Shown here: positions 1 through 64,000 of the stretch, piece after piece
How the letters are laid out: the number at the start of each line of letters is the position of its first letter
Numbering within the stretch: position 1 is the stretch's first letter
Origin: an uncultured Flavobacteriales bacterium
GTDB lineage: Bacteria; Bacteroidota; Bacteroidia; Flavobacteriales; BACL11
NCBI GenBank assembly: GCA_913063045.1
Contig: CAJXYM010000007.1
Coordinates: forward strand, 8,993 to 72,992
Length of the DNA: 64,000 nucleotides
Direction of reading: 5' to 3'
Made by a program: the position numbers and the translations under genes
The notes under the pieces: model-generated
Seen by the model: the letters and a program-made list of their open reading frames with translations, nothing else
Database searches by the model: none
Told to the model about the DNA's origin: nothing

Positions 1-44
1 GTTTTAAATAGAAAGTAATCAACTAAGATTTAAGAATTTAAATC

Positions 45-542
45 TTAAAGATTTAATTTTTTCTTAACTTTAGACAGAATGTTCTCAGATTCTTTTGCAA
101 AAAGAACTGTTCCTAGACTTCTATCAAAAATATATGTATATCCTTCTTCTTTTGCAACGTCTTCAATTGCTTTTCTTGCTTTAGCTAAGATTGGTTCAAG
201 TAATTCTTGCTCTTTTGTTTGTAGAGCCTGTTGAGCATTTTGCTGAAAAGATTGTATCCTTTGTTCAAGACCAGTAATTTCTGATATTTTGTCTTGTTTG
301 ACTAAATCATCATAAGAAGCTTCATTTGCTTGATAATCTTGTACACTTTGTTGATATTCGCTTGTCATCGCTTGTAATTGCGATTCTAAACTTTTTGCAA
401 ATGTTTGAACTTCTGCTTCAGCCGTCTTTCTTTCAGGAAGTAGAAGTAATAATTCTTGAGAATCAATATATCCAAGTTTATTTTGAGCATATGAATTAAT
501 ACTTAAAATACATACTAGAGTTAAAAGTGCTATTCTTTTCAT
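45..542 (-). CDS. OmpH/Skp-family periplasmic chaperone
   Basis: 165-aa ORF. Signal peptide MKRIALLTLVCILSINSYAQ, then a Q/E/K-rich coiled-coil body. Last gene of the uppS-bamA-skp-skp string. Confidence 0.75.
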   Translation of the reverse strand: MKRIALLTLVCILSINSYAQNKLGYIDSQELLLLLPERKTAEAEVQTFAKSLESQLQAMTSEYQQSVQDYQANEASYDDLVKQDKISEITGLEQRIQSFQQNAQQALQTKEQELLEPILAKARKAIEDVAKEEGYTYIFDRSLGTVLFAKESENILSKVKKKLNL

Positions 543-567
543 TTTTTATTTTTTTACAATTAATTAA

Positions 568-1077
568 TTAGTATCCTAGAATTTCTAGGATTTTATCGCT
601 TTTATCAAGATTGGGGTTTGAATATAACATGATTAAATCACTTGAGCTATCAAATATTACAGCGTATTTATTGTTACTAGCTAATTGTTGTATAGCGTCA
701 TAAATTTTTTCTTGAATAGGCTGAACTAGTTCTTGTCTCCTTATTGATAATTCTCCGCTAGGAGAGAAATATTTCTTTTGCAATTCTTTAGCCTGTTTTT
801 CTTTGGCCATTATAGCTTCTTCTCTTTTAATCTTCATGTCTTCAGTAAGAAGTAATTGTTCTTTTTGGTAGGTCCGGTACATAATATCAATATCAGAGTA
901 TTTTATTTCAATTTCCTCTTGCCACTTAGACGATAATAAGTCTAATTTATCTTGAGCTTGCTTGAATTCTGGTATTTTATTTAGAATATAGTCTGTATCT
1001 ACATAAGCAAATTTTTGCGCAAAACTACTTGTGCTTAGTACTAATGCCAGAATAAGAAAAGTGAATATTTTTTTCAT
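568..1077 (-). CDS. OmpH/Skp-family periplasmic chaperone (second copy)
   Basis: 169 aa. Signal peptide ending SSFAQ, coiled-coil K/E/Q-rich body. Sits directly downstream of bamA. Confidence 0.75.
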   Translation of the reverse strand: MKKIFTFLILALVLSTSSFAQKFAYVDTDYILNKIPEFKQAQDKLDLLSSKWQEEIEIKYSDIDIMYRTYQKEQLLLTEDMKIKREEAIMAKEKQAKELQKKYFSPSGELSIRRQELVQPIQEKIYDAIQQLASNNKYAVIFDSSSDLIMLYSNPNLDKSDKILEILGY

Positions 1078-1099
1078 AATAATTATTTTACAAATTTAA

Positions 1100-3643
1100 T
1101 TAAAAAGTTTGACCCATTGAAAAGTGAAATTGACCTCCATTAGCATTAGGGTTTCCAATTACATCATCAAGTCCCCATCCATAGTCTAATCCCATCATGC
1201 CAACCATTGGAAGCATGATTCTAATTCCTATTCCTGCTGTTCTTTTTACTATAAACGGATTAAAGTTATCAAAGTTTTCCCAAGCATCTCCAGCCTCAAC
1301 AAAACCGAGCATATACATTGTTGATGATGGATTTAGACTAAGAGCATATCTTAATTCTGCTGTATATTTACTAAAAACAGTTGCTCCAGTTTGAGGCGAT
1401 AAAGAATTATTAGAATATCCTCTTAAAGAGATTAACTCTCTGCCATCGTTCATCATTCCTACTCCACTCATACCATCACCACCTACATAAAACCTTTCAA
1501 AAGGAGTAACTCCTTTATCTTGATTATAGGCTCCTAAAAGACCAAATTGAGTTCTAGTTGCTAAAACTAATTTATCAGTAAAGGCGCTATACCAAACACT
1601 TTTAAAATTAAATTTATAAAACTCCATCCATTTGTATTTTTCTTGTTCTGTTAGAGAAGAATAATCTTCAACATCATCAAATAATGAATATGGAGGTGTA
1701 GCATTTAACGCTAGTGTAAAATGAGAGCCATTCCTTGGGTATGTAGCTTGATCTACAGAATTTCTGTCAATTGTAAAGCTGTAATTAATGTTATTTGAAA
1801 AGCCATCACTAAATGAAAAGAATGTCTGAGAGTTTGTTAGATCATATCTTGATAGCTCAACCCCGTTATATACTCTAAAATAGTCATCGGGTTTTTTAAG
1901 TCTATTTCCTAAATTAACAGATAATCCAGTAATTGATAATTCTTGTTTCTCAGCTCCCGTAAGTCCATTCGTTGACTCTGCCCTATGTAAAGAGATACTA
2001 AGTGATGTTGGTTTTTTTCCGCCTAGCCAGGGCTCAACAAATGAGGCTCTGTAAGTTCTATAATATAACCCATTAGATTGAGCTTGTAAAATTAGCTTTT
2101 GGCCATCACCAGAAGGTAAAGGTTTCCATTTATCTTTTTTAAAGATATTCTTAGATGAGAAGTTATTAAAAGTAAGAGAAAGTTGCCCTATTACCCTTCC
2201 AGCACCCCATCCTCCTGACATAGAAATCTGATCAGAAGATTTTTCTTCTACAACATAAGTTATGTCTACTTCATTTCTAGCTGGTTGAGGTTCAATGTTA
2301 ACATCAAATGATTCTGGATTAAAATACTGCATCATAGCAAGCTCTCTTTGAGACCTCATTATGTCTGATCTCTTAAATAAATCTCCAGGTAATGTCCTTA
2401 ATTCTCTCATTATGACATGATCATTTGTCTTCGTATTACCAATTATAGAAACTTTATTTACTCTTGCCTGCTCACCCTCATAAATTCGTACTTCAATATC
2501 AATTTTATTCTCGTTGATAGATGTCTCTATTGGGTTTGCATTAAAAAACAAATATCCATTATCAAGATATAAGGCACTTATATCCGACCCGTCCTGACTT
2601 CCAAATAGACGAGATTCTAAAACAGTTTGATTAAAAATATCACCATTTTTAATCCCTAGTTGTATTTGGAGATCTTCATTGCTATATACTGTATTTCCAA
2701 TAAAACTAATATCTCCAAATTGATATGGATTTCCTTCATCTAAATTAATTTCTACTGAAATTGTATTGTCATTATTTGGAAAAGTTGTGTCACTTAATAT
2801 TCTCGCATCTCTAAATCCTTTCTCATTATATTTTTTGATAATATTTAACTTATCTTCCTCATAATTAGATTTAATAAATTTAGAGGATTTGAAAAATCTC
2901 CATTTGTTTTTCACCTTAGTTTCCTTCATGCTTTTTCTAAGTTTAGCATTACTTATCGCATAAATTGTGTCTTTTCTTTTAAAGAAGTTTTTTTCATTAT
3001 TTACTAGCTGTTTTCTTCCAGAAACAATAATATCTTTAATCTTGATTTTATTTCCTTTTTTAATATCAAAAATTAACATTGATGCATTCTTAGCTAGAGA
3101 GTCTTTAATTACTATTGATTTTACTGAGTTATTAAGGAACCCTTTATTTGTGTAAAACTCTTTGATTGTATTTGTACTATTAATAATTAAATTTTGAGTG
3201 AGGATTTTTCCTCTAATCAACTGTAGGTCTTCTTTTAAACTTGATATGTCTGCCTTAGTAATTTTACCTTTAAATTTAAATTTCGAAAGTCTAGGATATT
3301 CTTTGAGAATGATTTCAAGTTTCACACTTTCCTTATAAATAGAGTCAATTTTAATATTAATATCTTCGAATAAACCTTGTTTCCATAGTTTATTAATTGC
3401 CGAGCTAATTTGATCTCCTGGAATAGTTATTTTTTGTTTTTTCTTTAGACCAGACATATTTATTAAAACAGATTCGCTAAGAAAGTTAACTCCAGTAATT
3501 TTTATATCTTCTAATGTGTATTCTTTTGGTTGTGCATAGTCAATTACTTCAGAGATTTTAATTGTATCCTGACTAATAGCATAAAAACTCGTGAGAGCTG
3601 TGAAACAAAAGAAAGAGATTGTTTTTAGTATTGTTTTATTCAT
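1100..3643 (-). CDS. bamA: Outer membrane protein assembly factor BamA (Omp85 family)
   Basis: Long ORF with repeated POTRA-like segments and a C-terminal beta-barrel ending FHFSMGQTF. I place the start at ATG 3643 (MNKTILKTISFF..., signal peptide) rather than the upstream codon at 3667. It overlaps the uppS stop by 8 nt. Confidence 0.9.
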   Translation of the reverse strand: MNKTILKTISFFCFTALTSFYAISQDTIKISEVIDYAQPKEYTLEDIKITGVNFLSESVLINMSGLKKKQKITIPGDQISSAINKLWKQGLFEDINIKIDSIYKESVKLEIILKEYPRLSKFKFKGKITKADISSLKEDLQLIRGKILTQNLIINSTNTIKEFYTNKGFLNNSVKSIVIKDSLAKNASMLIFDIKKGNKIKIKDIIVSGRKQLVNNEKNFFKRKDTIYAISNAKLRKSMKETKVKNKWRFFKSSKFIKSNYEEDKLNIIKKYNEKGFRDARILSDTTFPNNDNTISVEINLDEGNPYQFGDISFIGNTVYSNEDLQIQLGIKNGDIFNQTVLESRLFGSQDGSDISALYLDNGYLFFNANPIETSINENKIDIEVRIYEGEQARVNKVSIIGNTKTNDHVIMRELRTLPGDLFKRSDIMRSQRELAMMQYFNPESFDVNIEPQPARNEVDITYVVEEKSSDQISMSGGWGAGRVIGQLSLTFNNFSSKNIFKKDKWKPLPSGDGQKLILQAQSNGLYYRTYRASFVEPWLGGKKPTSLSISLHRAESTNGLTGAEKQELSITGLSVNLGNRLKKPDDYFRVYNGVELSRYDLTNSQTFFSFSDGFSNNINYSFTIDRNSVDQATYPRNGSHFTLALNATPPYSLFDDVEDYSSLTEQEKYKWMEFYKFNFKSVWYSAFTDKLVLATRTQFGLLGAYNQDKGVTPFERFYVGGDGMSGVGMMNDGRELISLRGYSNNSLSPQTGATVFSKYTAELRYALSLNPSSTMYMLGFVEAGDAWENFDNFNPFIVKRTAGIGIRIMLPMVGMMGLDYGWGLDDVIGNPNANGGQFHFSMGQTF

Positions 3644-4361
3644 ATTTATTATTAGCTGTTCTTCCAAATCTTCTATCTCTTTTTTGGTAATTTATTATTG
3701 CTTCCTTTAAATCGGTCCTTCTAAAGTCTGGCCACATTTTATCTGTGAAATATAATTCAGAATAAGCTATTTGCCATAGCATGAAGTTACTTATCCTATG
3801 CTCACCACTTGTGCGAATAAGTAACTCCGGTTCAGGAACGTTTTTTGTTGATAGATATTGCTCGAAAATATTTTCTGTTATACTCTCAGCATCTATTTTG
3901 TTTTTAATTATTTCTTTAACAGCATTTATTATCTCCCACTTCCCGCTGTAGCTTAATGCAAGAGTTAGGGTCATTCGTTTGTTGTTTTTTGTAATTTCGA
4001 TAGCTTCAGATAGCTCTTTTTGGCACTTTTCAGGAAGTTTACTTATATCACCTATGGAAGTTAGTTTTACATTATTTTCCATTAATGTTTTTGTTTCTTT
4101 ATTTATGGTTGAGATTAAAAGAGTCATAAGTGCGTTAACTTCTTGTCTGGGCCTATTCCAATTTTCTGTTGAAAATGCAAAAAGAGTTAGAAACTTAATT
4201 CCATATTCTACTGCACCTTCAACCGTGTCTTTTACAGCTTTTACACCATGATTATGCCCAAAAACACGCATTTTGCCCTTTTCTTTAGCCCATCTTCCAT
4301 TACCATCCATTGTAATAGCAATATGCTTTGGGAGATTTTCTTTATCAATTAACTGTGTCAT
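3636..4361 (-). CDS. uppS: Undecaprenyl-diphosphate synthase (cis-prenyltransferase)
   Basis: Motifs HIAITMDGNGRWA and RTSGEHRISNFMLWQIAYSELYF. I place the start at ATG 4361 (MTQLIDKEN...), because the track start at 4391 is a GTG that overlaps the upstream gene. Confidence 0.92.
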   Translation of the reverse strand: MTQLIDKENLPKHIAITMDGNGRWAKEKGKMRVFGHNHGVKAVKDTVEGAVEYGIKFLTLFAFSTENWNRPRQEVNALMTLLISTINKETKTLMENNVKLTSIGDISKLPEKCQKELSEAIEITKNNKRMTLTLALSYSGKWEIINAVKEIIKNKIDAESITENIFEQYLSTKNVPEPELLIRTSGEHRISNFMLWQIAYSELYFTDKMWPDFRRTDLKEAIINYQKRDRRFGRTANNKYE

Positions 4362-4380
4362 TAGTGTGTTTGTGTTTTGC

Positions 4381-5211
4381 TTAATAATCACAGCCCTTAG
4401 ATAGCCCAGGTAGTTTGAAAGAAAATGTTATTGCAGTAAAAGAGTACCAATCATTTTTAAGTTCTTCATCACCTCTTTGTTCATCTTTATCATGAGAATT
4501 AGTAGGGTCAGACATTTCAGATGCTAAATTTGTAAATTCTGTCGGATTTCCTGGATATGTAAGGCTCACATCATCCAAGTAATCAGTAAATGTTTTATTC
4601 ATGCTAAAAGAAAATAATATATTGAAACTTTCACTTAATGACAACTTTAGGCCTCCTCCCATTGGAATTGACCATTGTGTTCTAGAATACTCTTTTCTCT
4701 GAGGATATGCAGTTGTTCCTTGCCCTTCAGTGCCTAATGGCTGTAGTTCTACCCATTCCCCATTAGAGTTTTCTGCTAAAGGGTTAAAATTAAAAATTGT
4801 AATTCCAGTAAAAAGGAATGGCGACCATTTATGCGCAGGGTTACCAATTTCATATTCTAGAAAATTGAATTCTATTTGGCCTGAAAGTTCTTGTAGGTTT
4901 GATTTGTAATGTAATCCTCTGTCTAAATTTATTGCATCAGAAGATATTCTGTCATCCGCACTAATGCTAGATATTTTGAGTTCTGCCTTAAGAGAAAATC
5001 TTCTATCAAGGTTTCTTTTAGCGCTAATAGAGATTGCTGGCTTTGCTGAGTTGAAATGACTTGAATTTAAATCACCAATATAGTAGGATACCCCTCCACT
5101 GAAACCTATTTCAGTACTTGGTTTAAACGTTTGAGCAGAAATGTTTAGACAAAAAAACAATACAGTTAAAGTTGAATATAATTTTAAATTGTATTTGTTA
5201 ATATTAGTCAT
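4381..5211 (-). CDS. Outer-membrane beta-barrel protein, DUF6089-like
   Basis: Signal peptide ending NISAQ. Alternating hydrophobic beta-strand pattern, with a GGVSYYIGDLN segment as I remember for DUF6089. Start at ATG 5211; the track start at 5235 is TTG. Confidence 0.5.
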   Translation of the reverse strand: MTNINKYNLKLYSTLTVLFFCLNISAQTFKPSTEIGFSGGVSYYIGDLNSSHFNSAKPAISISAKRNLDRRFSLKAELKISSISADDRISSDAINLDRGLHYKSNLQELSGQIEFNFLEYEIGNPAHKWSPFLFTGITIFNFNPLAENSNGEWVELQPLGTEGQGTTAYPQRKEYSRTQWSIPMGGGLKLSLSESFNILFSFSMNKTFTDYLDDVSLTYPGNPTEFTNLASEMSDPTNSHDKDEQRGDEELKNDWYSFTAITFSFKLPGLSKGCDY

Positions 5212-5271
5212 ATAATTTTTTATTACTAGTTGCAAATATACTTTTTAATGAGGATTTTAAAAAATATACAA

Positions 5272-6153
5272 TTAATTTCTTTTATCAATTCCCCACATTA
5301 GTTTATGTCTAATTGTTGAAATAAAAGAGTTGCCTTGAGGCTCTATTAAATTTATTGTGAATTTTGCTTTTTTTATAACCAGCTCAACAGATGAGTCAAA
5401 GGCTCGTGAGCATGAGTCTAATGAAACTAGAGCAAGTTTATCTCTATCTTCGACTTTTAATTTGATTACGCTATTATTGTCAATAACAATAGGGCGTACA
5501 TTTAGATTATGTTGAGCAATAGGAGTGATTACAAAATTATTTGTACCAGGAATAATTATTGGTCCTCCACAACTTAAAGAATATCCTGTTGACCCAGTTG
5601 GAGTTGCAACTACTAGCCCGTCTGCCCAGTAGGTGTTTAAAAACTCATCATTTACATATGCATCAATCTTGATCATTGATGATGTGTCTTTTTTTACAAT
5701 TGCAACTTCATTGAGAGCAAAGTTTTTATTTTGAAAAAGATTATTATCTGTATGAAGTTCTAATAAATTTCTCTTATTTATTTTGTAATTGTTATTAATT
5801 AAATCATTTATTGCTTCATCAATTTGGTCAGGAGGAATACTTGAAATAAAACCTAATCTTCCAGTATTAATTCCCATAATTGGAACATTTGTTTTTTTTA
5901 TAAATGTAATTGCTTTTAGAAGTGTTCCATCTCCTCCTATGCTAAATAAAATATCAACTTTTTTATCTTTAAGATCTACACTATCTTTAAATGTTTCTAC
6001 ATCAAATTTAAATCTTAAACGTCCTTTCAAAAAAGTATAAAAAGAATCCTCAATTACAATGTCAATTTTTTCAGCTTCTAGTTTTTTTATTAAGTGCTGA
6101 ATATATTTGTCAAAATGCTCAGAAAAAACTGTTCCAAATAGGGCTATTTTCAT
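5272..6153 (-). CDS. nadK: NAD kinase
   Basis: Motifs IGGDGTLLKA, GINTGRLGFIS and ATPTGSTGYSLSCGGPI, all typical of NAD kinases. Confidence 0.9.
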   Translation of the reverse strand: MKIALFGTVFSEHFDKYIQHLIKKLEAEKIDIVIEDSFYTFLKGRLRFKFDVETFKDSVDLKDKKVDILFSIGGDGTLLKAITFIKKTNVPIMGINTGRLGFISSIPPDQIDEAINDLINNNYKINKRNLLELHTDNNLFQNKNFALNEVAIVKKDTSSMIKIDAYVNDEFLNTYWADGLVVATPTGSTGYSLSCGGPIIIPGTNNFVITPIAQHNLNVRPIVIDNNSVIKLKVEDRDKLALVSLDSCSRAFDSSVELVIKKAKFTINLIEPQGNSFISTIRHKLMWGIDKRN

Positions 6154-6156
6154 GGT

Positions 6157-7665
6157 TTATTTGTTTGTTCCAAAAGGATTTGAAAAATGTAAAAATACTC
6201 CTTTTTCTCCTAACTTATTAATTGTGAATTCTAAACGTATCATTTTATTATAATATGTGACATAATCAAGACTTAATCCTTTTCCCCATAACATTGAATT
6301 AGATAGAGAGTTTTCGTTATAATGCCTCATATCGTTTGCATATCCTAAATCTGAAAATAATGAAATGTAAAAAGCATAATGAGCTTTCTTAAATTGATCT
6401 GTTTTAAAATATGGTACAATAAAATTCTTTGGTTGGACTAAACAATATTTAATTGAGCTTTTGGAAAGCCAAAAATCTTTACCATCAACTACATAAAGCT
6501 CATACCCTCTTACATAATCTTCAAAGCCAAAAGTCTGTTGAGCAAAATACGTCTGATTATTGTTGAAAGTTTTTCTTGAACGAAAGCTTGAACCTATTGA
6601 AAACCTAGTACCAAAAAATTTATGGCCTTCTATGTGACTATTAAATTCGATATGTTTGACGGGACTTAATATTTTAAGATTTTTTGCTAGCTGAATATTT
6701 AAATAAGTCCCCCTTAATGGATAATTAGCATTATCTCTGTTCTCAAATAAATAATTATAACTAAATTTAAGATAGCTTCCAGATGATTTATTATTATTTA
6801 AATAGTATGGATTAAGAATGGTAATTTGACTATCAATTATTGACGCAAAAAATTCAGCACCAAAATTGTGTGTTGATTTTATTCCTTTTCTGTAGCTTAT
6901 TTCTAAGTTAAAATTGAAATCTCTTGAAGTGAAATCATCTTTGTTTTCTAAATATTGTAATTCATTGTTAATTGTTTGGTAATGGGTTTTTTTTCTCCTA
7001 AATAATTGAATCTCTGAGTTTAATCCAATAGATTGATTTTTTTTAAAAAAGGGTATTTTGTAATTCAATAAATAATGTTCTTTAAACCCCTGCCGATATT
7101 TTAAAATAATTAATTCATTTCTGCCGCGAAAATTTTCAATATTTAAAAATAATCCGTAGTTAACTCTGGATAAATCTTTATAATTACTGGACTTGAAATC
7201 TTGCCACCATGAATTAAAGTTTCTTTCTGAAATTTCAAATATAGGATAAGGCCAAATATACCAGCGCTCGACGATATTGATCTTTATAAAAAGATCTTTC
7301 TGCTCATTAATATCGTATGATATTTCTATGAAATTAAACAGATTAAGATTTGTTAAATTATTTGTGCTTTTAGTAATTTCTTTTTCTAAATTTTTTAAAT
7401 CAATATTTTGTTTTGTATTAAAACTTAATTCTCTTAAAATGATTTCATTTTTTGTTTTTTTATTTCCTGTAATTATAATTTCTTTGATGTACAGAAATAA
7501 TGACTCCGACTTTAAACTATCATTTTTTGATATTAATGTTATATCTTTATTAACACTATTTTGATTTTTACAAAATGCATTATTTGCTGACAGGAGAATA
7601 CAAATGATAATGATTAAATAATTGTTGTTCTTTAAAAAAGAAAATAAAAGATTGGATAAATTCAC
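6157..7665 (-). CDS. POTRA-domain BamA/TamA-family outer membrane protein
   Basis: 502 aa. Signal peptide, one POTRA-like segment (IKEIIITGNKKTKNEIILRELSF...), then a long aromatic/glycine-rich beta-barrel region. GTG start at 7665. Confidence 0.55.
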   Translation of the reverse strand: MNLSNLLFSFLKNNNYLIIIICILLSANNAFCKNQNSVNKDITLISKNDSLKSESLFLYIKEIIITGNKKTKNEIILRELSFNTKQNIDLKNLEKEITKSTNNLTNLNLFNFIEISYDINEQKDLFIKINIVERWYIWPYPIFEISERNFNSWWQDFKSSNYKDLSRVNYGLFLNIENFRGRNELIILKYRQGFKEHYLLNYKIPFFKKNQSIGLNSEIQLFRRKKTHYQTINNELQYLENKDDFTSRDFNFNLEISYRKGIKSTHNFGAEFFASIIDSQITILNPYYLNNNKSSGSYLKFSYNYLFENRDNANYPLRGTYLNIQLAKNLKILSPVKHIEFNSHIEGHKFFGTRFSIGSSFRSRKTFNNNQTYFAQQTFGFEDYVRGYELYVVDGKDFWLSKSSIKYCLVQPKNFIVPYFKTDQFKKAHYAFYISLFSDLGYANDMRHYNENSLSNSMLWGKGLSLDYVTYYNKMIRLEFTINKLGEKGVFLHFSNPFGTNK

Positions 7666-7709
7666 GAAAATTAAATTGATTTCAAATGTATAACAAAGAT
7701 AGTATTTTT

Positions 7710-7717
7710 TAATTTTG
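7710..7717 (+). promoter_or_regulatory. Bacteroidota -7 promoter box (TAATTTTG)
   Basis: Exact match to TAnnTTTG, 13 nt upstream of the pdxJ ATG, in a 65-bp divergent intergenic region. Confidence 0.35.
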
Positions 7718-7730
7718 TTAAAAAATAAAA

Positions 7731-8441
7731 ATGACTCATCTAAGCGTAAATATTAATAAGATAGCTACTATTAGAAATGCACGAGGAGGTAATATCCCTA
7801 ATCTTTTAGATGCTGCCAAAAGATGTCAAGATTTTGGAGCTGATGGAATAACTGTTCATCCTCGTCCGGATCAACGTCATATTACTAAAAAAGATGCCTA
7901 TGCTTTAAGAAGCGTAGTGAATAAGGAGTACAATATCGAAGGATACCCATCTCAAGAGTTTATTGATATGGTTTGCGAGATTTTACCTGATCAAGTTACG
8001 CTAGTTCCAGATCCTCCCGAAGTATTAACTTCAAATGAAGGCTGGGATACTATCAAAAATTCTAGTCATTTGTCTGATGTTATTTCGGAGTTAAAAAAGC
8101 ATGATTTAAGAGTCTCTGTTTTTGTTAATCCTAATTCTTCTATTATTGAGGGTGCTAAATTCTGTGGTGCTGATAGAATTGAACTGTATACAGAAGCATA
8201 TTGTCAGGGATATGTAAAAGATAGAGTAAGCGCTATTCAGCCATATTTGAATTCAGCAATACTTGCTCAAGAACTAGAATTAGGAGTAAATGCAGGGCAT
8301 GATTTAAATATGCAAAATTTAGAGTTTTTTGTAAACCAAATTAAAAATATTTCAGAGGTTTCTATTGGACATGCTTTAATTTCTGACGCTCTTTATTTAG
8401 GTTTAGAAAATACTATTCAAATGTATAAACGACTTTTGTAA
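7731..8441 (+). CDS. pdxJ: Pyridoxine 5'-phosphate synthase
   Basis: N-terminus LSVNINKIATIRNARGG, plus HPRPDQRHI and GHDLN motifs. Length of 236 aa is typical. Confidence 0.92.
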   Translation: MTHLSVNINKIATIRNARGGNIPNLLDAAKRCQDFGADGITVHPRPDQRHITKKDAYALRSVVNKEYNIEGYPSQEFIDMVCEILPDQVTLVPDPPEVLTSNEGWDTIKNSSHLSDVISELKKHDLRVSVFVNPNSSIIEGAKFCGADRIELYTEAYCQGYVKDRVSAIQPYLNSAILAQELELGVNAGHDLNMQNLEFFVNQIKNISEVSIGHALISDALYLGLENTIQMYKRLL

Positions 8442-9212
8442 ATGAAACTATTTTCTAAAATACATGGTGATAAAGGTCAGGATTTAATTGTGATTCATGG
8501 ACTCTTTGGAATGAGTGATAATTGGAATTCACTTGGTAGAAAATTTGCAAAATATTGCAGAGTACATTTAATAGATTTGCGAAATCACGGAAGATCACCT
8601 CATTCGACAGATTTTAATTATGATGTGATGTGTGAGGATCTCTTAGAATATATACTAGCTCATGATATTAAAAAACCAATATTACTAGGACATTCTTTAG
8701 GCGGAAAAGTAGCAATGAAATTTGCCTTTTCATATGCTGATAAGATTGATAAATTAATTATAGCAGATATATCTCCAAGAGAATATAATAGTGATTTTCA
8801 TAAAAATCTTTTAGCAACTTTATATAAACTTCCTTTGGAAGATTTTAATAAGAGAGAAGAAGTTGATACAGTGCTTTCAACTACATTTGAGGATAAAGGT
8901 ATGCGCTTGTTTCTTTTAAAAAATCTATATAGAAACGTAAATAAAGATTTTGCATGGCGTTTTAATATTGAAGTTCTTTTGGAGAAAGTAAATAATATAC
9001 AAGGAGCTGATTATGTAAAAGGAATTTGTGATGTGCCAACTCATTTTGTTAAGGGAGGAGCCTCAAATTATATAACAACAGAAGACGAAATCATTATAAA
9101 TAAACACTTTTCTGACTTTAGTATTGCAACTATTGAAGGGGCTGGTCACTGGTTGCACGCTGAAAAACCTGAAATATTCTATAATGAGGTGATGGGTTTT
9201 TGTTTGATGTAA
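8442..9212 (+). CDS. Alpha/beta-fold hydrolase (esterase-like)
   Basis: HG oxyanion region VIHGLFG, nucleophile elbow GHSLGG, C-terminal GAGHWLHAE histidine region. The start abuts the pdxJ stop. Confidence 0.8.
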   Translation: MKLFSKIHGDKGQDLIVIHGLFGMSDNWNSLGRKFAKYCRVHLIDLRNHGRSPHSTDFNYDVMCEDLLEYILAHDIKKPILLGHSLGGKVAMKFAFSYADKIDKLIIADISPREYNSDFHKNLLATLYKLPLEDFNKREEVDTVLSTTFEDKGMRLFLLKNLYRNVNKDFAWRFNIEVLLEKVNNIQGADYVKGICDVPTHFVKGGASNYITTEDEIIINKHFSDFSIATIEGAGHWLHAEKPEIFYNEVMGFCLM

Positions 9213-9265
9213 TTTTTTATAAAAGTTAGATAATTAATATTAAGCGGTAATTTTCTTTTATAATT

Positions 9266-10189
9266 CTAGAATTTAATTATCTGTCCTTCTTTGGCTAAAT
9301 TAAATCCTTTTTTTAAAACTTCTTTTTGGGCATTATTACCTTCTTGTAGTAAAGGATTGGTATGGTTAAAGTGAATAAAATGAATCTTTTCTTTATCGTT
9401 TTCAGAAAGCTTTGAAAATAGCCTCATACTCTCTTCAACAAAAGGATGTGGAATTTCACTCATATCTCTTTTTAGCTCTCCATTTTTATAAAATGTAGCA
9501 TCTAAAAAAGCGTAATTCACTTTTTTAATAAGTTCTGTTATACTTATTTCCCATGTTTCCCATTTGTCTATATCTGGAATAAATATTAATGATTTATTAT
9601 TTATAATAATTTCATATCCTACGGTTTCTGAAAATTCATCTCTATGTGGCACTAAAAATGGTTTGATTTTTATTCTTTTATTTAAGTTAAAAGTAGAATC
9701 TGATTTAATCGCTTTGAGATCGATATTTTCTAATTTTACCAATTGACTCCACGGTCCGTTTTTCTCTAAGAAATTTTTCATTTTTGGCATTGTATAAACT
9801 GACATATTATTAGTTCCCATTACTTCCTTGCCAAAATGAATTAAGCCAGTATAATGCCCCATGTGTGCATGAGTTAATAAAACACCATCTAATTTTTCAG
9901 TTCCTGTTTTTTGCTTAAGGAGTTGTAATTGCTCTTTTATATTTGGAGTTGCATCAATAATCCATTGCTCATTACTTAGAGGGTCTATAATTGCTAGGCA
10001 AGAAGTGGTTTTTTGTAATTCAGGGTTCTCCCAAGCTTCTTCACAGCATTTTTTTTCACAATTCATTTGTGGGTATCCAGCATCTTGAGCAACTCCTAAA
10101 ACCATTACGTAAGGAGCTGTCTGAGTTTGATCCTTTGACTGATTGCAAGCAAAAGAAAATATAATAATTAAATAAATTAAAATTTTCAT
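9266..10189 (-). CDS. PqqB-like metallo-beta-lactamase-fold lipoprotein
   Basis: Lipobox FSFAC. N-terminal VLGVAQDAGYPQMNCEKKCC resembles the PqqB GSAAGGGFPQWNC region. MBL motif THAHMGHYTG. ATGA overlap with the upstream GNAT gene. Confidence 0.6.
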   Translation of the reverse strand: MKILIYLIIIFSFACNQSKDQTQTAPYVMVLGVAQDAGYPQMNCEKKCCEEAWENPELQKTTSCLAIIDPLSNEQWIIDATPNIKEQLQLLKQKTGTEKLDGVLLTHAHMGHYTGLIHFGKEVMGTNNMSVYTMPKMKNFLEKNGPWSQLVKLENIDLKAIKSDSTFNLNKRIKIKPFLVPHRDEFSETVGYEIIINNKSLIFIPDIDKWETWEISITELIKKVNYAFLDATFYKNGELKRDMSEIPHPFVEESMRLFSKLSENDKEKIHFIHFNHTNPLLQEGNNAQKEVLKKGFNLAKEGQIIKF

Positions 10190-10689
10190 TTTATAGTTTT
10201 TTCAAAACAATGGTATTTGTTTTTGTTAGGTTTTAAGCTTATTGTGCCGACTTCATTATACCCCATCCGTATGTAAAAATCCATAGCTTTTGGGTTTCCG
10301 GAGTACGTATCTAATCTAATTGATTTTAATCCTTTTTCAATTACCAAATTCTCTGTAAAAAGCATAAGTGATTTTCCAATTCCGTTACTCCAAAAATCTT
10401 CTTTTACTGCTAACCTATGAACTACTAAAAATTGATTTTTTTTATCCTTCCACTGAAGTGATAGATATGTCTTATCTTGATTTTGATCAATATTAATGCC
10501 TGCAATAATGATATTATGTTCAATCATAATAAAGTATGTTTGAGCGATCAAGTCTTGCGTAATTATATCTTTATTTGGATAGCTTTCGTCCCATTGGTCA
10601 ATGTTATTTGCAAGCATTCCTTCAACACATGATTTGTACATTAACATGATGTTTTCTAAGTCTGATATTTTTGCCTTTTGAATTATCAT
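10186..10689 (-). CDS. GNAT-family N-acetyltransferase
   Basis: 167 aa. Acetyl-CoA motif-A-like segment VHRLAVKEDFWSNGIGKSLM. ATGA overlaps on both sides. Confidence 0.8.
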   Translation of the reverse strand: MIIQKAKISDLENIMLMYKSCVEGMLANNIDQWDESYPNKDIITQDLIAQTYFIMIEHNIIIAGINIDQNQDKTYLSLQWKDKKNQFLVVHRLAVKEDFWSNGIGKSLMLFTENLVIEKGLKSIRLDTYSGNPKAMDFYIRMGYNEVGTISLKPNKNKYHCFEKTIK

Positions 10690-11666
10690 TCTACTAATAA
10701 ATTACAACCTCTAACATCTGAATTTGAAAACCTTCCAGTTATTTTAAAGTTATCGTCATTAATTTTCATCCCCAGGTCTTGGGTTGCTATAAATGAACAT
10801 GAGTAGATGTTAGCAAGGTCAATTATATTTACGCCGCCAGTATTATTATTGGCCAAAAGTGTTAGTGGGTCATTAATATCTCTAATTAATATTTTCATCC
10901 ATTTAGGAGTCTCAAAAATTGTATCTTTTAAAGAATATGCTTGTGATAATAATTCTGTCATTCCGTATTCTGAATGAATGTATTTCATGCTAAATGATTC
11001 TTTAAGTATTTTGTGAACCTCCTCTTTCATTAGTTCTTGTCGTTTTCCCTTCATCCCTCCAGTTTCAATAATAGTGGTATTTTTAAGTGGTCTTCCAAAT
11101 TTTTGAGCATAGTCTAATAAAGAATAAGTCACACCAATTAATATTGTACTTTTATTATTATTCTCTCGCTCTGATAAAATTTTAGATATTTTTTTATGAT
11201 CACTATCGTAAAAACCACTTTCAGAGTTTTTTGTTAATTTAACTAATTCATTAACCATGTAAGTTAGAGAAGAGTTGCCGTTTTCAATATAAGAAGGTAG
11301 AAGAGCTATTATACAAAGCTTATCTATGCACCCGTAAGTATTTGTGAAGTTGTCAACAAAACTTTTATAATAAAGCTTTTTGTCAATAACATAATGTTTA
11401 CTTCTAATGCCTGAAGTTCCACTGCTTTGAAATATTAAGTCGCATTTTTTTTGACTTGCTAATACTTTGTGAGTTTTAAAAAAATTAATTGGAAGGAATG
11501 GGATTTCTTTAATATTTTTTGGTTTTTTTCCTTTTAAAATTAACTGAGAGTATTTAAAATAAATAGGATTATTTATTATTTGATATTGATATATCTCTAG
11601 AGCAATTTCTTCAAATTCTCTGTCACTTGTAATGTTAAATAGTCTATCTTTGTTAAAAGGGTTCAT
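10686..11666 (-). CDS. LuxE/PaaK-like adenylate-forming acyl-protein synthetase family protein
   Basis: ANL-superfamily-like motifs FQSSGTSG, ETGGMKG and EYGMTE. Size and layout match LuxE-like proteins of flavobacteria. Confidence 0.6.
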   Translation of the reverse strand: MNPFNKDRLFNITSDREFEEIALEIYQYQIINNPIYFKYSQLILKGKKPKNIKEIPFLPINFFKTHKVLASQKKCDLIFQSSGTSGIRSKHYVIDKKLYYKSFVDNFTNTYGCIDKLCIIALLPSYIENGNSSLTYMVNELVKLTKNSESGFYDSDHKKISKILSERENNNKSTILIGVTYSLLDYAQKFGRPLKNTTIIETGGMKGKRQELMKEEVHKILKESFSMKYIHSEYGMTELLSQAYSLKDTIFETPKWMKILIRDINDPLTLLANNNTGGVNIIDLANIYSCSFIATQDLGMKINDDNFKITGRFSNSDVRGCNLLVE

Positions 11667-11696
11667 CTAATAGTAATTATTTCAAAATTAACAAAT

Positions 11697-12389
11697 ATGT
11701 CAATATCTTTTAAAAGCTTCTTGCTAATATTTTTTTTAATTTTTTGTTGTGTTTCATGCACTAATAATAATGTTAATGAAAAAGAAACAGCAACAGTTAA
11801 AATCGAGGATTCGGTATTTTATACTTTTGATAAGAAAAATACTAAGATTATATGGAATGGCTATAAAACTTCAGATAAAATAAAAGTTGTTGGTTTTTTT
11901 ACAGACTTTACAACAGTTTATGATGATTTAGATACTGTTTTTAATAGTCCAATTTCTTTAGTTTCTGGTCTCAGATTTTCAATAAATTCTGCCAGTTCAT
12001 CATCTGGAGATGAAATAAGAGATAGTAATTTAAGGCAATACTTTTTTAATCTTTTAACAGAAAAATTTACTATTAATGGAGTCTTAGGTATACCTGGTTC
12101 ATCTAGCGCAGGACTTGAATGTCCGTCAGATTCTATCGATGTTATTTTTAACGTTTTTAGTATTGAAAGAAAAATAAGATTTGGATATAGTTTTGATAAT
12201 AAAAAGATGCTCATTGAAATAAAAGGACCAATTAGATTAGGTAATGAGTTTGGCGCTATTAAGGCATACAATGCTATTCATGAAAAATGTTATGATCTTC
12301 ATAAGGGAGGGGACGGGGTTTCTAAAACTTGGGATATAGTAGATATTCATGTAAAAGTTCCTGTTATTGAGGTTAGCAAAGAACTCTAA
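11697..12389 (+). CDS. Lipoprotein, possibly YceI-like
   Basis: Lipobox CVSC. The pattern IIWNGYKTSDKIKVVGFF...SINSASSSSGDEIRDSNLRQYFFN resembles the YceI signature (S..T/S G...RD..L....FF). This similarity is weak. Confidence 0.35.
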   Translation: MSISFKSFLLIFFLIFCCVSCTNNNVNEKETATVKIEDSVFYTFDKKNTKIIWNGYKTSDKIKVVGFFTDFTTVYDDLDTVFNSPISLVSGLRFSINSASSSSGDEIRDSNLRQYFFNLLTEKFTINGVLGIPGSSSAGLECPSDSIDVIFNVFSIERKIRFGYSFDNKKMLIEIKGPIRLGNEFGAIKAYNAIHEKCYDLHKGGDGVSKTWDIVDIHVKVPVIEVSKEL

Positions 12390-12404
12390 TTTTAAGACCT
12401 GATT

Positions 12405-13454
12405 TTAATCAAAAACCTTAAGTAATTCTTCCCATTCAACTTTACTGGTTTTAGCACTTATTTTTTTTAGACTTTTCTTTGATTTTAGTATTTGGTTTAA
12501 ATTAAAATTACTCTGTTCTTGATAGTTGAATAATTTTGTATCCGCTAAAAACCTAGCTAGATATTCTTGTTCTGTTTGTCCAGGTGTGGGGATAAGCGTT
12601 GCGTTTTTTTCTAGTGTAATTAAATCCATAATTGTTGAATATCCAGATCTACAGATTATGATATTTGAATCTAAAATAGCCTGGTTTAATTCTGTACCTT
12701 TAAGATGAGACATAATTGTAAGATTGTTTATTTTTTTACTAAATTTTTTACCGGGTTTTCCTTGTAAAAGTAATGATTTTAAGGTCTTATCTTTTAGTGC
12801 TTTAATCAATAAGTTTTCAAATATTGATCTTTGAGGTTCAGGGCCAGAGACTAAAGCGATTATATCATATTTTAGATTAGAGGGTTTAATAACAAATCTA
12901 GAAAGTGGGCCAATATATTCATGATCTAGTTGGTTTTTTTTAGGATGAGATAGATCACCGGCTAGACCATCTTTTGGATAATCTGGAATCCAGCATTTGG
13001 TGAATTTATTTATGAAATAGTAATTAATCTTTTGAATTAATTTTTTTAAATATTTAGATTGAATCTCTAGCTGATGTGTGATAAAAACTGAAGGGATTTT
13101 TTTTGAATATAATCCATATCTATTGTCAGATATTATGCCGTCAATTTTAAAATCATTAATTATTGAATCTAATTGTCTGTTTTCCAAGTAAATTCGATAT
13201 AATATTTTAGGAATTTGTAATAAAATATTTAGTGACATTGGTAGAAAAGTAGAATAGCTAATATTGTAATCAGTCAGCTTAATAATTTTGTCATTTGGAA
13301 ACTCTTTACTCAACAATTCTAATGATCTGCCGCTTGCCATGATTATTGTTGTAAAACCTTGCTCTTTAAGTATATTTATTATTGGAATACATCTTGTAGC
13401 ATGACCAATTCCCCAGTTGAGCGGTGCTACAAGTATTTTTTTTTTGTCTTTCAC
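12405..13454 (-). CDS. Glycosyltransferase, MurG/GT28-like
   Basis: N-terminal glycine loop ILVAPLNWGIGHATR. C-terminal region CRSGYSTIMD...PTPGQTEQEY resembles the GT28 C-terminal domain. GTG start. Confidence 0.6.
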   Translation of the reverse strand: MKDKKKILVAPLNWGIGHATRCIPIINILKEQGFTTIIMASGRSLELLSKEFPNDKIIKLTDYNISYSTFLPMSLNILLQIPKILYRIYLENRQLDSIINDFKIDGIISDNRYGLYSKKIPSVFITHQLEIQSKYLKKLIQKINYYFINKFTKCWIPDYPKDGLAGDLSHPKKNQLDHEYIGPLSRFVIKPSNLKYDIIALVSGPEPQRSIFENLLIKALKDKTLKSLLLQGKPGKKFSKKINNLTIMSHLKGTELNQAILDSNIIICRSGYSTIMDLITLEKNATLIPTPGQTEQEYLARFLADTKLFNYQEQSNFNLNQILKSKKSLKKISAKTSKVEWEELLKVFD

Positions 13455-13479
13455 GTAACGAAAATACTTAAAACACTAT

Positions 13480-13487
13480 TATTTTTG
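13480..13487 (+). promoter_or_regulatory. Bacteroidota -7 promoter box (TATTTTTG)
   Basis: Exact TAnnTTTG, 17 nt upstream of the trmB TTG start. Confidence 0.35.
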
Positions 13488-13504
13488 TTCAAAAATTAAA
13501 AGTA

Positions 13505-14185
13505 TTGGCAAAAAATAAATTAAAAAAATTTTTAGATTTAGATTCTTTCGAACATGTTATCCAGCCTACTCTTGAAACATTGAGAAAAGATTTTGGTCTT
13601 AAAGGTAATTGGAAGAAGAAGTTTTTTAAAAATAATAATCCAATTGTTTTAGAATTAGGGTGTGGTAAGGGTGAGTATTCTGTGGCTTTAGCAAAAGAGT
13701 TTCCAAATAAAAACTTTTTAGGTATTGATATCAAGGGAGCTAGGATCTGGGCGGGTGCTCAGCAGGCTTTTGATGAAGAATTAGATAATGTTGGTTTCCT
13801 ACGCATTAGAATAGATTGGATTGAGATGTGTTTTGATAAAAATGAGGTTGATGAGATATGGATTACTTTTCCTGACCCTCAATTAAAATTAAATAGAGCT
13901 TCTAAAAGACTTACTCATCCAAAGTTTTTAAATAAATATAATAATATTTTAAAACCTCTATCTAAGATTCATCTTAAAACAGATAGTCAATTTTTACATG
14001 GATATACTCTTGGTGTTATTGAGGGAGAGAGTCATCTTTTAGAAGATTCTACATGTGATCTTTATAATGCTCCTGTTAAGCGAGATTATATGGATATTAA
14101 GACATTTTATGAGAAAAAATTTCTAGAAAAAAATATGCCTATTACGTACCTTAGATTTAATCTTACTTATGATAATTCTAACTAA
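13505..14185 (+). CDS. trmB: tRNA (guanine-N7)-methyltransferase
   Basis: SAM motif LELGCGKGEY and ITFPDPQLK...KRL (equivalent to FPDPW.K..H.KRR). TTG start gives the N-terminus MAKNKLKKF. Confidence 0.85.
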   Translation: MAKNKLKKFLDLDSFEHVIQPTLETLRKDFGLKGNWKKKFFKNNNPIVLELGCGKGEYSVALAKEFPNKNFLGIDIKGARIWAGAQQAFDEELDNVGFLRIRIDWIEMCFDKNEVDEIWITFPDPQLKLNRASKRLTHPKFLNKYNNILKPLSKIHLKTDSQFLHGYTLGVIEGESHLLEDSTCDLYNAPVKRDYMDIKTFYEKKFLEKNMPITYLRFNLTYDNSN

Positions 14186-14215
14186 AGATCTTTTTTTTTC
14201 AGAATATTTATAGAC

Positions 14216-14223
14216 TATATTTG
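14216..14223 (+). promoter_or_regulatory. Bacteroidota -7 promoter box (TATATTTG)
   Basis: Exact TAnnTTTG, 18 nt upstream of the TTG start at 14242. Confidence 0.35.
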
Positions 14224-14241
14224 CAAATAAAATAATCTAAT

Positions 14242-15357
14242 TTGAAAATAAGTAAAGAAAATGTTTCTGGATCATTGAATAAGATTCAATTTCCATCAAG
14301 CGAAAGTAATATTGTTGATAGTGGATCACTGCTTAATGTTCAAGTATTTGGCAAAGAAATTGTTTTAGATATTGAAATTTCTAATCCAACTTTACAATAT
14401 AAGAAAAAGGTAGAGTCTTTATGTATTCAGAATTTAAAAAATAGTTTTTCTAATGATCTAATTATTAAAATTAATTTTTCTCAAAAAGAAGTAAAAAAAG
14501 AAATTAAAATTTCTGGAAACCCAATACCTGGCGTTAAAAATATAATTGCAATTTCATCTGGTAAAGGGGGTGTTGGGAAGTCTACAATGTCTGCAAATTT
14601 AGCTACTTCTTTAGCTGAAATAGGGTACTCTGTTGGGCTTGTGGATGCAGATATATATGGTCCTTCAATTCCGATAATGTTTGATTTAGTTGGAGAGTCT
14701 CCTCAAGCAATTGAGGTAGATGGTAAGAAAAAGATGAACCCTTTAAGTAATTATGGTGTTAAAATAGTTTCAATGGGGTCTTTTACTCAAGCGGACCAGG
14801 CTGTTGTCTGGAGAGGTCCTATGGCTTCTAAGGCATTAAATCAATTAATTTGGGATACTCATTGGGGGGAATTAGACTATTTAATTGTAGACCTTCCTCC
14901 AGGAACAGGTGATATTCACCTTGCTTTAGTACAGGCAATACCTTTAACTGGCGCTATAGTTATTACTACTCCTCAACAAATTGCTTTAGCTGATGCTAAA
15001 AAGGGTGTTAATATGTTTCAGATGGATAGTATTGATGTTCCTGTTCTGGGAATTGTAGAAAATATGGCCTACTTTACTCCTGAAGAATTACCTGAGAATA
15101 AATACTATATTTTTGGAAAAGATGGTGGTAAACATTTGGCTGAAAACCTGGGGGTGAAGTTATTGGCTCAAATTCCATTAGTACAATCTTTAAGAGAAGC
15201 AGCTGATGCTGGTAGGCCTGCTGTTTTGCAGGAAAACACTGAAATTTCAGAATCATTTATTAGCTTTGCCAAAAATGTTGTAGATTCGGTAAATCAAAGG
15301 AACTCAGAATTGCCAGAAACGGAAGCTGTGAGAATAACTAATATGAAAGGCTGTTAA
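14242..15357 (+). CDS. apbC: Mrp/ApbC-family Fe-S cluster carrier ATPase
   Basis: Deviant Walker A SSGKGGVGKST, motif DLPPGTGD, N-terminal DUF59-like domain. TTG start. Confidence 0.9.
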   Translation: MKISKENVSGSLNKIQFPSSESNIVDSGSLLNVQVFGKEIVLDIEISNPTLQYKKKVESLCIQNLKNSFSNDLIIKINFSQKEVKKEIKISGNPIPGVKNIIAISSGKGGVGKSTMSANLATSLAEIGYSVGLVDADIYGPSIPIMFDLVGESPQAIEVDGKKKMNPLSNYGVKIVSMGSFTQADQAVVWRGPMASKALNQLIWDTHWGELDYLIVDLPPGTGDIHLALVQAIPLTGAIVITTPQQIALADAKKGVNMFQMDSIDVPVLGIVENMAYFTPEELPENKYYIFGKDGGKHLAENLGVKLLAQIPLVQSLREAADAGRPAVLQENTEISESFISFAKNVVDSVNQRNSELPETEAVRITNMKGC

Positions 15358-15374
15358 TTAATTAAATCAAATAG

Positions 15375-15623
15375 GTGATAACAAATAAAAAAATTTTAAA
15401 TAAGATAGAAGGTGCTTTGGCAGATTTTAGACCTTATTTAGAAGCAGATGGAGGTGATATTAGTTTAATAGAAGTTACTGATGATTATGTAGTTAAGGTT
15501 AAGTTACTTGGTGCTTGTGAGACATGTAGTGTGAGTATGATGACTTTAAAAAATGGTGTTGAATTAGCTGTTAAAAGTGCAGTTCCAAAAGTCAAAGAAG
15601 TAATAGAGATTAGTTCAATTTAG
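15375..15623 (+). CDS. NifU-like (C-terminal domain) Fe-S assembly protein
   Basis: 82 aa. Motifs FRPYLEADGGDI and GACETCSVS (CxxC). GTG start immediately follows an in-frame TAG. Confidence 0.8.
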   Translation: MITNKKILNKIEGALADFRPYLEADGGDISLIEVTDDYVVKVKLLGACETCSVSMMTLKNGVELAVKSAVPKVKEVIEISSI

Positions 15624-15740
15624 ACTATTTCAAAAATATTTTTATCCTGCTTTTTATTATTGTTTTTATTGTTCTATTTAGAATAATTATAAATTGTCAT
15701 TTTTCATTGTTTTCTTAATATTTGTATAAGATAAAAAAAT

Positions 15741-15748
15741 TAAATTTG
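15741..15748 (+). promoter_or_regulatory. Bacteroidota -7 promoter box (TAAATTTG) for the act operon
   Basis: Exact TAnnTTTG, 22 nt upstream of the actA ATG. A TTTG at 15721-15724 could be the -33 element. Confidence 0.35.
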
Positions 15749-15770
15749 CGGTGAAAATGACGACTGATTT

Positions 15771-17018
15771 ATGACGATACCTTTTAATAACAATAGACTG
15801 CTCCAACTCTTATTTGTTGTTTTTATTTCTTTCTCTAGCGTATTAGCTCAAGACACTAATGTTGTTATTGATTCTATTGCTGTTCAAAAGGGAGAGCAGA
15901 TTTTCAAAGCTAATTGTACTGCTTGTCATGTTATGGGAGATAAGAAGCTTATTGGTCCTGGTCTTTTAGGGGTTACTGATAGACGTACTAAAGAATGGTT
16001 AAAGAAATGGATTAATAGTTCATCAGATTTTATTGCTTCTGGTGATGCAGATGCCATAGCAATTTATGAAGAGTATAATAAAGTTGCAATGCCTTCATAT
16101 TATTTTGAGGACACTGATTATGAAGCTGTTTATGCATATCTTCAAAACCCTCCGCTTCCTAAAGTTATTGCTGATGCAGGAGACTTACTTGTTAGCGAAG
16201 ATGAAGGATTAAATATCTCTACTCAATTGATGTTCATTGCACTTTTTCTTCTTCTTTTAGTTTATGTGCTTACATCATTAAAAAACAAATTAAAAGATAG
16301 TTTAGCTCAAGATACCGAAACTATAACTCAGACGCTTGTTAATCAATTTAATCTTTTTATTAGTAACAATAGAAACATAGTTTTTGTTGCTTTTGCGTGC
16401 TTTATCGTTGTGGTTAAATTTGGTTATGATTCTCTCTCAAGCGTTGGTATATATACAAAATACCAACCTGAGCAACCAATTGCTTTTTCACACAAGGTGC
16501 ATGCTGGAGAAAATGGTGTTGATTGTAATTACTGTCATTCATCCGCTAGAAAAAGTAAGCATTCCGGAATACCTTCAGCTAATGTATGTATGAATTGTCA
16601 TACCTATATAAACGAGGGTACAATTACAGGTACTACTGAGATTTCTAAGATTTATGAAGCAGTTGGGTTTGATCCTGACTCTAGAACATATATTTCCGGT
16701 TATGAACAAAAACCTATTAAGTGGGTGCGTATTCATAATTTACCTGATTTAGCATATTTTAATCACTCTCAACATGTTGTCGCTGGAAAAGTTGAATGTA
16801 AAACTTGCCATGGCCCAATTGAAGAAATGGATGTCGTTTACCAACATGCAGAATTAACTATGGGATGGTGTATTGAATGTCATAGAACAACTGAAGTTGC
16901 TATGGAAGGTAATGAATATTATACTGAGCTTCATGAGCAATTAAAAGAAAAATATAAAGGTCAAAAGATAACTGTAGATAAGATTGGAGGAATTGAATGT
17001 GGAAAATGCCATTATTAA
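15771..17018 (+). CDS. actA: Alternative complex III multihaem cytochrome c subunit ActA with extra N-terminal cytochrome c domain
   Basis: Six CxxCH motifs (CTACH, CNYCH, CMNCH, CKTCH, CIECH, CGKCH). Signal peptide, two hydrophobic helices between the domains. First gene of the act operon. Confidence 0.85.
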   Translation: MTIPFNNNRLLQLLFVVFISFSSVLAQDTNVVIDSIAVQKGEQIFKANCTACHVMGDKKLIGPGLLGVTDRRTKEWLKKWINSSSDFIASGDADAIAIYEEYNKVAMPSYYFEDTDYEAVYAYLQNPPLPKVIADAGDLLVSEDEGLNISTQLMFIALFLLLLVYVLTSLKNKLKDSLAQDTETITQTLVNQFNLFISNNRNIVFVAFACFIVVVKFGYDSLSSVGIYTKYQPEQPIAFSHKVHAGENGVDCNYCHSSARKSKHSGIPSANVCMNCHTYINEGTITGTTEISKIYEAVGFDPDSRTYISGYEQKPIKWVRIHNLPDLAYFNHSQHVVAGKVECKTCHGPIEEMDVVYQHAELTMGWCIECHRTTEVAMEGNEYYTELHEQLKEKYKGQKITVDKIGGIECGKCHY

Positions 17019-17036
17019 TTAAGATTTATTAACTAG

Positions 17037-19997
17037 ATGACAACAACAAAAAAATATTGGAAAGGCCTTGCCCAGCTTCATGATGACCCAATTGTTGAAA
17101 AATTGGCTCAAAATGAATTTGTTGAAGAGCTTCCCGTTGAAAAATTCTTAGGAGATAAAGAGAATCTTTCTTCTACAAATAGTAGTAGAAGAGATTTCTT
17201 GAAATTTTTAGGTTTTAGTACTGCAGCTGCAACTTTGGCTGCTTGTGAAACTCCAATTGTAAAATCAATTCCTTATCTTGTTAAGCCCGATGAAATTATT
17301 CCTGGAGTAGCTAATTACTATGCTTCGACAATTTACGACGGTAGAGATTACGCTAGTGTTTTAGTTAAAACAAGAGAAGGGCGACCAATTAAAATTGAAA
17401 ATAATGGCACTTGTTCTAACTCTAGAGTACAGGCTTCAGTTCTTTCACTTTACGATTCTGCTAGACTAAAACATCCCTTAAAGCAAAATCAAGAAGCTTC
17501 ATGGAGAACAGTAGATTCTGAGATTGTCGAAAAATTAAGTAATATAAAAGAAGGAAAAATTGCATTACTTACCTCAACAATTTTAAGTCCAACTACAACT
17601 CAGCTTATTAAAGAGTTTTCTGATAAATATAAAAATGTAGAGCATCTTATGATTGATTCTACTCCTTACGATGGTATTTTAGATGCTAATTTAGATTCTT
17701 ATGGAGTACGACTAGCTCCTTCTTACAGTTTTGATAAAGCAGATGTAATTGTTTCATTTGGGGCTGATTTTCTTGCTAACTGGATGGCTAACGAGTATGC
17801 TACTGATTATGTAAACGGTAGGAATCCTAAAAATGGTAAAATGTCTAAGCATTACCAACTTGAAACTAATCTATCTCTTTCAGGAGCTAATGCGGATAAA
17901 AGAATTCAGATTAAACCTTCTGAGCATGGTTATTTAATTTCTAGTTTATATGATGCATTAAAAGGAAAGAAATTTGATTCTAGACTCTCTCCAATTGTTA
18001 AGTCTTTAAAATCTGCAAATGGAAAATCTATTATTATAAGTAATAGTAATGATAAAAATGTTCAACTTATTGTTAATGCTATTAACAATAAATTAAATAA
18101 TTATAATAATACTATTTCTATTAATGAGCCTACACATTTAAAGCAGGGTAATACTCAAAAATTAAATGATTTATTAGTCGATATGCAAGCAGGTGATGTT
18201 AAAGCACTCATTACATATAATGTTAACCCTTCATATTCTTATGCTAATTCAAGTCAATTTAATGAAGCACTAAAAAAAGTTGATTTAAAAATATCTACTT
18301 CATTACACAATGATGAAACAGCTTCACTTATGGATTATGTTTGTCCAGATAGTCATAATTTAGAGAGTTGGGGAGATGCTAGTCCTAAGCATGGGACTTA
18401 TTCACTAATGCAACCTACAATATCTCCACTTTTTAAAACAAGACAGTTTCAAGAGAGTTTATTAGTATGGACAGATAGATCAGATTATTTAACTTACCTC
18501 AAGAATTTTTGGACTAATAACGGAATAGACTGGAACGTTTCATTACACGATGGTTACTTTAATATATCTGAACCTAAATTATCTCTGAAAAATTTTATTG
18601 ATAAATCTTCCCCTATTAATCTTGTTTCCTCTAATGAAATAGAATTAGAGCTTTACGAGTCAATCGCTTTGGGAGACGGGTATCAAGCGAATAATCCTTG
18701 GCTACAAGAACTGCCTGATCCACTTACAAGAGCATGTTGGGATAATTATTTAACAATTTCTTCTCATACCGCAGAACAATTAGGATTATTAAATTGGAAT
18801 GTATCAAACGGAGCATTAAATGGAAGTCTTGTGGATATAACATCTGATGATGTTGTGTTAAGAAATGTACCAGTAATGATTAATCCAGGTCAAGCGCGCT
18901 CAACAGTGGGAATGGCAATTGGATATGGTCGAACTAAAGCAGGTAAGGCTGGTGATAATGTAGGGTTTAATGCTTATCCATTTACAAATAAAAAAACCAT
19001 TACTATTGAAAAAGTTGAGGGAGAATATGAGTTTGCTTCAATTCAGCTTCATCATACAATGATGGGTAGAGATATAGTAAAAGAGACAACATTAGCTGAC
19101 TATATAAAAGATCCTTCTTCTGGAAATCACAGAGAAACATATGCAACTTATAAAGGAAAATTAACTGCTGATAAAGTATCCTTATATGATGAGCATGATT
19201 TAGAACATGGACATTTTTGGAATCTTTCTATTGATCTTACCGCTTGTATTGGCTGCGGGGAATGTGTTATTTCTTGTCAAGCAGAAAATAATATTCCTGT
19301 TGTTGGAAAAGCTGAAGTAAGAAATAGTAGAGATATGCATTGGATGAGAATTGATAGATACTTCTCATCAGATATGACCGAAGAGCTTTCTGCAGAACAA
19401 AAAATTTCTATGATCGATATGTTTTCTGAAATGGAAGAACCATCAGAAAACCCTGAAGTTGTCTTTCAGCCTGTTATGTGTATGCATTGTAATCATGCAC
19501 CATGCGAAAATGTTTGTCCAGTTGCTGCAACTACCCACAGTAATGAAGGGTTAAATCAGATGACATACAATAGATGTGTTGGTACAAGATACTGCGCAAA
19601 TAACTGTCCTTATAAAGTTAGAAGGTTTAATTGGTTCCAATACTCAGATAATGATAAGTTTGATTTTAATATGAATGATGATTATGGGAAGATGGTTTTA
19701 AATCCTGATGTTGTTGTTAGGTCTAGAGGAGTTATTGAAAAATGCAGTATGTGTATTCAGAAAATCCAAGAACTTAAGTTAGATGCTAAGAAAAGTGGCA
19801 AGCCTATTGAAGATAAAGATGCTCAAACTGCTTGTGCTTCTTCTTGTTCGACAAATGCTATAATTTTTGGAGATTCAAATAATAAAGAGAGTTTAGTTTC
19901 AAAATTAAGAACTGATGAAAGAGCTTATGATTTATTAGATCATTTAAATGTTAGGCCTTCAGTGTTTTATCAAACTAAGATAAGAAATAAAGCATAA
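17037..19997 (+). CDS. actB: Alternative complex III subunit ActB (molybdopterin-oxidoreductase-like plus 4Fe-4S domains)
   Basis: 986 aa. Tat signal SRRDFLKFLGFS. Cys clusters CIGCGECVISC, CMHCNHAPCENVCP and CVGTRYCANNCP. Confidence 0.9.
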   Translation: MTTTKKYWKGLAQLHDDPIVEKLAQNEFVEELPVEKFLGDKENLSSTNSSRRDFLKFLGFSTAAATLAACETPIVKSIPYLVKPDEIIPGVANYYASTIYDGRDYASVLVKTREGRPIKIENNGTCSNSRVQASVLSLYDSARLKHPLKQNQEASWRTVDSEIVEKLSNIKEGKIALLTSTILSPTTTQLIKEFSDKYKNVEHLMIDSTPYDGILDANLDSYGVRLAPSYSFDKADVIVSFGADFLANWMANEYATDYVNGRNPKNGKMSKHYQLETNLSLSGANADKRIQIKPSEHGYLISSLYDALKGKKFDSRLSPIVKSLKSANGKSIIISNSNDKNVQLIVNAINNKLNNYNNTISINEPTHLKQGNTQKLNDLLVDMQAGDVKALITYNVNPSYSYANSSQFNEALKKVDLKISTSLHNDETASLMDYVCPDSHNLESWGDASPKHGTYSLMQPTISPLFKTRQFQESLLVWTDRSDYLTYLKNFWTNNGIDWNVSLHDGYFNISEPKLSLKNFIDKSSPINLVSSNEIELELYESIALGDGYQANNPWLQELPDPLTRACWDNYLTISSHTAEQLGLLNWNVSNGALNGSLVDITSDDVVLRNVPVMINPGQARSTVGMAIGYGRTKAGKAGDNVGFNAYPFTNKKTITIEKVEGEYEFASIQLHHTMMGRDIVKETTLADYIKDPSSGNHRETYATYKGKLTADKVSLYDEHDLEHGHFWNLSIDLTACIGCGECVISCQAENNIPVVGKAEVRNSRDMHWMRIDRYFSSDMTEELSAEQKISMIDMFSEMEEPSENPEVVFQPVMCMHCNHAPCENVCPVAATTHSNEGLNQMTYNRCVGTRYCANNCPYKVRRFNWFQYSDNDKFDFNMNDDYGKMVLNPDVVVRSRGVIEKCSMCIQKIQELKLDAKKSGKPIEDKDAQTACASSCSTNAIIFGDSNNKESLVSKLRTDERAYDLLDHLNVRPSVFYQTKIRNKA

Positions 19998-21382
19998 TGC
20001 ATAAAGAATCAGAAATTAGAGATCCGTTAATTCTTGGTAACAAAACTTATCATGATATAACAAGAGATATTGCTAGACCTGTTGAAGGAAAGGCAAATAA
20101 GTACTGGTGGATTTTATTTGGCTTGTCTGTCTTTTTGTTTTTATGGGGTGTAGGATGTATGGCGTATACAATAGGAACAGGTATTGGAGCTTGGGGTTTA
20201 AATAAAACAGTTAACTGGGCTTGGGATATTACTAATTTTGTTTGGTGGATTGGTATTGGACATGCCGGTACATTAATTTCTGCAGTTCTTCTATTATTCC
20301 GTCAAAAATGGAGGATGGCAATTAATAGATCCGCAGAGGCAATGACAATTTTTGGAGTTGTTCAAGCTGGCCTTTTTCCTTTAATTCACATGGGTAGACC
20401 TTGGTTAGCTTATTGGGTTTTTCCTTTTCCAAATGAATATGGTCCACTTTGGCAAAACTTTAATTCTCCTCTTTTATGGGATGTTTTTGCTATATCAACT
20501 TACCTTACTGTTTCGACTGTCTTTTGGTATATAGGTCTAATACCAGATTTTGCAATGATTAGAGATAGAATGAGTAAGACTATCAGTCCAATGAAAAAGA
20601 AACTATATACTTTACTTGCATTTGGATGGAGCGGTAGAGCGAAGCATTGGCAAAGATTTGAGGAAGTATCTCTTGTACTTGCAGGATTAGCAACTCCATT
20701 AGTTTTTTCAGTTCACTCTATTGTAAGTATGGACTTTGCTACTTCAATAATCCCTGGTTGGCATACAACAATATTTCCTCCATATTTTGTTCTTGGAGCA
20801 CTTTTTTCTGGATTTGCTATGGTTGAGACTTTACTAATTATTATGCGTAAGGTGGTTAATTTAGAAGCATATATTACAATAAAGCATATTGAATATATGA
20901 ATGTTATTATTCTTTTCACAGGATCTTTAGTTGGTACAGCATATATTACAGAGCTTTTTATGGCTTGGTATTCAGGGGTAGCTTTTGAGCAGTATGCATT
21001 TATAAATAGAGCAACTGGTCCTTACTGGTGGGCTTATATGGCTATGATGTCATGTAATGTAATTATTCCTCAATTATATTGGATTAAAAAAGTTAGAACA
21101 TCTTTTATCGCAACATTTATTCTATCAATCTTTGTAAATATAGGTATGTGGTTTGAGCGTTTTGTGATTATTGTCACATCATTACATAGAGATTTTCTTC
21201 CATCATCTTGGACTATGTTCTCTCCTACATTTATTGATATTGGTATATTCCTTGGGACAATTGGATTCTTTTTTACACTATTTTTGATGTACGCTAGAAC
21301 ATTCCCTGTTGTTGCGCAGGCAGAATTAAAAACAATTTTAAAATCTTCAGGGTCTGAATATAAAAATAAGAGTCATGAATAA
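19997..21382 (+). CDS. actC: Alternative complex III NrfD/PsrC-like membrane subunit ActC
   Basis: 461-aa polytopic membrane protein. TAATG overlap with actB. Position in the operon. Confidence 0.88.
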   Translation: MHKESEIRDPLILGNKTYHDITRDIARPVEGKANKYWWILFGLSVFLFLWGVGCMAYTIGTGIGAWGLNKTVNWAWDITNFVWWIGIGHAGTLISAVLLLFRQKWRMAINRSAEAMTIFGVVQAGLFPLIHMGRPWLAYWVFPFPNEYGPLWQNFNSPLLWDVFAISTYLTVSTVFWYIGLIPDFAMIRDRMSKTISPMKKKLYTLLAFGWSGRAKHWQRFEEVSLVLAGLATPLVFSVHSIVSMDFATSIIPGWHTTIFPPYFVLGALFSGFAMVETLLIIMRKVVNLEAYITIKHIEYMNVIILFTGSLVGTAYITELFMAWYSGVAFEQYAFINRATGPYWWAYMAMMSCNVIIPQLYWIKKVRTSFIATFILSIFVNIGMWFERFVIIVTSLHRDFLPSSWTMFSPTFIDIGIFLGTIGFFFTLFLMYARTFPVVAQAELKTILKSSGSEYKNKSHE

Positions 21383-21917
21383 AAAAGTATTATATGCTAT
21401 TTTCGATGATGAAGAGATTTTATTAAAATCTGTAAAAGAACTTAGATCTAAGGATATAGCAATTGAAGAGGTATATAGTCCTTTTCCAGTTCACGGTTTA
21501 GATCATGCACTTGGATTTAAAGAAACTAGAATGGCTATTACAGCATTTATATATGGATGTGTTGGTCTTGCATTTGGAGCATTATTAATTTACTATATTA
21601 TGATTTCTGGAGTTGGAAAAAGTTGGCCAATGAATATTGGTGGAAAACCAAATTGGACTTTTTATCATAATTTTCCAGCTTTTGTTCCTATAATGTTTGA
21701 ATGTACTGTTCTTTTCGCTGGTCACTTAATGGCATTAACTTATTTTTTTAGAAATCAATTGTACCCTGGAGCAACTACAGCTAGCCCTGACCCAAGAACT
21801 ACAGATGATAAGTTTTTAATGGAAATTGTTGTTGATGGTGATGATAAAGAAATGAGAAAACTCTTATCTGATACTGGAGCTTCAGAAATTAATGAAAAAG
21901 ATTCTAATGATAAATAG
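21375..21917 (+). CDS. actD: Alternative complex III subunit ActD (DUF3341-like)
   Basis: 180 aa with central hydrophobic helices. 8-nt overlap with actC. Called from operon position. Confidence 0.75.
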   Translation: MNKKVLYAIFDDEEILLKSVKELRSKDIAIEEVYSPFPVHGLDHALGFKETRMAITAFIYGCVGLAFGALLIYYIMISGVGKSWPMNIGGKPNWTFYHNFPAFVPIMFECTVLFAGHLMALTYFFRNQLYPGATTASPDPRTTDDKFLMEIVVDGDDKEMRKLLSDTGASEINEKDSNDK

Positions 21918-22482
21918 AGTAATTTTATTTTTTGCATTTATATTAATTGTTTCATCTTGTTCAAATCCTGGACCAGGATATGAATTTATGCCTAATATGT
22001 ATAGGTCTCCTTCTTTGGAAACTTATGGTCAGAACTCTGTCTTTGAAGATAGTTCAAATGCGCGTCTTCCTGTTAAAGGAACAATTGCTAGAAATTATCT
22101 ATCAACATTTTATTATGAAGGCTCTCTGCAAGGGTATTTAGAGGCAGGAGAAAATGCAGTTAACCCTTTTCTTAATGATGAAGTAAATATTGAGGAAGGT
22201 AAAAAATTATATTCCATGTTTTGTCAACACTGTCATGGAGAATTTGGTGCAGGCGGAGGGTCAATAACCCATCCTGTTTATTCTGCTATTCCTCATTATA
22301 ATGATTCTAAAATGTTAAGAAGAGCTAATGTTCCTATGAATCAGTTAACATCCGGACATATTTTTCATGCACTTACTTATGGATTAAATGCTATGGGGCC
22401 TCATTCATCACAGTTAAGTGAAGAAGAAAGATGGAAAATAACTATTTATGTACAAGAACTTCAAAAATATAATGCTGAATAA
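21892..22482 (+). CDS. actE: Alternative complex III monohaem cytochrome c lipoprotein ActE
   Basis: Lipobox VSSC and a single CQHCH motif. Overlaps the actD end; an alternative ATG lies at 21907. Confidence 0.8.
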   Translation: MKKILMINRVILFFAFILIVSSCSNPGPGYEFMPNMYRSPSLETYGQNSVFEDSSNARLPVKGTIARNYLSTFYYEGSLQGYLEAGENAVNPFLNDEVNIEEGKKLYSMFCQHCHGEFGAGGGSITHPVYSAIPHYNDSKMLRRANVPMNQLTSGHIFHALTYGLNAMGPHSSQLSEEERWKITIYVQELQKYNAE

Positions 22483-22493
22483 ATTTATTTATA

Positions 22494-23684
22494 ATGTATA
22501 AAATTTCTAAATCCTCTTTTATATTCTCAATTAGCTTAATTGTAATAGGTTTATTTTCTTCAATTTATGCATTCATGCATGATGCTCATGCTGCCTGGAC
22601 TAGCTTAATTTTTAACAATTATTTCTTTTTAGGTATTTCAATTTTTGCAGTTTTCTTTGTTGCTTTACAGCATGTTGCCGAGGCAGGTTGGTCTACTGTT
22701 ATTAAAAGAGTACCTGAAGCAATCATGACATTTTTGCCTTATGCCTGTGGTGTAATGATATTTATTGTTGTAGCAGCCTTACTTCATTGGAATCATATTT
22801 ACCATTGGTTACAGCCTGGGATAATGGATCCTAATGATTCTCATTATGATAAAATTATTGCTGGAAAAGAAGCATATCTTAATCCTATATTCTTTTTAGT
22901 TAGGTCTTTAATATATGTTACTGTATGGATTTATTGTGCTAAAAGATTACGTGATATTTCTCTTCAAGGAGATCTAGAGGGAGGTTTAGGTGCTAAATCA
23001 TACAACAAAGGAATTACTGTTTCTGCATGGTTTATTGTATTTTTTGCAGTCAGCTCTTCAATGGCTTCTTGGGATTGGATTATGTCTATTGATACGCATT
23101 GGTTCAGTACTTTATTTGGCTGGTATATTTTTTCAGAATGGGCTGCTATAGGCTTTACAACTATATTACTTTTTTGTTTATTGCTTAAAAGACAGGGTTA
23201 TCTTCAAGATTTAAATGATAGTATTATTCATGATCTAGGTAAATGGGTTTTTGCATTTTCAGTTGTCTGGACCTATATGTGGTTTTCTCAATTTATGTTA
23301 ATATGGTATGCTAATATTCCAGAAGAAGTAACTTATTTTATGGAAAGAATTGAATTACCAAACTATAGATTTTTATTCTGGTTTAGTGCAGGTCTTAATT
23401 TTGTTATTCCTACAATTGTTTTAATGAGTAGAGATGCTAAACGAAACTCAACAAATCTAATTATTGCATGCGTTGTTATATTAATTGGACATTGGTTAAA
23501 TTCATATCTCTTGTTTGCTCCCGGAACTCTTCATGAGCACGGTCACCTATCTTTTACAGATGTTGGTATGGGTCTAGGATTTACTGGAGTCTTTCTTCTA
23601 GTTGTGTTTAGAAGCTTAACAACTAGAAGTTTAGATATTAAGCACCACCCATTTTTAGAAGAGAGTAAACATCTTCATACATAA
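22494..23684 (+). CDS. actF: Alternative complex III membrane subunit ActF
   Basis: 396-aa polytopic, Trp-rich membrane protein. Last gene of the act operon. Confidence 0.78.
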   Translation: MYKISKSSFIFSISLIVIGLFSSIYAFMHDAHAAWTSLIFNNYFFLGISIFAVFFVALQHVAEAGWSTVIKRVPEAIMTFLPYACGVMIFIVVAALLHWNHIYHWLQPGIMDPNDSHYDKIIAGKEAYLNPIFFLVRSLIYVTVWIYCAKRLRDISLQGDLEGGLGAKSYNKGITVSAWFIVFFAVSSSMASWDWIMSIDTHWFSTLFGWYIFSEWAAIGFTTILLFCLLLKRQGYLQDLNDSIIHDLGKWVFAFSVVWTYMWFSQFMLIWYANIPEEVTYFMERIELPNYRFLFWFSAGLNFVIPTIVLMSRDAKRNSTNLIIACVVILIGHWLNSYLLFAPGTLHEHGHLSFTDVGMGLGFTGVFLLVVFRSLTTRSLDIKHHPFLEESKHLHT

Positions 23685-23740
23685 AACTATTTTGTTTTTT
23701 ATTAGTTGATTATGTTTCATTCTTATTACCTTTAGTTTAT

Positions 23741-23748
23741 TATTTTTG
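23741..23748 (+). promoter_or_regulatory. Bacteroidota -7 promoter box (TATTTTTG) immediately before ruvB
   Basis: Exact TAnnTTTG ending only 7 nt before the ruvB ATG at 23756. Confidence 0.3.
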
Positions 23749-23755
23749 TTAATAT

Positions 23756-24778
23756 ATGAATGAGCAATTAAATCCTGAAGGAGAAAATCTAAGTAATGAA
23801 GAAGTAGAATTTGAACAAGTTTTACGTCCAAAACAATTTACAGATTTTAAAGGTCAAGATAAAATTGTTGATAATCTTGAGGTTTTTATTGAAGCAGCTA
23901 AACAAAGAGAAGAAGCATTAGATCATGTATTACTTCATGGTCCTCCTGGATTAGGAAAGACCACTTTGTCTTATATTATTGCTAATGAATTAGAAGTTGA
24001 TATTACTACAACCTCAGGGCCTGTTCTTGATAAGCCTGGTGATCTAGCTGGATTATTAACAAACCTTGAAACTAGAGACGTTCTTTTTATTGACGAAATT
24101 CATAGACTAAACCCAATTGTTGAAGAGTACCTTTATTCAGCGATGGAAGATTATCAGATTGATATCATGATTGAATCTGGACCTAATGCTAGAACAGTGC
24201 AAATAAAGCTCAATCCATTTACATTAATTGGAGCAACAACTCGATCTGGATTACTTACTTCTCCATTAAGAGCACGTTTTGGAATTAATTCTAGACTTGA
24301 ATATTACGGGGCAGAACTTTTGTCTGAGATTATAAATAGATCTTCAGCTATCTTGGATGTTAGTATTTCTAAAGATGCTGCAAACGAAATTGCTAGAAGA
24401 AGTAGAGGTACTCCTAGAATTGCTAATGCTCTTTTAAGAAGAGTAAGGGATTTTGCTCAAATAAAAGGAAATGGAAATATTGATAGTGAAATTACAAAAT
24501 ATTCTTTAAAGGCTTTAAATGTTGATGAAAATGGTTTAGATGAAATGGATAATAGGATTTTATCTGCTATCATTGATAAATTTAAAGGAGGTCCTGTGGG
24601 ACTTACAACAATTGCTACAGCAGTTGGAGAACAAGCCGGTACTATTGAAGAAGTTTATGAGCCATTTTTAATTAAAGAAGGTTATTTAATGCGTACACCT
24701 CGTGGAAGGCAAGCAACAGATTTAGCTTTTAAACATTTAGGTAGAGTAAAATCTCCCAATCAATCTGATCTATTTTAA
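23756..24778 (+). CDS. ruvB: Holliday junction branch migration ATPase RuvB
   Basis: Motifs [12 protein letters not shown], Walker [10 protein letters not shown], Walker B FIDEIHRL, and [16 protein letters not shown]. Confidence 0.97.
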
Positions 24779-24960
24779 GAAAAATTATCAAAAACATCTT
24801 TTATTATAAGTCTATAATGGGCAAAATATGTTAATGCCCATATTTTTAGATTAGCAAGATCTTTTTTATTTAACCATTTAGTAGATTTTGCTAATTCTTT
24901 TTTGAATAGCCTAGGGTCAAAGCTTACTTTGTTTAAAATTTTTTTGCAGAAATTGAGCAT
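24775..24960 (-). CDS. Small basic hypothetical protein (61 aa)
   Basis: ORF whose ATG overlaps the stop of the upstream 48-codon ORF (TAATG). Lys-rich and helical-looking. No recognisable family. Confidence 0.3.
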
Positions 24961-25106
24961 TAAGATTTAAATATTTTAATAATACAATATATAGTAACGC
25001 TGGATAACCCAATTAAAGTAATGAAAGATGCGTATGGCCATTCCATACTGTGAAATAATAGACCAATACTTGAAATTGCTATTGCAGTGTATTTAAGTTT
25101 TTCCAT
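24960..25106 (-). CDS. Small two-helix membrane protein (48 aa), below the ORF-track cutoff
   Basis: My own translation: MEKLKYTAIAISSIGLLFHSMEWPYASFITLIGLSSVTIYCIIKIFKS. Two hydrophobic helices. Starts 22 nt downstream of the ubiX stop. Confidence 0.3.
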   Translation of the reverse strand: MEKLKYTAIAISSIGLLFHSMEWPYASFITLIGLSSVTIYCIIKIFKS

Positions 25107-25128
25107 AACTTAAGAACGAAATAATAAA

Positions 25129-25701
25129 TTATTTATTGTTTTCTCCCCAACTGTATTTATCAAATTCAAATTCACATAAACTTAATGCTCTATCTATAAC
25201 TGTAGCAGCTAATTCTTCAAATGTTTTTGGTTTACTGTAGAATGATGGGGTAGCAGGACAAATTATTCCTCCTGCTTCAGTTATAGTTTTCATATTATTT
25301 ATATGTATAAGACTATATGGTGCTTCTCTAGCAATAATTATAAGTTTTCTTCTTTCTTTAAGTATTACATCAGCTGCTCTTGTGGTTAAGTCATTAGAAA
25401 TACCACTCGATATTCTTCCCATTGTTCCCATCGAGCAAGGACATATAATCATACAATTATAATTAGCAGATCCTGAGGCAAATGGCGCTTTAAAATCCAT
25501 TTTGTTGTAAAATTGAAATGGATACTTATCATAGTCTTTATTTTCTAATTCTGTTTCCCAGACATATTTAGCATTATCAGACATAAGAATTCCAACATTT
25601 TCAATCTGATCCTGTAATTTCATAAGTTTATCTAATAAAACTTTTGCGTATAAAGAGCCACTAGCTCCAGTAATTGCTATAATGATTTTATTTTTTTTCA
25701 T
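25129..25701 (-). CDS. ubiX: Flavin prenyltransferase UbiX
   Basis: FMN loop IIIAITGASGSLYA, motif PCSMGTMGRISSG. 190 aa. Confidence 0.92.
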   Translation of the reverse strand: MKKNKIIIAITGASGSLYAKVLLDKLMKLQDQIENVGILMSDNAKYVWETELENKDYDKYPFQFYNKMDFKAPFASGSANYNCMIICPCSMGTMGRISSGISNDLTTRAADVILKERRKLIIIAREAPYSLIHINNMKTITEAGGIICPATPSFYSKPKTFEELAATVIDRALSLCEFEFDKYSWGENNK

Positions 25702-26298
25702 TTATAATTGGTATTGTAATGAGAAGTTAATTCCGGTATTATACTTCCCTTTATTAAAGTAATATGATTGACCTGATTGGTGTTCAGCGATTGGTATTAT
25801 AGAGTTACTTAATCTAGTGTTTAAAATTACTTTTGGGTTTAAGTAATATGAAATCCCTATTAGTGCGCCTAAATCTAATTTGTTAAATTTTATTTGATTT
25901 TCTAATTCACCATATAGGTCAGAATAATACCCGTTAATTAAAGCTGCTATCTGTATACCTAGATCTATTTGTAAAATTGAAGACTGTTTGAGTTTTATGA
26001 TTAAAGGCACCTCTAAATAATTAAGATTAATATTTGCAATATCAGGGAATTTTTCTCTTTTTTGATTAACACTCCCTTTTTGTATAAAAGTCATCTCAAT
26101 CTGTATATTCATTTCGGAATTAAGATCTCTATTTACAAACCCCCCTAACAGTAAACCTGCTTTGTGAAAACCTGCAAGATTATCGCCAGAAACTTGTGTT
26201 GTACTTAGTCCTAAGATAGCTCCAGCATTAAAGTTTTGAGAATAACTATAATTGAAGGAGTATATTAATATTAATAAAATATTTAATAATTTTTTCAT
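25702..26298 (-). CDS. Small porin-family outer-membrane beta-barrel protein
   Basis: 198 aa. Signal peptide ending YSYSQ, alternating beta-strand pattern, C-terminal FSLQYQL. Confidence 0.55.
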   Translation of the reverse strand: MKKLLNILLILIYSFNYSYSQNFNAGAILGLSTTQVSGDNLAGFHKAGLLLGGFVNRDLNSEMNIQIEMTFIQKGSVNQKREKFPDIANINLNYLEVPLIIKLKQSSILQIDLGIQIAALINGYYSDLYGELENQIKFNKLDLGALIGISYYLNPKVILNTRLSNSIIPIAEHQSGQSYYFNKGKYNTGINFSLQYQL

Positions 26299-26299
26299 A

Positions 26300-27250
26300 T
26301 TATCTAAAGCTTACTCCTGCTCCAATTGAGAATACTGAATACTCACTAAGAGTATAGTTTGCTTGAAATGCTATTAATGCGATATTAAACCTAAGCCCAA
26401 TATTTGCTCTAAAGTCATTAAATCTTTGAAACTCCATATCTATAGGTAGTTGAATATCTAGATCGCCTAAATTAAAGTACTGAACAACATTTAAAGGACT
26501 AGTAGCAACATTAAAAGATGAAATTGAAGAACTATAACCAAGACTTGCAAAGCCTGTTAGCATTAAGATTTTTCTAGATGCAATTATATTAATGTTTGCA
26601 GCTTTAGTGTTAAGATTAACCTCTTGATTTAAAATAGTTTGTTTAGTGCTTAGATCCGTATATCCTGCTTGTAATGAAACGCTTAGAGGTATTGCATCTC
26701 CAATAATTGGAATCCACTGTAAAATATCATGTTTAAAACCAATACCCCATAAACTTACTTCTCCTTTACCAGCAAATCCTGCCTGAAAATTATAATTTGG
26801 AATATATCTAGCATTGATTTCAGTTTTTTTAATAAGCCCTATACCAATATTAGCAGTTGGAAGAGCTAATATAGATATTGAAGAAGCTTGATTAGGTAAT
26901 TTGAACTCATTGCCATTATACTCAACTAAAGCTCCTTCTCCCTTTCCTAATATTGTAGGAGTCTCTGTGTTAGATGAAAAATTTGATAAAGTATTAGGGT
27001 CAAAACTTTTCTTAGCTTTAGGAATGAACAAGGAATTTAAAGATATTGATACGTCAAAACCTCCAAACTTATGTGTTCTGGCAGAATTATACCAACCATT
27101 ATTAAGCATCGCTCCTAAACCTTCTCCCATCGGGGAGAGATATTCTTCTAAAAATAGTTTTGCATCATTTTGATTTTCTATTGTTACTTGAGAATATATA
27201 GATTGCTGACTAATTACTAAACTAAATATAATGGTTAGTAATCTAGACAT
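26300..27250 (-). CDS. Exported hypothetical protein, probable outer-membrane beta-barrel
   Basis: 316 aa. Signal peptide ending SIYSQ. C-terminal aromatic-rich strands ending GAGVSFR. Confidence 0.4.
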   Translation of the reverse strand: MSRLLTIIFSLVISQQSIYSQVTIENQNDAKLFLEEYLSPMGEGLGAMLNNGWYNSARTHKFGGFDVSISLNSLFIPKAKKSFDPNTLSNFSSNTETPTILGKGEGALVEYNGNEFKLPNQASSISILALPTANIGIGLIKKTEINARYIPNYNFQAGFAGKGEVSLWGIGFKHDILQWIPIIGDAIPLSVSLQAGYTDLSTKQTILNQEVNLNTKAANINIIASRKILMLTGFASLGYSSSISSFNVATSPLNVVQYFNLGDLDIQLPIDMEFQRFNDFRANIGLRFNIALIAFQANYTLSEYSVFSIGAGVSFR

Positions 27251-27255
27251 AAAAT

Positions 27256-28161
27256 TTAATTTGTAGCTAGAGAAGCATATTCAACTTGTAGAATCTCATA
27301 ATTTGAATTGTCATAGATATAGGCTAGAATAGAAATATTATTTTGATTCCATCCACCACTTTCTCCATTACCTTGAAAAAGCGTATTGTTAGAGTAATCA
27401 ATATTAAAGTTTTCAAGATCAGCTAAATTCACACTATAATTATGAGTATAGCTTTCGCCATTTGAAATATTTGTTGATAAGCTTACATCATCTCCCCATG
27501 CTGATGTAATTAGAGATCTCAGAACATGGTTATGAATGTAATTTTCATCTTCAATTACCCCGTCTTTTTGCCAGTTAGTAATTTCATTTTCAGTTAAGCA
27601 AACTACCAGCTTATAATCCCCCGAAATATCTTTAAGTGCATCTGTTGAGATGTCAATAATAGAATTATTTCCATCAAAGCTAGAATTTATATTTAACCCA
27701 AAAACAACCTCTTTATCCAACTCTTGTTGAACACTAGCAAGCCATTGACCTTTGTTTTTTCTATGATCACCGGGGTAGTCAATCCTGTTAATCATTCCTT
27801 TTGGCAGTCCAGCATCACTTATATTAAAAAAGTTATCTAATTCTTCTCCCCATTTAGTTCTAAAATCATAAGTAAATTTTGGTTGGCTTAATGGATACGG
27901 TCTTGCAAATGTAGATCCTACATGTAAGGCTAATCCTATAATTTGGCTTCCATATAAATCATGAATTGCTTCTAGCTCTCTAGCTGCATCTGGACAGTTC
28001 TGGCAAAGATGGCCAGTGAAGTCTTCAATTAAAATATTTTTAACATATTGATTTGAGTTTGTATCTACACCACCACCATTTCCAGTCATGTAAGGACCTT
28101 CGATAACTTCACAAGAACTTATTATTGATAGAAGAAATAGACTATATATTATTTTTTTCAT
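27256..28161 (-). CDS. Omp28-related lipoprotein with CxxC motif
   Basis: Lipobox IISSC. Motif EDFTGHLCQNCPDA. Alignable over about 250 aa with the N-terminal domain of the 30450..32360 protein. Confidence 0.55.
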   Translation of the reverse strand: MKKIIYSLFLLSIISSCEVIEGPYMTGNGGGVDTNSNQYVKNILIEDFTGHLCQNCPDAARELEAIHDLYGSQIIGLALHVGSTFARPYPLSQPKFTYDFRTKWGEELDNFFNISDAGLPKGMINRIDYPGDHRKNKGQWLASVQQELDKEVVFGLNINSSFDGNNSIIDISTDALKDISGDYKLVVCLTENEITNWQKDGVIEDENYIHNHVLRSLITSAWGDDVSLSTNISNGESYTHNYSVNLADLENFNIDYSNNTLFQGNGESGGWNQNNISILAYIYDNSNYEILQVEYASLATN

Positions 28162-28163
28162 AA

Positions 28164-29813
28164 TTAAAAACTTGATGTTATATTAAGATTAAGACCATTA
28201 GAAGAAGGAACTAATTTACATACTCCACCTACACAAAAGATTCCTTCTCTCTTTTTACCATAACCAATAGAAAAACGATTAGCACCTTTAAGAAAACCAA
28301 AATTAATATTAATGTAGTGTAGTCTTTTACTTTCATCATCATTTCCATAATTGTACATGTCTTGAATAGTAAAAAACCAATTTGGAGAAATAGTATATTC
28401 TGCAAGTGCCATAACCCAATCCCCTTCTTCTTTTTTAGAAGCTGTTTCTAGTTGTTTAGCTATTAATGTTTGTACTTCCATTCTTAATGTATGACCTTTT
28501 TTAATTTTATAGCTTAAATCTAATACTCCAATTGTTGAGTTTATTACACCATATTCTCCGGGAGTTTTTCCTTCAAGGAAATCCTTGTTGTATGTCTGAT
28601 TAGCAATTACAAAATTGTATCTAATTCTTTTATTTACTTTCTTGTTAACTTCTAAATTAATATCAGAATAATACAATTCTTCATTAAAACTTAATATCTC
28701 TGGAGTAAAATTAACATTATCATTTAATATTGAAGTTCCTCCTTTTAAACCATTAATTCTAGAAAAATTTAGATTTAATTTTGTTCCATACTTACCACCT
28801 AACAAAGAGCCTTTTTTGATTTTATAAAAGATATCAAGTTGCACTCCAAGCTCTCCCATTGCTTGTGTTGCACAAGGGTAAAGTGCTAAAAGTGTATAGG
28901 CGTGTGGCTTACTTAAAGTTGGTATGTAGTTCATGATATATGCTTTACCTATTCTATCTCTATCTGAAAGTAATAACATATTATCTGCTCTATGAATCTC
29001 TCCTGTAATACCAAAGCCTTTTTTAGAAAATGTTAAACTGCTTGTGAAAGCATTTCCGCTAGCATAATTCACAGCGTCTTCTTGTATTGAGTTTACGGGA
29101 TCATTAATTTTATAGGCATATTCTCCATAGTAGTTCCATCCTCCATTAATTATATTTAACCTTCCAGCATATAATCCAACATTTTGTGGGAGTTCAAATA
29201 CTGGGTTGTTTCTTTGTTGGTATCTACTGATAAAGCTTCCTCCAAAAATATATCTTGTTTTGCTTTGTAGTTCTAAAGTTTCATTTAAATCTATCTCACC
29301 ATCTATTCCTCTAAAAATACCATCTGCATATGTAAAGTAGGTTCTACTTTTTCCAATAAATGTTTTTAAGCTTATCCCTTTTAGAAGTTTGTACTTTAAT
29401 CTAATTCCATCCATTGCATTATCAATACCTAAACCTTTTTCTTCATAGCTTCTAAATATTAATCCGCTTCCAAATTGCTCATAGAAATTACCTGCCGTAA
29501 CTTCTAGTCCTTCAATAGAATAAGTAGCAAATCTATATGGAATACCATTACCTTTAAAGTCATCGTCATAGTCCAGTAAAGCATTTAAATAGCTTTCATA
29601 TCTAAGGCCTGCAGAAAAGTTGTTTTTTGTAAAAATGATATTCAAGAAACTATTATTTCTGATAACCTCATCAGCAGCAACAGCATTTATTGTTGCATCT
29701 TCAATATAGCTCTGCATATTAAGATCAAAATCTCCGTGTATCTCCCCATTATTTTGAGCAAAGATATTTATGCTTAAAAAAAATAGGATGAAACCTAATG
29801 AAATATTTTTCAT
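28164..29813 (-). CDS. Large outer-membrane beta-barrel protein, DUF6029-like
   Basis: 549 aa. Signal peptide ending NIFAQ, beta-strand periodicity throughout, terminal Phe (NITSSF), C-terminal FCVGGVCK motif. Confidence 0.5.
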   Translation of the reverse strand: MKNISLGFILFFLSINIFAQNNGEIHGDFDLNMQSYIEDATINAVAADEVIRNNSFLNIIFTKNNFSAGLRYESYLNALLDYDDDFKGNGIPYRFATYSIEGLEVTAGNFYEQFGSGLIFRSYEEKGLGIDNAMDGIRLKYKLLKGISLKTFIGKSRTYFTYADGIFRGIDGEIDLNETLELQSKTRYIFGGSFISRYQQRNNPVFELPQNVGLYAGRLNIINGGWNYYGEYAYKINDPVNSIQEDAVNYASGNAFTSSLTFSKKGFGITGEIHRADNMLLLSDRDRIGKAYIMNYIPTLSKPHAYTLLALYPCATQAMGELGVQLDIFYKIKKGSLLGGKYGTKLNLNFSRINGLKGGTSILNDNVNFTPEILSFNEELYYSDINLEVNKKVNKRIRYNFVIANQTYNKDFLEGKTPGEYGVINSTIGVLDLSYKIKKGHTLRMEVQTLIAKQLETASKKEEGDWVMALAEYTISPNWFFTIQDMYNYGNDDESKRLHYININFGFLKGANRFSIGYGKKREGIFCVGGVCKLVPSSNGLNLNITSSF

Positions 29814-29815
29814 AA

Positions 29816-30310
29816 TTATTTGCTTATTGCTTGAATTTGCTCATATAACTCATCCTCATCTCCATCAATATAACCTTTGTGTTGCCAAACTATTTTCCCT
29901 TCGCTGTTAATTAAGAATGTATGGGGCACGGATGATACTCCCAGAGCTCTTTTTAAATCGGAATTAGAATCAAGGTAAATTTCATATTCCCAGTCTGATG
30001 AGTTTACGTATGGTGCTACTTTGGACATTGATCTTGTATCATCAATAGAAATTGCAACTACTTTAACTCCAGTTTCATCTTGCCAATCTTCATATATTTC
30101 AGCAATATTATTTAATTCTTTTTTACAGGGTTTGCACCAAGTTGCCCAGAAACTGATGACTATTGGATTATTTTCATTCTCTAAATCCTGGATATTAAAT
30201 GTTGCACCATCCAGAGTTTTTACATCAATATTAGGCAGGCTCCTTTCTTGAGAAAATATTGTTCCTACATTTAAAAATGTTGCTATTAAAATAATTGATA
30301 ATTGTTTCAT
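29816..30310 (-). CDS. TlpA/ResA-like periplasmic thiol:disulfide oxidoreductase
   Basis: Signal peptide plus the thioredoxin-fold active site FWATWCKPCKKE. 164 aa. Confidence 0.85.
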   Translation of the reverse strand: MKQLSIILIATFLNVGTIFSQERSLPNIDVKTLDGATFNIQDLENENNPIVISFWATWCKPCKKELNNIAEIYEDWQDETGVKVVAISIDDTRSMSKVAPYVNSSDWEYEIYLDSNSDLKRALGVSSVPHTFLINSEGKIVWQHKGYIDGDEDELYEQIQAISK

Positions 30311-30333
30311 TTGTTGTTTTTTATTGTCTTAAG

Positions 30334-30341
30334 CAAATTTA
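30334..30341 (-). promoter_or_regulatory. Bacteroidota -7 promoter box (TAAATTTG on the minus strand) for the tlpA operon
   Basis: Exact TAnnTTTG, 23 nt upstream of the ATG at 30310, just downstream of two terminator hairpins. Confidence 0.35.
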
Positions 30342-30362
30342 CAAAACTTAAACAATAAAAAA

Positions 30363-30381
30363 AACCTGAAATAATCAGGTT
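30363..30381 (-). terminator. Rho-independent terminator hairpin (second of two)
   Basis: Stem aacctga / tcaggtt with a 5-nt loop. On the minus strand it is followed by a T-run (plus-strand A-run 30357-30364). Confidence 0.5.
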
Positions 30382-30401
30382 CTTAATACTTTAGTTTAAA
30401 T

Positions 30402-30435
30402 AAAAAAGCCTCGGCAGATTGCCGAGGCTTTTTTT
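30402..30435 (-). terminator. Rho-independent terminator, GC-rich hairpin with flanking A/T runs
   Basis: Stem gcctcggc (30408-30415) / gccgaggc (30421-30428), loop agatt, A6 before and T7 after. Lies 15 nt past the stop of the 30450 gene. Confidence 0.8.
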
Positions 30436-30449
30436 ATAATAAAGTTTAA

Positions 30450-32360
30450 TTATTTAGCTATTGTAACTTTTCTTTTAATTACTTCATCATTCGTAAAAAT
30501 GTTTACATAGTAAGAACCATTTGCTAAAGATGAGATATCCACTTTAGTTTTGTTTGAAGATGTAAGAACTAATTTTCCAAATATATCGAAAACCTCTAAG
30601 CTATTAAACACACCATCTACACTTAAGACATCTTGAGCAGGGTTTGGGTATAATTCAAATAGTTGTGTATTCTCTTCAACTGAAGTACTTGCAACGTAAC
30701 AAGGAGATGCTGGATCATTAACGTATGCATCAAAACAATCTTGTTCTGATCCATATGTTCCATTACCAGAACCTAAATCTGTACATCCAAATGGAGTGCA
30801 TTCCCATGCTGGTCCGCTTGCGCTTCCAGTTGAGAAATATTCTCCGAGCTCATTAAACGTTGAAAGTTGCTGTCCGGATAACGCTGTTATCGCTGTTCCT
30901 GCATTATCAGTTACATAAACTTCAGCTCCTGTTCCATAATTACAACACATTCCGTCTCCGTAAGTATCATAAAGTTTAAAAGCATAACATTCATTTGCAT
31001 TTACCATTACTGAAGCAGTGTAAGTTATATTTGATTGATATGTTCCTCCTTGACCACCAGAACCAATTACGTTTCCTCCTTCATCTACGATTTCCCATGA
31101 TGTTTCTGAACCGTAACCATCTGTAGTAATTTCTACAGAAATATTTCCTGCTGCAATACCACCTACAACCATATTATTTTGATCAAAATGAACAAAAGAT
31201 GTTGTCGTAGAATTATTGGTAGTATTTTGATCTACTTGACCATTAGGATTTGAAGCAGAGTAAGTTACATTATTTACTCCTTGAGGAGTAAATGTAGCTC
31301 CAGTAACTGTAAGTACTTCAGTTTCTCCAGGAAGCATATTTCCTGTCCAATTATACGTTGCTCCAGGAGTTCCGTTAATTGTGTAGTCAATATCTAAAGA
31401 AGTTAAATTAGTACTTCCAAAATTTCTAAATGTCATTTCTAGATCTGTTGAAGATCCACAAAGAACATCATTTGCTGATGAGCTTAAAACATTTGCATCA
31501 TACTGATTAGGGAATACAGGAGCAATAACTGATTGGTTACCAGTAATTATTTCTTGATTTCCTTCAGTAATAAAAGCAACTACATCCAAATCTATCAAAT
31601 CTAACATTACGCCATTAATATCATTTGGTGCTGTCCAAGTTAATGTCATTGGAACAAAAGTATTAGGAGTAATATTTGTTATTTCTTCTCCCCACTGTCC
31701 TGTCATTATGTGACGTAACATGTGTTGGTGGTTGTAAGTTGGATTCCATTGTCCAGGAATAATAGCTCCTGGATTGAAACTTGATGCTCCAGTTTGAGGA
31801 CCAGGTACATTGTTTTGCACAATTGCAACATTTAAAAAGTTTGAAGAGATACTTTGAGATCCAGTATAATAAACCTCAACATCTACTGTAACTAATCTAG
31901 TTGATAAATCAACACTTGCTTGAGTAGCAACATTTACAGGAGAAGACAGTAGAAGAGTTTGAGCTGTAGCAGTTGCCCAATTAGCTCTACCTAATGCAGT
32001 TGCTCCAGCTTGACCTTGTTCAAGACCCGGGAAGTTATGTCTATTTACTGTACCTGCAGGATATCCTGCAAGTCCTGATTGACCATCAATAGCAGCTCCA
32101 AGAGGAGTTCTAAAGTCTGGTTCGCCAGAGTTTGGAGTTGCATAACCTCCTTCGTGTATGTTAATAAGGAATACATTGTTTGGATTTGCATCGTGAAGAC
32201 CTTGTCCAATAACGTGACCATCAGGACAGAAGGTACAATGAATTCCAGTAAATTCTTCTAACACAACCTTTCTATTTTCAGGGGAAGTGCTAACAAAATT
32301 TTGTGCAAATGCAAATGTAGAGAACAAAGCAAAAGCAAAAGTTAGTAATTTTTTCATCAT
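30450..32360 (-). CDS. T9SS-secreted protein: Omp28-like CxxC domain, middle domains, type A C-terminal sorting domain
   Basis: Signal peptide MMKKLLTFAFALFSTFAFAQ, motif EEFTGIHCTFCPDGH, C-terminal LYPNPAQDVLSV...YYVNIF...KVTIAK (Por_Secre_tail-like). Start set at ATG 32360, because the track TTG at 32393 lies inside the -7 box. Confidence 0.65.
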   Translation of the reverse strand: MMKKLLTFAFALFSTFAFAQNFVSTSPENRKVVLEEFTGIHCTFCPDGHVIGQGLHDANPNNVFLINIHEGGYATPNSGEPDFRTPLGAAIDGQSGLAGYPAGTVNRHNFPGLEQGQAGATALGRANWATATAQTLLLSSPVNVATQASVDLSTRLVTVDVEVYYTGSQSISSNFLNVAIVQNNVPGPQTGASSFNPGAIIPGQWNPTYNHQHMLRHIMTGQWGEEITNITPNTFVPMTLTWTAPNDINGVMLDLIDLDVVAFITEGNQEIITGNQSVIAPVFPNQYDANVLSSSANDVLCGSSTDLEMTFRNFGSTNLTSLDIDYTINGTPGATYNWTGNMLPGETEVLTVTGATFTPQGVNNVTYSASNPNGQVDQNTTNNSTTTSFVHFDQNNMVVGGIAAGNISVEITTDGYGSETSWEIVDEGGNVIGSGGQGGTYQSNITYTASVMVNANECYAFKLYDTYGDGMCCNYGTGAEVYVTDNAGTAITALSGQQLSTFNELGEYFSTGSASGPAWECTPFGCTDLGSGNGTYGSEQDCFDAYVNDPASPCYVASTSVEENTQLFELYPNPAQDVLSVDGVFNSLEVFDIFGKLVLTSSNKTKVDISSLANGSYYVNIFTNDEVIKRKVTIAK

Positions 32361-32390
32361 TGATATTGTTTTTAATTTTATTATTGTCTT

Positions 32391-32398
32391 CAAATATA
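32391..32398 (-). promoter_or_regulatory. Bacteroidota -7 promoter box (TATATTTG on the minus strand)
   Basis: Exact TAnnTTTG, 30 nt upstream of the ATG at 32360. Confidence 0.35.
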
Positions 32399-32592
32399 CT
32401 TAATAAATGTTTTATCCGCAAATTTAATATGTACTATATAGTTGATTGTCTTACAGATCTAGATAATTTCTAGATATTAATAAATTTTATTTGTTAATTA
32501 TCAGATTAAAAATAAGATTATTTTACAATGATGAATACTCTCTTTTTTACAGATTAATTTTTATAATTCATTACTCATGGAGAAAGTTTTTT

Positions 32593-32600
32593 TATATTTG
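32593..32600 (+). promoter_or_regulatory. Bacteroidota -7 promoter box (TATATTTG)
   Basis: Exact TAnnTTTG, 17 nt upstream of the ATG at 32618. Confidence 0.35.
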
Positions 32601-32617
32601 CTAAAAACATATTTAAA

Positions 32618-33301
32618 ATGAAAAATTCTCTGTTATTAATACTTTTTCTCTCTAGTATTTTCTCATATTCTCAAAGCCTTGATGTTACGGGTAATATGAA
32701 TGTAAGTTCTAACCCATGTATGCAAGCTCATTCTACATTAACAATAAAAAATATATCAAATTATTCTTTAAATGTTATTTGTGAGAAAGTAATTATTGAT
32801 ACTACATTAGGGACTTCTAATTTTTTCTGTTGGGCAGCTAATTGTTACCCTTCTTCAACATACATCTCTCCAGGCACAAATACTATAGATGCAGGAGATT
32901 CTGATGCTACTGATTTTGGAGGGTATTATGATGCTTTTTGTGACCCTGCATCAGCTACAGTTCAATATTGTTTTTATCCTGATGATAACCCAAGTGATGC
33001 TACATGCGTTACAATTTTATATAATGGTAATTCCTCAAGTATTATTGAAAGTGATAGGGTGTTAAAATTAAATAGTTTTTATCCTAATCCTGCTGGACAA
33101 TCAACAAGTATTGAATATGTTACTTCAAAAGATTCGTATTTAAATATTGTAGATATTCTTGGTAACTCAATTAAAAAATATAATCTTGATTACTCGGGTA
33201 AATTAAATATAGACACTAGAGACTTTATAAAAGGAGTATATTTTGGTAATTTAATTGTTGATAATCAAATTATTTCTGTTAAAAAACTTATTATAAAATA
33301 G
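32618..33301 (+). CDS. Small cysteine-rich T9SS cargo protein
   Basis: Signal peptide ending FSYSQS. Seven Cys in a mature domain of about 120 aa. C-terminal FYPNPAGQSTSIEY...VYFGNL...KKLIIK sorting domain. Confidence 0.6.
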   Translation: MKNSLLLILFLSSIFSYSQSLDVTGNMNVSSNPCMQAHSTLTIKNISNYSLNVICEKVIIDTTLGTSNFFCWAANCYPSSTYISPGTNTIDAGDSDATDFGGYYDAFCDPASATVQYCFYPDDNPSDATCVTILYNGNSSSIIESDRVLKLNSFYPNPAGQSTSIEYVTSKDSYLNIVDILGNSIKKYNLDYSGKLNIDTRDFIKGVYFGNLIVDNQIISVKKLIIK

Positions 33302-33370
33302 TAATCCGTACTTTCTTGATCTCTTGCATATAGAATAGAGTGTAAGATGTAAAACCATAAAATTAGTTAA

Positions 33371-33952
33371 ATGATTACACAAATTACAGGTAAATTATTA
33401 GAGAAGACACCAACTTATGTTGTGATAGAATGTAATGGTATGGGCTATCATATTAATATTTCATTACAAACTTTTTCTGCTATTAACAGTGAATTATGCA
33501 GACTTTATACTCATTTATCTGTTAAAGAGGATTCTCATACTCTTTATGGTTTTTTTGATGCTGCTGAAAGACATTTATTTCGTAATCTAATAAGTGTTTC
33601 TGGAGTTGGCCCCAGTACTGCTCAAGTAATTTTATCTACATATAATGCTAGTGAGATTGTTACTTATATCTCTACAGCAGATGTTGCAGCAATTCAGCAC
33701 GTTAAAGGAATTGGAGCAAAAACTGCACAAAGAATAATTATTGATTTAAAGGACAAGGTTGCAAAAGGACTTCCTAAATCTGATATTTTATTCAATATAG
33801 ACAATACAATTAAAACAGAAGCGTTATCTGCATTACTAGCTTTAGGGTTTTCTAAAAAAGCATCTGAGCAAAAAATTGATAAAGTCATGAAACTAAATCC
33901 TGATGTTGAGAGTGTTGAAGAGTTAGTAAAGACTGCTTTAAGTCAGATGTAA
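33371..33952 (+). CDS. ruvA: Holliday junction DNA helicase subunit RuvA
   Basis: N-terminus MITQITGKL and helix-hairpin-helix motifs LISVSGVGPSTAQ and VKGIGAKTAQRI. 193 aa. Confidence 0.95.
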   Translation: MITQITGKLLEKTPTYVVIECNGMGYHINISLQTFSAINSELCRLYTHLSVKEDSHTLYGFFDAAERHLFRNLISVSGVGPSTAQVILSTYNASEIVTYISTADVAAIQHVKGIGAKTAQRIIIDLKDKVAKGLPKSDILFNIDNTIKTEALSALLALGFSKKASEQKIDKVMKLNPDVESVEELVKTALSQM

Positions 33953-33977
33953 CTGTTATTAATTAGTTGATTGAAAT

Positions 33978-36900
33978 TTGAGCAATAAAATTCAATATTT
34001 TTTAACTGTAAGCTTTGTATTTGCATTACTTTTCAGTGTAGATGCAAATGGGTTTACTATGATAGATTCTACAGAGAATAACACTCTTCCTTATCCTTAC
34101 AGTCCAAATCAGTCTAGTGGTTTGTTTTTAAATACCCCCTCAAATCTTAATTTAAATATCAATTATGATCCTCAAAATAATTATTATTTATTTAATAAAA
34201 GGTTGGGAGAAATTAATCTTAATAGATCCCAAGTATTAGATTTTCAACAGTTTCAGGATTATAATCTAAAAAAATCTATCAATAATTATTGGAAGGATAG
34301 AACTAAACAACAGCTTTCAAGTAAAAATCAATCTTATGGAATGCCTAAGTTATATATTCCTGGCCAAGCTTTTGATAAGATATTTGGTGGTAATTCAGTA
34401 GATATTCGTCCTCAAGGTTCTGCTGAGCTAATTTTTGGAGTGAAAGTAAATCGATTAGACAATCCAAGTCTTCCTGTTGAAAGAAGAAGATCAACAACGT
34501 TTGATTTTCAAGAAAAAATACAAATGAATGTAATTGGTAAGATTGGTGATAAGCTTAAGCTTACTACTAATTTTAATACTGAAGCTACTTTTGATTTTGA
34601 GAATAATATGAAATTAGAGTACACGGGATATGAAGATGAAATTGTAAAGAAGATAGAAGTTGGTAATGTAAGTCTTCCACTAAATGGAACACTGATAACA
34701 GGAAGTCAGTCTTTGTTTGGTTTTAAAACTCAAATGCAATTTGGAAGAACAACTTTTACTGGAATACTCTCTCAGCAAAAGAGTAGTACCTCAGAAATTG
34801 AGGTTAGTGGAGGAGCCCAAACTTCTGAGTTTGATATTTATGCTGATCAATATGAAGCAAATAAACACTTTTTCTTAGCTCAATATTTCAAAGATAATTA
34901 TGATAATGCGCTTAGTGATTTGCCATTTGTTAATTCTCCTATTAATATTACTAGAGTTGAAGTCTGGATTACCAATAAGACAGGAACTACAAATGACACT
35001 AGAAATATTGTTTCTTTTCTTGACTTAGGGGAGACAACAGGTAATATTTACAATACTCAGTTTACATTATCAAATGGAGGTCCGTATCCTGATAATAATG
35101 CTGCTAATGATATGTTTGAATCCTTAACAACAAATTTTAGTGGGATTAGAGATATTAATAATGTTAATAATATTTTGTCTTCTCAATTGGGTATAGGCTT
35201 TTTAAATGGACAAGATTATGAGAAATTAGAGCGTGCCAGAAAATTAACTTCTCAAGAATATTCTATGCATCCACAGCTTGGATATATTTCTTTAAATCAA
35301 GCACTAAATAACGATGAGGTATTAGCAGTAGCATTTCAGTATACAGTTGGTAATAATACCTTTCAAGTTGGAGAATTTACATCTTCAGGACCTACCGCTC
35401 CACAGGCTTTAATTGTAAAACTTTTAAAGGGTACAAATTTCTCGCCAAAACTACCTAACTGGCATTTAATGATGAAAAATATATATGCATTGGGAGCCTA
35501 TCAAATGAGTAGTAATAACTTTATTCTTGATGTAGTTTATGAAAATACAGAAGAGTCTGGGGCTTTAACTAATTACATCCCAGAAGGAGTTATAGAAGGA
35601 GTTCCATTAATTCAGGTGGTAAATGTTGATCAGTTAAATCAACAAATGGATAGGCAATCGGACGGAGTTTTTGATTTTATTGAAGGTATAACTGCTAAAA
35701 CTGCTAATGGTAGAATTATCTTCCCTGTTCGTCAACCATTTGGAGAATATTTGAGGTCAAAATTTTCAGACCCAACTATTGCTGATAAATATGTTTATCA
35801 AGCTCTCTATGATTCTACACTTACCATTGCACAACAATATCCAGAATTAAATAAATTTAGAATAAAAGGAAGTTATCAAGGGGCTTCTGGCTCAGAAATA
35901 AGATTAACTGCTATGAACGTCCCAGAAGGCTCTGTAACTGTTACTGCTGGTTCTCAAAAGTTAGTTGAAAACCAAGATTATACAGTAGATTATACAATGG
36001 GAAGAGTTACTATTATAAACGAGGGTATATTAAATTCTGGTATTCCAATTAAAATATCTCTTGAAAATAATTCAATGTTTGGAATTCAAAATAAAACTTT
36101 AGTTGGTTTACATGCTGATTATGAAGTTAATAAAGATTTTATTTTAGGAGCAACAATGCTGAACTTAACAGAAAGACCTTTTACGCAAAAAATTAACACT
36201 GGTGAAGAACCTATTTCAAATACTATTTGGGGATTAGATGGAACTTATCAAACTGAAGCCCCATGGTTAACCAAAGCTGTTGATTTTTTACCTTTTATTG
36301 AAACAAAAGCAAAATCAAGAATTATTGCTAACGCTGAATTTGCTCAGCTAATTCCTGGTCATCATAGGGCTGTTGGGAAAAATGGGGTGTCATATATTGA
36401 TGATTTTGAGTCAAGTAGAACATCAATAGATATTAAAAATATGGGAGCCTGGAGAAGCTCTAGTATTCCTCAAGGTCAGGAAGACTTATTTGAGAATGCC
36501 TCTGCAAATAATGATCTTATTTCTGGATTTAAAAGAGCAAAATTATCGTGGTATACAATTGACCCTTTATTTTATAGAAATACCTCTATTACTCCACCTA
36601 ATATTAATAAAACTCTTAGCTTAGATAATGGAAGTGCAATTGCTCAACAATCTTATCATTATGTTAGAGAGGTTTTAGAAACAGAAGTTTTTCCTAATAA
36701 GGACCCTGATTTAGGAAGTCAAATAACCAATTTATCGGTTCTTGATCTTGCATATTATCCATCTGAAAGAGGTCCGAATAACTATACTGTTAATGGTTTG
36801 GAAGCTAGCGGAAGATTAATGAACCCCTCCAAAAACTGGGCAGGTATTATGCGAAAATTAGAGACTAATGACTTTGAGGCTGCAAATATTGAGTTCATTG

Positions 36901-39900
36901 AGTTTTGGATGATGGATCCTTTTAACATCGAGGATGGACTAGCTAATCACAGTGGAGGTGACTTATATCTTCATCTTGGTAATGTTTCAGAAGATGTTTT
37001 AAAAGATGGATATAAAAGTTTTGAAAATGGGTTACCAATAAACGCTAGCGTAGTCGATGTTGATACAACTGTCTGGGGAAGAGTTCCTACTAATTTTTCT
37101 ATTGTTGAAGCGTTTGATAATGATCCGTTATCAAGACAATATCAAGATGTTGGTTTAGATGGTTTAGCAAATAATGATGAACTGCTATTTTTTGAGGATA
37201 ATTATATAGATTTATTAGAAAGCGCTTATGGAACAAATTCTCCAGCATATCAAAATGCTATTAACGACCCTTCAGGAGATGATTTTCATTATTTCAGAGG
37301 AACAGATTTTGATAACGCATCTACTGATATCTTAGCTAGATATAAGAGGTTTAACAATACTGACGGAAACTCTGTAACTTCAGAACAATCTATTGAATCA
37401 TACCCAACTGCAGCTTCTTCCCAGCCAAATACTGAAGATATAAATAGAGATCATACTTTAAGTGAGACAGAAAGTTATTTCCAATATAAGTTAAATCTAT
37501 TTCCTGGAATGGGTATTGGTGATAGCTATATCTCAGATGTTTTAGAAACAACAGTTAAAACTGAAAATGGAAATAATAGAAATATTAAGTGGTATCAATT
37601 TAGAGTTCCAGTTTATCTTCCTGATAATGTTATTGGAGGTATTCAGGATTTTAAATCTATTAGGTTTATGAGAATGAATTTTACTAATTTTAACGAACCT
37701 ATAGTTTGTCGTTTTGCAACATTTAATTTAGTCAGAGGCGAATGGAGACGTTATAATTTTGACCTTTCAGAGCCTGGAGAATATATCCCATTAGATGATC
37801 AGTCTCAAACTACTTTTGATGTTTCTGCTGTTAATATTGAAGAAAACGGTAATAGACTTCCAATTAAATATGTTTTGCCTCCCGGGATAGAGCAAGAGGT
37901 AGATAATACAACTACTACATTAAGACAGCAAAATGAACAATCTTTAGTTTTAAAAGTTTGCGGGCTTCAAGATGGTGACTCCAGAGCAGCATATAAAACG
38001 TCTGATTTAGATGTTAGAGCATACAAGAGAATCAAAATGTTTGTTCATGCCGAAGGCCAAGAAGATAATTTAAATGATGGAGATTTATCTTGTTTTATTC
38101 GACTAGGTACTGATTTTACAGCTAACTACTATGAATATGAGATTTCATTAAAACCAACTTCTCATTACGCAACTTCTGACAATGAAATATGGCCTGAAGA
38201 AAATGAAATTGATATAGCTTTTGAAATTTTTCAGCTTGCTAAACAAGAGAGAAATTTTAATAATTTTGATGTTAGCTCTCCTTTCATTAAATACGGATCA
38301 TCTGGAAAAATTACTGTAGTAGGAAACCCTAATTTATCTCAGGTTAAAACAATAATGATTGGAGTTAGAAACCCTAAAAAAAGTAGCGCTAATAGTATAG
38401 ATGATGGTTTGTCTAAATGTGGACAGATATGGGTTAATGAATTAAGGCTAACAGATTTTGATGAGTACGGAGGCTGGGCAGCTAACACTAGAATAACAAC
38501 TCGACTAGCTGATATTGGGAATATTACATTATCAGGAAATCTTAGCACTATAGGTTTTGGTAGTATTGAAAAGAAAGTTAATGAAAGACAAAAATATAAT
38601 GCACATCAGTATGATTTTTCATCAAGCTTTGATTTAGGTAAATTATTTTCAGAAAATCAGGGCGTAAAAATACCCATGTATGTTGGTATTTCAGAATCTG
38701 TAAGAAATCCTCAATATAATCCTCTAGATCCAGATATATTATTATCCACCTCTTTACAAACATTAAGTAACCAAGATGATAAGGATTCTCTTAAATTCAT
38801 TGCTCAAGATTATGTTAAAAGAAAGAGTATTAATTTCACTAATATTAGAAAAACAAAGACAATAAAAAAAGGTAAAAAACCAAAAAATAATAAGGTTTAT
38901 GATATTGAGAACTTTACGCTCTCATATTCAAAAAATGAAACTTTTATTAGAAATATAAATACAGAATATAATAGAACTGTTAACTACAGAGGAGCACTAA
39001 CGTATAATTTTAATACCAAGCCCAAAAATATTAAACCATTTTCTAAATTAAATTTAGGCAGGTCTCCTTATATGAGATTTGTAAAAGACTTTAATTTTAA
39101 TAATATGCCTAAATCTTTTTCTTACAGGACTGATTTAGATAGGAATTATAATGAAACAAAATTAAGAAATCTTAATAATGGGAATATGATCATTTCACCT
39201 ACTTATAATAAGTTTTTTAATTGGAATAAGATGTATGAATTTAAATATGATCTTACAAGAACATTAAAGTTAGATTTTAGTGCAAATAGAAAGGCAAGTA
39301 TAGATGAGCCAGCAGGAAGAATAAGTAAAGATGATCCTGATTATCAGCAAAAGAGAGATACAATTTGGCAAAATTTTTGGGATTCTGGTAGGCCAACATC
39401 ATACAATCAGAAATTTAGTTTGAATTATCAATTTCCATTAAATAAACTTCCAATTTTTAATTTCATGACTTTAAGTACAAGGTATAATGGGAATTATGAT
39501 TGGAAATCTGCGCCATTGGCGTTACAGAATTTAGGTAATACCATACAAAATTCCCAAAACAGACAATATAACGGTCAAATTAATCTTACTACATTATATA
39601 ATAAGGTTCCTTATTTTAAAAGAATCACACAAGGAGCTAGAGAACGTGGAAGAATGCAGCTAAAACAAAGTAAATCTAAAAAGAAAAAAGGTGAAAAGGA
39701 TGACCAGAAAGATGAAAATAAAAAAGAAAATAATTTTAATGTTTTAAATCATTTAACTCGCTTTGTCTTAGGAGTAAAAAATATTTCATTTAATTATAGT
39801 GAAACAAGAGGAACTATGCTTCCAGGGTTTTTGCCTGAACCTCATTTTTTTGGTCAGCAGTGGGCGAATATGGCTCCATCTATTCCTTTTGTTCTTGGAA

Positions 39901-41141
39901 GCCAAAGAGATATAAGAAGTATGGCTGGCTTAAACGGTTGGTTAACTAAAGATACACTGTTAAATACTTTATTTAAAACTAATAAGTCACAAAACCTCAC
40001 ATTAAGGAGTACTGTTGAACCTGTCAAACAGTTTAGAATTGAATTAACTGCTAATAAAACAACTACAACTAATAATCAAGAATATTTCAAATGGGATAAT
40101 CTGATTAATAATTATAATTCTTTTACTCCAACAGAAACAGGAAGTTATAGTGTTTCTTTTATCTCTATGTCGTCTGCATTTAAAGGCAATAGTGACGATT
40201 ATTCTTCTCAAATATTTTCAAGGTTTAGAGGGTATAGAGCAGATATTGCTAATAGACTAGCATCTGCAAATCCAAATTTTAATGGGTTTTTAAGTTCTAC
40301 TACTGGTTTCCCAATAGAATATTCAATTAACAATGGAGATACTATAGTGACTGGAGGTTATGGTCCGACTTCACAGGAGGTAATTATCCCTGCATTCCTT
40401 GCAGCATATGGAGGAAGAAGTTCTAATAATATTTCACTTACAGAAATGCCTAAGATTCCTCTTCCAAATTGGAGAATCACATATGATGGATTAATTAAAT
40501 ATAGGCTATTTAAAAGATATTTCAGGAACTTTAGTATAGGCCATGCCTACAGGTCTACCTACACGGTTAGTGCTTATAATACAAACTTAGATTATTTTGA
40601 TGGAGATCAGATTAATTTAAATAATATGAGTTACCATGTACAAAAGGAAATTGCTCAGGTGTCAATTAACGAACAGTTTAGCCCTTTGTTAAAATTAGAT
40701 GTTACATGGAAAAATAGTTTAATTACAAAAATTGAAATTAAAAGATCTCGAACTTTGTCTTTATCGCTTTCAAATAATCAATTAACTGAAACATCAACAA
40801 AAGACTATGTAATTGGAACCGGTTTTAGAATAAAAGATCTCGAGTTTAGATTTATTTCTGGAGGTAGAGGAAAGAAAATGTCATCAGATTTAGATCTAAA
40901 ACTAGATTTAAATATAAGAAATAACAATACTATTATTAGAAAAATTATTGAAGATGTTGAGCAAATAACTATGGGGCAGCAGGTGGTAAGTATTAAGTTT
41001 TCAGCGGATTATGTGTTAAATCAACGACTAAATATAAGAGCCTTTTATGATAAGGTAATAACCAATCCTTTTATCTCAACTACCTTTCCGGGATCAATCA
41101 CAAATGCTGGATTTAGTCTTCGATTTACATTAGCTGGATAA
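33978..41141 (+). CDS. sprA: Type IX secretion system translocon SprA
   Basis: 2387-aa beta-rich outer-membrane protein with a signal peptide, in the ruvA-sprA-gcvH arrangement I recall from gliding flavobacteria. TTG start directly after an in-frame TGA. Confidence 0.9.
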   Translation: MSNKIQYFLTVSFVFALLFSVDANGFTMIDSTENNTLPYPYSPNQSSGLFLNTPSNLNLNINYDPQNNYYLFNKRLGEINLNRSQVLDFQQFQDYNLKKSINNYWKDRTKQQLSSKNQSYGMPKLYIPGQAFDKIFGGNSVDIRPQGSAELIFGVKVNRLDNPSLPVERRRSTTFDFQEKIQMNVIGKIGDKLKLTTNFNTEATFDFENNMKLEYTGYEDEIVKKIEVGNVSLPLNGTLITGSQSLFGFKTQMQFGRTTFTGILSQQKSSTSEIEVSGGAQTSEFDIYADQYEANKHFFLAQYFKDNYDNALSDLPFVNSPINITRVEVWITNKTGTTNDTRNIVSFLDLGETTGNIYNTQFTLSNGGPYPDNNAANDMFESLTTNFSGIRDINNVNNILSSQLGIGFLNGQDYEKLERARKLTSQEYSMHPQLGYISLNQALNNDEVLAVAFQYTVGNNTFQVGEFTSSGPTAPQALIVKLLKGTNFSPKLPNWHLMMKNIYALGAYQMSSNNFILDVVYENTEESGALTNYIPEGVIEGVPLIQVVNVDQLNQQMDRQSDGVFDFIEGITAKTANGRIIFPVRQPFGEYLRSKFSDPTIADKYVYQALYDSTLTIAQQYPELNKFRIKGSYQGASGSEIRLTAMNVPEGSVTVTAGSQKLVENQDYTVDYTMGRVTIINEGILNSGIPIKISLENNSMFGIQNKTLVGLHADYEVNKDFILGATMLNLTERPFTQKINTGEEPISNTIWGLDGTYQTEAPWLTKAVDFLPFIETKAKSRIIANAEFAQLIPGHHRAVGKNGVSYIDDFESSRTSIDIKNMGAWRSSSIPQGQEDLFENASANNDLISGFKRAKLSWYTIDPLFYRNTSITPPNINKTLSLDNGSAIAQQSYHYVREVLETEVFPNKDPDLGSQITNLSVLDLAYYPSERGPNNYTVNGLEASGRLMNPSKNWAGIMRKLETNDFEAANIEFIEFWMMDPFNIEDGLANHSGGDLYLHLGNVSEDVLKDGYKSFENGLPINASVVDVDTTVWGRVPTNFSIVEAFDNDPLSRQYQDVGLDGLANNDELLFFEDNYIDLLESAYGTNSPAYQNAINDPSGDDFHYFRGTDFDNASTDILARYKRFNNTDGNSVTSEQSIESYPTAASSQPNTEDINRDHTLSETESYFQYKLNLFPGMGIGDSYISDVLETTVKTENGNNRNIKWYQFRVPVYLPDNVIGGIQDFKSIRFMRMNFTNFNEPIVCRFATFNLVRGEWRRYNFDLSEPGEYIPLDDQSQTTFDVSAVNIEENGNRLPIKYVLPPGIEQEVDNTTTTLRQQNEQSLVLKVCGLQDGDSRAAYKTSDLDVRAYKRIKMFVHAEGQEDNLNDGDLSCFIRLGTDFTANYYEYEISLKPTSHYATSDNEIWPEENEIDIAFEIFQLAKQERNFNNFDVSSPFIKYGSSGKITVVGNPNLSQVKTIMIGVRNPKKSSANSIDDGLSKCGQIWVNELRLTDFDEYGGWAANTRITTRLADIGNITLSGNLSTIGFGSIEKKVNERQKYNAHQYDFSSSFDLGKLFSENQGVKIPMYVGISESVRNPQYNPLDPDILLSTSLQTLSNQDDKDSLKFIAQDYVKRKSINFTNIRKTKTIKKGKKPKNNKVYDIENFTLSYSKNETFIRNINTEYNRTVNYRGALTYNFNTKPKNIKPFSKLNLGRSPYMRFVKDFNFNNMPKSFSYRTDLDRNYNETKLRNLNNGNMIISPTYNKFFNWNKMYEFKYDLTRTLKLDFSANRKASIDEPAGRISKDDPDYQQKRDTIWQNFWDSGRPTSYNQKFSLNYQFPLNKLPIFNFMTLSTRYNGNYDWKSAPLALQNLGNTIQNSQNRQYNGQINLTTLYNKVPYFKRITQGARERGRMQLKQSKSKKKKGEKDDQKDENKKENNFNVLNHLTRFVLGVKNISFNYSETRGTMLPGFLPEPHFFGQQWANMAPSIPFVLGSQRDIRSMAGLNGWLTKDTLLNTLFKTNKSQNLTLRSTVEPVKQFRIELTANKTTTTNNQEYFKWDNLINNYNSFTPTETGSYSVSFISMSSAFKGNSDDYSSQIFSRFRGYRADIANRLASANPNFNGFLSSTTGFPIEYSINNGDTIVTGGYGPTSQEVIIPAFLAAYGGRSSNNISLTEMPKIPLPNWRITYDGLIKYRLFKRYFRNFSIGHAYRSTYTVSAYNTNLDYFDGDQINLNNMSYHVQKEIAQVSINEQFSPLLKLDVTWKNSLITKIEIKRSRTLSLSLSNNQLTETSTKDYVIGTGFRIKDLEFRFISGGRGKKMSSDLDLKLDLNIRNNNTIIRKIIEDVEQITMGQQVVSIKFSADYVLNQRLNIRAFYDKVITNPFISTTFPGSITNAGFSLRFTLAG

Positions 41142-41164
41142 TTTTTTTTAGATATAAAAAATTG

Positions 41165-41172
41165 TATTTTTG
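41165..41172 (+). promoter_or_regulatory. Bacteroidota -7 promoter box (TATTTTTG)
   Basis: Exact TAnnTTTG, 14 nt upstream of the gcvH ATG. Confidence 0.35.
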
Positions 41173-41186
41173 AGAAAATTTTTAAT

Positions 41187-41564
41187 ATGAGTTTTCCATT
41201 AGATTTAAAATATACTAAAGACCACGAGTGGTTAAATATAGATGGTGATATTGCTATTGTTGGTATAACTTCATTTGCCCAGGGTGAGCTAGGTGATATT
41301 GTTTATGTAGATGTTGACACTGAAGGTGAGGAGCTAGAGCAAGAAGCTGTTTTTGGTTCAGTTGAAGCTGTAAAAACAGTTTCTGATTTATTTATGCCGA
41401 TGAATGGAGAAGTCTTGGAGTATAATTCTTTACTCGAAGATAACCCAGAACTAATAAATACTGATCCTTATGGAGATGGTTGGATTATAAAAATTTCAAT
41501 TAGTGATCACTCAGCAATCAATCATCTTTTAAGTTCTGAAGACTATCAAAAGTTAGTAGGATAA
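41187..41564 (+). CDS. gcvH: Glycine cleavage system H protein
   Basis: Motifs YTKDHEWL and the lipoyl-lysine region GSVEAVKTVSDL. 125 aa. Confidence 0.95.
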   Translation: MSFPLDLKYTKDHEWLNIDGDIAIVGITSFAQGELGDIVYVDVDTEGEELEQEAVFGSVEAVKTVSDLFMPMNGEVLEYNSLLEDNPELINTDPYGDGWIIKISISDHSAINHLLSSEDYQKLVG

Positions 41565-41574
41565 AATAGATAAT

Positions 41575-42228
41575 ATGAAGCCGAAAAAAAATCCAAAAAT
41601 AAGTCTAGAAAGTAAGAAGTCTTTATTTTTTCAAATTGGTCTTGCCATTACTCTTCTCGCTGTTTTAATTGCTTTTGAATGGAAAAGTTATGAAAAGAAT
41701 GATTATAACTTAGGTAATCTTAATCTTGATGATATGGAAGAAGAAATAATACCTATTACAAGACAAGAAGTCAAGCCACCACCTCCACCACCTCCACCAC
41801 CTGAAGTAATTGAAATCGTTGAGGATGAAGTTGAAATTGAAAAAGAATTAGAAATTGAGGATACTGAAACTGATGAGGACGAAATCATAGAGATTGAAGA
41901 AGAGGATGATGAAGAGTTTTTTATGGTTGTTGAGAATATGCCAGAATTTCCTGGTGGAGATTTAGGTTTGATGAAATTTATCCAAAAAAATGTAAAATAT
42001 CCAGCTATTGCCAAAGAGTATAATATTACAGGTAAAGTATATGTTAGTTTTATTGTCGATAAGCAAGGTAAGGTAACAAACGTTAAGATAGTTCGTGGTG
42101 TAGATAAGAATCTAGACGGAGAAGCTTTAAGGGTAGTTTCTGCATTACCTAATTACAAGCCAGGAAAACAAAGAGGAAAGCCAGTAAGAGTAATGTTTAC
42201 AATTCCTATTAATTTTACATTAAATTAA
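41575..42228 (+). CDS. TonB-family energy transducer
   Basis: N-terminal membrane anchor, a run of nine Pro (KPPPPPPPPPE) plus an acidic linker, and a C-terminal TonB domain (MPEFPGG...YP..A......G.V.V.F.V...G). Confidence 0.8.
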   Translation: MKPKKNPKISLESKKSLFFQIGLAITLLAVLIAFEWKSYEKNDYNLGNLNLDDMEEEIIPITRQEVKPPPPPPPPPEVIEIVEDEVEIEKELEIEDTETDEDEIIEIEEEDDEEFFMVVENMPEFPGGDLGLMKFIQKNVKYPAIAKEYNITGKVYVSFIVDKQGKVTNVKIVRGVDKNLDGEALRVVSALPNYKPGKQRGKPVRVMFTIPINFTLN

Positions 42229-42311
42229 TTAATCCGTTTAACTCATCCATTTTTCTGCTTAAACCAAAAGAAATTTTAGATGTTAACTTTCTAAAAATTC
42301 GATAATTTAGT

Positions 42312-42319
42312 TAGATTTG
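42312..42319 (+). promoter_or_regulatory. Bacteroidota -7 promoter box (TAGATTTG) ahead of deoC-cysQ-wzx...
   Basis: Exact TAnnTTTG, 25 nt upstream of the ATG at 42345. It is the only such box before the 11-gene packed string. Confidence 0.35.
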
Positions 42320-42344
42320 AATAATGTTATTTAAATCAAACTAA

Positions 42345-43073
42345 ATGTCTACAGATATATCAAAATTTCTTGACTCGACCTACTTAAAAGAATCTACAGA
42401 GCTAGGAATTTCCGAAAAAGAAAATCAAAAAATTGTTAAAGAATTTATTTTGGATGGAATTAAAATGGACTGTGCTTGTTTAATGATCCGTCCAAACTTT
42501 GTTCAACTAGCTTATGATCTTATTGCTAAAGCTAGTTCGAGTGTTAAAATTGGTACAGTTATTGACTTTCCATTCGGAAATGCATCTACAGAAGAAAAAA
42601 TTAAAGAAGCAAATTCTGTTATTGTTAATGGAGCCTATGATTTAGACTTTGTTTGTGATTATAATGCTTTCAAAAGAGGAAGTTTTGAAAAGTTTGATAA
42701 TGATATTTTATTATGTACAAAACTTGGTTTAGCAAATAAAAAAATTGTTAAATGGATAATTGAAACAGGAGCGCTATCTAAAGCAGAAATACGTAAGATT
42801 TCTATTAGAATACACCACATTGTATCCTCTGAATTCAATAAGGATTTGCAAAAAGTATTTATTAAAACTTCCACAGGTTATTATGGAGGCTCTGGAGCTA
42901 AGATCAAAGACATTAAGGTTATTAAGTCTGTTTGTGGAGATTTGTCTGTTAAGGCTTCAGGTGGTGTCTCTGACCTAAGTCAATGTCTTGAAATGATAGA
43001 AGCTGGTGCTTCCCGAATTGGAACTTCTAAGGCTTTAAAAATTTATAATGAAAAAAAACTCAATGAATTATAA
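42345..43073 (+). CDS. deoC: DeoC-family aldolase (deoxyribose-phosphate aldolase-like)
   Basis: Motifs DLDFV, KWIIETG and the Schiff-base region FIKTSTGY, followed by VKASGGV. Confidence 0.75.
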   Translation: MSTDISKFLDSTYLKESTELGISEKENQKIVKEFILDGIKMDCACLMIRPNFVQLAYDLIAKASSSVKIGTVIDFPFGNASTEEKIKEANSVIVNGAYDLDFVCDYNAFKRGSFEKFDNDILLCTKLGLANKKIVKWIIETGALSKAEIRKISIRIHHIVSSEFNKDLQKVFIKTSTGYYGGSGAKIKDIKVIKSVCGDLSVKASGGVSDLSQCLEMIEAGASRIGTSKALKIYNEKKLNEL

Positions 43074-43854
43074 GGAGTTATTATTATTAGCAGTGAATGC
43101 ATCTATAGATGGTGGAAAAGAGATAATGAAAATTTATGAATCTGATTTTAGTGTTGAACTTAAAGATGATAACTCTCCCTTAACTTTAGCTGATAGGAAA
43201 TGTAATGATATTATTGAAAAAGTATTGACTCAAACTCAAATACCTATTTTAAGTGAAGAAGGTGCTGCAGTTGATTATAATGAAAGAAAACTTTGGGACG
43301 TTTTTTGGTTAGTGGATCCATTAGATGGCACAAAAGAGTTTGTAAAGAGAAATGGTGAGTTTACTGTCAATATCGCTTTGATAGCTAATGGTAAACCGAT
43401 TATGGGAGTTATATATGTTCCAGTAAAGAATAAATTATATTATGCTATGGATGGGTTTGGCTCTTTTAAAATTCAGGTTAAAGATAATTTTAAGAATTTA
43501 GAAGATTTAATGCTTCCTTCAATTAAACTCCCTTGTCATAAAAATAAAAACAAATATGTCATTGTAGGCTCTAGATCGCATATGTCAATTGAGACCAAAC
43601 AATTTTTTGAAGAAAAAAAGAAAGAATATCAAAATGTAGAAATTTTAGCTATTGGTTCTTCATTGAAACTATGCATGGTAGCTGAAGGAATTGCAAACGC
43701 ATATCCTCGATATGCTCCAACTATGGAGTGGGATACGGGAGCTGGTCATGCTATTGTTAATATGTCTGGTTTTAAGGTTTTAGAACATTCTTCAGGTGAA
43801 GAATTACGATATAATAAAGAAAATTTATTGAATCCTTGGTTTCTTGTAATATAA
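43048..43854 (+). CDS. cysQ: 3'(2'),5'-bisphosphate nucleotidase CysQ (PAP phosphatase)
   Basis: IMPase-fold motifs SPLTLADR, ILSEEG and WLVDPLDGTKEFVKRNGEFTVNIAL, plus WDTGAGHA. An alternative ATG lies at 43063. Confidence 0.85.
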   Translation: MKKNSMNYKELLLLAVNASIDGGKEIMKIYESDFSVELKDDNSPLTLADRKCNDIIEKVLTQTQIPILSEEGAAVDYNERKLWDVFWLVDPLDGTKEFVKRNGEFTVNIALIANGKPIMGVIYVPVKNKLYYAMDGFGSFKIQVKDNFKNLEDLMLPSIKLPCHKNKNKYVIVGSRSHMSIETKQFFEEKKKEYQNVEILAIGSSLKLCMVAEGIANAYPRYAPTMEWDTGAGHAIVNMSGFKVLEHSSGEELRYNKENLLNPWFLVI

Positions 43855-43857
43855 TAG

Positions 43858-45222
43858 ATGCTTAAAAGAATAAAATATAATTTAGAGGATAAAGATTTTG
43901 CTGAACTATTTAATAAAGGAGGTTTGGCTTTTCTTTATAGAATTGGCGGTCAGATGTTGGGGTTTCTCTTAACATTTGTTATTGCATACTTTTTTGGAGC
44001 TAACGGTTTAGGTGATTATGTTTTAGCTATTGTAGTATTAAAGATTTTTACTTTAATTTCTAAGTTAGGTTTTGATACTGCATCAATTAAATTTATTGCT
44101 TCATTTGCTACAGAGAGAAAATATAAAAGTATTAAGTTATTTAGAAAAAAATCGCTATTGACAATTTCTGTAATGTCAATACTTCTTTCTATAATAATGT
44201 ATTTTTCAGCAGATTATATTGCCGATTTAATAAATGCTAATGCTGATTATATTAGAATAAATTCATTTTTTGTTTTACCTCTTTCATTTTTTATTTTTCA
44301 TTATCAAAACTTAAGAGGTTTAAAGAAAATTGGTCTTTATTCTTTTTTCTTTTGGACATCGCAAGCATTATTTTCTTTAATTTTTATATTAATTTATACT
44401 AGATTCTCAAAAGAACCAAGCATTCCTTTATATGCTTATTTATCCTCTGTTATTATTATTTCTGTACTGTCTTTTTTCATTTTTGAATATGTTCTGTCTA
44501 AACAAAAAAATAATGATAGTGAGATTGTTGAAAATCTAAAATTTAAGCAGATATTTTTAATTTCATTACCGCTTTTACTAGCTCAATCTGTTCAGTTTAT
44601 TATGTCTTGGACTGATAAGTTAATGCTTGGTATTTTAGATACACCTTCAGTTATTTCAGGGCTCTCAACAAATTCTGCTGAAATTGGAGTTTATCATACC
44701 GCATTTAAACTATCAATGTTTGCTACTATTGGATTACTTGCCATAAAAAGTATTGCATCTCCGAAGTTTGCAGAGTTATATAAGAAACAAGATTTTCAAT
44801 CTTTGCAAAAGGTAACTCAGCAATCAACAAAACTAATTTTTTGGACAACACTTCCTCTGGTCTTTGTTTTTATTTTTTGCTCTGATTTTTTAATGGGCTT
44901 ATTTGGAGAAGAATTTAAAGTTGGAGTTTTTTCATTTGTGATTTTGTCTTTAGGTAGACTTGTAGTTTCTTTTTCTGGAGCAGCAGGTAATTTACTTCAA
45001 ATGTGTGGTAAACAAGTAATCTTTATGAATGTTGCTATAATTGGTTCAATAATTAATATTGTTTTAAATTTTATTTTAATTCCTATTTATGGTATCAACG
45101 GCTCTGCAATAGCTACAATGGTTAGTATTGTTGTTTTTAATTTACTATTAGTCTATTATGTGAAAAGAGAATTTGGTTTCTATACATTTTATATTCCATT
45201 TATTCAAAAAATAAAAAAATGA
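43858..45222 (+). CDS. wzx: Wzx-like polysaccharide/oligosaccharide flippase (MOP superfamily)
   Basis: 454 aa, about 12 hydrophobic helices. The N-terminal LFNKGGLAFLYRIGGQMLGF pattern is typical of Polysacc_synt proteins. Confidence 0.75.
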   Translation: MLKRIKYNLEDKDFAELFNKGGLAFLYRIGGQMLGFLLTFVIAYFFGANGLGDYVLAIVVLKIFTLISKLGFDTASIKFIASFATERKYKSIKLFRKKSLLTISVMSILLSIIMYFSADYIADLINANADYIRINSFFVLPLSFFIFHYQNLRGLKKIGLYSFFFWTSQALFSLIFILIYTRFSKEPSIPLYAYLSSVIIISVLSFFIFEYVLSKQKNNDSEIVENLKFKQIFLISLPLLLAQSVQFIMSWTDKLMLGILDTPSVISGLSTNSAEIGVYHTAFKLSMFATIGLLAIKSIASPKFAELYKKQDFQSLQKVTQQSTKLIFWTTLPLVFVFIFCSDFLMGLFGEEFKVGVFSFVILSLGRLVVSFSGAAGNLLQMCGKQVIFMNVAIIGSIINIVLNFILIPIYGINGSAIATMVSIVVFNLLLVYYVKREFGFYTFYIPFIQKIKK

Positions 45223-46109
45223 GTTTGCCTAATCTTTTAATTGTAGGTGCTGCTAAGTCTGGAACTACGTCATTATATAATTATTTGTCTCAGCACTCAG
45301 ATCTTTTTACTTCTTCTCATAAGGAGCCGCATTTTTTAATTAATAATGAGATTGGAAAGACAAGAATTCCAAATGGTATTACTGAATTAAAAAGTTATAT
45401 GGATTTATTTTTAGGAAAAGATAGTTTTAAATACAGAGTAGAGGCAAGTACAATGTATCTGCAATTCCCGGACATATCTATTAAAAATATTAGAAAATAT
45501 TTAGATGCTGATACTAAGATTATTATTATGCTAAGAAACCCTATTGATAGAGCTTTTTCTGGATATAATCATGTTAAACGATATAATTTAGTAGAAAATT
45601 TAAGTTTTGAAAATGCGCTCGAATTATCTGAGGATAGGTACCATACAAATGTAAATATTACGCCAGCAAGTAGATATAAAAATATAGGGTTATATTATGA
45701 GATGGTTAAAAAGTTTATGAAAGAATTTAATGAAAGTTTACATATTATTATTTATGACGATTTTATATCTGAGCCTCAAAAAGAATTAGATAAAGTCTGC
45801 AGTTTTTTAAGTATTAATCAAACTCAATTTAATGTTAATAGTAAATATATGGTTGGAGGGTGGCAATGGAAAAGCCCATTTTTGAAGAAATTTTTCCTTT
45901 CAAAAGGAATAATTAAGAAAATATTTAGATTCTTATTTCCTTTTTCATCTCTAAGAGCTTTTTTAAAGAAAAATATTATAAGAAATCAAACAAGTAAAGT
46001 TCCAATGATGAAAAAAGCAACAAGAGAACATTTGTTAGAATACTATTATAATGATATTGTTAAACTATCTAAATTACTTTCTTTAGATCTAAATAAATGG
46101 TTAAAATGA
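45219..46109 (+). CDS. PAPS-dependent sulfotransferase (Sulfotransfer_1-like), paralogue 1
   Basis: 5'-phosphosulfate loop LLIVGAAKSGTTSL and 3'-phosphate motif LRNPIDRAFSGY. ATGA overlap with wzx. Confidence 0.8.
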   Translation: MSLPNLLIVGAAKSGTTSLYNYLSQHSDLFTSSHKEPHFLINNEIGKTRIPNGITELKSYMDLFLGKDSFKYRVEASTMYLQFPDISIKNIRKYLDADTKIIIMLRNPIDRAFSGYNHVKRYNLVENLSFENALELSEDRYHTNVNITPASRYKNIGLYYEMVKKFMKEFNESLHIIIYDDFISEPQKELDKVCSFLSINQTQFNVNSKYMVGGWQWKSPFLKKFFLSKGIIKKIFRFLFPFSSLRAFLKKNIIRNQTSKVPMMKKATREHLLEYYYNDIVKLSKLLSLDLNKWLK

Positions 46110-46999
46110 ATTTGCCTAATTTATTGATAATTGGAGCAGCTAAATCTGCTACCACATCATTATATAATATTTTAAGTAGTCATAAAGATATATTTGCGCC
46201 TGCTTTTAAAGAGCCTCATTTTTTTAATATCGATGATAATTTTTCAAATGGTATAGATTGGTATAGCCAAACTTATTTTAATAAAAAGAAGAATCAAAAA
46301 TATATTTTAGATGGAACTCCCACTTATTTGTATTCGTTAAAAGCTGCAGAAAGAATTTATAAAAATTTAGGAAGTGATGTGCAATTTATTGTTGTTTTAA
46401 GAAACCCTGTTGATAGGGCTTACTCTCATTATCTTCATACTAAAAGAGATGGTTTTGAAGAGTTAAGTTTTTTGGAGGCCTTAGAGGTTGAACAAAAAAG
46501 ATTGAATCATGCAAGAAAAAGTAATGATGTTTTGTCTGAACTTAGATTTTCTTATGTGTCTCAAGGAATGTACTCTAATATGTTAAGTGCTTATTTGAAG
46601 TTCTTTTCTGTTAATAATTTTTTAATTTTAGATTTTGATACTGATATTAAAGATAACTTTAAAAAATCTTTAGAAAAAATAGCTAATTTTATAAATATTG
46701 ATTTAAAAAATTTAGATGGTAAGAAGCATAGTAATAAAAGTAGTGTAGCAAGGTTTTCCTTTGTTAGAAATATTTTAATTTCACAGAGCTGGATTAGAAA
46801 AGTAATGAAAATAATTTTTTATTCTGCCCAAACAAGACAGATAATTAAAAATAAAATTCGTCATTTAAATGAAAAAGATTTTGCTTTTAAACCGTTATCT
46901 AAAAAGCTAAAAAAGGAACTTTTAGATAAGTATTTTGCAAATCAAGAAATAGATTTAGAAAACTTAATTGATAAAAAAATAAAGTGGCATAATCACTAA
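46106..46999 (+). CDS. PAPS-dependent sulfotransferase, paralogue 2
   Basis: LLIIGAAKSATTSL and LRNPVDRAYSHY. Start set at ATG 46106 (MNLPNLL, ATGA overlap), which parallels paralogue 1. The track start is 46097. Confidence 0.8.
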   Translation: MNLPNLLIIGAAKSATTSLYNILSSHKDIFAPAFKEPHFFNIDDNFSNGIDWYSQTYFNKKKNQKYILDGTPTYLYSLKAAERIYKNLGSDVQFIVVLRNPVDRAYSHYLHTKRDGFEELSFLEALEVEQKRLNHARKSNDVLSELRFSYVSQGMYSNMLSAYLKFFSVNNFLILDFDTDIKDNFKKSLEKIANFINIDLKNLDGKKHSNKSSVARFSFVRNILISQSWIRKVMKIIFYSAQTRQIIKNKIRHLNEKDFAFKPLSKKLKKELLDKYFANQEIDLENLIDKKIKWHNH

Positions 47000-48264
47000 T
47001 GTATAGTTTAAAAGAAAAATATACAGATAATTTACTGGTATTATTATTGATATTTACTGGTGGAGGCTTATTGTTTGTCTTTAATCGTAATCTAATGTAT
47101 TACTTTTTTCTTGGATCACTATCAGTTGTTATATTATTAAACTCTTTTCAGCTAAAAAGAGATCTTGTTAACTCAATAGTTTTTACGTCTCTTTCTATTA
47201 TTTCTCTTTTTCTTATCAACTTTTATTTTGCTATTTCAGAGCAATCATTAGATAAATATTTATATTATTTCACAGTTGTTATATCTTCTATTTTATTTTA
47301 TGTTCATTTTAAAAACAATAGAGATAATAGTGTCTTTCTAGCTCGTTTAAATTTTGTTTTAAAAATTATTTGTGTACATGCATTAATTAATTTTTTTGCT
47401 TATTTCTTTGTTTATGATCAGCTTTTTGAGATTAATTCAGAATATTATACTTGCAAAACATATAACTATCTTTTTTATTATGCTTCAGACGAAATTTCTC
47501 TATCAGTAATGAATCTTTTTGGAGTAGATTTTTGTAGAAACCAAGGCTTGTTTTGGGAGCCTGGAGTTTTACAAGTATATTTAAATCTTTTTTTCTTTCT
47601 TGAAGCTTTTATTTATAAAAGAAATAGATGGCTTTTATTAACTGGATTTGTAATTCTTGGAACATACTCCACAACTGGGATTCTTATTTTAATCGTACAG
47701 CTTTTATTTTTATTATTTCAAAAGTTTAAAGAGAATAAGTTATTTCTTCCTGTTATTTTCCTTTCTTTCATCCCTATTTATTTTATTACTTCAATAAATA
47801 TTGATGAAAAATTTAGAGGAAATCGTGTCTTTTCTTTTCAGAAAAGGTTGTTTGATTTAACACAGCCTATTTTTATTGCTCTTTCTCATCCATTAACTGG
47901 CGTAGGTTTGGACTTAGATCAGTTTCAAAAACTGCGCTATGAATTTTATATCGATGCTGAAAGTTTAGAGCTTATAAATGAAACGCTAGGAGTTTCATTG
48001 AAAGGAGCAGGGACAAGTGCTGGTAGTGCTAATTCTTTAACTTTTTTATTGGCTGCAATGGGGTTTCCGACAGCAATATTGTTTGTTTTTATGTTTTTAA
48101 AACAAAAAATAATTAATGATAAAAGATTTCTTTTTTTTATTATTGTTTTTGCTTCTGTGATGGCGGAGCCTCTTTTTCTTAGGCCATTTTTCTTTATTTT
48201 TATTGTTTCTGGCTTTTATAATTTCTTTTTTAAATTTACATCACATAGATCTAAAATTTCATGA
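46999..48264 (+). CDS. Wzy-like O-antigen/repeat-unit polymerase or ligase-family membrane protein
   Basis: 421 aa, about 10 helices with a larger loop region. Position between sulfotransferase and sugar-modifying genes. No strict motif. Confidence 0.5.
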   Translation: MYSLKEKYTDNLLVLLLIFTGGGLLFVFNRNLMYYFFLGSLSVVILLNSFQLKRDLVNSIVFTSLSIISLFLINFYFAISEQSLDKYLYYFTVVISSILFYVHFKNNRDNSVFLARLNFVLKIICVHALINFFAYFFVYDQLFEINSEYYTCKTYNYLFYYASDEISLSVMNLFGVDFCRNQGLFWEPGVLQVYLNLFFFLEAFIYKRNRWLLLTGFVILGTYSTTGILILIVQLLFLLFQKFKENKLFLPVIFLSFIPIYFITSINIDEKFRGNRVFSFQKRLFDLTQPIFIALSHPLTGVGLDLDQFQKLRYEFYIDAESLELINETLGVSLKGAGTSAGSANSLTFLLAAMGFPTAILFVFMFLKQKIINDKRFLFFIIVFASVMAEPLFLRPFFFIFIVSGFYNFFFKFTSHRSKIS

Positions 48265-49382
48265 AAAATATTTTAATAACTGGAGGAGCTGGATTTATTG
48301 GTTCTGCTTTGTCAAACAAATTAGCTGATGAAGGTTATAAAGTTACCATATTAGATAACTTATCTAAAAAAATTCATTCAGACAATAGTGCATATGAAGC
48401 TTTAAGATCTAAGTGTAATTTTATTATTGGTGATGTTAATAATAGATCTGATTGGGAAAATGCTATCATTTCTCAAGATGCTATTTTTCATTTAGCATCA
48501 GAAACAGGAACAGGAGAATCTATGTATGATATATTTAATTATTCTAACACAAATATTTCTGCTACAGCATTAATGTTAGATGTGCTAGTAAATACTAAAC
48601 ACCAGGTTAGAAAGATTGTCTTGTCATCATCTAGGGCTGTTTATGGTGAAGGTAAATATTTCTGTAATGATCATGGCGCGTTTTACCCATCCAGCAGAGA
48701 CTTAAAACATTTAGAAAAAAATGATTTTGATTTCACATGTCCTCTTTGTAATAATACATTGACTCAAGTTGCTACAGACGAAAGTTCAAATATTAATCCT
48801 TCATCAATATATGCAGTTAGTAAGCACACTCAAGAAAAGATGGTTCAAATTATTGGTGAAAGTTTAGCTATAAACACTGTTATACTGCGCTATCAAAATG
48901 TATTTGGTCCTGGACAATCTTTATCTAATCCTTACACAGGTATTCTCTCTATATTTTCAACCAGGATATTAAACAATAATGATATTGAAATCTATGAAGA
49001 TGGCTTTGAATCTAGAGATTTTATTTATATTGATGATGTAGTAGAAGCTTCTATTTTAGCACTAAATTATCAAAATATTAATGGAGAGGTTTTTAATGTG
49101 GGATCAGGAATTGCAACAACTGTACTGGATGTTGCTCAGCAATTGAAAAATAATTTTAATTCTAAGGTTAATATTACTATTACTAAGAAGTTTAGATTAG
49201 GAGATATAAGACATAATTTTGCAGATATTTCAAAGCTCAAAACTATTTTGAACTATCATCCAACTAATTCTTTTGAATCGGGATTAAGAAAGTTTGTTGA
49301 TTGGGTGAAAAGTCAAGAAATTCAAGAAGATAATTACTTAAAATCTATAGAGAAATTAAAAAACAAAGGATTATTTAGATGA
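48261..49382 (+). CDS. NAD-dependent sugar epimerase/dehydratase (extended SDR) with Cys/His-rich insertion
   Basis: Rossmann loop ITGGAGFIGS and catalytic YAVSKHTQE (YxxxK). Insertion CNDH...CPLC at 48663..48749. Confidence 0.85.
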   Translation: MKNILITGGAGFIGSALSNKLADEGYKVTILDNLSKKIHSDNSAYEALRSKCNFIIGDVNNRSDWENAIISQDAIFHLASETGTGESMYDIFNYSNTNISATALMLDVLVNTKHQVRKIVLSSSRAVYGEGKYFCNDHGAFYPSSRDLKHLEKNDFDFTCPLCNNTLTQVATDESSNINPSSIYAVSKHTQEKMVQIIGESLAINTVILRYQNVFGPGQSLSNPYTGILSIFSTRILNNNDIEIYEDGFESRDFIYIDDVVEASILALNYQNINGEVFNVGSGIATTVLDVAQQLKNNFNSKVNITITKKFRLGDIRHNFADISKLKTILNYHPTNSFESGLRKFVDWVKSQEIQEDNYLKSIEKLKNKGLFR

Positions 49383-50782
49383 AAAAAAAATTCATTTTCC
49401 TCTTTAGTTTTTTTATTACATTAAATTTATTCTCTCAGCAATTAATTAAAAATAATATTTTTGGTTTTGCAACCTCTAATACTTTTACATTTTTTGATGT
49501 TAATTCACAAGACTTTCAACAAAAGGTGCAGAATATTTCTCCTCAAAATTTAAGATTTCCCGGTGGCGCAGTCGGGAACTTTTATCATTATAATAAGCCT
49601 GCTTATGGTTTAGACATTAGAGAAATTGATTCCCTTATTAACGGTAAGTTTCCTAAAAGAGCTAGAGGATTAATTAGCTATTCTAGAAAAAGTAATCATA
49701 AAGAAAATTATATTAAAAATTTTATTTCTTTAGCAAAACAAAATAATGCTGATGTTGTGTTAGTTGCGAATATTTTAACAGCAAATGATGATGATATAAT
49801 AAATATGATTAGAGAAATGCTTGCTAATAATATTAATGTTCTGGGAGTTGAATTAGGTAGTGAGTTGTCAAATAAAAGTTATTTTGATAAAGGTTATGAA
49901 ATTGATGATTATATACTAGCAGCTAAAAAAACATCTAATAATATTAAAAGTTTATTTCCAGAAATCAAAACTGCTATTGTAGCAGCCCCACTGGTAAAGG
50001 ACAAAACACACAGACATACAATATGGAATAAGAGGCTTTCTAAAGAAAATTTTTACGATGCCATCATAGTGCATTCTTATGCTAAAGTTGTTAAAGGAAG
50101 GGATCAGTATGGTCAAATGATCTATGAAGAGAATGAAGGAAGTAAAGATGTTTCATTTGATGTATATAAAAATCGTTTAGATGAGTTTTTTAACAATACA
50201 TATCCACAAGAAATTAATACATATAATTCTGTGTTTTCTAATAAGCCAATTTGGATAACTGAATGGAATTTACAGTATTCTAAAAAAACAGGAAACACTC
50301 TATTTCAAGCTTTATTTGTAGCCAATTATTTTCTTGATATTCTTTCTAAAGAAGTTTTTAAGAAAATTGAAATAACTACTTTTCACAATCTAGCGGGTAG
50401 AGATTTTGGAGGTTCAATATTTCAAAAGAAAGATAATAAAACATTTGTCCAATCTACGTTTTATCCAATTAAAATGTTGAGTTCTATTTTTGGAAGTGAC
50501 TCTCTTATCATTCATTCAATAGAGACAAAAAATAACTTAAAAAAATACACTATCAGCAATAAGAATAATGTTGTGATGTTCGGTTATATTAATTGGTCTG
50601 AGAAGCCTCAAAATATTTTATTAGAAGAAAATCAAGTTTTTTTTAAAGAGGAGTTTTATGGAGATAGATTATATAGTTTAAATAGTAGCATTGGAGAGAT
50701 TCACTATAATTCCAATCAAATAAAATCCAATGGATCAATCACCTTAAAGCCTTATAGTTTTACTTTAATTAGAGAAAAATGA
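49379..50782 (+). CDS. Secreted clan GH-A-like (TIM-barrel) glycoside hydrolase-like protein
   Basis: Signal peptide ending LFSQQ. Motifs LRFPGG, GVELGSE (acid/base-like, Ser in place of the usual Asn) and PIWITEWN (nucleophile-like, compare DEWN/TEYN of GH51/GH39). Confidence 0.45.
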   Translation: MKKKFIFLFSFFITLNLFSQQLIKNNIFGFATSNTFTFFDVNSQDFQQKVQNISPQNLRFPGGAVGNFYHYNKPAYGLDIREIDSLINGKFPKRARGLISYSRKSNHKENYIKNFISLAKQNNADVVLVANILTANDDDIINMIREMLANNINVLGVELGSELSNKSYFDKGYEIDDYILAAKKTSNNIKSLFPEIKTAIVAAPLVKDKTHRHTIWNKRLSKENFYDAIIVHSYAKVVKGRDQYGQMIYEENEGSKDVSFDVYKNRLDEFFNNTYPQEINTYNSVFSNKPIWITEWNLQYSKKTGNTLFQALFVANYFLDILSKEVFKKIEITTFHNLAGRDFGGSIFQKKDNKTFVQSTFYPIKMLSSIFGSDSLIIHSIETKNNLKKYTISNKNNVVMFGYINWSEKPQNILLEENQVFFKEEFYGDRLYSLNSSIGEIHYNSNQIKSNGSITLKPYSFTLIREK

Positions 50783-51783
50783 GTAAAACAGATAAAATTT
50801 TCATTGTAGGTTCTAGTAGAAGTGGGACAACTATGATGTCTCGAGTATTAGCTAATCATTCCTCTGTTTTTAGTTTTAAGGAACTTCATTTTTTTAGTCA
50901 GACTTTTTCAAACAGAAAAAAAAACTCTCTTAATTATAATGAATCAGTTAATGTTTTGTCTAGATTATTTGCTACCCAAGAGCAAGGTATATTTAATGAT
51001 CATGTATCTAAAGATTTATTAGAAAAATCTAAATCCCTTCTTAATGAGAATAATCAGTATAATTATTTCTCTCTTTTTGATTTGTTTTTAAATTCCATAT
51101 TAAAAGATAATAATAAGTCTGTTGCGTGTGAACAAACACCAAATAATAATTATTATTTAGAGGAGATACTGACTAACTATCCAGAAGCTAAAGTTATTAA
51201 TATGATTCGTGATAGTAGAGATGTTCTGCTCTCTCAGAAAAAAAAATGGAAAAGAAAATTTTTAGGGGCTAAAGAAATTCCTATTTTAGAAAGTTTACGT
51301 TCCTATTTATTATACCACCCTATAACTACTACTTTTTTTTGGAAATCATCTCTTTTGGAAACAAGAAAGTATGAAGGAAACAATAACGTATTAGTTGTTA
51401 AGTTTGAAGACTTTTTATTGTCACCAAAGAAAAAGTGCAAAGAAATTTGTGATTTTTTAGACTTAGATTTTAAAGAAAACATGTTGCTGGTTCCTAATAT
51501 TGGCTCTTCAACTCAAGAAGATAGTAATGATAAGTTATTTATAGATTCAGAAAAAATTTCTAAATGGAAAGACGGTGGACTAAATTCAGCTGAGATATTT
51601 TTGTCTCAATTTATTTCTTCAGAAATAATGAGTTTTTATGGGTACCAAAAAAAGAAATTTTTATTCCCCCCTATTTTCGTTTTATTTTATTTGTTATCTT
51701 TTCCAATAAAATTTATTCTTTCATTTTTCTTTAATCTTAAAAGAATTTCTAGCGTGATAGATTTACTTAAAAATAAAACCTGA
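50779..51783 (+). CDS. Sulfotransferase (Sulfotransfer_3-like) with C-terminal membrane helix
   Basis: PAPS loop IFIVGSSRSGTTMM, MIRDSRDVLLS region, C-terminal hydrophobic FPPIFVLFYLLSFPIKFILSFFF. Confidence 0.7.
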   Translation: MSKTDKIFIVGSSRSGTTMMSRVLANHSSVFSFKELHFFSQTFSNRKKNSLNYNESVNVLSRLFATQEQGIFNDHVSKDLLEKSKSLLNENNQYNYFSLFDLFLNSILKDNNKSVACEQTPNNNYYLEEILTNYPEAKVINMIRDSRDVLLSQKKKWKRKFLGAKEIPILESLRSYLLYHPITTTFFWKSSLLETRKYEGNNNVLVVKFEDFLLSPKKKCKEICDFLDLDFKENMLLVPNIGSSTQEDSNDKLFIDSEKISKWKDGGLNSAEIFLSQFISSEIMSFYGYQKKKFLFPPIFVLFYLLSFPIKFILSFFFNLKRISSVIDLLKNKT

Positions 51784-52646
51784 TGTTAGTTGACTTTTTC
51801 ATTGTTGGGGCTCCAAAAGCAGGTACAACTTCACTCTTTTATTACCTTAACAAGAATAAGGGGATATGTATGAGTAGTATTAAGGAACCAAATTTTTTCT
51901 CTAGTCAAGAATTGAAAATTCAAAAGATATATTACGATTCATTAATATTAGACAACCTTAAAGAATATGAAAGAATCTTTACCCCTAAAAACAAACAACA
52001 AATTATAGGAGAAGCAAGTGTTTCTTATCTTTTTTATCCTAACGTCGCTAATAGAATATTTGATTATAACCCTAGATCAAAAATTATTATCATTCTTAGA
52101 GATCCCGTGGAAAGAGCATTTTCTCATTATAGTATGGACCTTAGATTAGGACATGTTAAACAAAGTTTAGATGAGTTATTTGATTTAGGCTTAAATAATA
52201 AGGATAATTTATTCTTTCAACAATATATATTATTAGGTCAGTATTATGAACAGGTCAATAGGTATATAGAAGTGTTTGGTAGAGAGAATATTTGTGTTAA
52301 GTTTTATGATGAATTAAAATTAGATGCCAGTAGTTTTTATAGTGATATATTGAAATTTCTTCAGCAAGAAAATGATCATAATATTGATTTTAATCAGCCT
52401 TTCAATAAATCTAAACTTCCTTCTAACAAATTCATTAAATGGTTATATTCTTGGCCAATAATAAGAAAAATAAGTTTAATATTTTTGCCCTTATCTGTTA
52501 TTGAATTTATTAATATTAAATTTTTTAAAGAAAATAATAATATAATTACCAATGATTTAAAATCTAAATTGCATAGCTTCTTTTTGGAAGATATTGAAAA
52601 ATTAGAAAAACTATTAAGTAAAGATCTTAACTCATGGAAAAAATAG
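51783..52646 (+). CDS. PAPS-dependent sulfotransferase, paralogue 3
   Basis: FFIVGAPKAGTTSL and LRDPVERAFSHY. Same C-terminal architecture as paralogues 1 and 2. Confidence 0.8.
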   Translation: MLVDFFIVGAPKAGTTSLFYYLNKNKGICMSSIKEPNFFSSQELKIQKIYYDSLILDNLKEYERIFTPKNKQQIIGEASVSYLFYPNVANRIFDYNPRSKIIIILRDPVERAFSHYSMDLRLGHVKQSLDELFDLGLNNKDNLFFQQYILLGQYYEQVNRYIEVFGRENICVKFYDELKLDASSFYSDILKFLQQENDHNIDFNQPFNKSKLPSNKFIKWLYSWPIIRKISLIFLPLSVIEFINIKFFKENNNIITNDLKSKLHSFFLEDIEKLEKLLSKDLNSWKK

Positions 52647-53542
52647 GAGTAGTCTCTGTTACTTTTAATTCCAAGTATGTGATAAGACCGTTTTTAGATT
52701 CTGTTTTTTCTCAAATAGGTACTCAGTTTATTTTATATATCATTGATAATAATTCAAATGATAATACTCTTGATATTATAAATCAATTTAATGAGCCTAA
52801 TATTAAAATAATTCAAAATCAGACTAATTTAGGAGTAGCTACTGCCAATAATATTGGAATAAGAAGTGCTATAGAGGATAATTGTTCAAATATTTTATTG
52901 TTGAATAATGATATTGAATTTGATCAGAATCTTTTCAGTGGTTTACTCGAGAATCAGAAAAAGTATAAGTGTAGTCTAGTCGTGCCAAAAATAATGTTTT
53001 ATGAAGATAAGAAAATTATATGGTATGCTGGTGGTTGGTTTAAGCGCTCAAGAGGTTTTCTTCCATTTCATAGAGGTTTGAAACAAATTGATACTGGTCA
53101 ATTTGATACTGCTTTGCAAGTTGAATATGCTTCCACTTGTTGTCTTTTAATTTGTAAAAGTGTTTTTGAGGATACAGGAATGATGGATGAGAAATATTTC
53201 GTGTATTTTGATGATACTGATTTTTTATATAGAATTCTCAAGGGATTAAAACATCAGCTGTGGTATTGTCCTGACTTAAAATTATTTCATAAGGTTGGGA
53301 GCTTATCAAAGTCTTTTAGTAATAAGAAAAATAACTTGGTTCGAGGTGATTTTTTTATTAAACAGAATATTAGAAATCATATCTATTTTTTAAGAAAACA
53401 GAAAAATATTTATTGTTCCTTTTTTATTGTTATTCTATTTTTTAGAAATAATTTAAGGTTTATTTTCAGCCCTTCAATGAAAAAAGATATCTCCACTTTT
53501 TTATTAATAAATAAATCTTTTTTTGAAGGTATTAGGCTATAG
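52634..53542 (+). CDS. Family 2 glycosyltransferase
   Basis: Motifs VVSVTFNS...IIDNNSNDNT, LLLNNDIEF and YFDDTDF (DxD-like). Confidence 0.8.
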   Translation: MEKIGVVSVTFNSKYVIRPFLDSVFSQIGTQFILYIIDNNSNDNTLDIINQFNEPNIKIIQNQTNLGVATANNIGIRSAIEDNCSNILLLNNDIEFDQNLFSGLLENQKKYKCSLVVPKIMFYEDKKIIWYAGGWFKRSRGFLPFHRGLKQIDTGQFDTALQVEYASTCCLLICKSVFEDTGMMDEKYFVYFDDTDFLYRILKGLKHQLWYCPDLKLFHKVGSLSKSFSNKKNNLVRGDFFIKQNIRNHIYFLRKQKNIYCSFFIVILFFRNNLRFIFSPSMKKDISTFLLINKSFFEGIRL

Positions 53543-54511
53543 TTTTTTGCCAATACTGAAAGAGTCTGTAAATATTTCATTAACCATTAATAAGCTGACA
53601 GAGTCATTTGTATGTATAGGGTCCGTAAAGCATGATTTGCAATTTGTAATTGAATTTGGAAAATCATAATCTATTACATTTCCAATATTTTGAATATCAT
53701 TTTTATACCTTTCTTCTGCTTTAGATAATTTGAAATCGATTACTCTATCTCTATAATCCTTGTGATGAGGGACATTTAATAAGGTGAGTTTTATATTGTT
53801 TTCTGCGCAGTACCTATCAACTTCTGTAAGTCTAATTATCAAATTTTCAGGATACTTGTATCTAGAGTATTGGTTTTTTGCAACTGTTTTTATATTAAAT
53901 TCCCACCATATTTTTTTGTCTTTAAAACTTTTGCCTTTTAAGGCTCTTTTTAGCATAATATTTCTCTCAATATTTGGTACAGAAACTGATGTTAAATGAT
54001 GCAGGATTGCTTTGCTAGTAACCTCCAATACACTACCATTAAAAATATATAATAATGGGTTCTCTATTATTTTATCAACCTCATCTACTCTGTTCGCATA
54101 AGCATATTTATTATAAAGGTTAAAGTTAATCCCCAGTATTACATTTTCTAATTTTGAATATTTAGTTGATAACCAGAATAAATCAATAATTTCGTTAAGT
54201 TTAGCTGCATTCGAGTGAAGTATAAAGTACTTATCTCCACTAATTTTTTCTATCTCTGATATAGGCAGTCTTTTGATTCTTGAGTCGCCGATAATGATAT
54301 TTGGTGTAGGATTATTTTTAAAATAAATTGTATTGTATAGCAATGAATTTAATTTTCTTGCTGTTTGTTGTTTTGTTTTTTCCTCTACCAAGCTAAAATT
54401 AGAAAAGTAGTTAAATGGATCAATCATTTTTAATATCATTACCCACAATATAATTGGAATAAGCAATATGCTTATTTTAAATAATAACTTTTTTATGTCT
54501 TTTGCAATCAT
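53537..54511 (-). CDS. Membrane-anchored SGNH/DltD/AlgX-like partner of the MBOAT acyltransferase
   Basis: N-terminal TM helix, block-I-like IIIGDSRI, C-terminal DPIHTN (DxxH). 1-nt overlap with the MBOAT stop. Confidence 0.5.
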   Translation of the reverse strand: MIAKDIKKLLFKISILLIPIILWVMILKMIDPFNYFSNFSLVEEKTKQQTARKLNSLLYNTIYFKNNPTPNIIIGDSRIKRLPISEIEKISGDKYFILHSNAAKLNEIIDLFWLSTKYSKLENVILGINFNLYNKYAYANRVDEVDKIIENPLLYIFNGSVLEVTSKAILHHLTSVSVPNIERNIMLKRALKGKSFKDKKIWWEFNIKTVAKNQYSRYKYPENLIIRLTEVDRYCAENNIKLTLLNVPHHKDYRDRVIDFKLSKAEERYKNDIQNIGNVIDYDFPNSITNCKSCFTDPIHTNDSVSLLMVNEIFTDSFSIGKKL

Positions 54512-55968
54512 TAGAATTGAAAGTATATAAAGTTATTTACTGATGAGTGAGGAGCAAGAAATAATATGCCATAAATCAGAATATAGTAAAGCGACCATCT
54601 CATCCATATTGGTTTTGTTTGTAATTTTGTCCACAAATTATCTGATCTTTCATAGATGCTATAGCCTACAAGTAAAACTATTAGAAAAGTACATTTTAAC
54701 AAGTCATTGAAATAGATTCCAATACCCCTAAATTGCATTCCTATGTTATTGTATTCATTTAAATCATTGAACATGTGTTTAATTACGTAAATAGCGTCAT
54801 CTAAATTATTTGCTCTAAAGAAAATCCAAGCAAAAGATACTAGAGAAAACGTGATAATAATATTTAGGAAACTATTTAATTTTGGACTGATATTAGTTAT
54901 TATCTTAGATATGTTTTGTTTGGGAGTATTTAATACGAGTGCACTTACTAAATACGTGCCATGTAATGCACCCCAAATGATAAAAGTCCAATTTGCACCG
55001 TGCCATAGACCACTTAGTAAAAAGGTGATAATTATATTATAGTACCACTTCCACTTAACTACTCTATTGCCGCCTAGCGGTATATACAAATAATCCTTAA
55101 ACCAAGAAGATAGAGTAATATGCCATCTTTGCCAAAACTCTTGAATAGATTTTGAAAAATAGGGTCTCTTGAAATTCTCTCTTAATTCAAATCCCATTAT
55201 TCTAGCTGAGCCAATTGCAATATCTGAATAGCCAGAAAAATCACAGTAAATTTGAAATGTAAAAAAGATAGTTGCAACTATTAGTGTGATCCCCGAGTAG
55301 CTCTCTAAATTATTATAGACACCATCTACTAAAAGTGCTAGATTATCAGCAATAACTATTTTCTTAAAGAACCCCCAAAGCATTTTTTGTAATCCCGATT
55401 TAATTCTATTATATTCAAATTTATGCTCTTTGAAAAATTGAGGTAATAAATGATTAGATCTTTCTATAGGTCCGGCTACAAGTTGGGGAAAGAATGAAAC
55501 ATAAACGGCAAATACTCCTAAATGCTTTTGTGCCGGTGTCTTATTATTATAAACATCAATTGTATAGCTTAAAGTTTGGAAAGTATAAAATGATATCCCT
55601 ACAGGAAGGAGCACATTGAAAAAAGGGATGTCATAGAATATGTTGTATTGATTAAATAATAACTGAAAGTTTTCACTAAAAAAATTAAAGTATTTAAAGC
55701 CAAATAAAATCCCGAGGTTACTAAAAAGACTAATTATTAGCCATTTTTTTCTTTTTTCTTTGATTTTAATTTTAGACATTCTATTTGAACATATAAAATC
55801 AATTAAAGTAGAAAGCATTATTAAAATAATATAATCTACTTTCCAGCACATATAAAAATAATAGCTTGCAATTAAAAGTAAACACCATCTTATTTTATGA
55901 GGAGTAATAAAATATAAGAAAATTACAATTGGAAAAAAAACTATAAAATGTAATGAGTTAAATAACAT
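54511..55968 (-). CDS. MBOAT-family O-acyltransferase (AlgI/DltB-like)
   Basis: Polytopic, 485 aa. Motifs FWQRWHITLSSWFKDYLYIPLGGNR and LSGLWHGANW with the conserved His. Confidence 0.9.
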   Translation of the reverse strand: MLFNSLHFIVFFPIVIFLYFITPHKIRWCLLLIASYYFYMCWKVDYIILIMLSTLIDFICSNRMSKIKIKEKRKKWLIISLFSNLGILFGFKYFNFFSENFQLLFNQYNIFYDIPFFNVLLPVGISFYTFQTLSYTIDVYNNKTPAQKHLGVFAVYVSFFPQLVAGPIERSNHLLPQFFKEHKFEYNRIKSGLQKMLWGFFKKIVIADNLALLVDGVYNNLESYSGITLIVATIFFTFQIYCDFSGYSDIAIGSARIMGFELRENFKRPYFSKSIQEFWQRWHITLSSWFKDYLYIPLGGNRVVKWKWYYNIIITFLLSGLWHGANWTFIIWGALHGTYLVSALVLNTPKQNISKIITNISPKLNSFLNIIITFSLVSFAWIFFRANNLDDAIYVIKHMFNDLNEYNNIGMQFRGIGIYFNDLLKCTFLIVLLVGYSIYERSDNLWTKLQTKPIWMRWSLYYILIYGILFLAPHSSVNNFIYFQF

Positions 55969-55990
55969 TTTTATGAATTGTGAACATAAT

Positions 55991-55998
55991 CAAAGATA
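55991..55998 (-). promoter_or_regulatory. Bacteroidota -7 promoter box (TATCTTTG on the minus strand)
   Basis: Exact TAnnTTTG, 22 nt upstream of the MBOAT ATG at 55968. Confidence 0.3.
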
Positions 55999-56079
55999 CA
56001 TTTCTTAAGACTAATTATAGACAAATATACAAATACAAAATAATCATAAAAAGGTATTATATTTAAAGCTTTTAAAAAA

Positions 56080-57246
56080 ATGAAGATAAAAGTTGCGATA
56101 ATTGATCATTTAGGAGCTCATGGGAGTTCTCATCACTTTTATTTATTTGGACAAGCGATTGGACTTATAAATTCTGGAGTTGATGTGAGTTTATACACAA
56201 ACTCTAAGACGCATGACCCAAAGATTAAGCAATTAAAATTTTTTCAATTTTATAAAGACATATTTTTAAAGCATAATAAATTTCTGTCTGCTATTAGGTA
56301 TTTATCAGGATCAATCTTTTCTCATTTACATGCTAAAAAAAATGGATGTAAAGTTTTTCATTATCATATTTTTGGATTTAGTGTTTTAGTATTGTTTAAT
56401 ATGCTTTTAGCTAAAATTTGTTTTGGAAAAATTGTTTTAACAATTCATGATGTTAGAAGTTTTGCTAATCCAGATTCTTCTAAAATATATACTAAGTTAA
56501 TATATGCATTAACAGATAAGATTCTTACTCATAATAATTATAGTAAGCATGAGATTATAAAATATCATACTGATATAGAGCATAAAATTAATGTTATTCC
56601 TCATGGTAATTATTTGCCATTTATTATAAAACAAGTAAATAAAAAGAAGTCAAGAAAAAAAATTGGTCTCGACACAGATGGCAAGGTTATTTTGTTTTTT
56701 GGTATGATAAAAAAAGTTAAATGCTTAGATTTATTATTAAAAGCAATGCCAGAGGTGATTAAGGAAAATGAGCATATAACTTTACTTATTGCTGGCAAAC
56801 CCTGGAAGGATGATTTCTCTAATTATCAGCAAATAATTGATGAACTCAGTATTGCTAAAAGTTGTGTTTTGCATATTAATTTCATTAATCATGAAGATGT
56901 GGAGCACTATTACTGTGCTTCAGACCTAGTTGTTTTACCATATAGTAAGATTTATCAAAGTGGAGTTTTAATGATGAGTTTAAGTTATGGAAAGCCTGTC
57001 GTTCTATCTGATTTAGAAGCGTTTAAGGAGGTAGTTGAAGATCATAAACATGCGTTTTTCTTTGTATCTGGTAATAAGAAATCGCTGTCTGATGTTATCA
57101 TAAAAGCATTAAATTCTCCTGTTTTATTAGATGAAATTGCCTCAAATGGCCTAGCTTTGATGGAAAATAGTTTTAGCTGGCATAAAATTGGTGCTCAAAC
57201 AAAAGCTGCTTATTTAAAAATCAATTATTTTTACAAAGGAAAATAA
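56080..57246 (+). CDS. GT-B fold glycosyltransferase (GT4-like)
   Basis: 388 aa. C-terminal half shows the GT4 pattern (ILFFGMIKKVKCLDLLL...ASDLVVLPY...SGVLMMSLSYGKPVV). Confidence 0.75.
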   Translation: MKIKVAIIDHLGAHGSSHHFYLFGQAIGLINSGVDVSLYTNSKTHDPKIKQLKFFQFYKDIFLKHNKFLSAIRYLSGSIFSHLHAKKNGCKVFHYHIFGFSVLVLFNMLLAKICFGKIVLTIHDVRSFANPDSSKIYTKLIYALTDKILTHNNYSKHEIIKYHTDIEHKINVIPHGNYLPFIIKQVNKKKSRKKIGLDTDGKVILFFGMIKKVKCLDLLLKAMPEVIKENEHITLLIAGKPWKDDFSNYQQIIDELSIAKSCVLHINFINHEDVEHYYCASDLVVLPYSKIYQSGVLMMSLSYGKPVVLSDLEAFKEVVEDHKHAFFFVSGNKKSLSDVIIKALNSPVLLDEIASNGLALMENSFSWHKIGAQTKAAYLKINYFYKGK

Positions 57247-57822
57247 ATGAAAGATAAAATTTTTAAAATATTTAATGAGTCTGCTGAAAACATCTCTAAT
57301 GTTTCTAAAGATCATTATTTAATCGCTTCGATGGAGAAGGTTGTTGCTCTATCCTCTGAAGCTTTTAATAATAATCAAAGGATTCTCTTTTGTGGAAATG
57401 GAGGTAGTGCTGCTGACGCTCAACATATAGCTGCAGAACTTAGCGGTAGGTTTCTAAAAGAAAGAAAAGCATTATTTGCTGAAGCACTTCATGTTAATTC
57501 ATCTTATCTCACAGCGGTAGCTAATGATTACGGTTTTGAATATACATATTCAAGAATTTTAGAAGCTACAGGTAGAAAAGGAGATGTCCTTATAGGCTTA
57601 TCTACATCAGGAAACTCTTTAAATGTAATTAATGCTCTTAAAAAGGCAAAAGAAATAGGTATGAAAACGATTGGTTTTACTGGCAAAGATGGTGGTAAGA
57701 TGTGTGATGTTTGTGATATTGTTTTCAATATACCTTCTAGCAATACCGCTAGAATTCAAGAAGCTCATATTCTGCTTGGTCATACTCTCTGTCAATTGAT
57801 TGAAGAAAAACTATTTGATTAA
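57247..57822 (+). CDS. gmhA: D-sedoheptulose-7-phosphate isomerase
   Basis: SIS-domain motif LFCGNGGSAADAQHIAAELSGRF, plus GLSTSGNS and QEAH. Confidence 0.88.
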   Translation: MKDKIFKIFNESAENISNVSKDHYLIASMEKVVALSSEAFNNNQRILFCGNGGSAADAQHIAAELSGRFLKERKALFAEALHVNSSYLTAVANDYGFEYTYSRILEATGRKGDVLIGLSTSGNSLNVINALKKAKEIGMKTIGFTGKDGGKMCDVCDIVFNIPSSNTARIQEAHILLGHTLCQLIEEKLFD

Positions 57823-57827
57823 TAAAT

Positions 57828-58313
57828 ATGTATGATACTCTATTTTTAGACAGGGATGGTGTTATAAATTATAAGCTCGAGAATAGATACGTTACTCGAG
57901 CTTCTGAATTTAAATTTATTGTTGGAGCTGAAAATGCAATTAAGAAATTAAGTAAAGTGTTCAATAGAATCTTAATTGTTACTAATCAACAAGGTATTAG
58001 CAAGGGAATTATGTCTGAGAATAATTTAGATACTGTTCATCAATTTATGCAAAATCAATTATCAGGTTCTGAAAAATTTATTGAAAAAATATATTTTTGC
58101 CCACACTTAGCTTCCTATAGTTGTAATTGTCGTAAACCAAATATCGGTATGCTCGAGCAAGCTAAAATTGACTTCCCTTTAATTGATATTTCTAAATCCT
58201 ACTTAGTAGGAGATTCTGATACTGATATTGCGGCTGGTAAGAGATTTGGTCTTAAAACAGTTAAGGTAGATAGTGTTTTTACTCTTGCTCACTGGTCTAA
58301 AAGTATTTTATGA
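57828..58313 (+). CDS. gmhB: D,D-heptose 1,7-bisphosphate phosphatase (HAD-IIIA)
   Basis: Motifs FLDRDGVIN, TNQQGI, Zn-loop CPHLASYSCNCRKP and GDSDTDIAAG. Confidence 0.85.
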   Translation: MYDTLFLDRDGVINYKLENRYVTRASEFKFIVGAENAIKKLSKVFNRILIVTNQQGISKGIMSENNLDTVHQFMQNQLSGSEKFIEKIYFCPHLASYSCNCRKPNIGMLEQAKIDFPLIDISKSYLVGDSDTDIAAGKRFGLKTVKVDSVFTLAHWSKSIL

Positions 58314-59962
58314 TTATTAATAATTTTCTTTTTTATTTTTATAAAAGTAATTTCATATGTAAGTTTCTCTATGCTTTTTTATTTTTTTATTTTTTATCTT
58401 TAAGTTATGCCTTTTCTCAGCATACTAATCTCCCCATGGGAAAGAGTTTTTATAATTTAGTTGATAAAGAAATTCATCATGGTGATAATCACACCGCATT
58501 TAAGCCTCTTATTAAGTCAACAATGGATCTTAATTTAGATTCATTATTATCTCCGATAGTTTTGTTTAAAAGAAATATCTTCAAAAAAAATATTTTTAAT
58601 CGAGATTGGTTGATTATTACTGGAGAAGGTTACAAGATTAAAGCTTCTCCATTATTTAATTTTTCATTAGGATATGAGAGTGAAGAAGAGAAAAATACAT
58701 TTGTAAATACAAGAGGCTTTAGTATCCATGGAGATATTGGCTCTAAAGTTTCTTTTCATACGTCATTTGTTGAGAATCAGGCTATTTTCCCTAACTATAT
58801 TGATTCTCTTATTAGTTCTCCAACGCAAGGACGTGTTGTACCAGGACAAGGTATGGGACGTGTTTATTATGACAAAGGATTTGATTATGCAAAATCCTCT
58901 GGATATGTAGGGGTTAAGGCAACGGAGAATATTTTATTACAGTTTGGACATGGCAAACATTTTATTGGAAATGGCTATCGTTCTTTACTTTTATCAGATA
59001 ATTCATTTAATTATCCTTTTTTAAGAATTCAAACTTCTTTTGGAGATTTTCAGTACTCTAATCTTTACGCTGAGCTTCAAGATCTTAAAAATTATTTGTC
59101 CGCTGATAATAACTATGACTATATGGGATATGCCAAAAAATATATGTCTACTCATTATCTTTCCTATAATATTAATGAAAAATTAAATATAGGATTATTT
59201 GAATCTATTATTTGGAAGACAAACCATGCTTTAGGAGCCACTGGTTTTGATGTAAACTACCTAAATCCTATTATATTTTTTAGACCAGTTGAGTTTTCAA
59301 TTAATTCGCCTGATAACGCTATTCTTGGTCTAAATTGTAAATATAAAACATCAACTAATTCATATGCTTATGGTCAATTAGTTTTTGATGAATTTACAAT
59401 TAATGAATTAAAATCTGATAATGGTTATTGGGCTAATAAATATGGTTATCAGATTGGTTTTAAGGCTTTTGATTTATTAGATGTTCCTAATTTGACTTTT
59501 AATGTAGAAAGAAACCTCGTTAGACCATATACTTATAGTCATTGGAATTCTTCAAATTACGGTCATTATAATGAAGAATTAGCTCATCCTCTTGGAGCAA
59601 ATTTTGCGGAAAATATTCTTTTAATTAAATATCGAAAAGACAGGTTAACATTAGAGTTTAAATATTTGGATATAATCTCTGGAGCTGATTATTTAAATGA
59701 TACTATTTCTTATGGGTCTAATATATACGCTGATTATAATGATAGAAATTCAGATTATGGAATAGAAATGTTTAATGGTAATAAAACAAATATTCATTAT
59801 GCTAAGATAAATTTTGGTTATATATTAAATCCATCAACTAATTTTAAAATTGATTTTTCAATTGTAAAGAGAACGCTTTCCTACGATATCTCCGTCTATA
59901 AAACAATGTTTTATTCCGTCTCCCTAAAGTCTGATTTATTTAACCATTATTATGATTTTTAA
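58310..59962 (+). CDS. Outer-membrane protein, Wzi/RemB-like (capsule-assembly family?)
   Basis: 550 aa, signal peptide, Tyr/Gly/Asn-rich beta-barrel character. Position at the end of the glycan locus. The family call is from memory only. Confidence 0.4.
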   Translation: MIINNFLFYFYKSNFICKFLYAFLFFYFLSLSYAFSQHTNLPMGKSFYNLVDKEIHHGDNHTAFKPLIKSTMDLNLDSLLSPIVLFKRNIFKKNIFNRDWLIITGEGYKIKASPLFNFSLGYESEEEKNTFVNTRGFSIHGDIGSKVSFHTSFVENQAIFPNYIDSLISSPTQGRVVPGQGMGRVYYDKGFDYAKSSGYVGVKATENILLQFGHGKHFIGNGYRSLLLSDNSFNYPFLRIQTSFGDFQYSNLYAELQDLKNYLSADNNYDYMGYAKKYMSTHYLSYNINEKLNIGLFESIIWKTNHALGATGFDVNYLNPIIFFRPVEFSINSPDNAILGLNCKYKTSTNSYAYGQLVFDEFTINELKSDNGYWANKYGYQIGFKAFDLLDVPNLTFNVERNLVRPYTYSHWNSSNYGHYNEELAHPLGANFAENILLIKYRKDRLTLEFKYLDIISGADYLNDTISYGSNIYADYNDRNSDYGIEMFNGNKTNIHYAKINFGYILNPSTNFKIDFSIVKRTLSYDISVYKTMFYSVSLKSDLFNHYYDF

Positions 59963-59967
59963 TTCTC

Positions 59968-60642
59968 ATGCGTGATTTTATTTTAAATATTGAAACTGCC
60001 ACAAAATCCTGTTCTGTTTCGTTGTTTAATGGCGAGCAATTAGTTGGCTTTAAAGAACATATTTCAAAGGAGTTTTCACATTCTGAAATGTTGACGGGGT
60101 ATATTGAAGACCTTTTGAAGGATTCTGACATTCTTTTTAGCCAATTAGTAGCAATAGCTGTAAGTATGGGGCCTGGCTCATTCACTGGCCTGAGGATAGG
60201 GGTTGCTACAGCAAAAGGACTTTGCTATGCATTAAAGATCCCATTAATTAGTGTTTCTACATTACAAGCTATGGCTTTTGGGGTAGCAAAAATTTTTAAG
60301 GCTGATTTATACTGCCCAATGATTGATGCTAGAAGAATGGAGGTTTACTCTGCGTTTTATGATATTAAAAATAAATTAATTAGAGAGATTCGTGCTGATG
60401 TTGTTGATCCAACATCCTATGATAAATTATTATCAGTCCCTATTGTTTTTTTTGGTGATGGCGCTGAGAAATTAAAGAATGTAATAGTTCACAATAACGC
60501 TAGATTTTTAGATGATGTTCATCCCAGTGCCAAAAATTTAGGAGTGTTAGCGTATAAGAAATTTATTAAAAATGATTTTGAGAATATTGCTTATTTTGAG
60601 CCTTATTATCTTAAAGATTTTGTTTCAAATAAGAAAGATTAA
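59968..60642 (+). CDS. tsaB: tRNA t6A biosynthesis protein TsaB
   Basis: Motifs ILNIETATKSCSVSL and AVSMGPGSFTGLRIGVATAKG. 224 aa. Confidence 0.85.
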   Translation: MRDFILNIETATKSCSVSLFNGEQLVGFKEHISKEFSHSEMLTGYIEDLLKDSDILFSQLVAIAVSMGPGSFTGLRIGVATAKGLCYALKIPLISVSTLQAMAFGVAKIFKADLYCPMIDARRMEVYSAFYDIKNKLIREIRADVVDPTSYDKLLSVPIVFFGDGAEKLKNVIVHNNARFLDDVHPSAKNLGVLAYKKFIKNDFENIAYFEPYYLKDFVSNKKD

Positions 60643-62537
60643 CTTCTTTTTCTGCTTCTTTTTTTATCACCAAACCTACTCTTAAATGAACCTTCCTTAG
60701 TAGGTGATTTTTCTCTAGGGCTTCTGCTTTTATTTTCATCTTTACTTCCTTGATTACTTTTAAAGCCTGATTCTTTTCTAGAGTTTTTCTTATCGTAGTT
60801 TCCAGATGATTGCGGAGGTTTAGATATTTCTACTGATACTCTTTCTCCATTCCATTCATTGCCTTCAAAGCTGCTTAACACTTTATCTTCATATTTACTG
60901 TCAACCTCAAAGAAAGAAAAACTTTTTAAAATATCAATTTTTCCAATCGGAATGTCTCGCTCCTTTGTAAATTCATTAACCATACCAATTACATTTTGAG
61001 CTTGTAGTCCTTTTTGATTCCCAAGATTAATAAAGAACCTTGTGTATCCTTCTTCTGCATGATTCTTTCTATTTGAGGACCTCCCACTATCTCTTCTTGA
61101 AGAATCATTATCTCTTCTTGAGGAATTACTATCTCTTCTTGAGGAATCTCTATCTCTTCTTGAGGAATCTCTATCTCTTCTATTTGAGTCTCTGTCTCTG
61201 GATGAAGATTTACTTGGATCAATATTTAGATTCCCTGCATTTTTATAAAATGATAGGAATCTGTTAAATTCGGCGGAAATAAAGTGCTTTAGTAAATCTT
61301 GTTTGTCTAAATGAGCTAGTTTTTCTTCAATAGCTGGTAAGTATTTGTCAATTTGATTACTTACTTTAGTGTTTACTACCTTGTCAACAAGCTTAAGAAG
61401 TTGAATTTCACAAATTTCTTCACCATTAGGAACTTTTTTTAATATTAAATCTCTCTTGAGCATTCTTTCTATTGACTGAAGCTTTCTTTTTTCTCTACTA
61501 TGAGCAATAATTATTGAAACTCCTTTATTACCTGCTCTTCCTGTTCTTCCAGATCTATGTATATAAATCTCATTGTCATCTGGTAGGTTGTAGTTAATTA
61601 CATGAGAAAGTTCGTTAATGTCAATTCCCCTTGCTGCAACATCTGTCGCAATTAAAAGCTTAATGCTTTTTTTTCTAAAACGACCCATCACGTGGTCTCT
61701 TTGAGATTGTGATAGTTCTCCATGAATTGCATCAGCGCTATATCCATCTTGCATCAGTTTGTCTGCAATATCTTTTGTTTCTCTTCTAGTTCTACAGAAA
61801 ACGATGCCATATATATCTGTATTGATATCACATATTCTTCTTAAAGCCTGGTATCTATCTTTCGCATTTACCATGTAGTAATGATGCTCAACATTTTCTG
61901 CGCCCTCATTTCTGCTAGCCACTTCAATTGTTTTGGGGCTAAACATATAGTTTTTAGTTATTCTCATAACTTCTTTGGGCATTGTCGCTGAGAATAATAA
62001 TGTTTGTTTTGTTTCTGGAGTTTCAGCAAGGATAGTGTCTAAATCTTCTTTGAAACCCATATTTAGCATTTCATCAGCTTCATCTAAAACAACCATTTCA
62101 ATATCAGAAAGACGAAGTTTTTTTCTTTTAATAAGATCTATAACTCTTCCTGGTGTTCCTACTACAATTTGTGTTCCCGATGTTAAGGCTCTTATTTGTG
62201 TTTGAATACTTGTTCCACCATATACTGCTGTAATTCTGAGATTTTTGATGTATTTAGCATACGATTCCATGTCCTTTGTTATTTGCAGACAAAGCTCTCT
62301 TGTAGGACATAAAATTATTGCTTGAGGAATTTTTCTGTCAACTTCGATTTTTTCAATTACTGGAAGACCAAATGCAGCTGTTTTACCTGTCCCTGTTTGA
62401 GCAAGTGCAATAAGATCTTTGTCTTCTTCTATTAAATAAGGAATTGTTTCTTTTTGGATAGGGGTAGGTTCAGTAAAACCTAAATCTTTTATCGCTTTTT
62501 GGATCTCATTATTTAATCCTAAATCAGAAAATATCAT
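60639..62537 (-). CDS. DEAD-box ATP-dependent RNA helicase with DbpA-like C-terminal RNA-binding domain
   Basis: Q motif GFTEPTPIQ, then AQTGTGKT, DEAD, SAT, HRSGRTGRAG, and C-terminal YTRFFINLG...IGKIDI...FFEV. Start at ATG 62537; the track TTG at 62555 lies in the -7 box. Confidence 0.9.
   Translation of the reverse strand: MIFSDLGLNNEIQKAIKDLGFTEPTPIQKETIPYLIEEDKDLIALAQTGTGKTAAFGLPVIEKIEVDRKIPQAIILCPTRELCLQITKDMESYAKYIKNLRITAVYGGTSIQTQIRALTSGTQIVVGTPGRVIDLIKRKKLRLSDIEMVVLDEADEMLNMGFKEDLDTILAETPETKQTLLFSATMPKEVMRITKNYMFSPKTIEVASRNEGAENVEHHYYMVNAKDRYQALRRICDINTDIYGIVFCRTRRETKDIADKLMQDGYSADAIHGELSQSQRDHVMGRFRKKSIKLLIATDVAARGIDINELSHVINYNLPDDNEIYIHRSGRTGRAGNKGVSIIIAHSREKRKLQSIERMLKRDLILKKVPNGEEICEIQLLKLVDKVVNTKVSNQIDKYLPAIEEKLAHLDKQDLLKHFISAEFNRFLSFYKNAGNLNIDPSKSSSRDRDSNRRDRDSSRRDRDSSRRDSNSSRRDNDSSRRDSGRSSNRKNHAEEGYTRFFINLGNQKGLQAQNVIGMVNEFTKERDIPIGKIDILKSFSFFEVDSKYEDKVLSSFEGNEWNGERVSVEISKPPQSSGNYDKKNSRKESGFKSNQGSKDENKSRSPREKSPTKEGSFKSRFGDKKRSRKRS
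61088..61192 (-). repeat. Five tandem 21-bp coding repeats (units 3 and 4 identical)
   Basis: Plus-strand unit tatctcttcttgaggaatctc. Each unit encodes heptads of type RDSSRRD in the helicase linker. Confidence 0.9.
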
Positions 62538-62552
62538 ATTAAAAATTTTTTG

Positions 62553-62560
62553 CAAAAATA
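62553..62560 (-). promoter_or_regulatory. Bacteroidota -7 promoter box (TATTTTTG on the minus strand) for the helicase
   Basis: Exact TAnnTTTG, 15 nt upstream of the ATG at 62537. Confidence 0.35.
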
Positions 62561-62652
62561 CACTTTTTTACTCGCGACCTTATTAATTGTTTTTTTATTA
62601 AAAATCTTTGTTTTTTTGGATATAAATTTGGTAAGATTATCTTTTCATTTAT

Positions 62653-62660
62653 TACTTTTG
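62653..62660 (+). promoter_or_regulatory. Bacteroidota -7 promoter box (TACTTTTG) for gcvP
   Basis: Exact TAnnTTTG, 18 nt upstream of the ATG at 62679. A TTTG at 62627-62630 could be the -33 element. Confidence 0.35.
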
Positions 62661-62678
62661 CATATTAAATTTTAAGAG

Positions 62679-64000
62679 ATGAAATTATACGATTTTTCAG
62701 ACAGACACATTGGCCCAAGATCACTAGATGTAAAAACAATGTTAAAAAAAGTTGGGGTTGATAGTATTAGTCAGCTAATTGATGAGACAGTTCCTTCACA
62801 AATTCGATTAAATAAAGAGATGGATTTACCAGCCTCAATGACTGAAAATAAGTTTTTTGAGCATATGAAAAGTTTAGCCTCAAAAAACAAAAATTTTCGC
62901 TCTTATATTGGTATGGGTTATTACAACACTATTTTGCCTGGAGTTATTCAGAGAAACGTTTTAGAGAATCCAGGTTGGTATACGTCATACACAGCTTATC
63001 AGGCCGAAGTTTCTCAAGGTCGTTTAGAAGCGCTCTTAAATTTTCAGACAATGGTAAGTGATTTGACAGCAATGGATTTAGCAAATGCTTCTCTGTTGGA
63101 TGAAGGAACGTCAGCTGCAGAAGCTATGATAATGTTATATAATTCAAGATCAAGATCACAAAAAAAAGAAGATGTTAGTAGATTTTTTGTTTCCGAATTA
63201 TGTCTTCCTCAAACAATTGATATATTAAAAACAAGATCTGAGCCCCTTAATATAGATCTTGTTATAGGTGACCATGAAAGTATAGAAATAGATCATTCAT
63301 TTTTTGGGGTTATACTTCAATATCCAGCAAAGTTTGGTGCCGTTATAGATTACTCGGAGTTTACAAGAAAAGTTAAAGAAAAAGATGTTTGTGTGGTAGT
63401 AGCCGCTGATCTTCTTAGTTTAAGTTTATTAAAGCCACCAGGTGAATGGGGTGCAGATGTTGTTGTTGGTACAACGCAAAGGTTTGGTATTCCCTTAGCA
63501 TATGGAGGTCCTCATGCTGCATATTTTGCTACATCTGAGAAGTATAAAAGAAATATTCCAGGTAGAATTATTGGTGTTAGTGAAGATGCTGATGGAAAAA
63601 GAGCCTTAAGGATGGCTTTACAAACAAGAGAGCAACATATTAAAAGAGAAAAAGCTACATCTAATATTTGTACTGCTCAAGCTCTTCTAGCAGTGATGGC
63701 TGGAATGTATGGAGTTTTTCACGGGCCAGATGGTATAAAGGCTATTGGATCTTCTATTCATAAGAATACACAAGTATTGGCGGAGGGGTTAAAGCAATTA
63801 GGCTTTCATCAATTAAATGAAAGCTATTTTGACACACTTTTAATATCTGTTGGTCATGTAACAATGGATCACATTATTCAAAACTCTTTAGATGCATATA
63901 TTAACTTTAATATTATTGATGAAAAACATATTTCAATTAGTCTGGACGAAAAGGATGATATAGAATCCATACAAAAGATACTTGAAGTTTTTGCTAAAAG
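62679..64000 (+). CDS. gcvP: Glycine dehydrogenase (decarboxylating) GcvP, 5' part (runs off the window)
   Basis: Absent from the ORF track because no stop lies in the window. My translation gives MKLYDFSDRHIGPRSLDVKTML...NPGWYTSYTAYQAEVSQGRLEALLNFQTM, typical of the P-protein. Confidence 0.92.
   Translation, partial: MKLYDFSDRHIGPRSLDVKTMLKKVGVDSISQLIDETVPSQIRLNKEMDLPASMTENKFFEHMKSLASKNKNFRSYIGMGYYNTILPGVIQRNVLENPGWYTSYTAYQAEVSQGRLEALLNFQTMVSDLTAMDLANASLLDEGTSAAEAMIMLYNSRSRSQKKEDVSRFFVSELCLPQTIDILKTRSEPLNIDLVIGDHESIEIDHSFFGVILQYPAKFGAVIDYSEFTRKVKEKDVCVVVAADLLSLSLLKPPGEWGADVVVGTTQRFGIPLAYGGPHAAYFATSEKYKRNIPGRIIGVSEDADGKRALRMALQTREQHIKREKATSNICTAQALLAVMAGMYGVFHGPDGIKAIGSSIHKNTQVLAEGLKQLGFHQLNESYFDTLLISVGHVTMDHIIQNSLDAYINFNIIDEKHISISLDEKDDIESIQKILEVFAK

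Follow-up and report, generated by a model that had tools for sequence, protein, structure and literature searches.

The eight minus-strand ORFs at 24775–30310 of the 64,000-nt stretch of DNA analysed here (the window) raise the question of which of them act together, and in what process. An earlier note had described all eight as one packed operon and read it as an envelope redox module. Our answer, to which we assign a probability of roughly two in three, is that part of this operon and a gene upstream of it encode a four-part envelope module for thiol–disulfide chemistry at the outer membrane and cell surface, in which an outer-membrane barrel would couple a periplasmic reductase to thioredoxins.

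Organization of the locus

In the order of transcription, the ORFs called on the minus strand encode a TlpA-like protein (29816–30310), a DUF6029 barrel (28164–29813), an Omp28-like lipoprotein (27256–28161), a DUF6588 protein (26300–27250), an OMP_b-brl_2 protein (25702–26298) and UbiX (25129–25701), followed by the small orf48 (24960–25106) and orf61 (24775–24960). The intergenic gaps from tlpA through orf48 are 2, 2, 5, 1, 0 and 22 nt, and orf48 and orf61 meet at TAATG with a 1-nt overlap. The ORF coordinates reproduced the arrangement described in the earlier note, namely eight minus-strand ORFs with gaps of 0–5 nt from tlpA to ubiX and the TAATG overlap. The host genome is compact (1.4 Mb). 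Directly adjoining the locus, at 15771–23684, are the genes of an alternative complex III (ACIII) operon, several of which encode cytochromes c.

Two hairpins and a TAnnTTTG box, also described previously, were found again before tlpA, the first hairpin and the box by reading the sequence and the second hairpin by a terminator scan. The first, terminator-like and with a T-tract, lies 3' of an upstream paralogue gene at approximately 30402–30429 on the minus strand (AGCCTCGGC-AATCT-GCCGAGGCT-TTTTT) and has a GC-rich stem of 9 bp; the second, also terminator-like, is at 30360–30384 on the same strand. The Bacteroidota-type −7 box, TAAATTTG (30334–30341, minus strand), is located 23 nt before the tlpA ATG. 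Since such boxes are common in the AT-rich DNA of the window (0.88 per kb per strand), this one argues weakly for a tlpA promoter element at this position.

Conservation of the module among Bacteroidota

Conservation was assessed in the 80 closest loci (near set) and in a phylum sample of 40 loci, 39 of which have an intact barrel. The lipoprotein gene was located 3' of the barrel gene in 75 of the 78 near loci that reach past the barrel, mostly at a spacing of a few nucleotides, and the TlpA gene was located 5' of it in 70 of 80. In the phylum sample, an adjacent TlpA-like gene and a CxxC partner gene were each detected in 35/40 loci, leaving five loci without an adjacent TlpA and five without an adjacent partner. 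Linkage and the three Cys motifs persisted even among barrels that match our own DUF6029 profile only at E ~1e-12. When 47 partners were aligned, the CxxC cysteines were the sole invariant columns, and 21 of these partners carried T9SS sorting domains (Por_Secre_tail, 20; CHU_C, 1), which place them at the cell surface. ORF clustering within 7 kb gave thioredoxin-fold proteins (40/40 loci) and the barrel as the only recurrent families.

These checks, which had been proposed together with the original reading, indicate that conservation of the neighbourhood and of each of the three Cys motifs reaches far beyond this genome. The grouping of TlpA, barrel and Omp28-like lipoprotein is accordingly upheld as a real module with linkage retained phylum-wide. 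The eight-gene operon as a whole did not hold up as a unit: only its first three genes belong to the conserved unit, and the rest are lineage-specific. From these comparisons, TlpA, the DUF6029 barrel, the Omp28-like lipoprotein and the upstream paralogue constitute a conserved unit.

Components of the module

The product of 29816–30310 is predicted to be a secreted periplasmic thiol–disulfide reductase of the TlpA/ResA type with a WCKPC motif: it has a signal peptide, lacks a lipobox and matches AhpC-TSA (E 1e-22) and Redoxin (E 3e-18) in Pfam. It scores far under the equivalog cut-offs of TlpA, ResA and DsbE, and its closest solved relative is 2m72 (E 2.6e-44, compared with 5e-19 for ResA). 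The sequence WATWCxPC is kept in reductases adjoining barrel genes. DsbD/CcdA maintain TlpA-type proteins in the reduced state, in which these act as reductants of specific extracytoplasmic clients. DsbD was present in 19 of 21 relatives; none was found in this assembly, which is only 85% complete.

The barrel, encoded by a single-copy gene, matches DUF6029 over its full length (PF19494, E 3e-175) and is predicted to be an outer-membrane beta-barrel of approximately 24 strands with a C-terminal Phe; the AlphaFold2 model (mean pLDDT 86, pTM 0.80) has 24 long strands. Its fold matches are generic large barrels only, with 24-strand usher pores on top (TM-scores 0.33–0.47) and MtrB and BtuB-BtuG also among them. 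The codons of C527-V-G-G-V-C532 occupy 28218–28235 on the minus strand, and the ORF coordinates put C527 at 28233–28235 and C532 at 28218–28220, as first noted. In the model, this Cys pair is on a two-strand hairpin (residues 524–528 and 531–535) between strands 23 and 24, and long loops alternate with short turns. This position and this alternation put the hairpin on the extracellular side, so that the C-x-G-G-x-C hairpin is modelled as the last extracellular loop, and the Cys pair of the assembled barrel would thus be beyond simple reach of periplasmic TlpA. All intact relatives in the 80-locus near set have the pair, and C-x4-C was found in 39/39 intact barrels of the 40-locus phylum sample, 30 of which have no other cysteines. 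Conservation of this motif, like that of the lipoprotein CxxCP described below, far exceeds chance. A cross-strand disulfide in the hairpin could be purely structural.

HHpred has linked DUF6029 to Wzi-type polysaccharide-associated barrels, and a role of DUF6029 in polysaccharide secretion was suggested (PMC9603273). The two have in common that they are large outer-membrane barrels. Here, the barrel gave no Wzi match in Pfam and Wzi was outside the top 50 fold matches; no polysaccharide export genes were recurrent beside the barrel among ORFs within 7 kb in the 40 phylum-sample loci.

The lipoprotein matches Omp28 at 96.5 bits (cut-off 34.9) and consists of a lipobox Cys17, an acidic tether, a thioredoxin domain with C53-Q-N-C56-P and an Ig-like sandwich. 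Among 42 aligned orthologues the CxxCP is invariant, as are C17, C53, C56, P57, H80, D99, P120 and E191, and the tether motif C-D-x-[IV]-[ED]-x-P-[YF] is conserved in the family. The AlphaFold2 model (pLDDT 92) has HBP35 as its top fold match (5y1a, TM 0.61/0.59), and the family profile matches 2r2c (E 6e-30) and 5y1a (E 4e-5). The Omp28-like CxxC protein noticed earlier therefore has a thioredoxin fold of the HBP35 type. Its tether motif, together with the analogy with T9SS-sorted paralogues, suggests that it may be exposed on the surface.

One such paralogue, an HBP35-like surface thioredoxin of 647 aa with a T9SS sorting domain, is encoded upstream of tlpA at 30450–32393 on the minus strand (assigned by Pfam and TIGR04183); translation probably begins at the ATG near 32360 (MMKKLL). 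The protein has an N-terminal Trx/Omp28 region with CTFC (Omp28, 55 bits), followed by additional domains in the middle and by Por_Secre_tail (44 bits) at the C terminus. A paralogue upstream of tlpA also occurs in many related loci, and SprA is encoded in the genome. The range originally given, 24775–30310, contains the core of the module but omits this T9SS-secreted paralogue, which is part of the system.

Comparison with known systems

In its secreted AhpC-TSA/Redoxin-type thioredoxin fold and CxPC active site, the reductase resembles the DsbD/CcdA-fed TlpA, ResA and CcmG, and relatives of this genome encode DsbD. It differs from those systems in its conserved partners: instead of cytochromes c, Sco or CoxB, these are surface thioredoxins and an outer-membrane barrel.

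HBP35 of Porphyromonas gingivalis is surface-located, binds hemin and requires its CxxC for thioredoxin activity (PMC2907840). The likeness of the lipoprotein to HBP35 (5y1a) lies in the CxxCP thioredoxin domain followed by an Ig-like sandwich, and the T9SS sorting domain is common to HBP35 and the upstream paralogue; the lipoprotein differs in being lipid-anchored and lacking a T9SS domain, with a sequence identity of approximately 16%. We know of no work that links HBP35 to a barrel or to a reductase of its own.

In P. gingivalis, PG2173 is Omp28, PG_2174 an uncharacterised vesicle protein and PG2175 a thioredoxin-domain protein (PMC13744359, PMC4335976). PG2173 is the solved protein 2r2c matched by the lipoprotein family profile, and the consecutive tags PG2173–PG2175 suggest that P. 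gingivalis has the same trio. We tentatively take PG2174 to be the DUF6029 barrel and 2m72 to be PG2175; we know of no assigned function for any of the three. DsbD, an inner-membrane thiol relay, and MtrCAB, a barrel-sheathed electron conduit, are similar in logic only, in that redox equivalents cross a membrane between soluble partners. They have no homology to the module, whose barrel contains a single Cys pair and lacks haem, and transfer across the outer membrane is an analogy. A literature search gave no published description of a TlpA/DUF6029/Omp28-type module, which appears to be an unstudied system common across Bacteroidota.

Role of the module

The families and folds, the motif conservation, the phylum-wide linkage and the T9SS targeting of many partners are observed; the module probably serves to extend thiol chemistry to the cell surface. 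Reducing power from DsbD would pass to periplasmic TlpA, and the barrel would physically pair with the thioredoxin-like proteins and join them to this reductase, whereby surface CxxC proteins would be kept or made reduced. The route that we favour, thiol–disulfide exchange via the barrel's own Cys hairpin, is put forward tentatively, at well below even odds. As the earlier note proposed, TlpA or the lipoprotein may act on the Cys pair of the barrel or on cargo that passes through it. We consider it rather unlikely that the barrel instead delivers the adjacent thioredoxin-like proteins to the surface as their translocon or docking site, with TlpA keeping their cysteines reduced and export-competent and the hairpin serving as a gate or latch without carrying electrons. 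The tight coupling of the barrel and lipoprotein genes fits such a platform, the lipoprotein tether could serve as a docking or export signal, and usher pores head the fold matches. To our knowledge, the route of Bacteroidota lipoproteins to the surface is not known, which leaves room for such a role. P. gingivalis PorA is reported to reach the surface independently of the T9SS (PMC7712824, PMC12152298). However, nearly half of the partners have T9SS sorting domains and hence their own export route, an export pore would have no need of an invariant outer-face Cys pair, and the low usher TM-scores reflect generic large-barrel likeness only. Somewhat less likely still is an uptake channel with a redox-active cap, in which the surface thioredoxin-like protein would capture and reduce a disulfide-bonded, metal or haem substrate that enters via the barrel and is handled or protected by TlpA in the periplasm, in a SusCD/BtuBG-like logic without TonB. 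HBP35 binds hemin and is required for growth under hemin scarcity (PMC2907840); the invariant H80, D99 and E191 beside the CxxC could make a ligand site, and Bacteroidota commonly pair a barrel with a lipoprotein for uptake, as in BtuB-BtuG, which was among the fold matches. Nevertheless, the barrel has neither a TonB box nor a plug domain, inner-membrane transporters and regulators are not recurrent within 7 kb at the 40 loci, and the hosts, which range from streamlined marine to large genomes, have no substrate genes in common.

Two further readings are already disfavoured. Cross-strand disulfides often merely stabilise loops and the ACIII operon with its cytochromes c is directly alongside, so the hairpin might be a structural staple, TlpA a general periplasmic reductase (e.g. 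for ACIII cytochrome c maturation) and the genes neighbours by descent. This is improbable given that the reductase tracks the barrel rather than ACIII across the phylum and belongs to a tight group of its own (closer to 2m72 than to ResA), that other TlpA-like CxxC paralogues exist in the genome (contigs C8 and C16), and that the three Cys motifs are co-retained even with barrels that match our DUF6029 profile only weakly. We give very little credence to the idea that all eight genes, including ubiX and both small ORFs, form one system, for example with prenylated flavin or quinone chemistry feeding the envelope redox proteins. The small barrel gene and ubiX are indeed spaced by 0 nt, and ubiX (flavin prenyltransferase; TIGR00421, 167 bits, cut-off 108.9) is linked 3' of the module in 33/80 near loci, including some with barrels only ~45% identical. 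On the other hand, the operon of three close relatives (L001, L005 and L007) has no ubiX, ubiX-linked loci retain ruvB and sprA nearby, pointing to inherited gene order, and UbiX is cytoplasmic, with its partner UbiD encoded on a different contig. Linkage of ubiX, orf61 and ruvB was detected in 0/40 phylum-sample loci and is thus attributed to synteny and operon compaction. The linkage of ubiX, previously called unexplained, is accounted for by lineage synteny, and ubiX is predicted to be a cytoplasmic housekeeping gene that belongs to the transcription unit by position only, outside the system.

Lineage-specific genes of the operon

Lineage-specific gene order in a compact genome appears to be what places DUF6588, the small barrel, ubiX, orf48 and orf61 in this transcription unit. 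The exported DUF6588 protein (PF20230, E 2e-73), for which a search for a solved relative found none, is restricted to the closest loci, L001–L029, and is probably a clade-specific addition to the module. The small outer-membrane barrel OMP_b-brl_2 (PF13568, 43.9 bits, cut-off 27) is encoded 3' of the lipoprotein gene in 44/80 near loci and 3/40 phylum-sample loci, and its gene is best described as a frequent, non-universal fourth gene. As judged by their codon-position differences, orf48 (68/38/105) and orf61 (394/262/635) both appear to diverge like real genes. The former, with five tblastn matches at 58–65% identity, is a predicted small two-helix membrane protein confined to the closest relatives. 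The latter, which matched no family in Pfam or NCBIfam, is a small basic protein found at 27 loci with 45–74% identity; it is conserved between ubiX and ruvB and overlaps the convergent ruvB by 4 nt.

Gene organization of the locus

Eight tightly packed minus-strand ORFs were called at 24775–30310, as the earlier note had described; successive genes are spaced by 2, 2, 5, 1, 0 and 22 nt, and the last two overlap at TAATG. In order, these encode a TlpA/ResA-like thioredoxin (29816–30310), a full-length DUF6029 protein (28164–29813; E-value of 3e-175), an Omp28-like lipoprotein (27256–28161), a DUF6588 protein (26300–27250; E-value of 2e-73), an OMP_b-brl_2 barrel assigned by family scan (25702–26298), UbiX (25129–25701; TIGR00421, 167 bits against a cut-off of 108.9) and two small ORFs, orf48 and orf61, for which family scans gave no match. 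The positions previously given for the Cys codons of the barrel motif were right, and the two hairpins and promoter-type box noted 5′ of tlpA are both present. The box, TAAATTTG, lies 23 nt upstream of the tlpA ATG; as such boxes are frequent in the AT-rich DNA of the window (0.88 per kb per strand), it lends weak support to a promoter. Seven TAnnTTTG boxes were counted within the operon, approximately the number expected by chance. The host assembly is 1.37 Mb in size and 85% complete, and the genomes most closely related to it come from uncultured marine Flavobacteriales.

The TlpA-like reductase and the DUF6029 barrel

The first gene encodes a secreted thioredoxin-fold protein (AhpC-TSA, E-value of 1e-22; Redoxin, E-value of 3e-18) with a signal peptide and a WCKPC motif but without a lipobox. 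Its scores were below the equivalog cut-offs for ResA (93 bits vs 170), TlpA (48 vs 230) and DsbE (53 vs 123). The closest solved relative was the uncharacterized thioredoxin-like protein 2m72 (E-value of 2.6e-44), with ResA far behind (E-value of 5e-19), and the reductase, although of the TlpA/ResA/CcmG type, therefore belongs with 2m72 to a separate group. Proteins of the TlpA type receive electrons from DsbD/CcdA and reduce specific clients. DsbD_TM was not found in the host genome assembly (85% complete), while full-length DsbD was present in 19 of 21 relatives, two of them from the same genus as the host. Two further TlpA-like CxxC paralogues are encoded in the host genome, on contigs C8 and C16.

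The DUF6029 protein scored 584 bits against PF19494 (cut-off of 27), with residues 1–549 aligned to profile positions 1–538. It is made with a signal peptide and ends on an aromatic residue (terminus ...ITSSF), and the AlphaFold2 model contains 24 long strands (pLDDT 86, pTM 0.80), in which long loops and short turns alternate in the pattern usual for outer-membrane proteins. Between strands 23 and 24, residues 524–535 form a two-strand hairpin, G-I-F-C527-V-G-G-V-C532-K-L-V, which from this alternation is predicted to be the last extracellular loop. Conservation was also high in the loop at residues 111–133, and the barrel in the window has one extra, non-conserved cysteine (C314). A search of solved structures with the barrel sequence found no relative.

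DUF6029 has been tied to Wzi-like barrels by HHpred, and a role in polysaccharide secretion suggested (PMC9603273); this was the only mention of DUF6029 found in the literature searched, in which we found no published description of the module. We rejected a Wzi-like polysaccharide barrel, based on the lack of a Pfam match, the placement of Wzi outside the top 50 fold matches and the absence of recurrent polysaccharide export genes nearby.

Thioredoxin-like, probable surface partners of the barrel

The lipoprotein matched the Omp28 family PF11551 with 96.5 bits (cut-off of 34.9), and its score against the NCBIfam subfamily model NF033782 (134 bits) was below the cut-off of 150. A profile of 42 orthologues matched the Omp28 structure 2r2c (E-value of 6e-30), HBP35 (E-value of 4e-5) and thioredoxins. 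In these 42 orthologues, the lipid-bearing Cys17 of the lipobox (...IISS-C17), C53, C56, P57, H80, D99, P120 and E191 were invariant, the active-site motif being C53-Q-N-C56-P57. The tether behind the lipid-bearing cysteine, C-D-x-[IV]-[ED]-x-P-[YF], was unusually conserved, with Pro in 56 of 57 sequences. In the structure model (pLDDT 92), an Ig-like sandwich comes after the thioredoxin fold, and the top Foldseek match was HBP35 (5y1a; E-value of 4.6e-12, TM 0.61/0.59 over 285 columns). HBP35 of Porphyromonas gingivalis is located on the cell surface and has CxxC-dependent thioredoxin activity (PMC2907840). The lipoprotein thus shares thioredoxin and Ig-like domains and CxxC with HBP35-like surface thioredoxins but, by Pfam scan, lacks their T9SS sorting domain, whereas a 647-aa paralogue encoded upstream (30450–32393, minus strand) has both CxxC (CTFC) and the sorting domain (Por_Secre_tail, 44 bits; TIGR04183, 38 bits). 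This paralogue falls outside the range of 24775–30310 to which the earlier note had confined the unit. With a type A C-terminal sorting domain and sprA in the same genome, it qualifies as T9SS cargo. A Cys-rich motif, YGDGMCCNYGTG, lies at about residues 450–505, in a middle region without a family match, and a truncated third Omp28-like CxxC gene is present at the start of contig C8.

We compared 47 large CxxC thioredoxin-like partners encoded beside DUF6029 barrels. The two CxxC cysteines were the only invariant columns; Omp28 was matched in 38 of the 47, and sorting domains were found in 21 (Por_Secre_tail in 20 and CHU_C in one). Several distant lineages encode a T9SS-exported CxxC protein at the position of the lipoprotein gene. 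These sorting domains and T9SS-exported replacements are the strongest evidence in this analysis that the partners would act at the cell surface.

For the oral pathogen P. gingivalis, PG2173 has been listed as Omp28, PG2175 as a thioredoxin-domain protein and PG_2174 as an uncharacterized vesicle protein (PMC13744359, PMC4335976). As these locus tags run consecutively, and given the 2r2c and 2m72 matches, the same trio is probably present in this organism.

The phylum sample includes one distant family whose barrel partners (L152:8369–9722 and L153:8480–9836) are of the Redoxin type with CPHC, as in DsbA; one of them, at L153, carries a T9SS sorting domain. If these CPHC partners oxidize rather than reduce, the reading of the module would change in that lineage.

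Conservation of the module across Bacteroidota

In the 80 closest related loci, in which the barrels were 41–83% identical, the motif ...C-x-G-G-x-C-[RK]-x-V-P... was kept in every intact barrel. The lipoprotein gene followed the barrel gene, usually after a gap of a few nt, in 75 of the 78 loci reaching past the barrel, and a TlpA gene preceded the barrel gene in 70 of the 80.

To avoid bias towards close relatives, 301 genomes were drawn evenly from the phylum; 79 contained a DUF6029 match, and approximately 7 kb on either side of 40 matches were analysed. The earlier note had named a neighbourhood confined to the host genome, or Cys motifs not kept in orthologues, as refuting its reading; in this sample both neighbourhood and Cys motifs were conserved. 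A TlpA-like gene and a larger CxxC partner were each found beside the barrel in 35 of the 40 loci, and this adjacency also held for barrels matching the DUF6029 profile only at an E-value of 1e-12. C-x4-C was located ahead of the last strand in all 39 intact barrels, in 30 of which these were the sole cysteines. The reductase, the Cys-pair barrel and the surface thioredoxins have been kept together over much of the phylum, and are retained even in a streamlined marine genome of 1.4 Mb. SprA was present in all 79 genomes with DUF6029 and in 237 of the 301 overall, but the 64 genomes without SprA nearly all belong to one family, and this co-occurrence is uninformative because it amounts to about one independent lineage.

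Genes adjoining the module

Beyond the gene for the HBP35-like cargo protein lie ruvA (33371–33952, plus strand) and sprA (33978–41141, plus strand), the latter encoding the T9SS translocon protein of 2387 aa. In 27 of the fetched loci, of which three (L124, L130 and L132) belong to the phylum sample, the SprA N-terminus was encoded no more than 7 kb from the barrel; this proximity may have a functional basis or be no more than inherited gene order. A gene between the cargo gene and ruvA (32618–33301, plus strand) encodes a small protein of 227 aa that contains several cysteines and a T9SS sorting domain; relatives were detected in 42 fetched loci, a count for which the shared sorting domain alone may partly account.

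The remaining operon genes were lineage-specific. The DUF6588 gene, for whose product no solved relative was found, occurs at the locus only in the closest clade (L001–L029), and a small barrel gene follows the lipoprotein gene in 44 of the 80 closest loci and three of the 40 phylum-sample loci. Many of the closest loci have ubiX, orf61 and a convergent ruvB downstream, an arrangement seen in none of the 40. Near loci with the ubiX linkage have likewise retained ruvA and sprA on the opposite side, and the linkage therefore reflects gene order inherited within a compact genome rather than function. Substitutions at the first, second and third codon positions numbered 68, 38 and 105 for orf48 and 394, 262 and 635 for orf61; as third positions predominate, both look like real genes, with orf48 restricted to five close relatives. 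ruvB (23756–24778, plus strand) is convergent with orf61, with a 4-nt overlap that leaves no space for a terminator, and it lies approximately 8.6 kb from ruvA, with the minus-strand module between them.

Proposed function and alternative explanations

Extracytoplasmic thiol-redox pathways are a known kind of system, to which the module would belong. Based on the combined evidence, we propose, with a probability of about 0.65, that it serves thiol-redox chemistry at the outer membrane and cell surface, with the barrel as the coupling between TlpA and surface thioredoxins; a periplasmic TlpA-like reductase, surface thioredoxins and outward-facing barrel cysteines would thereby be joined in one module. 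We know of no explanation for how surface thioredoxin-like proteins stay reduced outside the periplasm, and the module is a concrete, testable candidate for this task. More tentatively, a relay step could pass through the barrel hairpin. A C-x-G-G-x-C hairpin forms a cross-strand disulfide of the strained type, which is often redox-labile. DUF6029 might then be the outer-membrane counterpart of DsbD, relaying electrons across the outer membrane, a possibility that we rate as less likely than not. In this scheme, the invariant cross-strand hairpin would reach into the lumen of the 24-strand barrel, be reduced there by the TlpA-like protein of the periplasm and hand the reducing equivalents by thiol–disulfide exchange to surface thioredoxins of the HBP35/Omp28 type. 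If true, this would be a protein-thiol electron route across the outer membrane in Bacteroidota. A barrel that carries electrons would represent a new principle of outer-membrane function and make the module categorically new; even if it carries none, the module defines the function of DUF6029 and Omp28, two large families of unknown role.

Other roles for the barrel were considered. Its fold search returned generic large barrels only (FimD, PapC, MtrB, LptD and TonB-dependent receptors; TM 0.3–0.47), and therefore points to no specific functional analogy. Neighbour-ORF clustering in the phylum sample gave thioredoxin-fold proteins and the barrel as the only recurrent families, while DsbD (one locus), transporter, regulator and polysaccharide genes were not recurrent near the barrel. 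We consider it unlikely that the barrel is a dedicated export or docking platform, and quite unlikely that it is a channel for uptake that bears a redox-active cap. That the hairpin disulfide is merely structural, with TlpA a general-purpose protein, appears highly improbable. Despite the tight packing of the operon, a functional eight-gene system including ubiX is hardly credible. ubiX was rejected as a member, being unlinked in all 40 phylum-sample loci and missing from the operons of the close relatives L001, L005 and L007, where orf61 directly follows the small barrel gene, while its partner UbiD is encoded elsewhere, on contig C11. This removes a false lead, ubiX being a neighbour only.

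A role of TlpA in cytochrome c maturation for the adjoining alternative complex III (ACIII) was also disfavoured, since the reductase tracks the barrel throughout the phylum and further TlpA-like paralogues are encoded in the genome. The ACIII operon (15771–23684, plus strand) looks complete: it encodes a multihaem cytochrome c, a molybdopterin/Fe-S subunit, an NrfD-like protein, ActD, a cytochrome c and a 396-aa membrane protein without a Pfam match.

Follow-up and report, generated by a model that had tools for sequence, protein, structure and literature searches.

Sulfated-polysaccharide clusters with a PAPS module have already been described in Synechocystis, Vibrio and Cobetia, and PAPS genes together with sulfotransferases within a polysaccharide cluster have been called the hallmark of sulfated-polysaccharide synthesis (PMC11641403). 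The xss cluster of Synechocystis sp. PCC 6803 makes synechan, an extracellular polysaccharide with demonstrated sulfation. This cluster is of the Wzx/Wzy type and has PAPS-type sulfotransferases of two subfamilies; the repeat unit stays on a lipid carrier while it is built and modified, and is flipped afterwards (PMC8205485). In the Gammaproteobacteria Cobetia marina KMM 1449 and Vibrio sp. KMM 8419, the clusters for sulfated capsules contain cysN, cysD, cysC and sulfotransferases; they depend on ABC transporters (Kps), comprise 70-80 genes and bear signs of horizontal transfer, and the Vibrio product carries both an O-acyl group and sulfate (PMC11766843, PMC11641403).

Flavobacteriia have so far been known as degraders of sulfated algal sugars. 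Our literature searches found no report of a sulfated-glycan biosynthesis locus in Flavobacteriia or NS9, in agreement with an earlier note on this DNA, which knew of no such pathway worked out for the class. Here we describe a locus by which an uncultured ocean flavobacterium is likely to make a sulfated and acylated sugar coat at its surface. The closest relative of the organism is NS9 marine group / GTDB BACL11 (FRAM18_bin220). The locus, 18 intact genes, lies at 42345-59962 of the stretch analysed, which is 64,000 nucleotides (64 kb) long and is called the window below.

Like xss, the locus combines Wzx- and Wzy-type genes with sulfotransferases of two subfamilies, and its unit would likewise be modified before flipping. 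The ratio of sulfotransferases to glycosyltransferases is 4:2, against 2:8 in xss, and xss has a co-polymerase (XssK), an XssQ/R/S regulatory module and a plasmid location (PMC8205485). In contrast, the window locus has CysQ within the operon, occupies a fixed place in the core genome and carries genes for an MBOAT pair and a GH-A hydrolase; the window holds no co-polymerase gene, and in relatives the PAPS module is next door. Like the Cobetia cluster, in which cysQ is named, it includes CysQ; unlike the Cobetia and Vibrio clusters it is compact, Wzx-type, vertically conserved in Flavobacteriales and devoid of a PAPS module. A predicted locus of a cultured Flavobacteriaceae member, Aquimarina pacifica SW150 (L038), has the order CysQ-cysC-cysD-cysN-SDR-Wzx-sulfotransferase-...-Wzy_C with GT2 and GT4 genes. 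It differs in that its only sulfotransferase shares 33% identity with ST1, its glycosyltransferases are more numerous and it also encodes a UDP-galactopyranose mutase; the GH-A hydrolase, MBOAT pair and GmhA/B genes were not detected in its fetched stretch.

Organization of the locus

The features are listed in Table 1. Families were assigned with Pfam and NCBIfam by comparing scores with the model cut-offs, and these profile searches, proposed in the earlier note, back all the main parts of the locus.

Table 1. Position and assignment of the features of the locus (window coordinates)
Feature	Position	Strand	Basis
TAGATTTG, candidate Bacteroidetes-type -7 promoter box	42312..42319	+	26 nt upstream of first gene
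DeoC-family class I aldolase	42345..43073	+	TIGR00126 135.4 bits (cut-off 117.3)
CysQ, 3'(2'),5'-bisphosphate nucleotidase	43048..43854	+	TIGR01331 257 bits (cut-off 228.8)
Wzx-type flippase, MOP superfamily	43858..45222	+	Polysacc_synt 55 bits; MatE, MurJ matches
ST1 sulfotransferase, heparan-sulfate 3-OST/NST-like	45219..46109	+	Sulfotransfer_1 63.5 bits
ST2 sulfotransferase, ST1 paralogue	46097..46999 (start probably 46106)	+	Sulfotransfer_1 65.9 bits
Wzy_C-domain polytopic membrane protein	46999..48264	+	Wzy_C 33.4 bits (cut-off 31.7)
Extended SDR, nucleotide-sugar epimerase or dehydratase	48261..49382	+	Epimerase 163.6 bits; GDP_Man_Dehyd 144 bits
Secreted clan GH-A-like glycoside hydrolase	49379..50782	+	AF2 model and Foldseek; N-terminal signal-like segment
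ST3 sulfotransferase, Sulfotransfer_3 type	50779..51783	+	Sulfotransfer_3 94 bits
ST4 sulfotransferase, 3-OST-like	51783..52646	+	Sulfotransfer_1 50.4 bits
GT2 glycosyltransferase	52634..53542	+	Glycos_transf_2 73 bits
Membrane-anchored MBOAT partner, SGNH/DltD-like by motif only	53537..54511	-	One N-terminal TM segment
MBOAT acyltransferase, DltB/AlgI-like	54511..55968	-	MBOAT 93 bits
GT4 glycosyltransferase	56080..57246	+	Glycos_transf_1 84 bits; Glyco_trans_1_4 75 bits
GmhA-like sedoheptulose-7-phosphate isomerase	57247..57822	+	SIS_2 91 bits
GmhB-like HAD-IIIA phosphatase	57828..58313	+	PRK08942 139.5 bits (cut-off 178)
Outer-membrane beta-barrel protein, possible distant Wzi-family relative	58310..59962	+	3' end of locus

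The ORF coordinates bear out the close packing of eleven plus-strand ORFs (42345..53542) reported before, with junctions, in order, of -26, +3, -4, -13, -1, -4, -4, -4, -1 and -13 nt. The ST1/ST2 junction becomes -4 nt if the ATG at 46106 is the start of ST2; five or six junctions are of the ATGA type and two are 1-nt overlaps. Judged from these junctions, the genes of the run are translationally coupled. A second, independent metagenome assembly of the same species (L056) covers eleven genes, namely the three flanking genes from SprA onward and DeoC through the hydrolase. All eleven are intact without a single indel, and pN/pS, from small substitution counts, is 0-0.3 in 10 of them.

Sulfotransferases and CysQ

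The four proteins named earlier as PAPS-type sulfotransferases are genuine members of this group on three grounds: their family scores, their resemblance to solved structures and the conservation of their motifs. All four exceed the cut-off of Sulfotransfer_1 and/or Sulfotransfer_3. The four PAPS loops (GAAKSGTTS, GAAKSATTS, GSSRSGTTM, GAPKAGTTS) are present as described, as is the R-N/D-P-x-D/E-R-A-F/Y-S motif in three of the proteins, and both are conserved in orthologues; the PSB loop, the E-x-H/N-F-F catalytic motif and the 3'-PB motif are kept in 21-49 orthologues of the four.

ST1 (1500 homologues at E<=1e-10) has 3rnl as its closest solved structure (5e-34), named in the PDB table only by the generic 'Sulfotransferase', followed by heparan sulfate NST and 3-OSTs; its conserved motifs are GAAKxGTxSL, KEPxF and MLRNPxxRAxS. 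ST2 is 33% identical to ST1, keeps GAxKSxTT, FKEPHFF and RxPVDRAYS in 21 orthologues and is present in some relatives and absent from others. ST4 also matches 3rnl (6e-36) and then heparan sulfate 3-OST-1, with KEPNFF aligned to NEVHFF; it conserves GAPKxGTTSL and LRxPxxRAxSH and has a hydrophobic segment. Like 3RNL and the heparan sulfate 3-O- and N-sulfotransferases, ST1, ST2 and ST4 have a Lys in the PSB loop, the E-x-H-F-F region and the R-x-P-x-x-R-x-x-S 3'-PB motif. Each of the three aligns over its whole length with the bacterial 3rnl. Compared with the animal enzymes they show low identity (E 1e-5 to 1e-10).

ST3, missing from some relatives, has an Arg in the PSB loop. Among solved structures it is closest to the sulfotransferase domains of CurM and OLS (2e-8), its conserved motifs are GSSRSGTTM, ExHFF and RDxRDVLLSQ, and a hydrophobic segment at 299-317 is predicted to be a C-terminal membrane anchor. 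Of the suggestion that the product is sulfated at up to four positions, the four enzymes are supported, and four positions are a possibility.

The CysQ assignment of the earlier note holds, the TIGR01331 score lying above its cut-off. DPxDGTKEF and WDT are kept in 35 orthologues, and CysQ was found in every relative whose fetched stretch covers its position.

Assembly, sugar supply and modification genes

The Wzx protein has twelve hydrophobic segments and is 75% identical to its L001 orthologue. The Wzy_C protein has at least nine, with a loop of about 80 residues (267-348) in which the family alignment contains no invariant His; it matched nothing in PDB, and no WaaL even with a profile. It is probably the polymerase, and alternatively it may be a ligase or O-OTase.

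In the DeoC-like aldolase the lysine motifs KTSTGYY and KASGG are kept in 25 orthologues; no orthologue was detected in L019, L020, L025, L026 and L030. The SDR conserves GGAGFIG and YxxxK, and its top NCBIfam models (GalE 157 bits, RmlB 139, HldD 120) each fall below their own cut-off. GT2 has a weak match to a rhamnosyltransferase subfamily. The GmhA-like protein scores 206.8 bits against TIGR00441, just below the cut-off of 209.45; the GmhB-like protein passes the domain model TIGR01656 (120 bits, cut-off 84) and reaches no equivalog cut-off. The heptose genes previously named are present as GmhA/GmhB-like genes, but heptose is no more than a possible component, there being no heptose kinase or nucleotidyltransferase gene in the window.

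The MBOAT protein is 82% identical to its L001 orthologue and scores 155 bits against the DltB model, below the equivalog cut-off. It and its partner co-occur, both being present or both absent in each relative. As in AlgI/AlgJ/AlgX, DltB/DltD and PatA/PatB, the MBOAT gene adjoins that of a single-pass anchored protein with a GDS motif followed by D-x-x-H (invariant motifs IIGDSRI and F-x-D-P-x-H-T). In contrast to those systems, the partner matches no known family by sequence or profile; it had no match in Pfam, NCBIfam or PDB even with a 12-orthologue profile. Of the MBOAT+SGNH pair proposed earlier, the MBOAT is confirmed by score, but the SGNH fold, suggested by two short motifs, is putative. 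The pair lies on the opposite strand and is optional among relatives, and therefore possibly serves another polymer.

The secreted hydrolase had no sequence match in Pfam, NCBIfam or PDB. Its homologues number only 428; almost all of them lack a name or are called 'hypothetical', and one JGI entry bears the name alpha-L-arabinofuranosidase. Its AF2 model (pLDDT 89.4) matched GH51 and GH79 in Foldseek (E 1e-18, TM 0.6-0.68, 10-16% identity), and from the model we confidently assign it a clan GH-A fold and a predicted place in an undescribed family, consistent with the former label 'glycosidase-like'. The invariant E158/E162 and T294-E295-W296 include glutamates that are candidate catalytic residues.

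The barrel protein itself has no Pfam match; PF14052 was matched by 5 of 25 homologues (~52% identity, best 7e-9). Its AF2 model (pLDDT 57.7) has about 18 strands and gave only generic porins and AlgE in Foldseek. The previous description as a Wzi-like OMP is upheld for the beta-barrel, and Wzi membership is a possibility.

Distribution among relatives

The neighbourhood survey that the earlier note recommended revealed the locus in about 30 species of uncultured marine Flavobacteriales, in each case at one and the same place in the chromosome, between SprA-GcvH-TonB and TsaB. It is a conserved, vertically inherited trait of this whole uncultured marine clade and not a variable O-antigen island. 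The barrel gene lies 3' of the locus in L021, L025 and L026, and is followed by TsaB in L057 and L058.

In most relatives cysN-cysD-cysC lies directly upstream in divergent orientation. At least ten (L018, L021, L023-L026, L028, L031, L033 and L057) have an initiating transferase of the WecA type (PF00953) between GmhB and the barrel gene; all of these belong to the branch that lacks the MBOAT pair. The presence of cysNDC and this transferase in the same locus matches the published hallmark of sulfated-polysaccharide clusters (PMC11641403).

The window copy is without these PAPS-synthesis genes and the initiating transferase retained by relatives, on both of which the earlier note was silent. 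Across the whole 64-kb window there was no tblastn match to cysD, cysN or cysC and no PF00953 homologue. Only 116 nt separate TonB from DeoC, and L056 has the same junction. Likewise, cysN and cysD are missing from the fetched stretches of L019, L020, L023, L024 and L027, and these genes therefore appear to move. L058, the only other MBOAT-pair relative covered at the GmhB/barrel junction, has no transferase there.

Proposed function of the locus

We favour, with moderate confidence, the reading that the locus directs Wzx-dependent biosynthesis of a sulfated, O-acylated cell-surface glycan in this uncultured marine Flavobacteriales clade. Its logic is that of the published sulfated CPS and EPS clusters. 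A polyprenyl-phosphate sugar-1-phosphate transferase, encoded outside the window here, would start the repeat unit on undecaprenyl phosphate, and GT2 and GT4 would lengthen it, the SDR and perhaps also GmhA and GmhB providing part of the sugars. The four membrane-proximal sulfotransferases would transfer sulfate from PAPS, presumably made elsewhere in this genome, to the unit while it is lipid-linked and still faces the cytoplasm, and the operon-encoded CysQ would hydrolyse the inhibitory PAP. Wzx would flip the unit and the Wzy_C protein would most likely polymerise it. Outside the cytoplasm, MBOAT and its anchored partner would O-acylate the glycan, the hydrolase may trim or release chains, and at the outer membrane the barrel protein may hold the product or let it through. 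Gene identities, motifs, the hydrolase fold, synteny and distribution are observed; the substrate, the sequence of steps, polymerisation and the source of PAPS in this genome are inferred.

Several features count against this explanation. The window has neither PAPS-synthesis nor initiating transferase genes, heptose activation genes are absent, and the MBOAT pair is optional and on the opposite strand. Two glycosyltransferases stand against four sulfotransferases. The Wzy_C score is 1.7 bits above its cut-off, in a family that also holds ligases and O-OTases, and the scan of window ORFs turned up no Wzz, Wzc, Wza or WaaL. Of the Wzx/Wzy repeat-unit polysaccharide first proposed, the glycan locus with Wzx, Wzy_C and CysQ is upheld, and a polymer is no more than probable.

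If the Wzy_C protein were a WaaL-type ligase acting on single flipped units, each of which it would join to lipid A-core, the product would be a short, non-polymerised sulfated oligosaccharide, and the clade would have a conserved sulfated lipooligosaccharide outer core, not a capsule or O-polymer. PF04932 is indeed the O-antigen ligase family and is barely passed, the glycosyltransferases are only two, and the scan of window ORFs revealed neither a chain-length regulator nor an exporter. Wzx and the Wzy_C protein (75-80%, against 78% for SprA, in the nearer relatives) are conserved like their housekeeping neighbours, a pattern typical of core-type rather than O-antigen-type loci. However, WaaL and PglL enzymes generally need a histidine in the large external loop, where the family alignment has none invariant; the PDB searches, profile included, returned no WaaL, and the hydrolase, the extracytoplasmic MBOAT pair and the large barrel suit a polymer better. 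We consider this product unlikely. The lack of the histidine bears equally on the Wzy_C protein as the O-oligosaccharyltransferase of the Bacteroidota general protein O-glycan, the locus then making the species-specific part and the Wzx-flipped unit being transferred to D(S/T)(A/I/L/V/M/T) sites. That system, found throughout the phylum, works with Wzx and undecaprenyl-linked glycans, and in 2022 its O-OTase had yet to be identified; sulfate is nowhere mentioned in this P. gingivalis O-glycan paper (PMC8729774). The clade-wide conservation, the few glycosyltransferases and the adjoining T9SS genes (SprA, CTD proteins) would fit, and the organism would then have sulfated glycoproteins and the Wzy_C protein would be the long-sought O-OTase. 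No O-glycosylation locus in Bacteroidota is, however, known to us to include a Wzy_C gene, a periplasmic hydrolase or an MBOAT pair; we consider this reading improbable.

The missing cysNDC and PF00953 genes and the short TonB-DeoC gap, shared by both assemblies, might also mean that the locus in this species is a decaying, non-functional remnant with neither PAPS nor a starter. We give this little credence: all 18 ORFs are intact, the L056-covered genes show no indels and mostly low pN/pS on small counts, the motifs are fully kept, and the relatives named above likewise lack cysN and cysD or, in L058, the transferase. Finally, the sulfotransferases could act on a lipid, a small molecule or protein tyrosine and merely be co-located with a glycan locus. 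The nearest solved relatives of ST3 are polyketide-pathway domains, with a weak TPST match, and no NCBIfam model names any of the four. Against this, the genes are interleaved and apparently translationally coupled with those of Wzx, Wzy_C, SDR and GT2, in an order conserved in about 30 species, and ST1, ST2 and ST4 are nearest to carbohydrate (heparan sulfate) sulfotransferases; we consider a non-glycan acceptor very improbable.

Upstream promoter box

The eleven genes had been described as lying behind a single TAnnTTTG box. The window contains 113 copies of the motif where chance predicts 113.9, so that the box by itself carries no meaning, and a single promoter for the eleven genes is no more than possible. 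The octamer TAGATTTG is, however, preserved without change in L001, L005 and L006, at the matching place in each orthologous spacer, while the bases flanking it diverge.

Organization of the locus

The locus and the features discussed below are listed in the Table. The earlier note had described eleven closely packed ORFs on one strand, and our ORF map agrees. The junctions between these genes are -26, +3, -4, -13, -1, -4, -4, -4, -1 and -13 nt, and the junction between the first two sulfotransferase genes (ST1 and ST2) becomes -4 if the ATG at 46106 is the ST2 start. A convergent gene pair and five further genes follow, and the GmhB gene and the barrel gene overlap by 4 nt. GC content is 26-30% across the locus and 29-34% in the flanks, with no abrupt step at the locus boundaries.

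Table. Positions of the features of the locus, of other window regions and of loci in relatives (L numbers are homologous loci; each row gives coordinates in the sequence named)
Sequence	Feature	Position	Strand
Window	LuxE-like acyl-protein synthetase, GNAT acetyltransferase and metallo-beta-lactamase-fold protein genes	9266-11666	-
Window	Outer-membrane/T9SS-cargo gene cluster	26300-33301	
Window	TonB-DeoC gap (116 nt)	42229-42344	
Window	Whole locus, 18 genes	42345-59962	
Window	Eleven packed genes	42345-53542	+
Window	CysQ	43048-43854	+
Window	ST1	45219-46109	+
Window	ST2	46097-46999	+
Window	Hydrolase, 467 aa	49379-50782	+
Window	ST3	50779-51783	+
Window	ST4	51783-52646	+
Window	Convergent gene pair	53537-55968	-
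Window	MBOAT partner, 324 aa	53537-54511	-
Window	Five further genes	up to 59962	+
Window	GmhB gene/barrel gene overlap	58310-58313	
Window	Barrel protein, 550 aa	58310-59962	+
L021	Hexapeptide-repeat acetyltransferase	15502-15984	
L057	Hexapeptide-repeat acetyltransferase	5206-5691	
L057	PF00953 transferase	8907-10001	
L058	MBOAT gene, two ORFs	6180-7645	
L058	GmhB gene, two ORFs	9520-10004	
L036	Six-sulfotransferase locus, Chitinophagales MAG	1-20867	
L039	Six-sulfotransferase locus, Chitinophagales MAG	1-18764	
L038	Locus of Aquimarina pacifica SW150	3621-17606	

A single TAnnTTTG promoter box had been proposed ahead of the first gene. The element TAGATTTG is kept at an equal distance upstream of that gene in three relatives (L001, L005 and L006) with diverging neighbouring bases, which gives the box modest support. 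It is not the only match, since more lie inside the locus; the window holds 113 TAnnTTTG sites against 113.9 expected by chance. Scans for sigma-70 promoters (140 promoter-like sites against 120 expected) and terminators (2 against 5.5 expected) were uninformative in this AT-rich Bacteroidota sequence, and Rfam and tRNA scans of the window gave no matches.

The rest of the window is housekeeping sequence, with BamA, two OmpH, UppS, PdxJ, alternative complex III, RuvA, RuvB, T9SS cargo and SprA. The outer-membrane/T9SS-cargo cluster lies directly upstream of RuvA and SprA, and its contents include DUF6588, two Omp28-like proteins, DUF6029 and Por_Secre_tail proteins. The LuxE-like, GNAT and metallo-beta-lactamase-fold genes are co-directional.

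Four sulfotransferases

Pfam profile searches placed all four proteins that had been called sulfotransferases above the curated cut-offs of Sulfotransfer_1 (22 bits) and Sulfotransfer_3 (27 bits). The respective scores were 63.5 and 53.1 bits for ST1, 65.9 and 44.1 bits for ST2, 56.8 and 94.1 bits for ST3, and 50.4 and 34.6 bits for ST4. None of the four has a model in NCBIfam. The PAPS motifs are kept in the orthologues: in alignments of 21-49 sequences the 5'-phosphosulfate loop, the E-x-H/N-F-F segment and the 3'-phosphate motif are invariant or nearly so.

ST1 and ST4 aligned over their full length with 3rnl, a bacterial sulfotransferase (5e-34 and 6e-36), and the next-best matches of both were heparan-sulfate N- and 3-O-sulfotransferases. 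The KEPNFF segment of ST4 aligned with NEVHFF of 3-OST-1, which we take to be the catalytic-base region of that enzyme. ST2 is a paralogue of ST1 (33% identical). ST3 is of the Sulfotransfer_3 type, and its phosphosulfate loop contains an Arg. Among solved structures it is nearest to the sulfotransferase domains of CurM and OLS, and its ELHFF segment aligned with ELHLL of 4gox, the best-matching solved PKS sulfotransferase domain. A hydrophobic anchor at the C-terminal end of ST3 and a hydrophobic segment in ST4 fit action on a membrane-bound acceptor. Judged by profiles and motifs, the four are credible PAPS-dependent sulfotransferases.

A search with ST1 gave 1500 homologues at E<=1e-10, of which the top 120 share 53-99% identity with it and are, with few exceptions, full-length (about 296 aa). 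Metagenome assemblies, several of them Tara Oceans, account for nearly all of these, and the few that are named belong to 'Flavobacteriales bacterium' MAGs.

Glycan assembly genes

The Wzx-like flippase seen earlier held up, with a Polysacc_synt score of 55 bits (cut-off 28.2) and 12 hydrophobic segments. The Wzy_C-domain membrane protein scored 33.4 bits against a cut-off of 31.7, with no NCBIfam model and no PDB match. The DeoC-family aldolase (TIGR00126, 135 bits) and CysQ (TIGR01331, 257 bits) both exceeded their cut-offs. Family searches assigned the extended SDR, GT2, GT4 and MBOAT, the last with 93 bits against a cut-off of 27.

Of the heptose genes named in the earlier note, the GmhA-like isomerase is borderline (206.8 bits against 209.45) and the GmhB-like HAD-IIIA phosphatase falls under the equivalog cut-offs. 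A Pfam scan of most, not all, window ORFs of 100 aa or more found neither the kinase nor the nucleotidyltransferase of a nucleotide-activated heptose pathway, which is incomplete among them. The same scan found no Wza, Wzc, Wzz, WaaL or sugar kinase.

Three proteins without a family match

The proteins of 467, 324 and 550 aa matched no family, and PDB sequence and profile searches with these three and with the Wzy_C protein gave nothing or weak, chance-level matches. Only 428 homologues of the 467-aa protein could be detected. Nearly all of them lack a name or are called 'hypothetical', and one JGI entry is labelled alpha-L-arabinofuranosidase. These homologues are apparently limited to this type of locus.

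The AlphaFold model of the 467-aa protein (AF2, 37-sequence alignment) has a pLDDT of 89.4. Foldseek matched it to GH51 arabinofuranosidases and a GH79 beta-glucuronidase (E 1e-18, TM 0.6-0.68, 10-16% identity); GH79 is the heparanase family. Residues E158/E162 and T294-E295-W296 are invariant, each group at the end of a predicted strand (154-158 and 291-298), and these strands are taken to be barrel strands 4 and 7. Clan GH-A enzymes carry the acid/base and the nucleophile at these two strands. The model has the marks of that clan, namely a (beta/alpha)8 barrel, glutamates after strands 4 and 7 and a beta-sandwich. The earlier label 'glycosidase-like' stands on this confident model, its fold matches and the invariant glutamates, and the protein looks like an undescribed GH-A glycoside hydrolase family with a signal peptide.

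More than 6000 homologues were found for the 550-aa protein. The Wzi model PF14052 does not match the protein itself but does match 5 of 25 homologues (about 52% identity), the best at 7e-9. Its model is of low confidence (pLDDT 57.7) and forms a barrel of about 18 strands; with this model Foldseek returned only generic porins and AlgE (TM 0.38 or less) and did not single out Wzi. Its profile had no match in the PDB.

The 324-aa partner of the MBOAT protein has one TM segment, at its N terminus, and its IIGDSRI and D-P-x-H-T motifs are invariant. It matched no family, profile or PDB entry, and Pfam searches with all 12 of its orthologues gave scattered chance matches only. By the GDS and D-x-x-H elements within these motifs it may be SGNH-like.

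Conservation of the locus in relatives

With one genome scanned per GTDB species, about 30 species carry the locus, all of them uncultured Flavobacteriales MAGs or SAGs. The chromosomal site is constant in nearly every case. One flank is SprA-GcvH-TonB, except that L018 carries different genes upstream; the other flank is TsaB plus a DEAD helicase in L057 and L058, the two loci long enough to show it. Gene maps and a presence/absence matrix show identical gene order throughout. The core genes are CysQ, Wzx, ST1, the Wzy_C protein, SDR, the GH-A hydrolase, ST4, GT2, GT4, GmhA and GmhB; the variable ones are ST2 or a second ST1-like gene, ST3, DeoC and the MBOAT pair. In L021 and L057 a hexapeptide-repeat acetyltransferase gene lies between ST4 and GT2 and the MBOAT pair is absent, which suggests alternative cytoplasmic and extracytoplasmic routes of O-acylation. 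The MBOAT and GmhB genes of L058, a long-read, pilon-polished contig, are each split into two ORFs, more likely by assembly indels than as pseudogenes.

The closest species representative is FRAM18_bin220 (SprA 88% and TonB 95% identical; 1.72 Mb, 29.4% GC), which its authors assigned to the NS9 marine group by 16S and to family BACL11 in GTDB (PMC8254474). Compared with L001, a nearer relative, Wzx is 75%, the Wzy_C protein 80%, MBOAT 82% and SprA 78% identical, so that conservation of the membrane components equals that of the adjacent housekeeping genes, whereas the sulfotransferases are 52-62% and the other soluble enzymes 57-62% identical. In more distant relatives the Wzy_C protein drops to 40-53% and is conserved no better than the sulfotransferases. 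Among the nearer relatives, conserved membrane components with diverged sulfotransferases are the reverse of a typical variable O-antigen locus, and this hints at a backbone that is conserved and a sulfation pattern that changes.

Horizontal acquisition as an O-antigen island was rejected: GC has no abrupt boundary step, and members of the clade share both the site and the order of the genes. Two Chitinophagales MAGs (L036 and L039), with more remote versions of the locus, hold six sulfotransferase genes together with CysQ, Wzx, MBOAT, GT2 and GT4, so multi-sulfotransferase glycan loci reach beyond Flavobacteriales within Bacteroidota.

Genes absent from the window copy

Most relatives have the PAPS-synthesis module cysN-cysD-cysC, in divergent orientation, between TonB and DeoC. 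No match to any of the three was found by tblastn in the 64-kb window, where the short TonB-DeoC spacer resembles that of relatives only in the part nearest DeoC, TAGATTTG included. An assembly artefact was rejected as the cause, since an independent metagenome assembly of the same species (L056, about 99% nucleotide identity) has the identical TonB-DeoC junction. A PAPS module combined with sulfotransferase genes is the published mark of sulfated-polysaccharide clusters (PMC11641403); the window locus includes sulfotransferase genes and cysQ but lacks cysD, cysN and cysC.

At least ten relatives, each of them from the branch that has no MBOAT pair, carry a PF00953 (WecA/MraY-type) transferase gene between GmhB and the barrel gene. 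No homologue of this initiating transferase was found in the 64-kb window. L058, besides the window the only MBOAT-bearing sequence covered at this junction, has none there either. L056 shares the TonB-DeoC junction of the window, so this arrangement is real. Presumably the functions of cysNDC and of the starter transferase are encoded elsewhere in the genome.

Proposed pathway and alternative explanations

The analysis shows what the genes encode, their motifs, the fold of the hydrolase and the synteny. The anatomy of the locus fits a Wzx-dependent pathway, from which we infer substrate, step order and polymerization. A unit would be initiated on undecaprenyl phosphate, extended by GT2 and GT4, and sulfated in the cytoplasm by the four PAPS-dependent enzymes, with CysQ clearing PAP. 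Wzx would flip the unit and the Wzy_C protein would polymerize it. The MBOAT pair would then O-acylate the product outside the cytoplasm and the secreted hydrolase would trim it, and the outer-membrane barrel would end the route. As for the sulfated surface polysaccharide proposed by the earlier note, the genes are as described and the interpretation is partly supported; the lack of the PAPS module and the starter transferase in the window copy counts against it.

Four other explanations are less probable. The Wzy_C protein could be a ligase, with a sulfated LOS as the product. WaaL and PglL-type enzymes depend on a loop histidine, and in the family alignment the Wzy_C protein's large external loop lacks a histidine that is invariant, which argues mildly against an enzyme of either type. 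The product could also be a sulfated protein O-glycan, an idea favoured by the Bacteroidota O-OTase being still missing in 2022 (PMC8729774). The locus could be a relic in the window species, where cysNDC and the starter transferase are absent from the window. L056 differs from the window by no indels and pN/pS is 0-0.3 for 10 of the 11 genes compared (substitution counts are small); by these values the genes look maintained. Finally, the sulfotransferases could act on non-glycan acceptors; the matches of ST3 are to PKS-type domains and those of ST1 and ST4 include heparan-sulfate enzymes. Several features favour a glycan polymer over these rivals, namely the interleaving of genes within the operon and the presence of the hydrolase, MBOAT pair and barrel protein.

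Comparison with known systems

Systems of this kind are already known. Synechocystis has a polysaccharide cluster with sulfotransferases whose product, synechan, was shown to be sulfated (PMC8205485), and sulfated capsule structures have been solved for Vibrio sp. KMM 8419 and Cobetia marina KMM 1449, whose clusters hold cysNDC and sulfotransferases, with cysQ too in Cobetia (PMC11641403, PMC11766843). The window locus differs from these clusters in phylum, in combining Wzx-type assembly with unusually many sulfotransferases per glycosyltransferase, in its accessory GH-A hydrolase and MBOAT pair, and in being a fixed, vertically inherited feature of an uncultured marine clade that is abundant. 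Full-text searches, whose coverage was not exhaustive, turned up no paper dealing with how Flavobacteriia make sulfated glycans and none with 'NS9' together with 'sulfotransferase'. A Shark Bay mat study detected no sulfotransferase in its Bacteroidetes MAGs.

Marine sulfated polysaccharides are usually attributed to algae, and Flavobacteriia are studied as degraders. On the gene content, the prediction of a sulfated glycan appears solid, testable and ecologically relevant. If it is true, a conserved sulfation locus in this abundant uncultured clade would add a bacterial source of sulfated glycan to marine carbon and sulfur cycling. The clade would gain a strongly anionic surface, which bears on resistance to phages and grazers, metal binding and aggregation. 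For glycan engineering, the locus would supply four carbohydrate sulfotransferases in one compact set, along with what is probably a new family of glycoside hydrolases.

The sulfotransferase complement shifts between species (3 to 5 genes per locus, 45-65% identity), and in nearer relatives the Wzx/Wzy machinery is far more conserved than the sulfotransferases. A bolder reading, which we consider doubtful, is that cells of the NS9/BACL11 family, as a ubiquitous marine group, are coated by a densely sulfated glycosaminoglycan-like glycan with about one or more sulfates per sugar, and that the species-variable sulfotransferases form a bacterial 'sulfation code'. On that reading planktonic Flavobacteriia would be producers and not only consumers of marine sulfated polysaccharide.

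The sulfation hypothesis is testable, and Aquimarina pacifica SW150, a culturable flavobacterium, could offer an experimental entry point. Its locus (L038) reads CysQ-cysC-cysD-cysN-SDR-Wzx-sulfotransferase-Glf-GT2-GT4-unknown-Wzy_C-GT4, which is simpler than the window locus and has a common logic with it.
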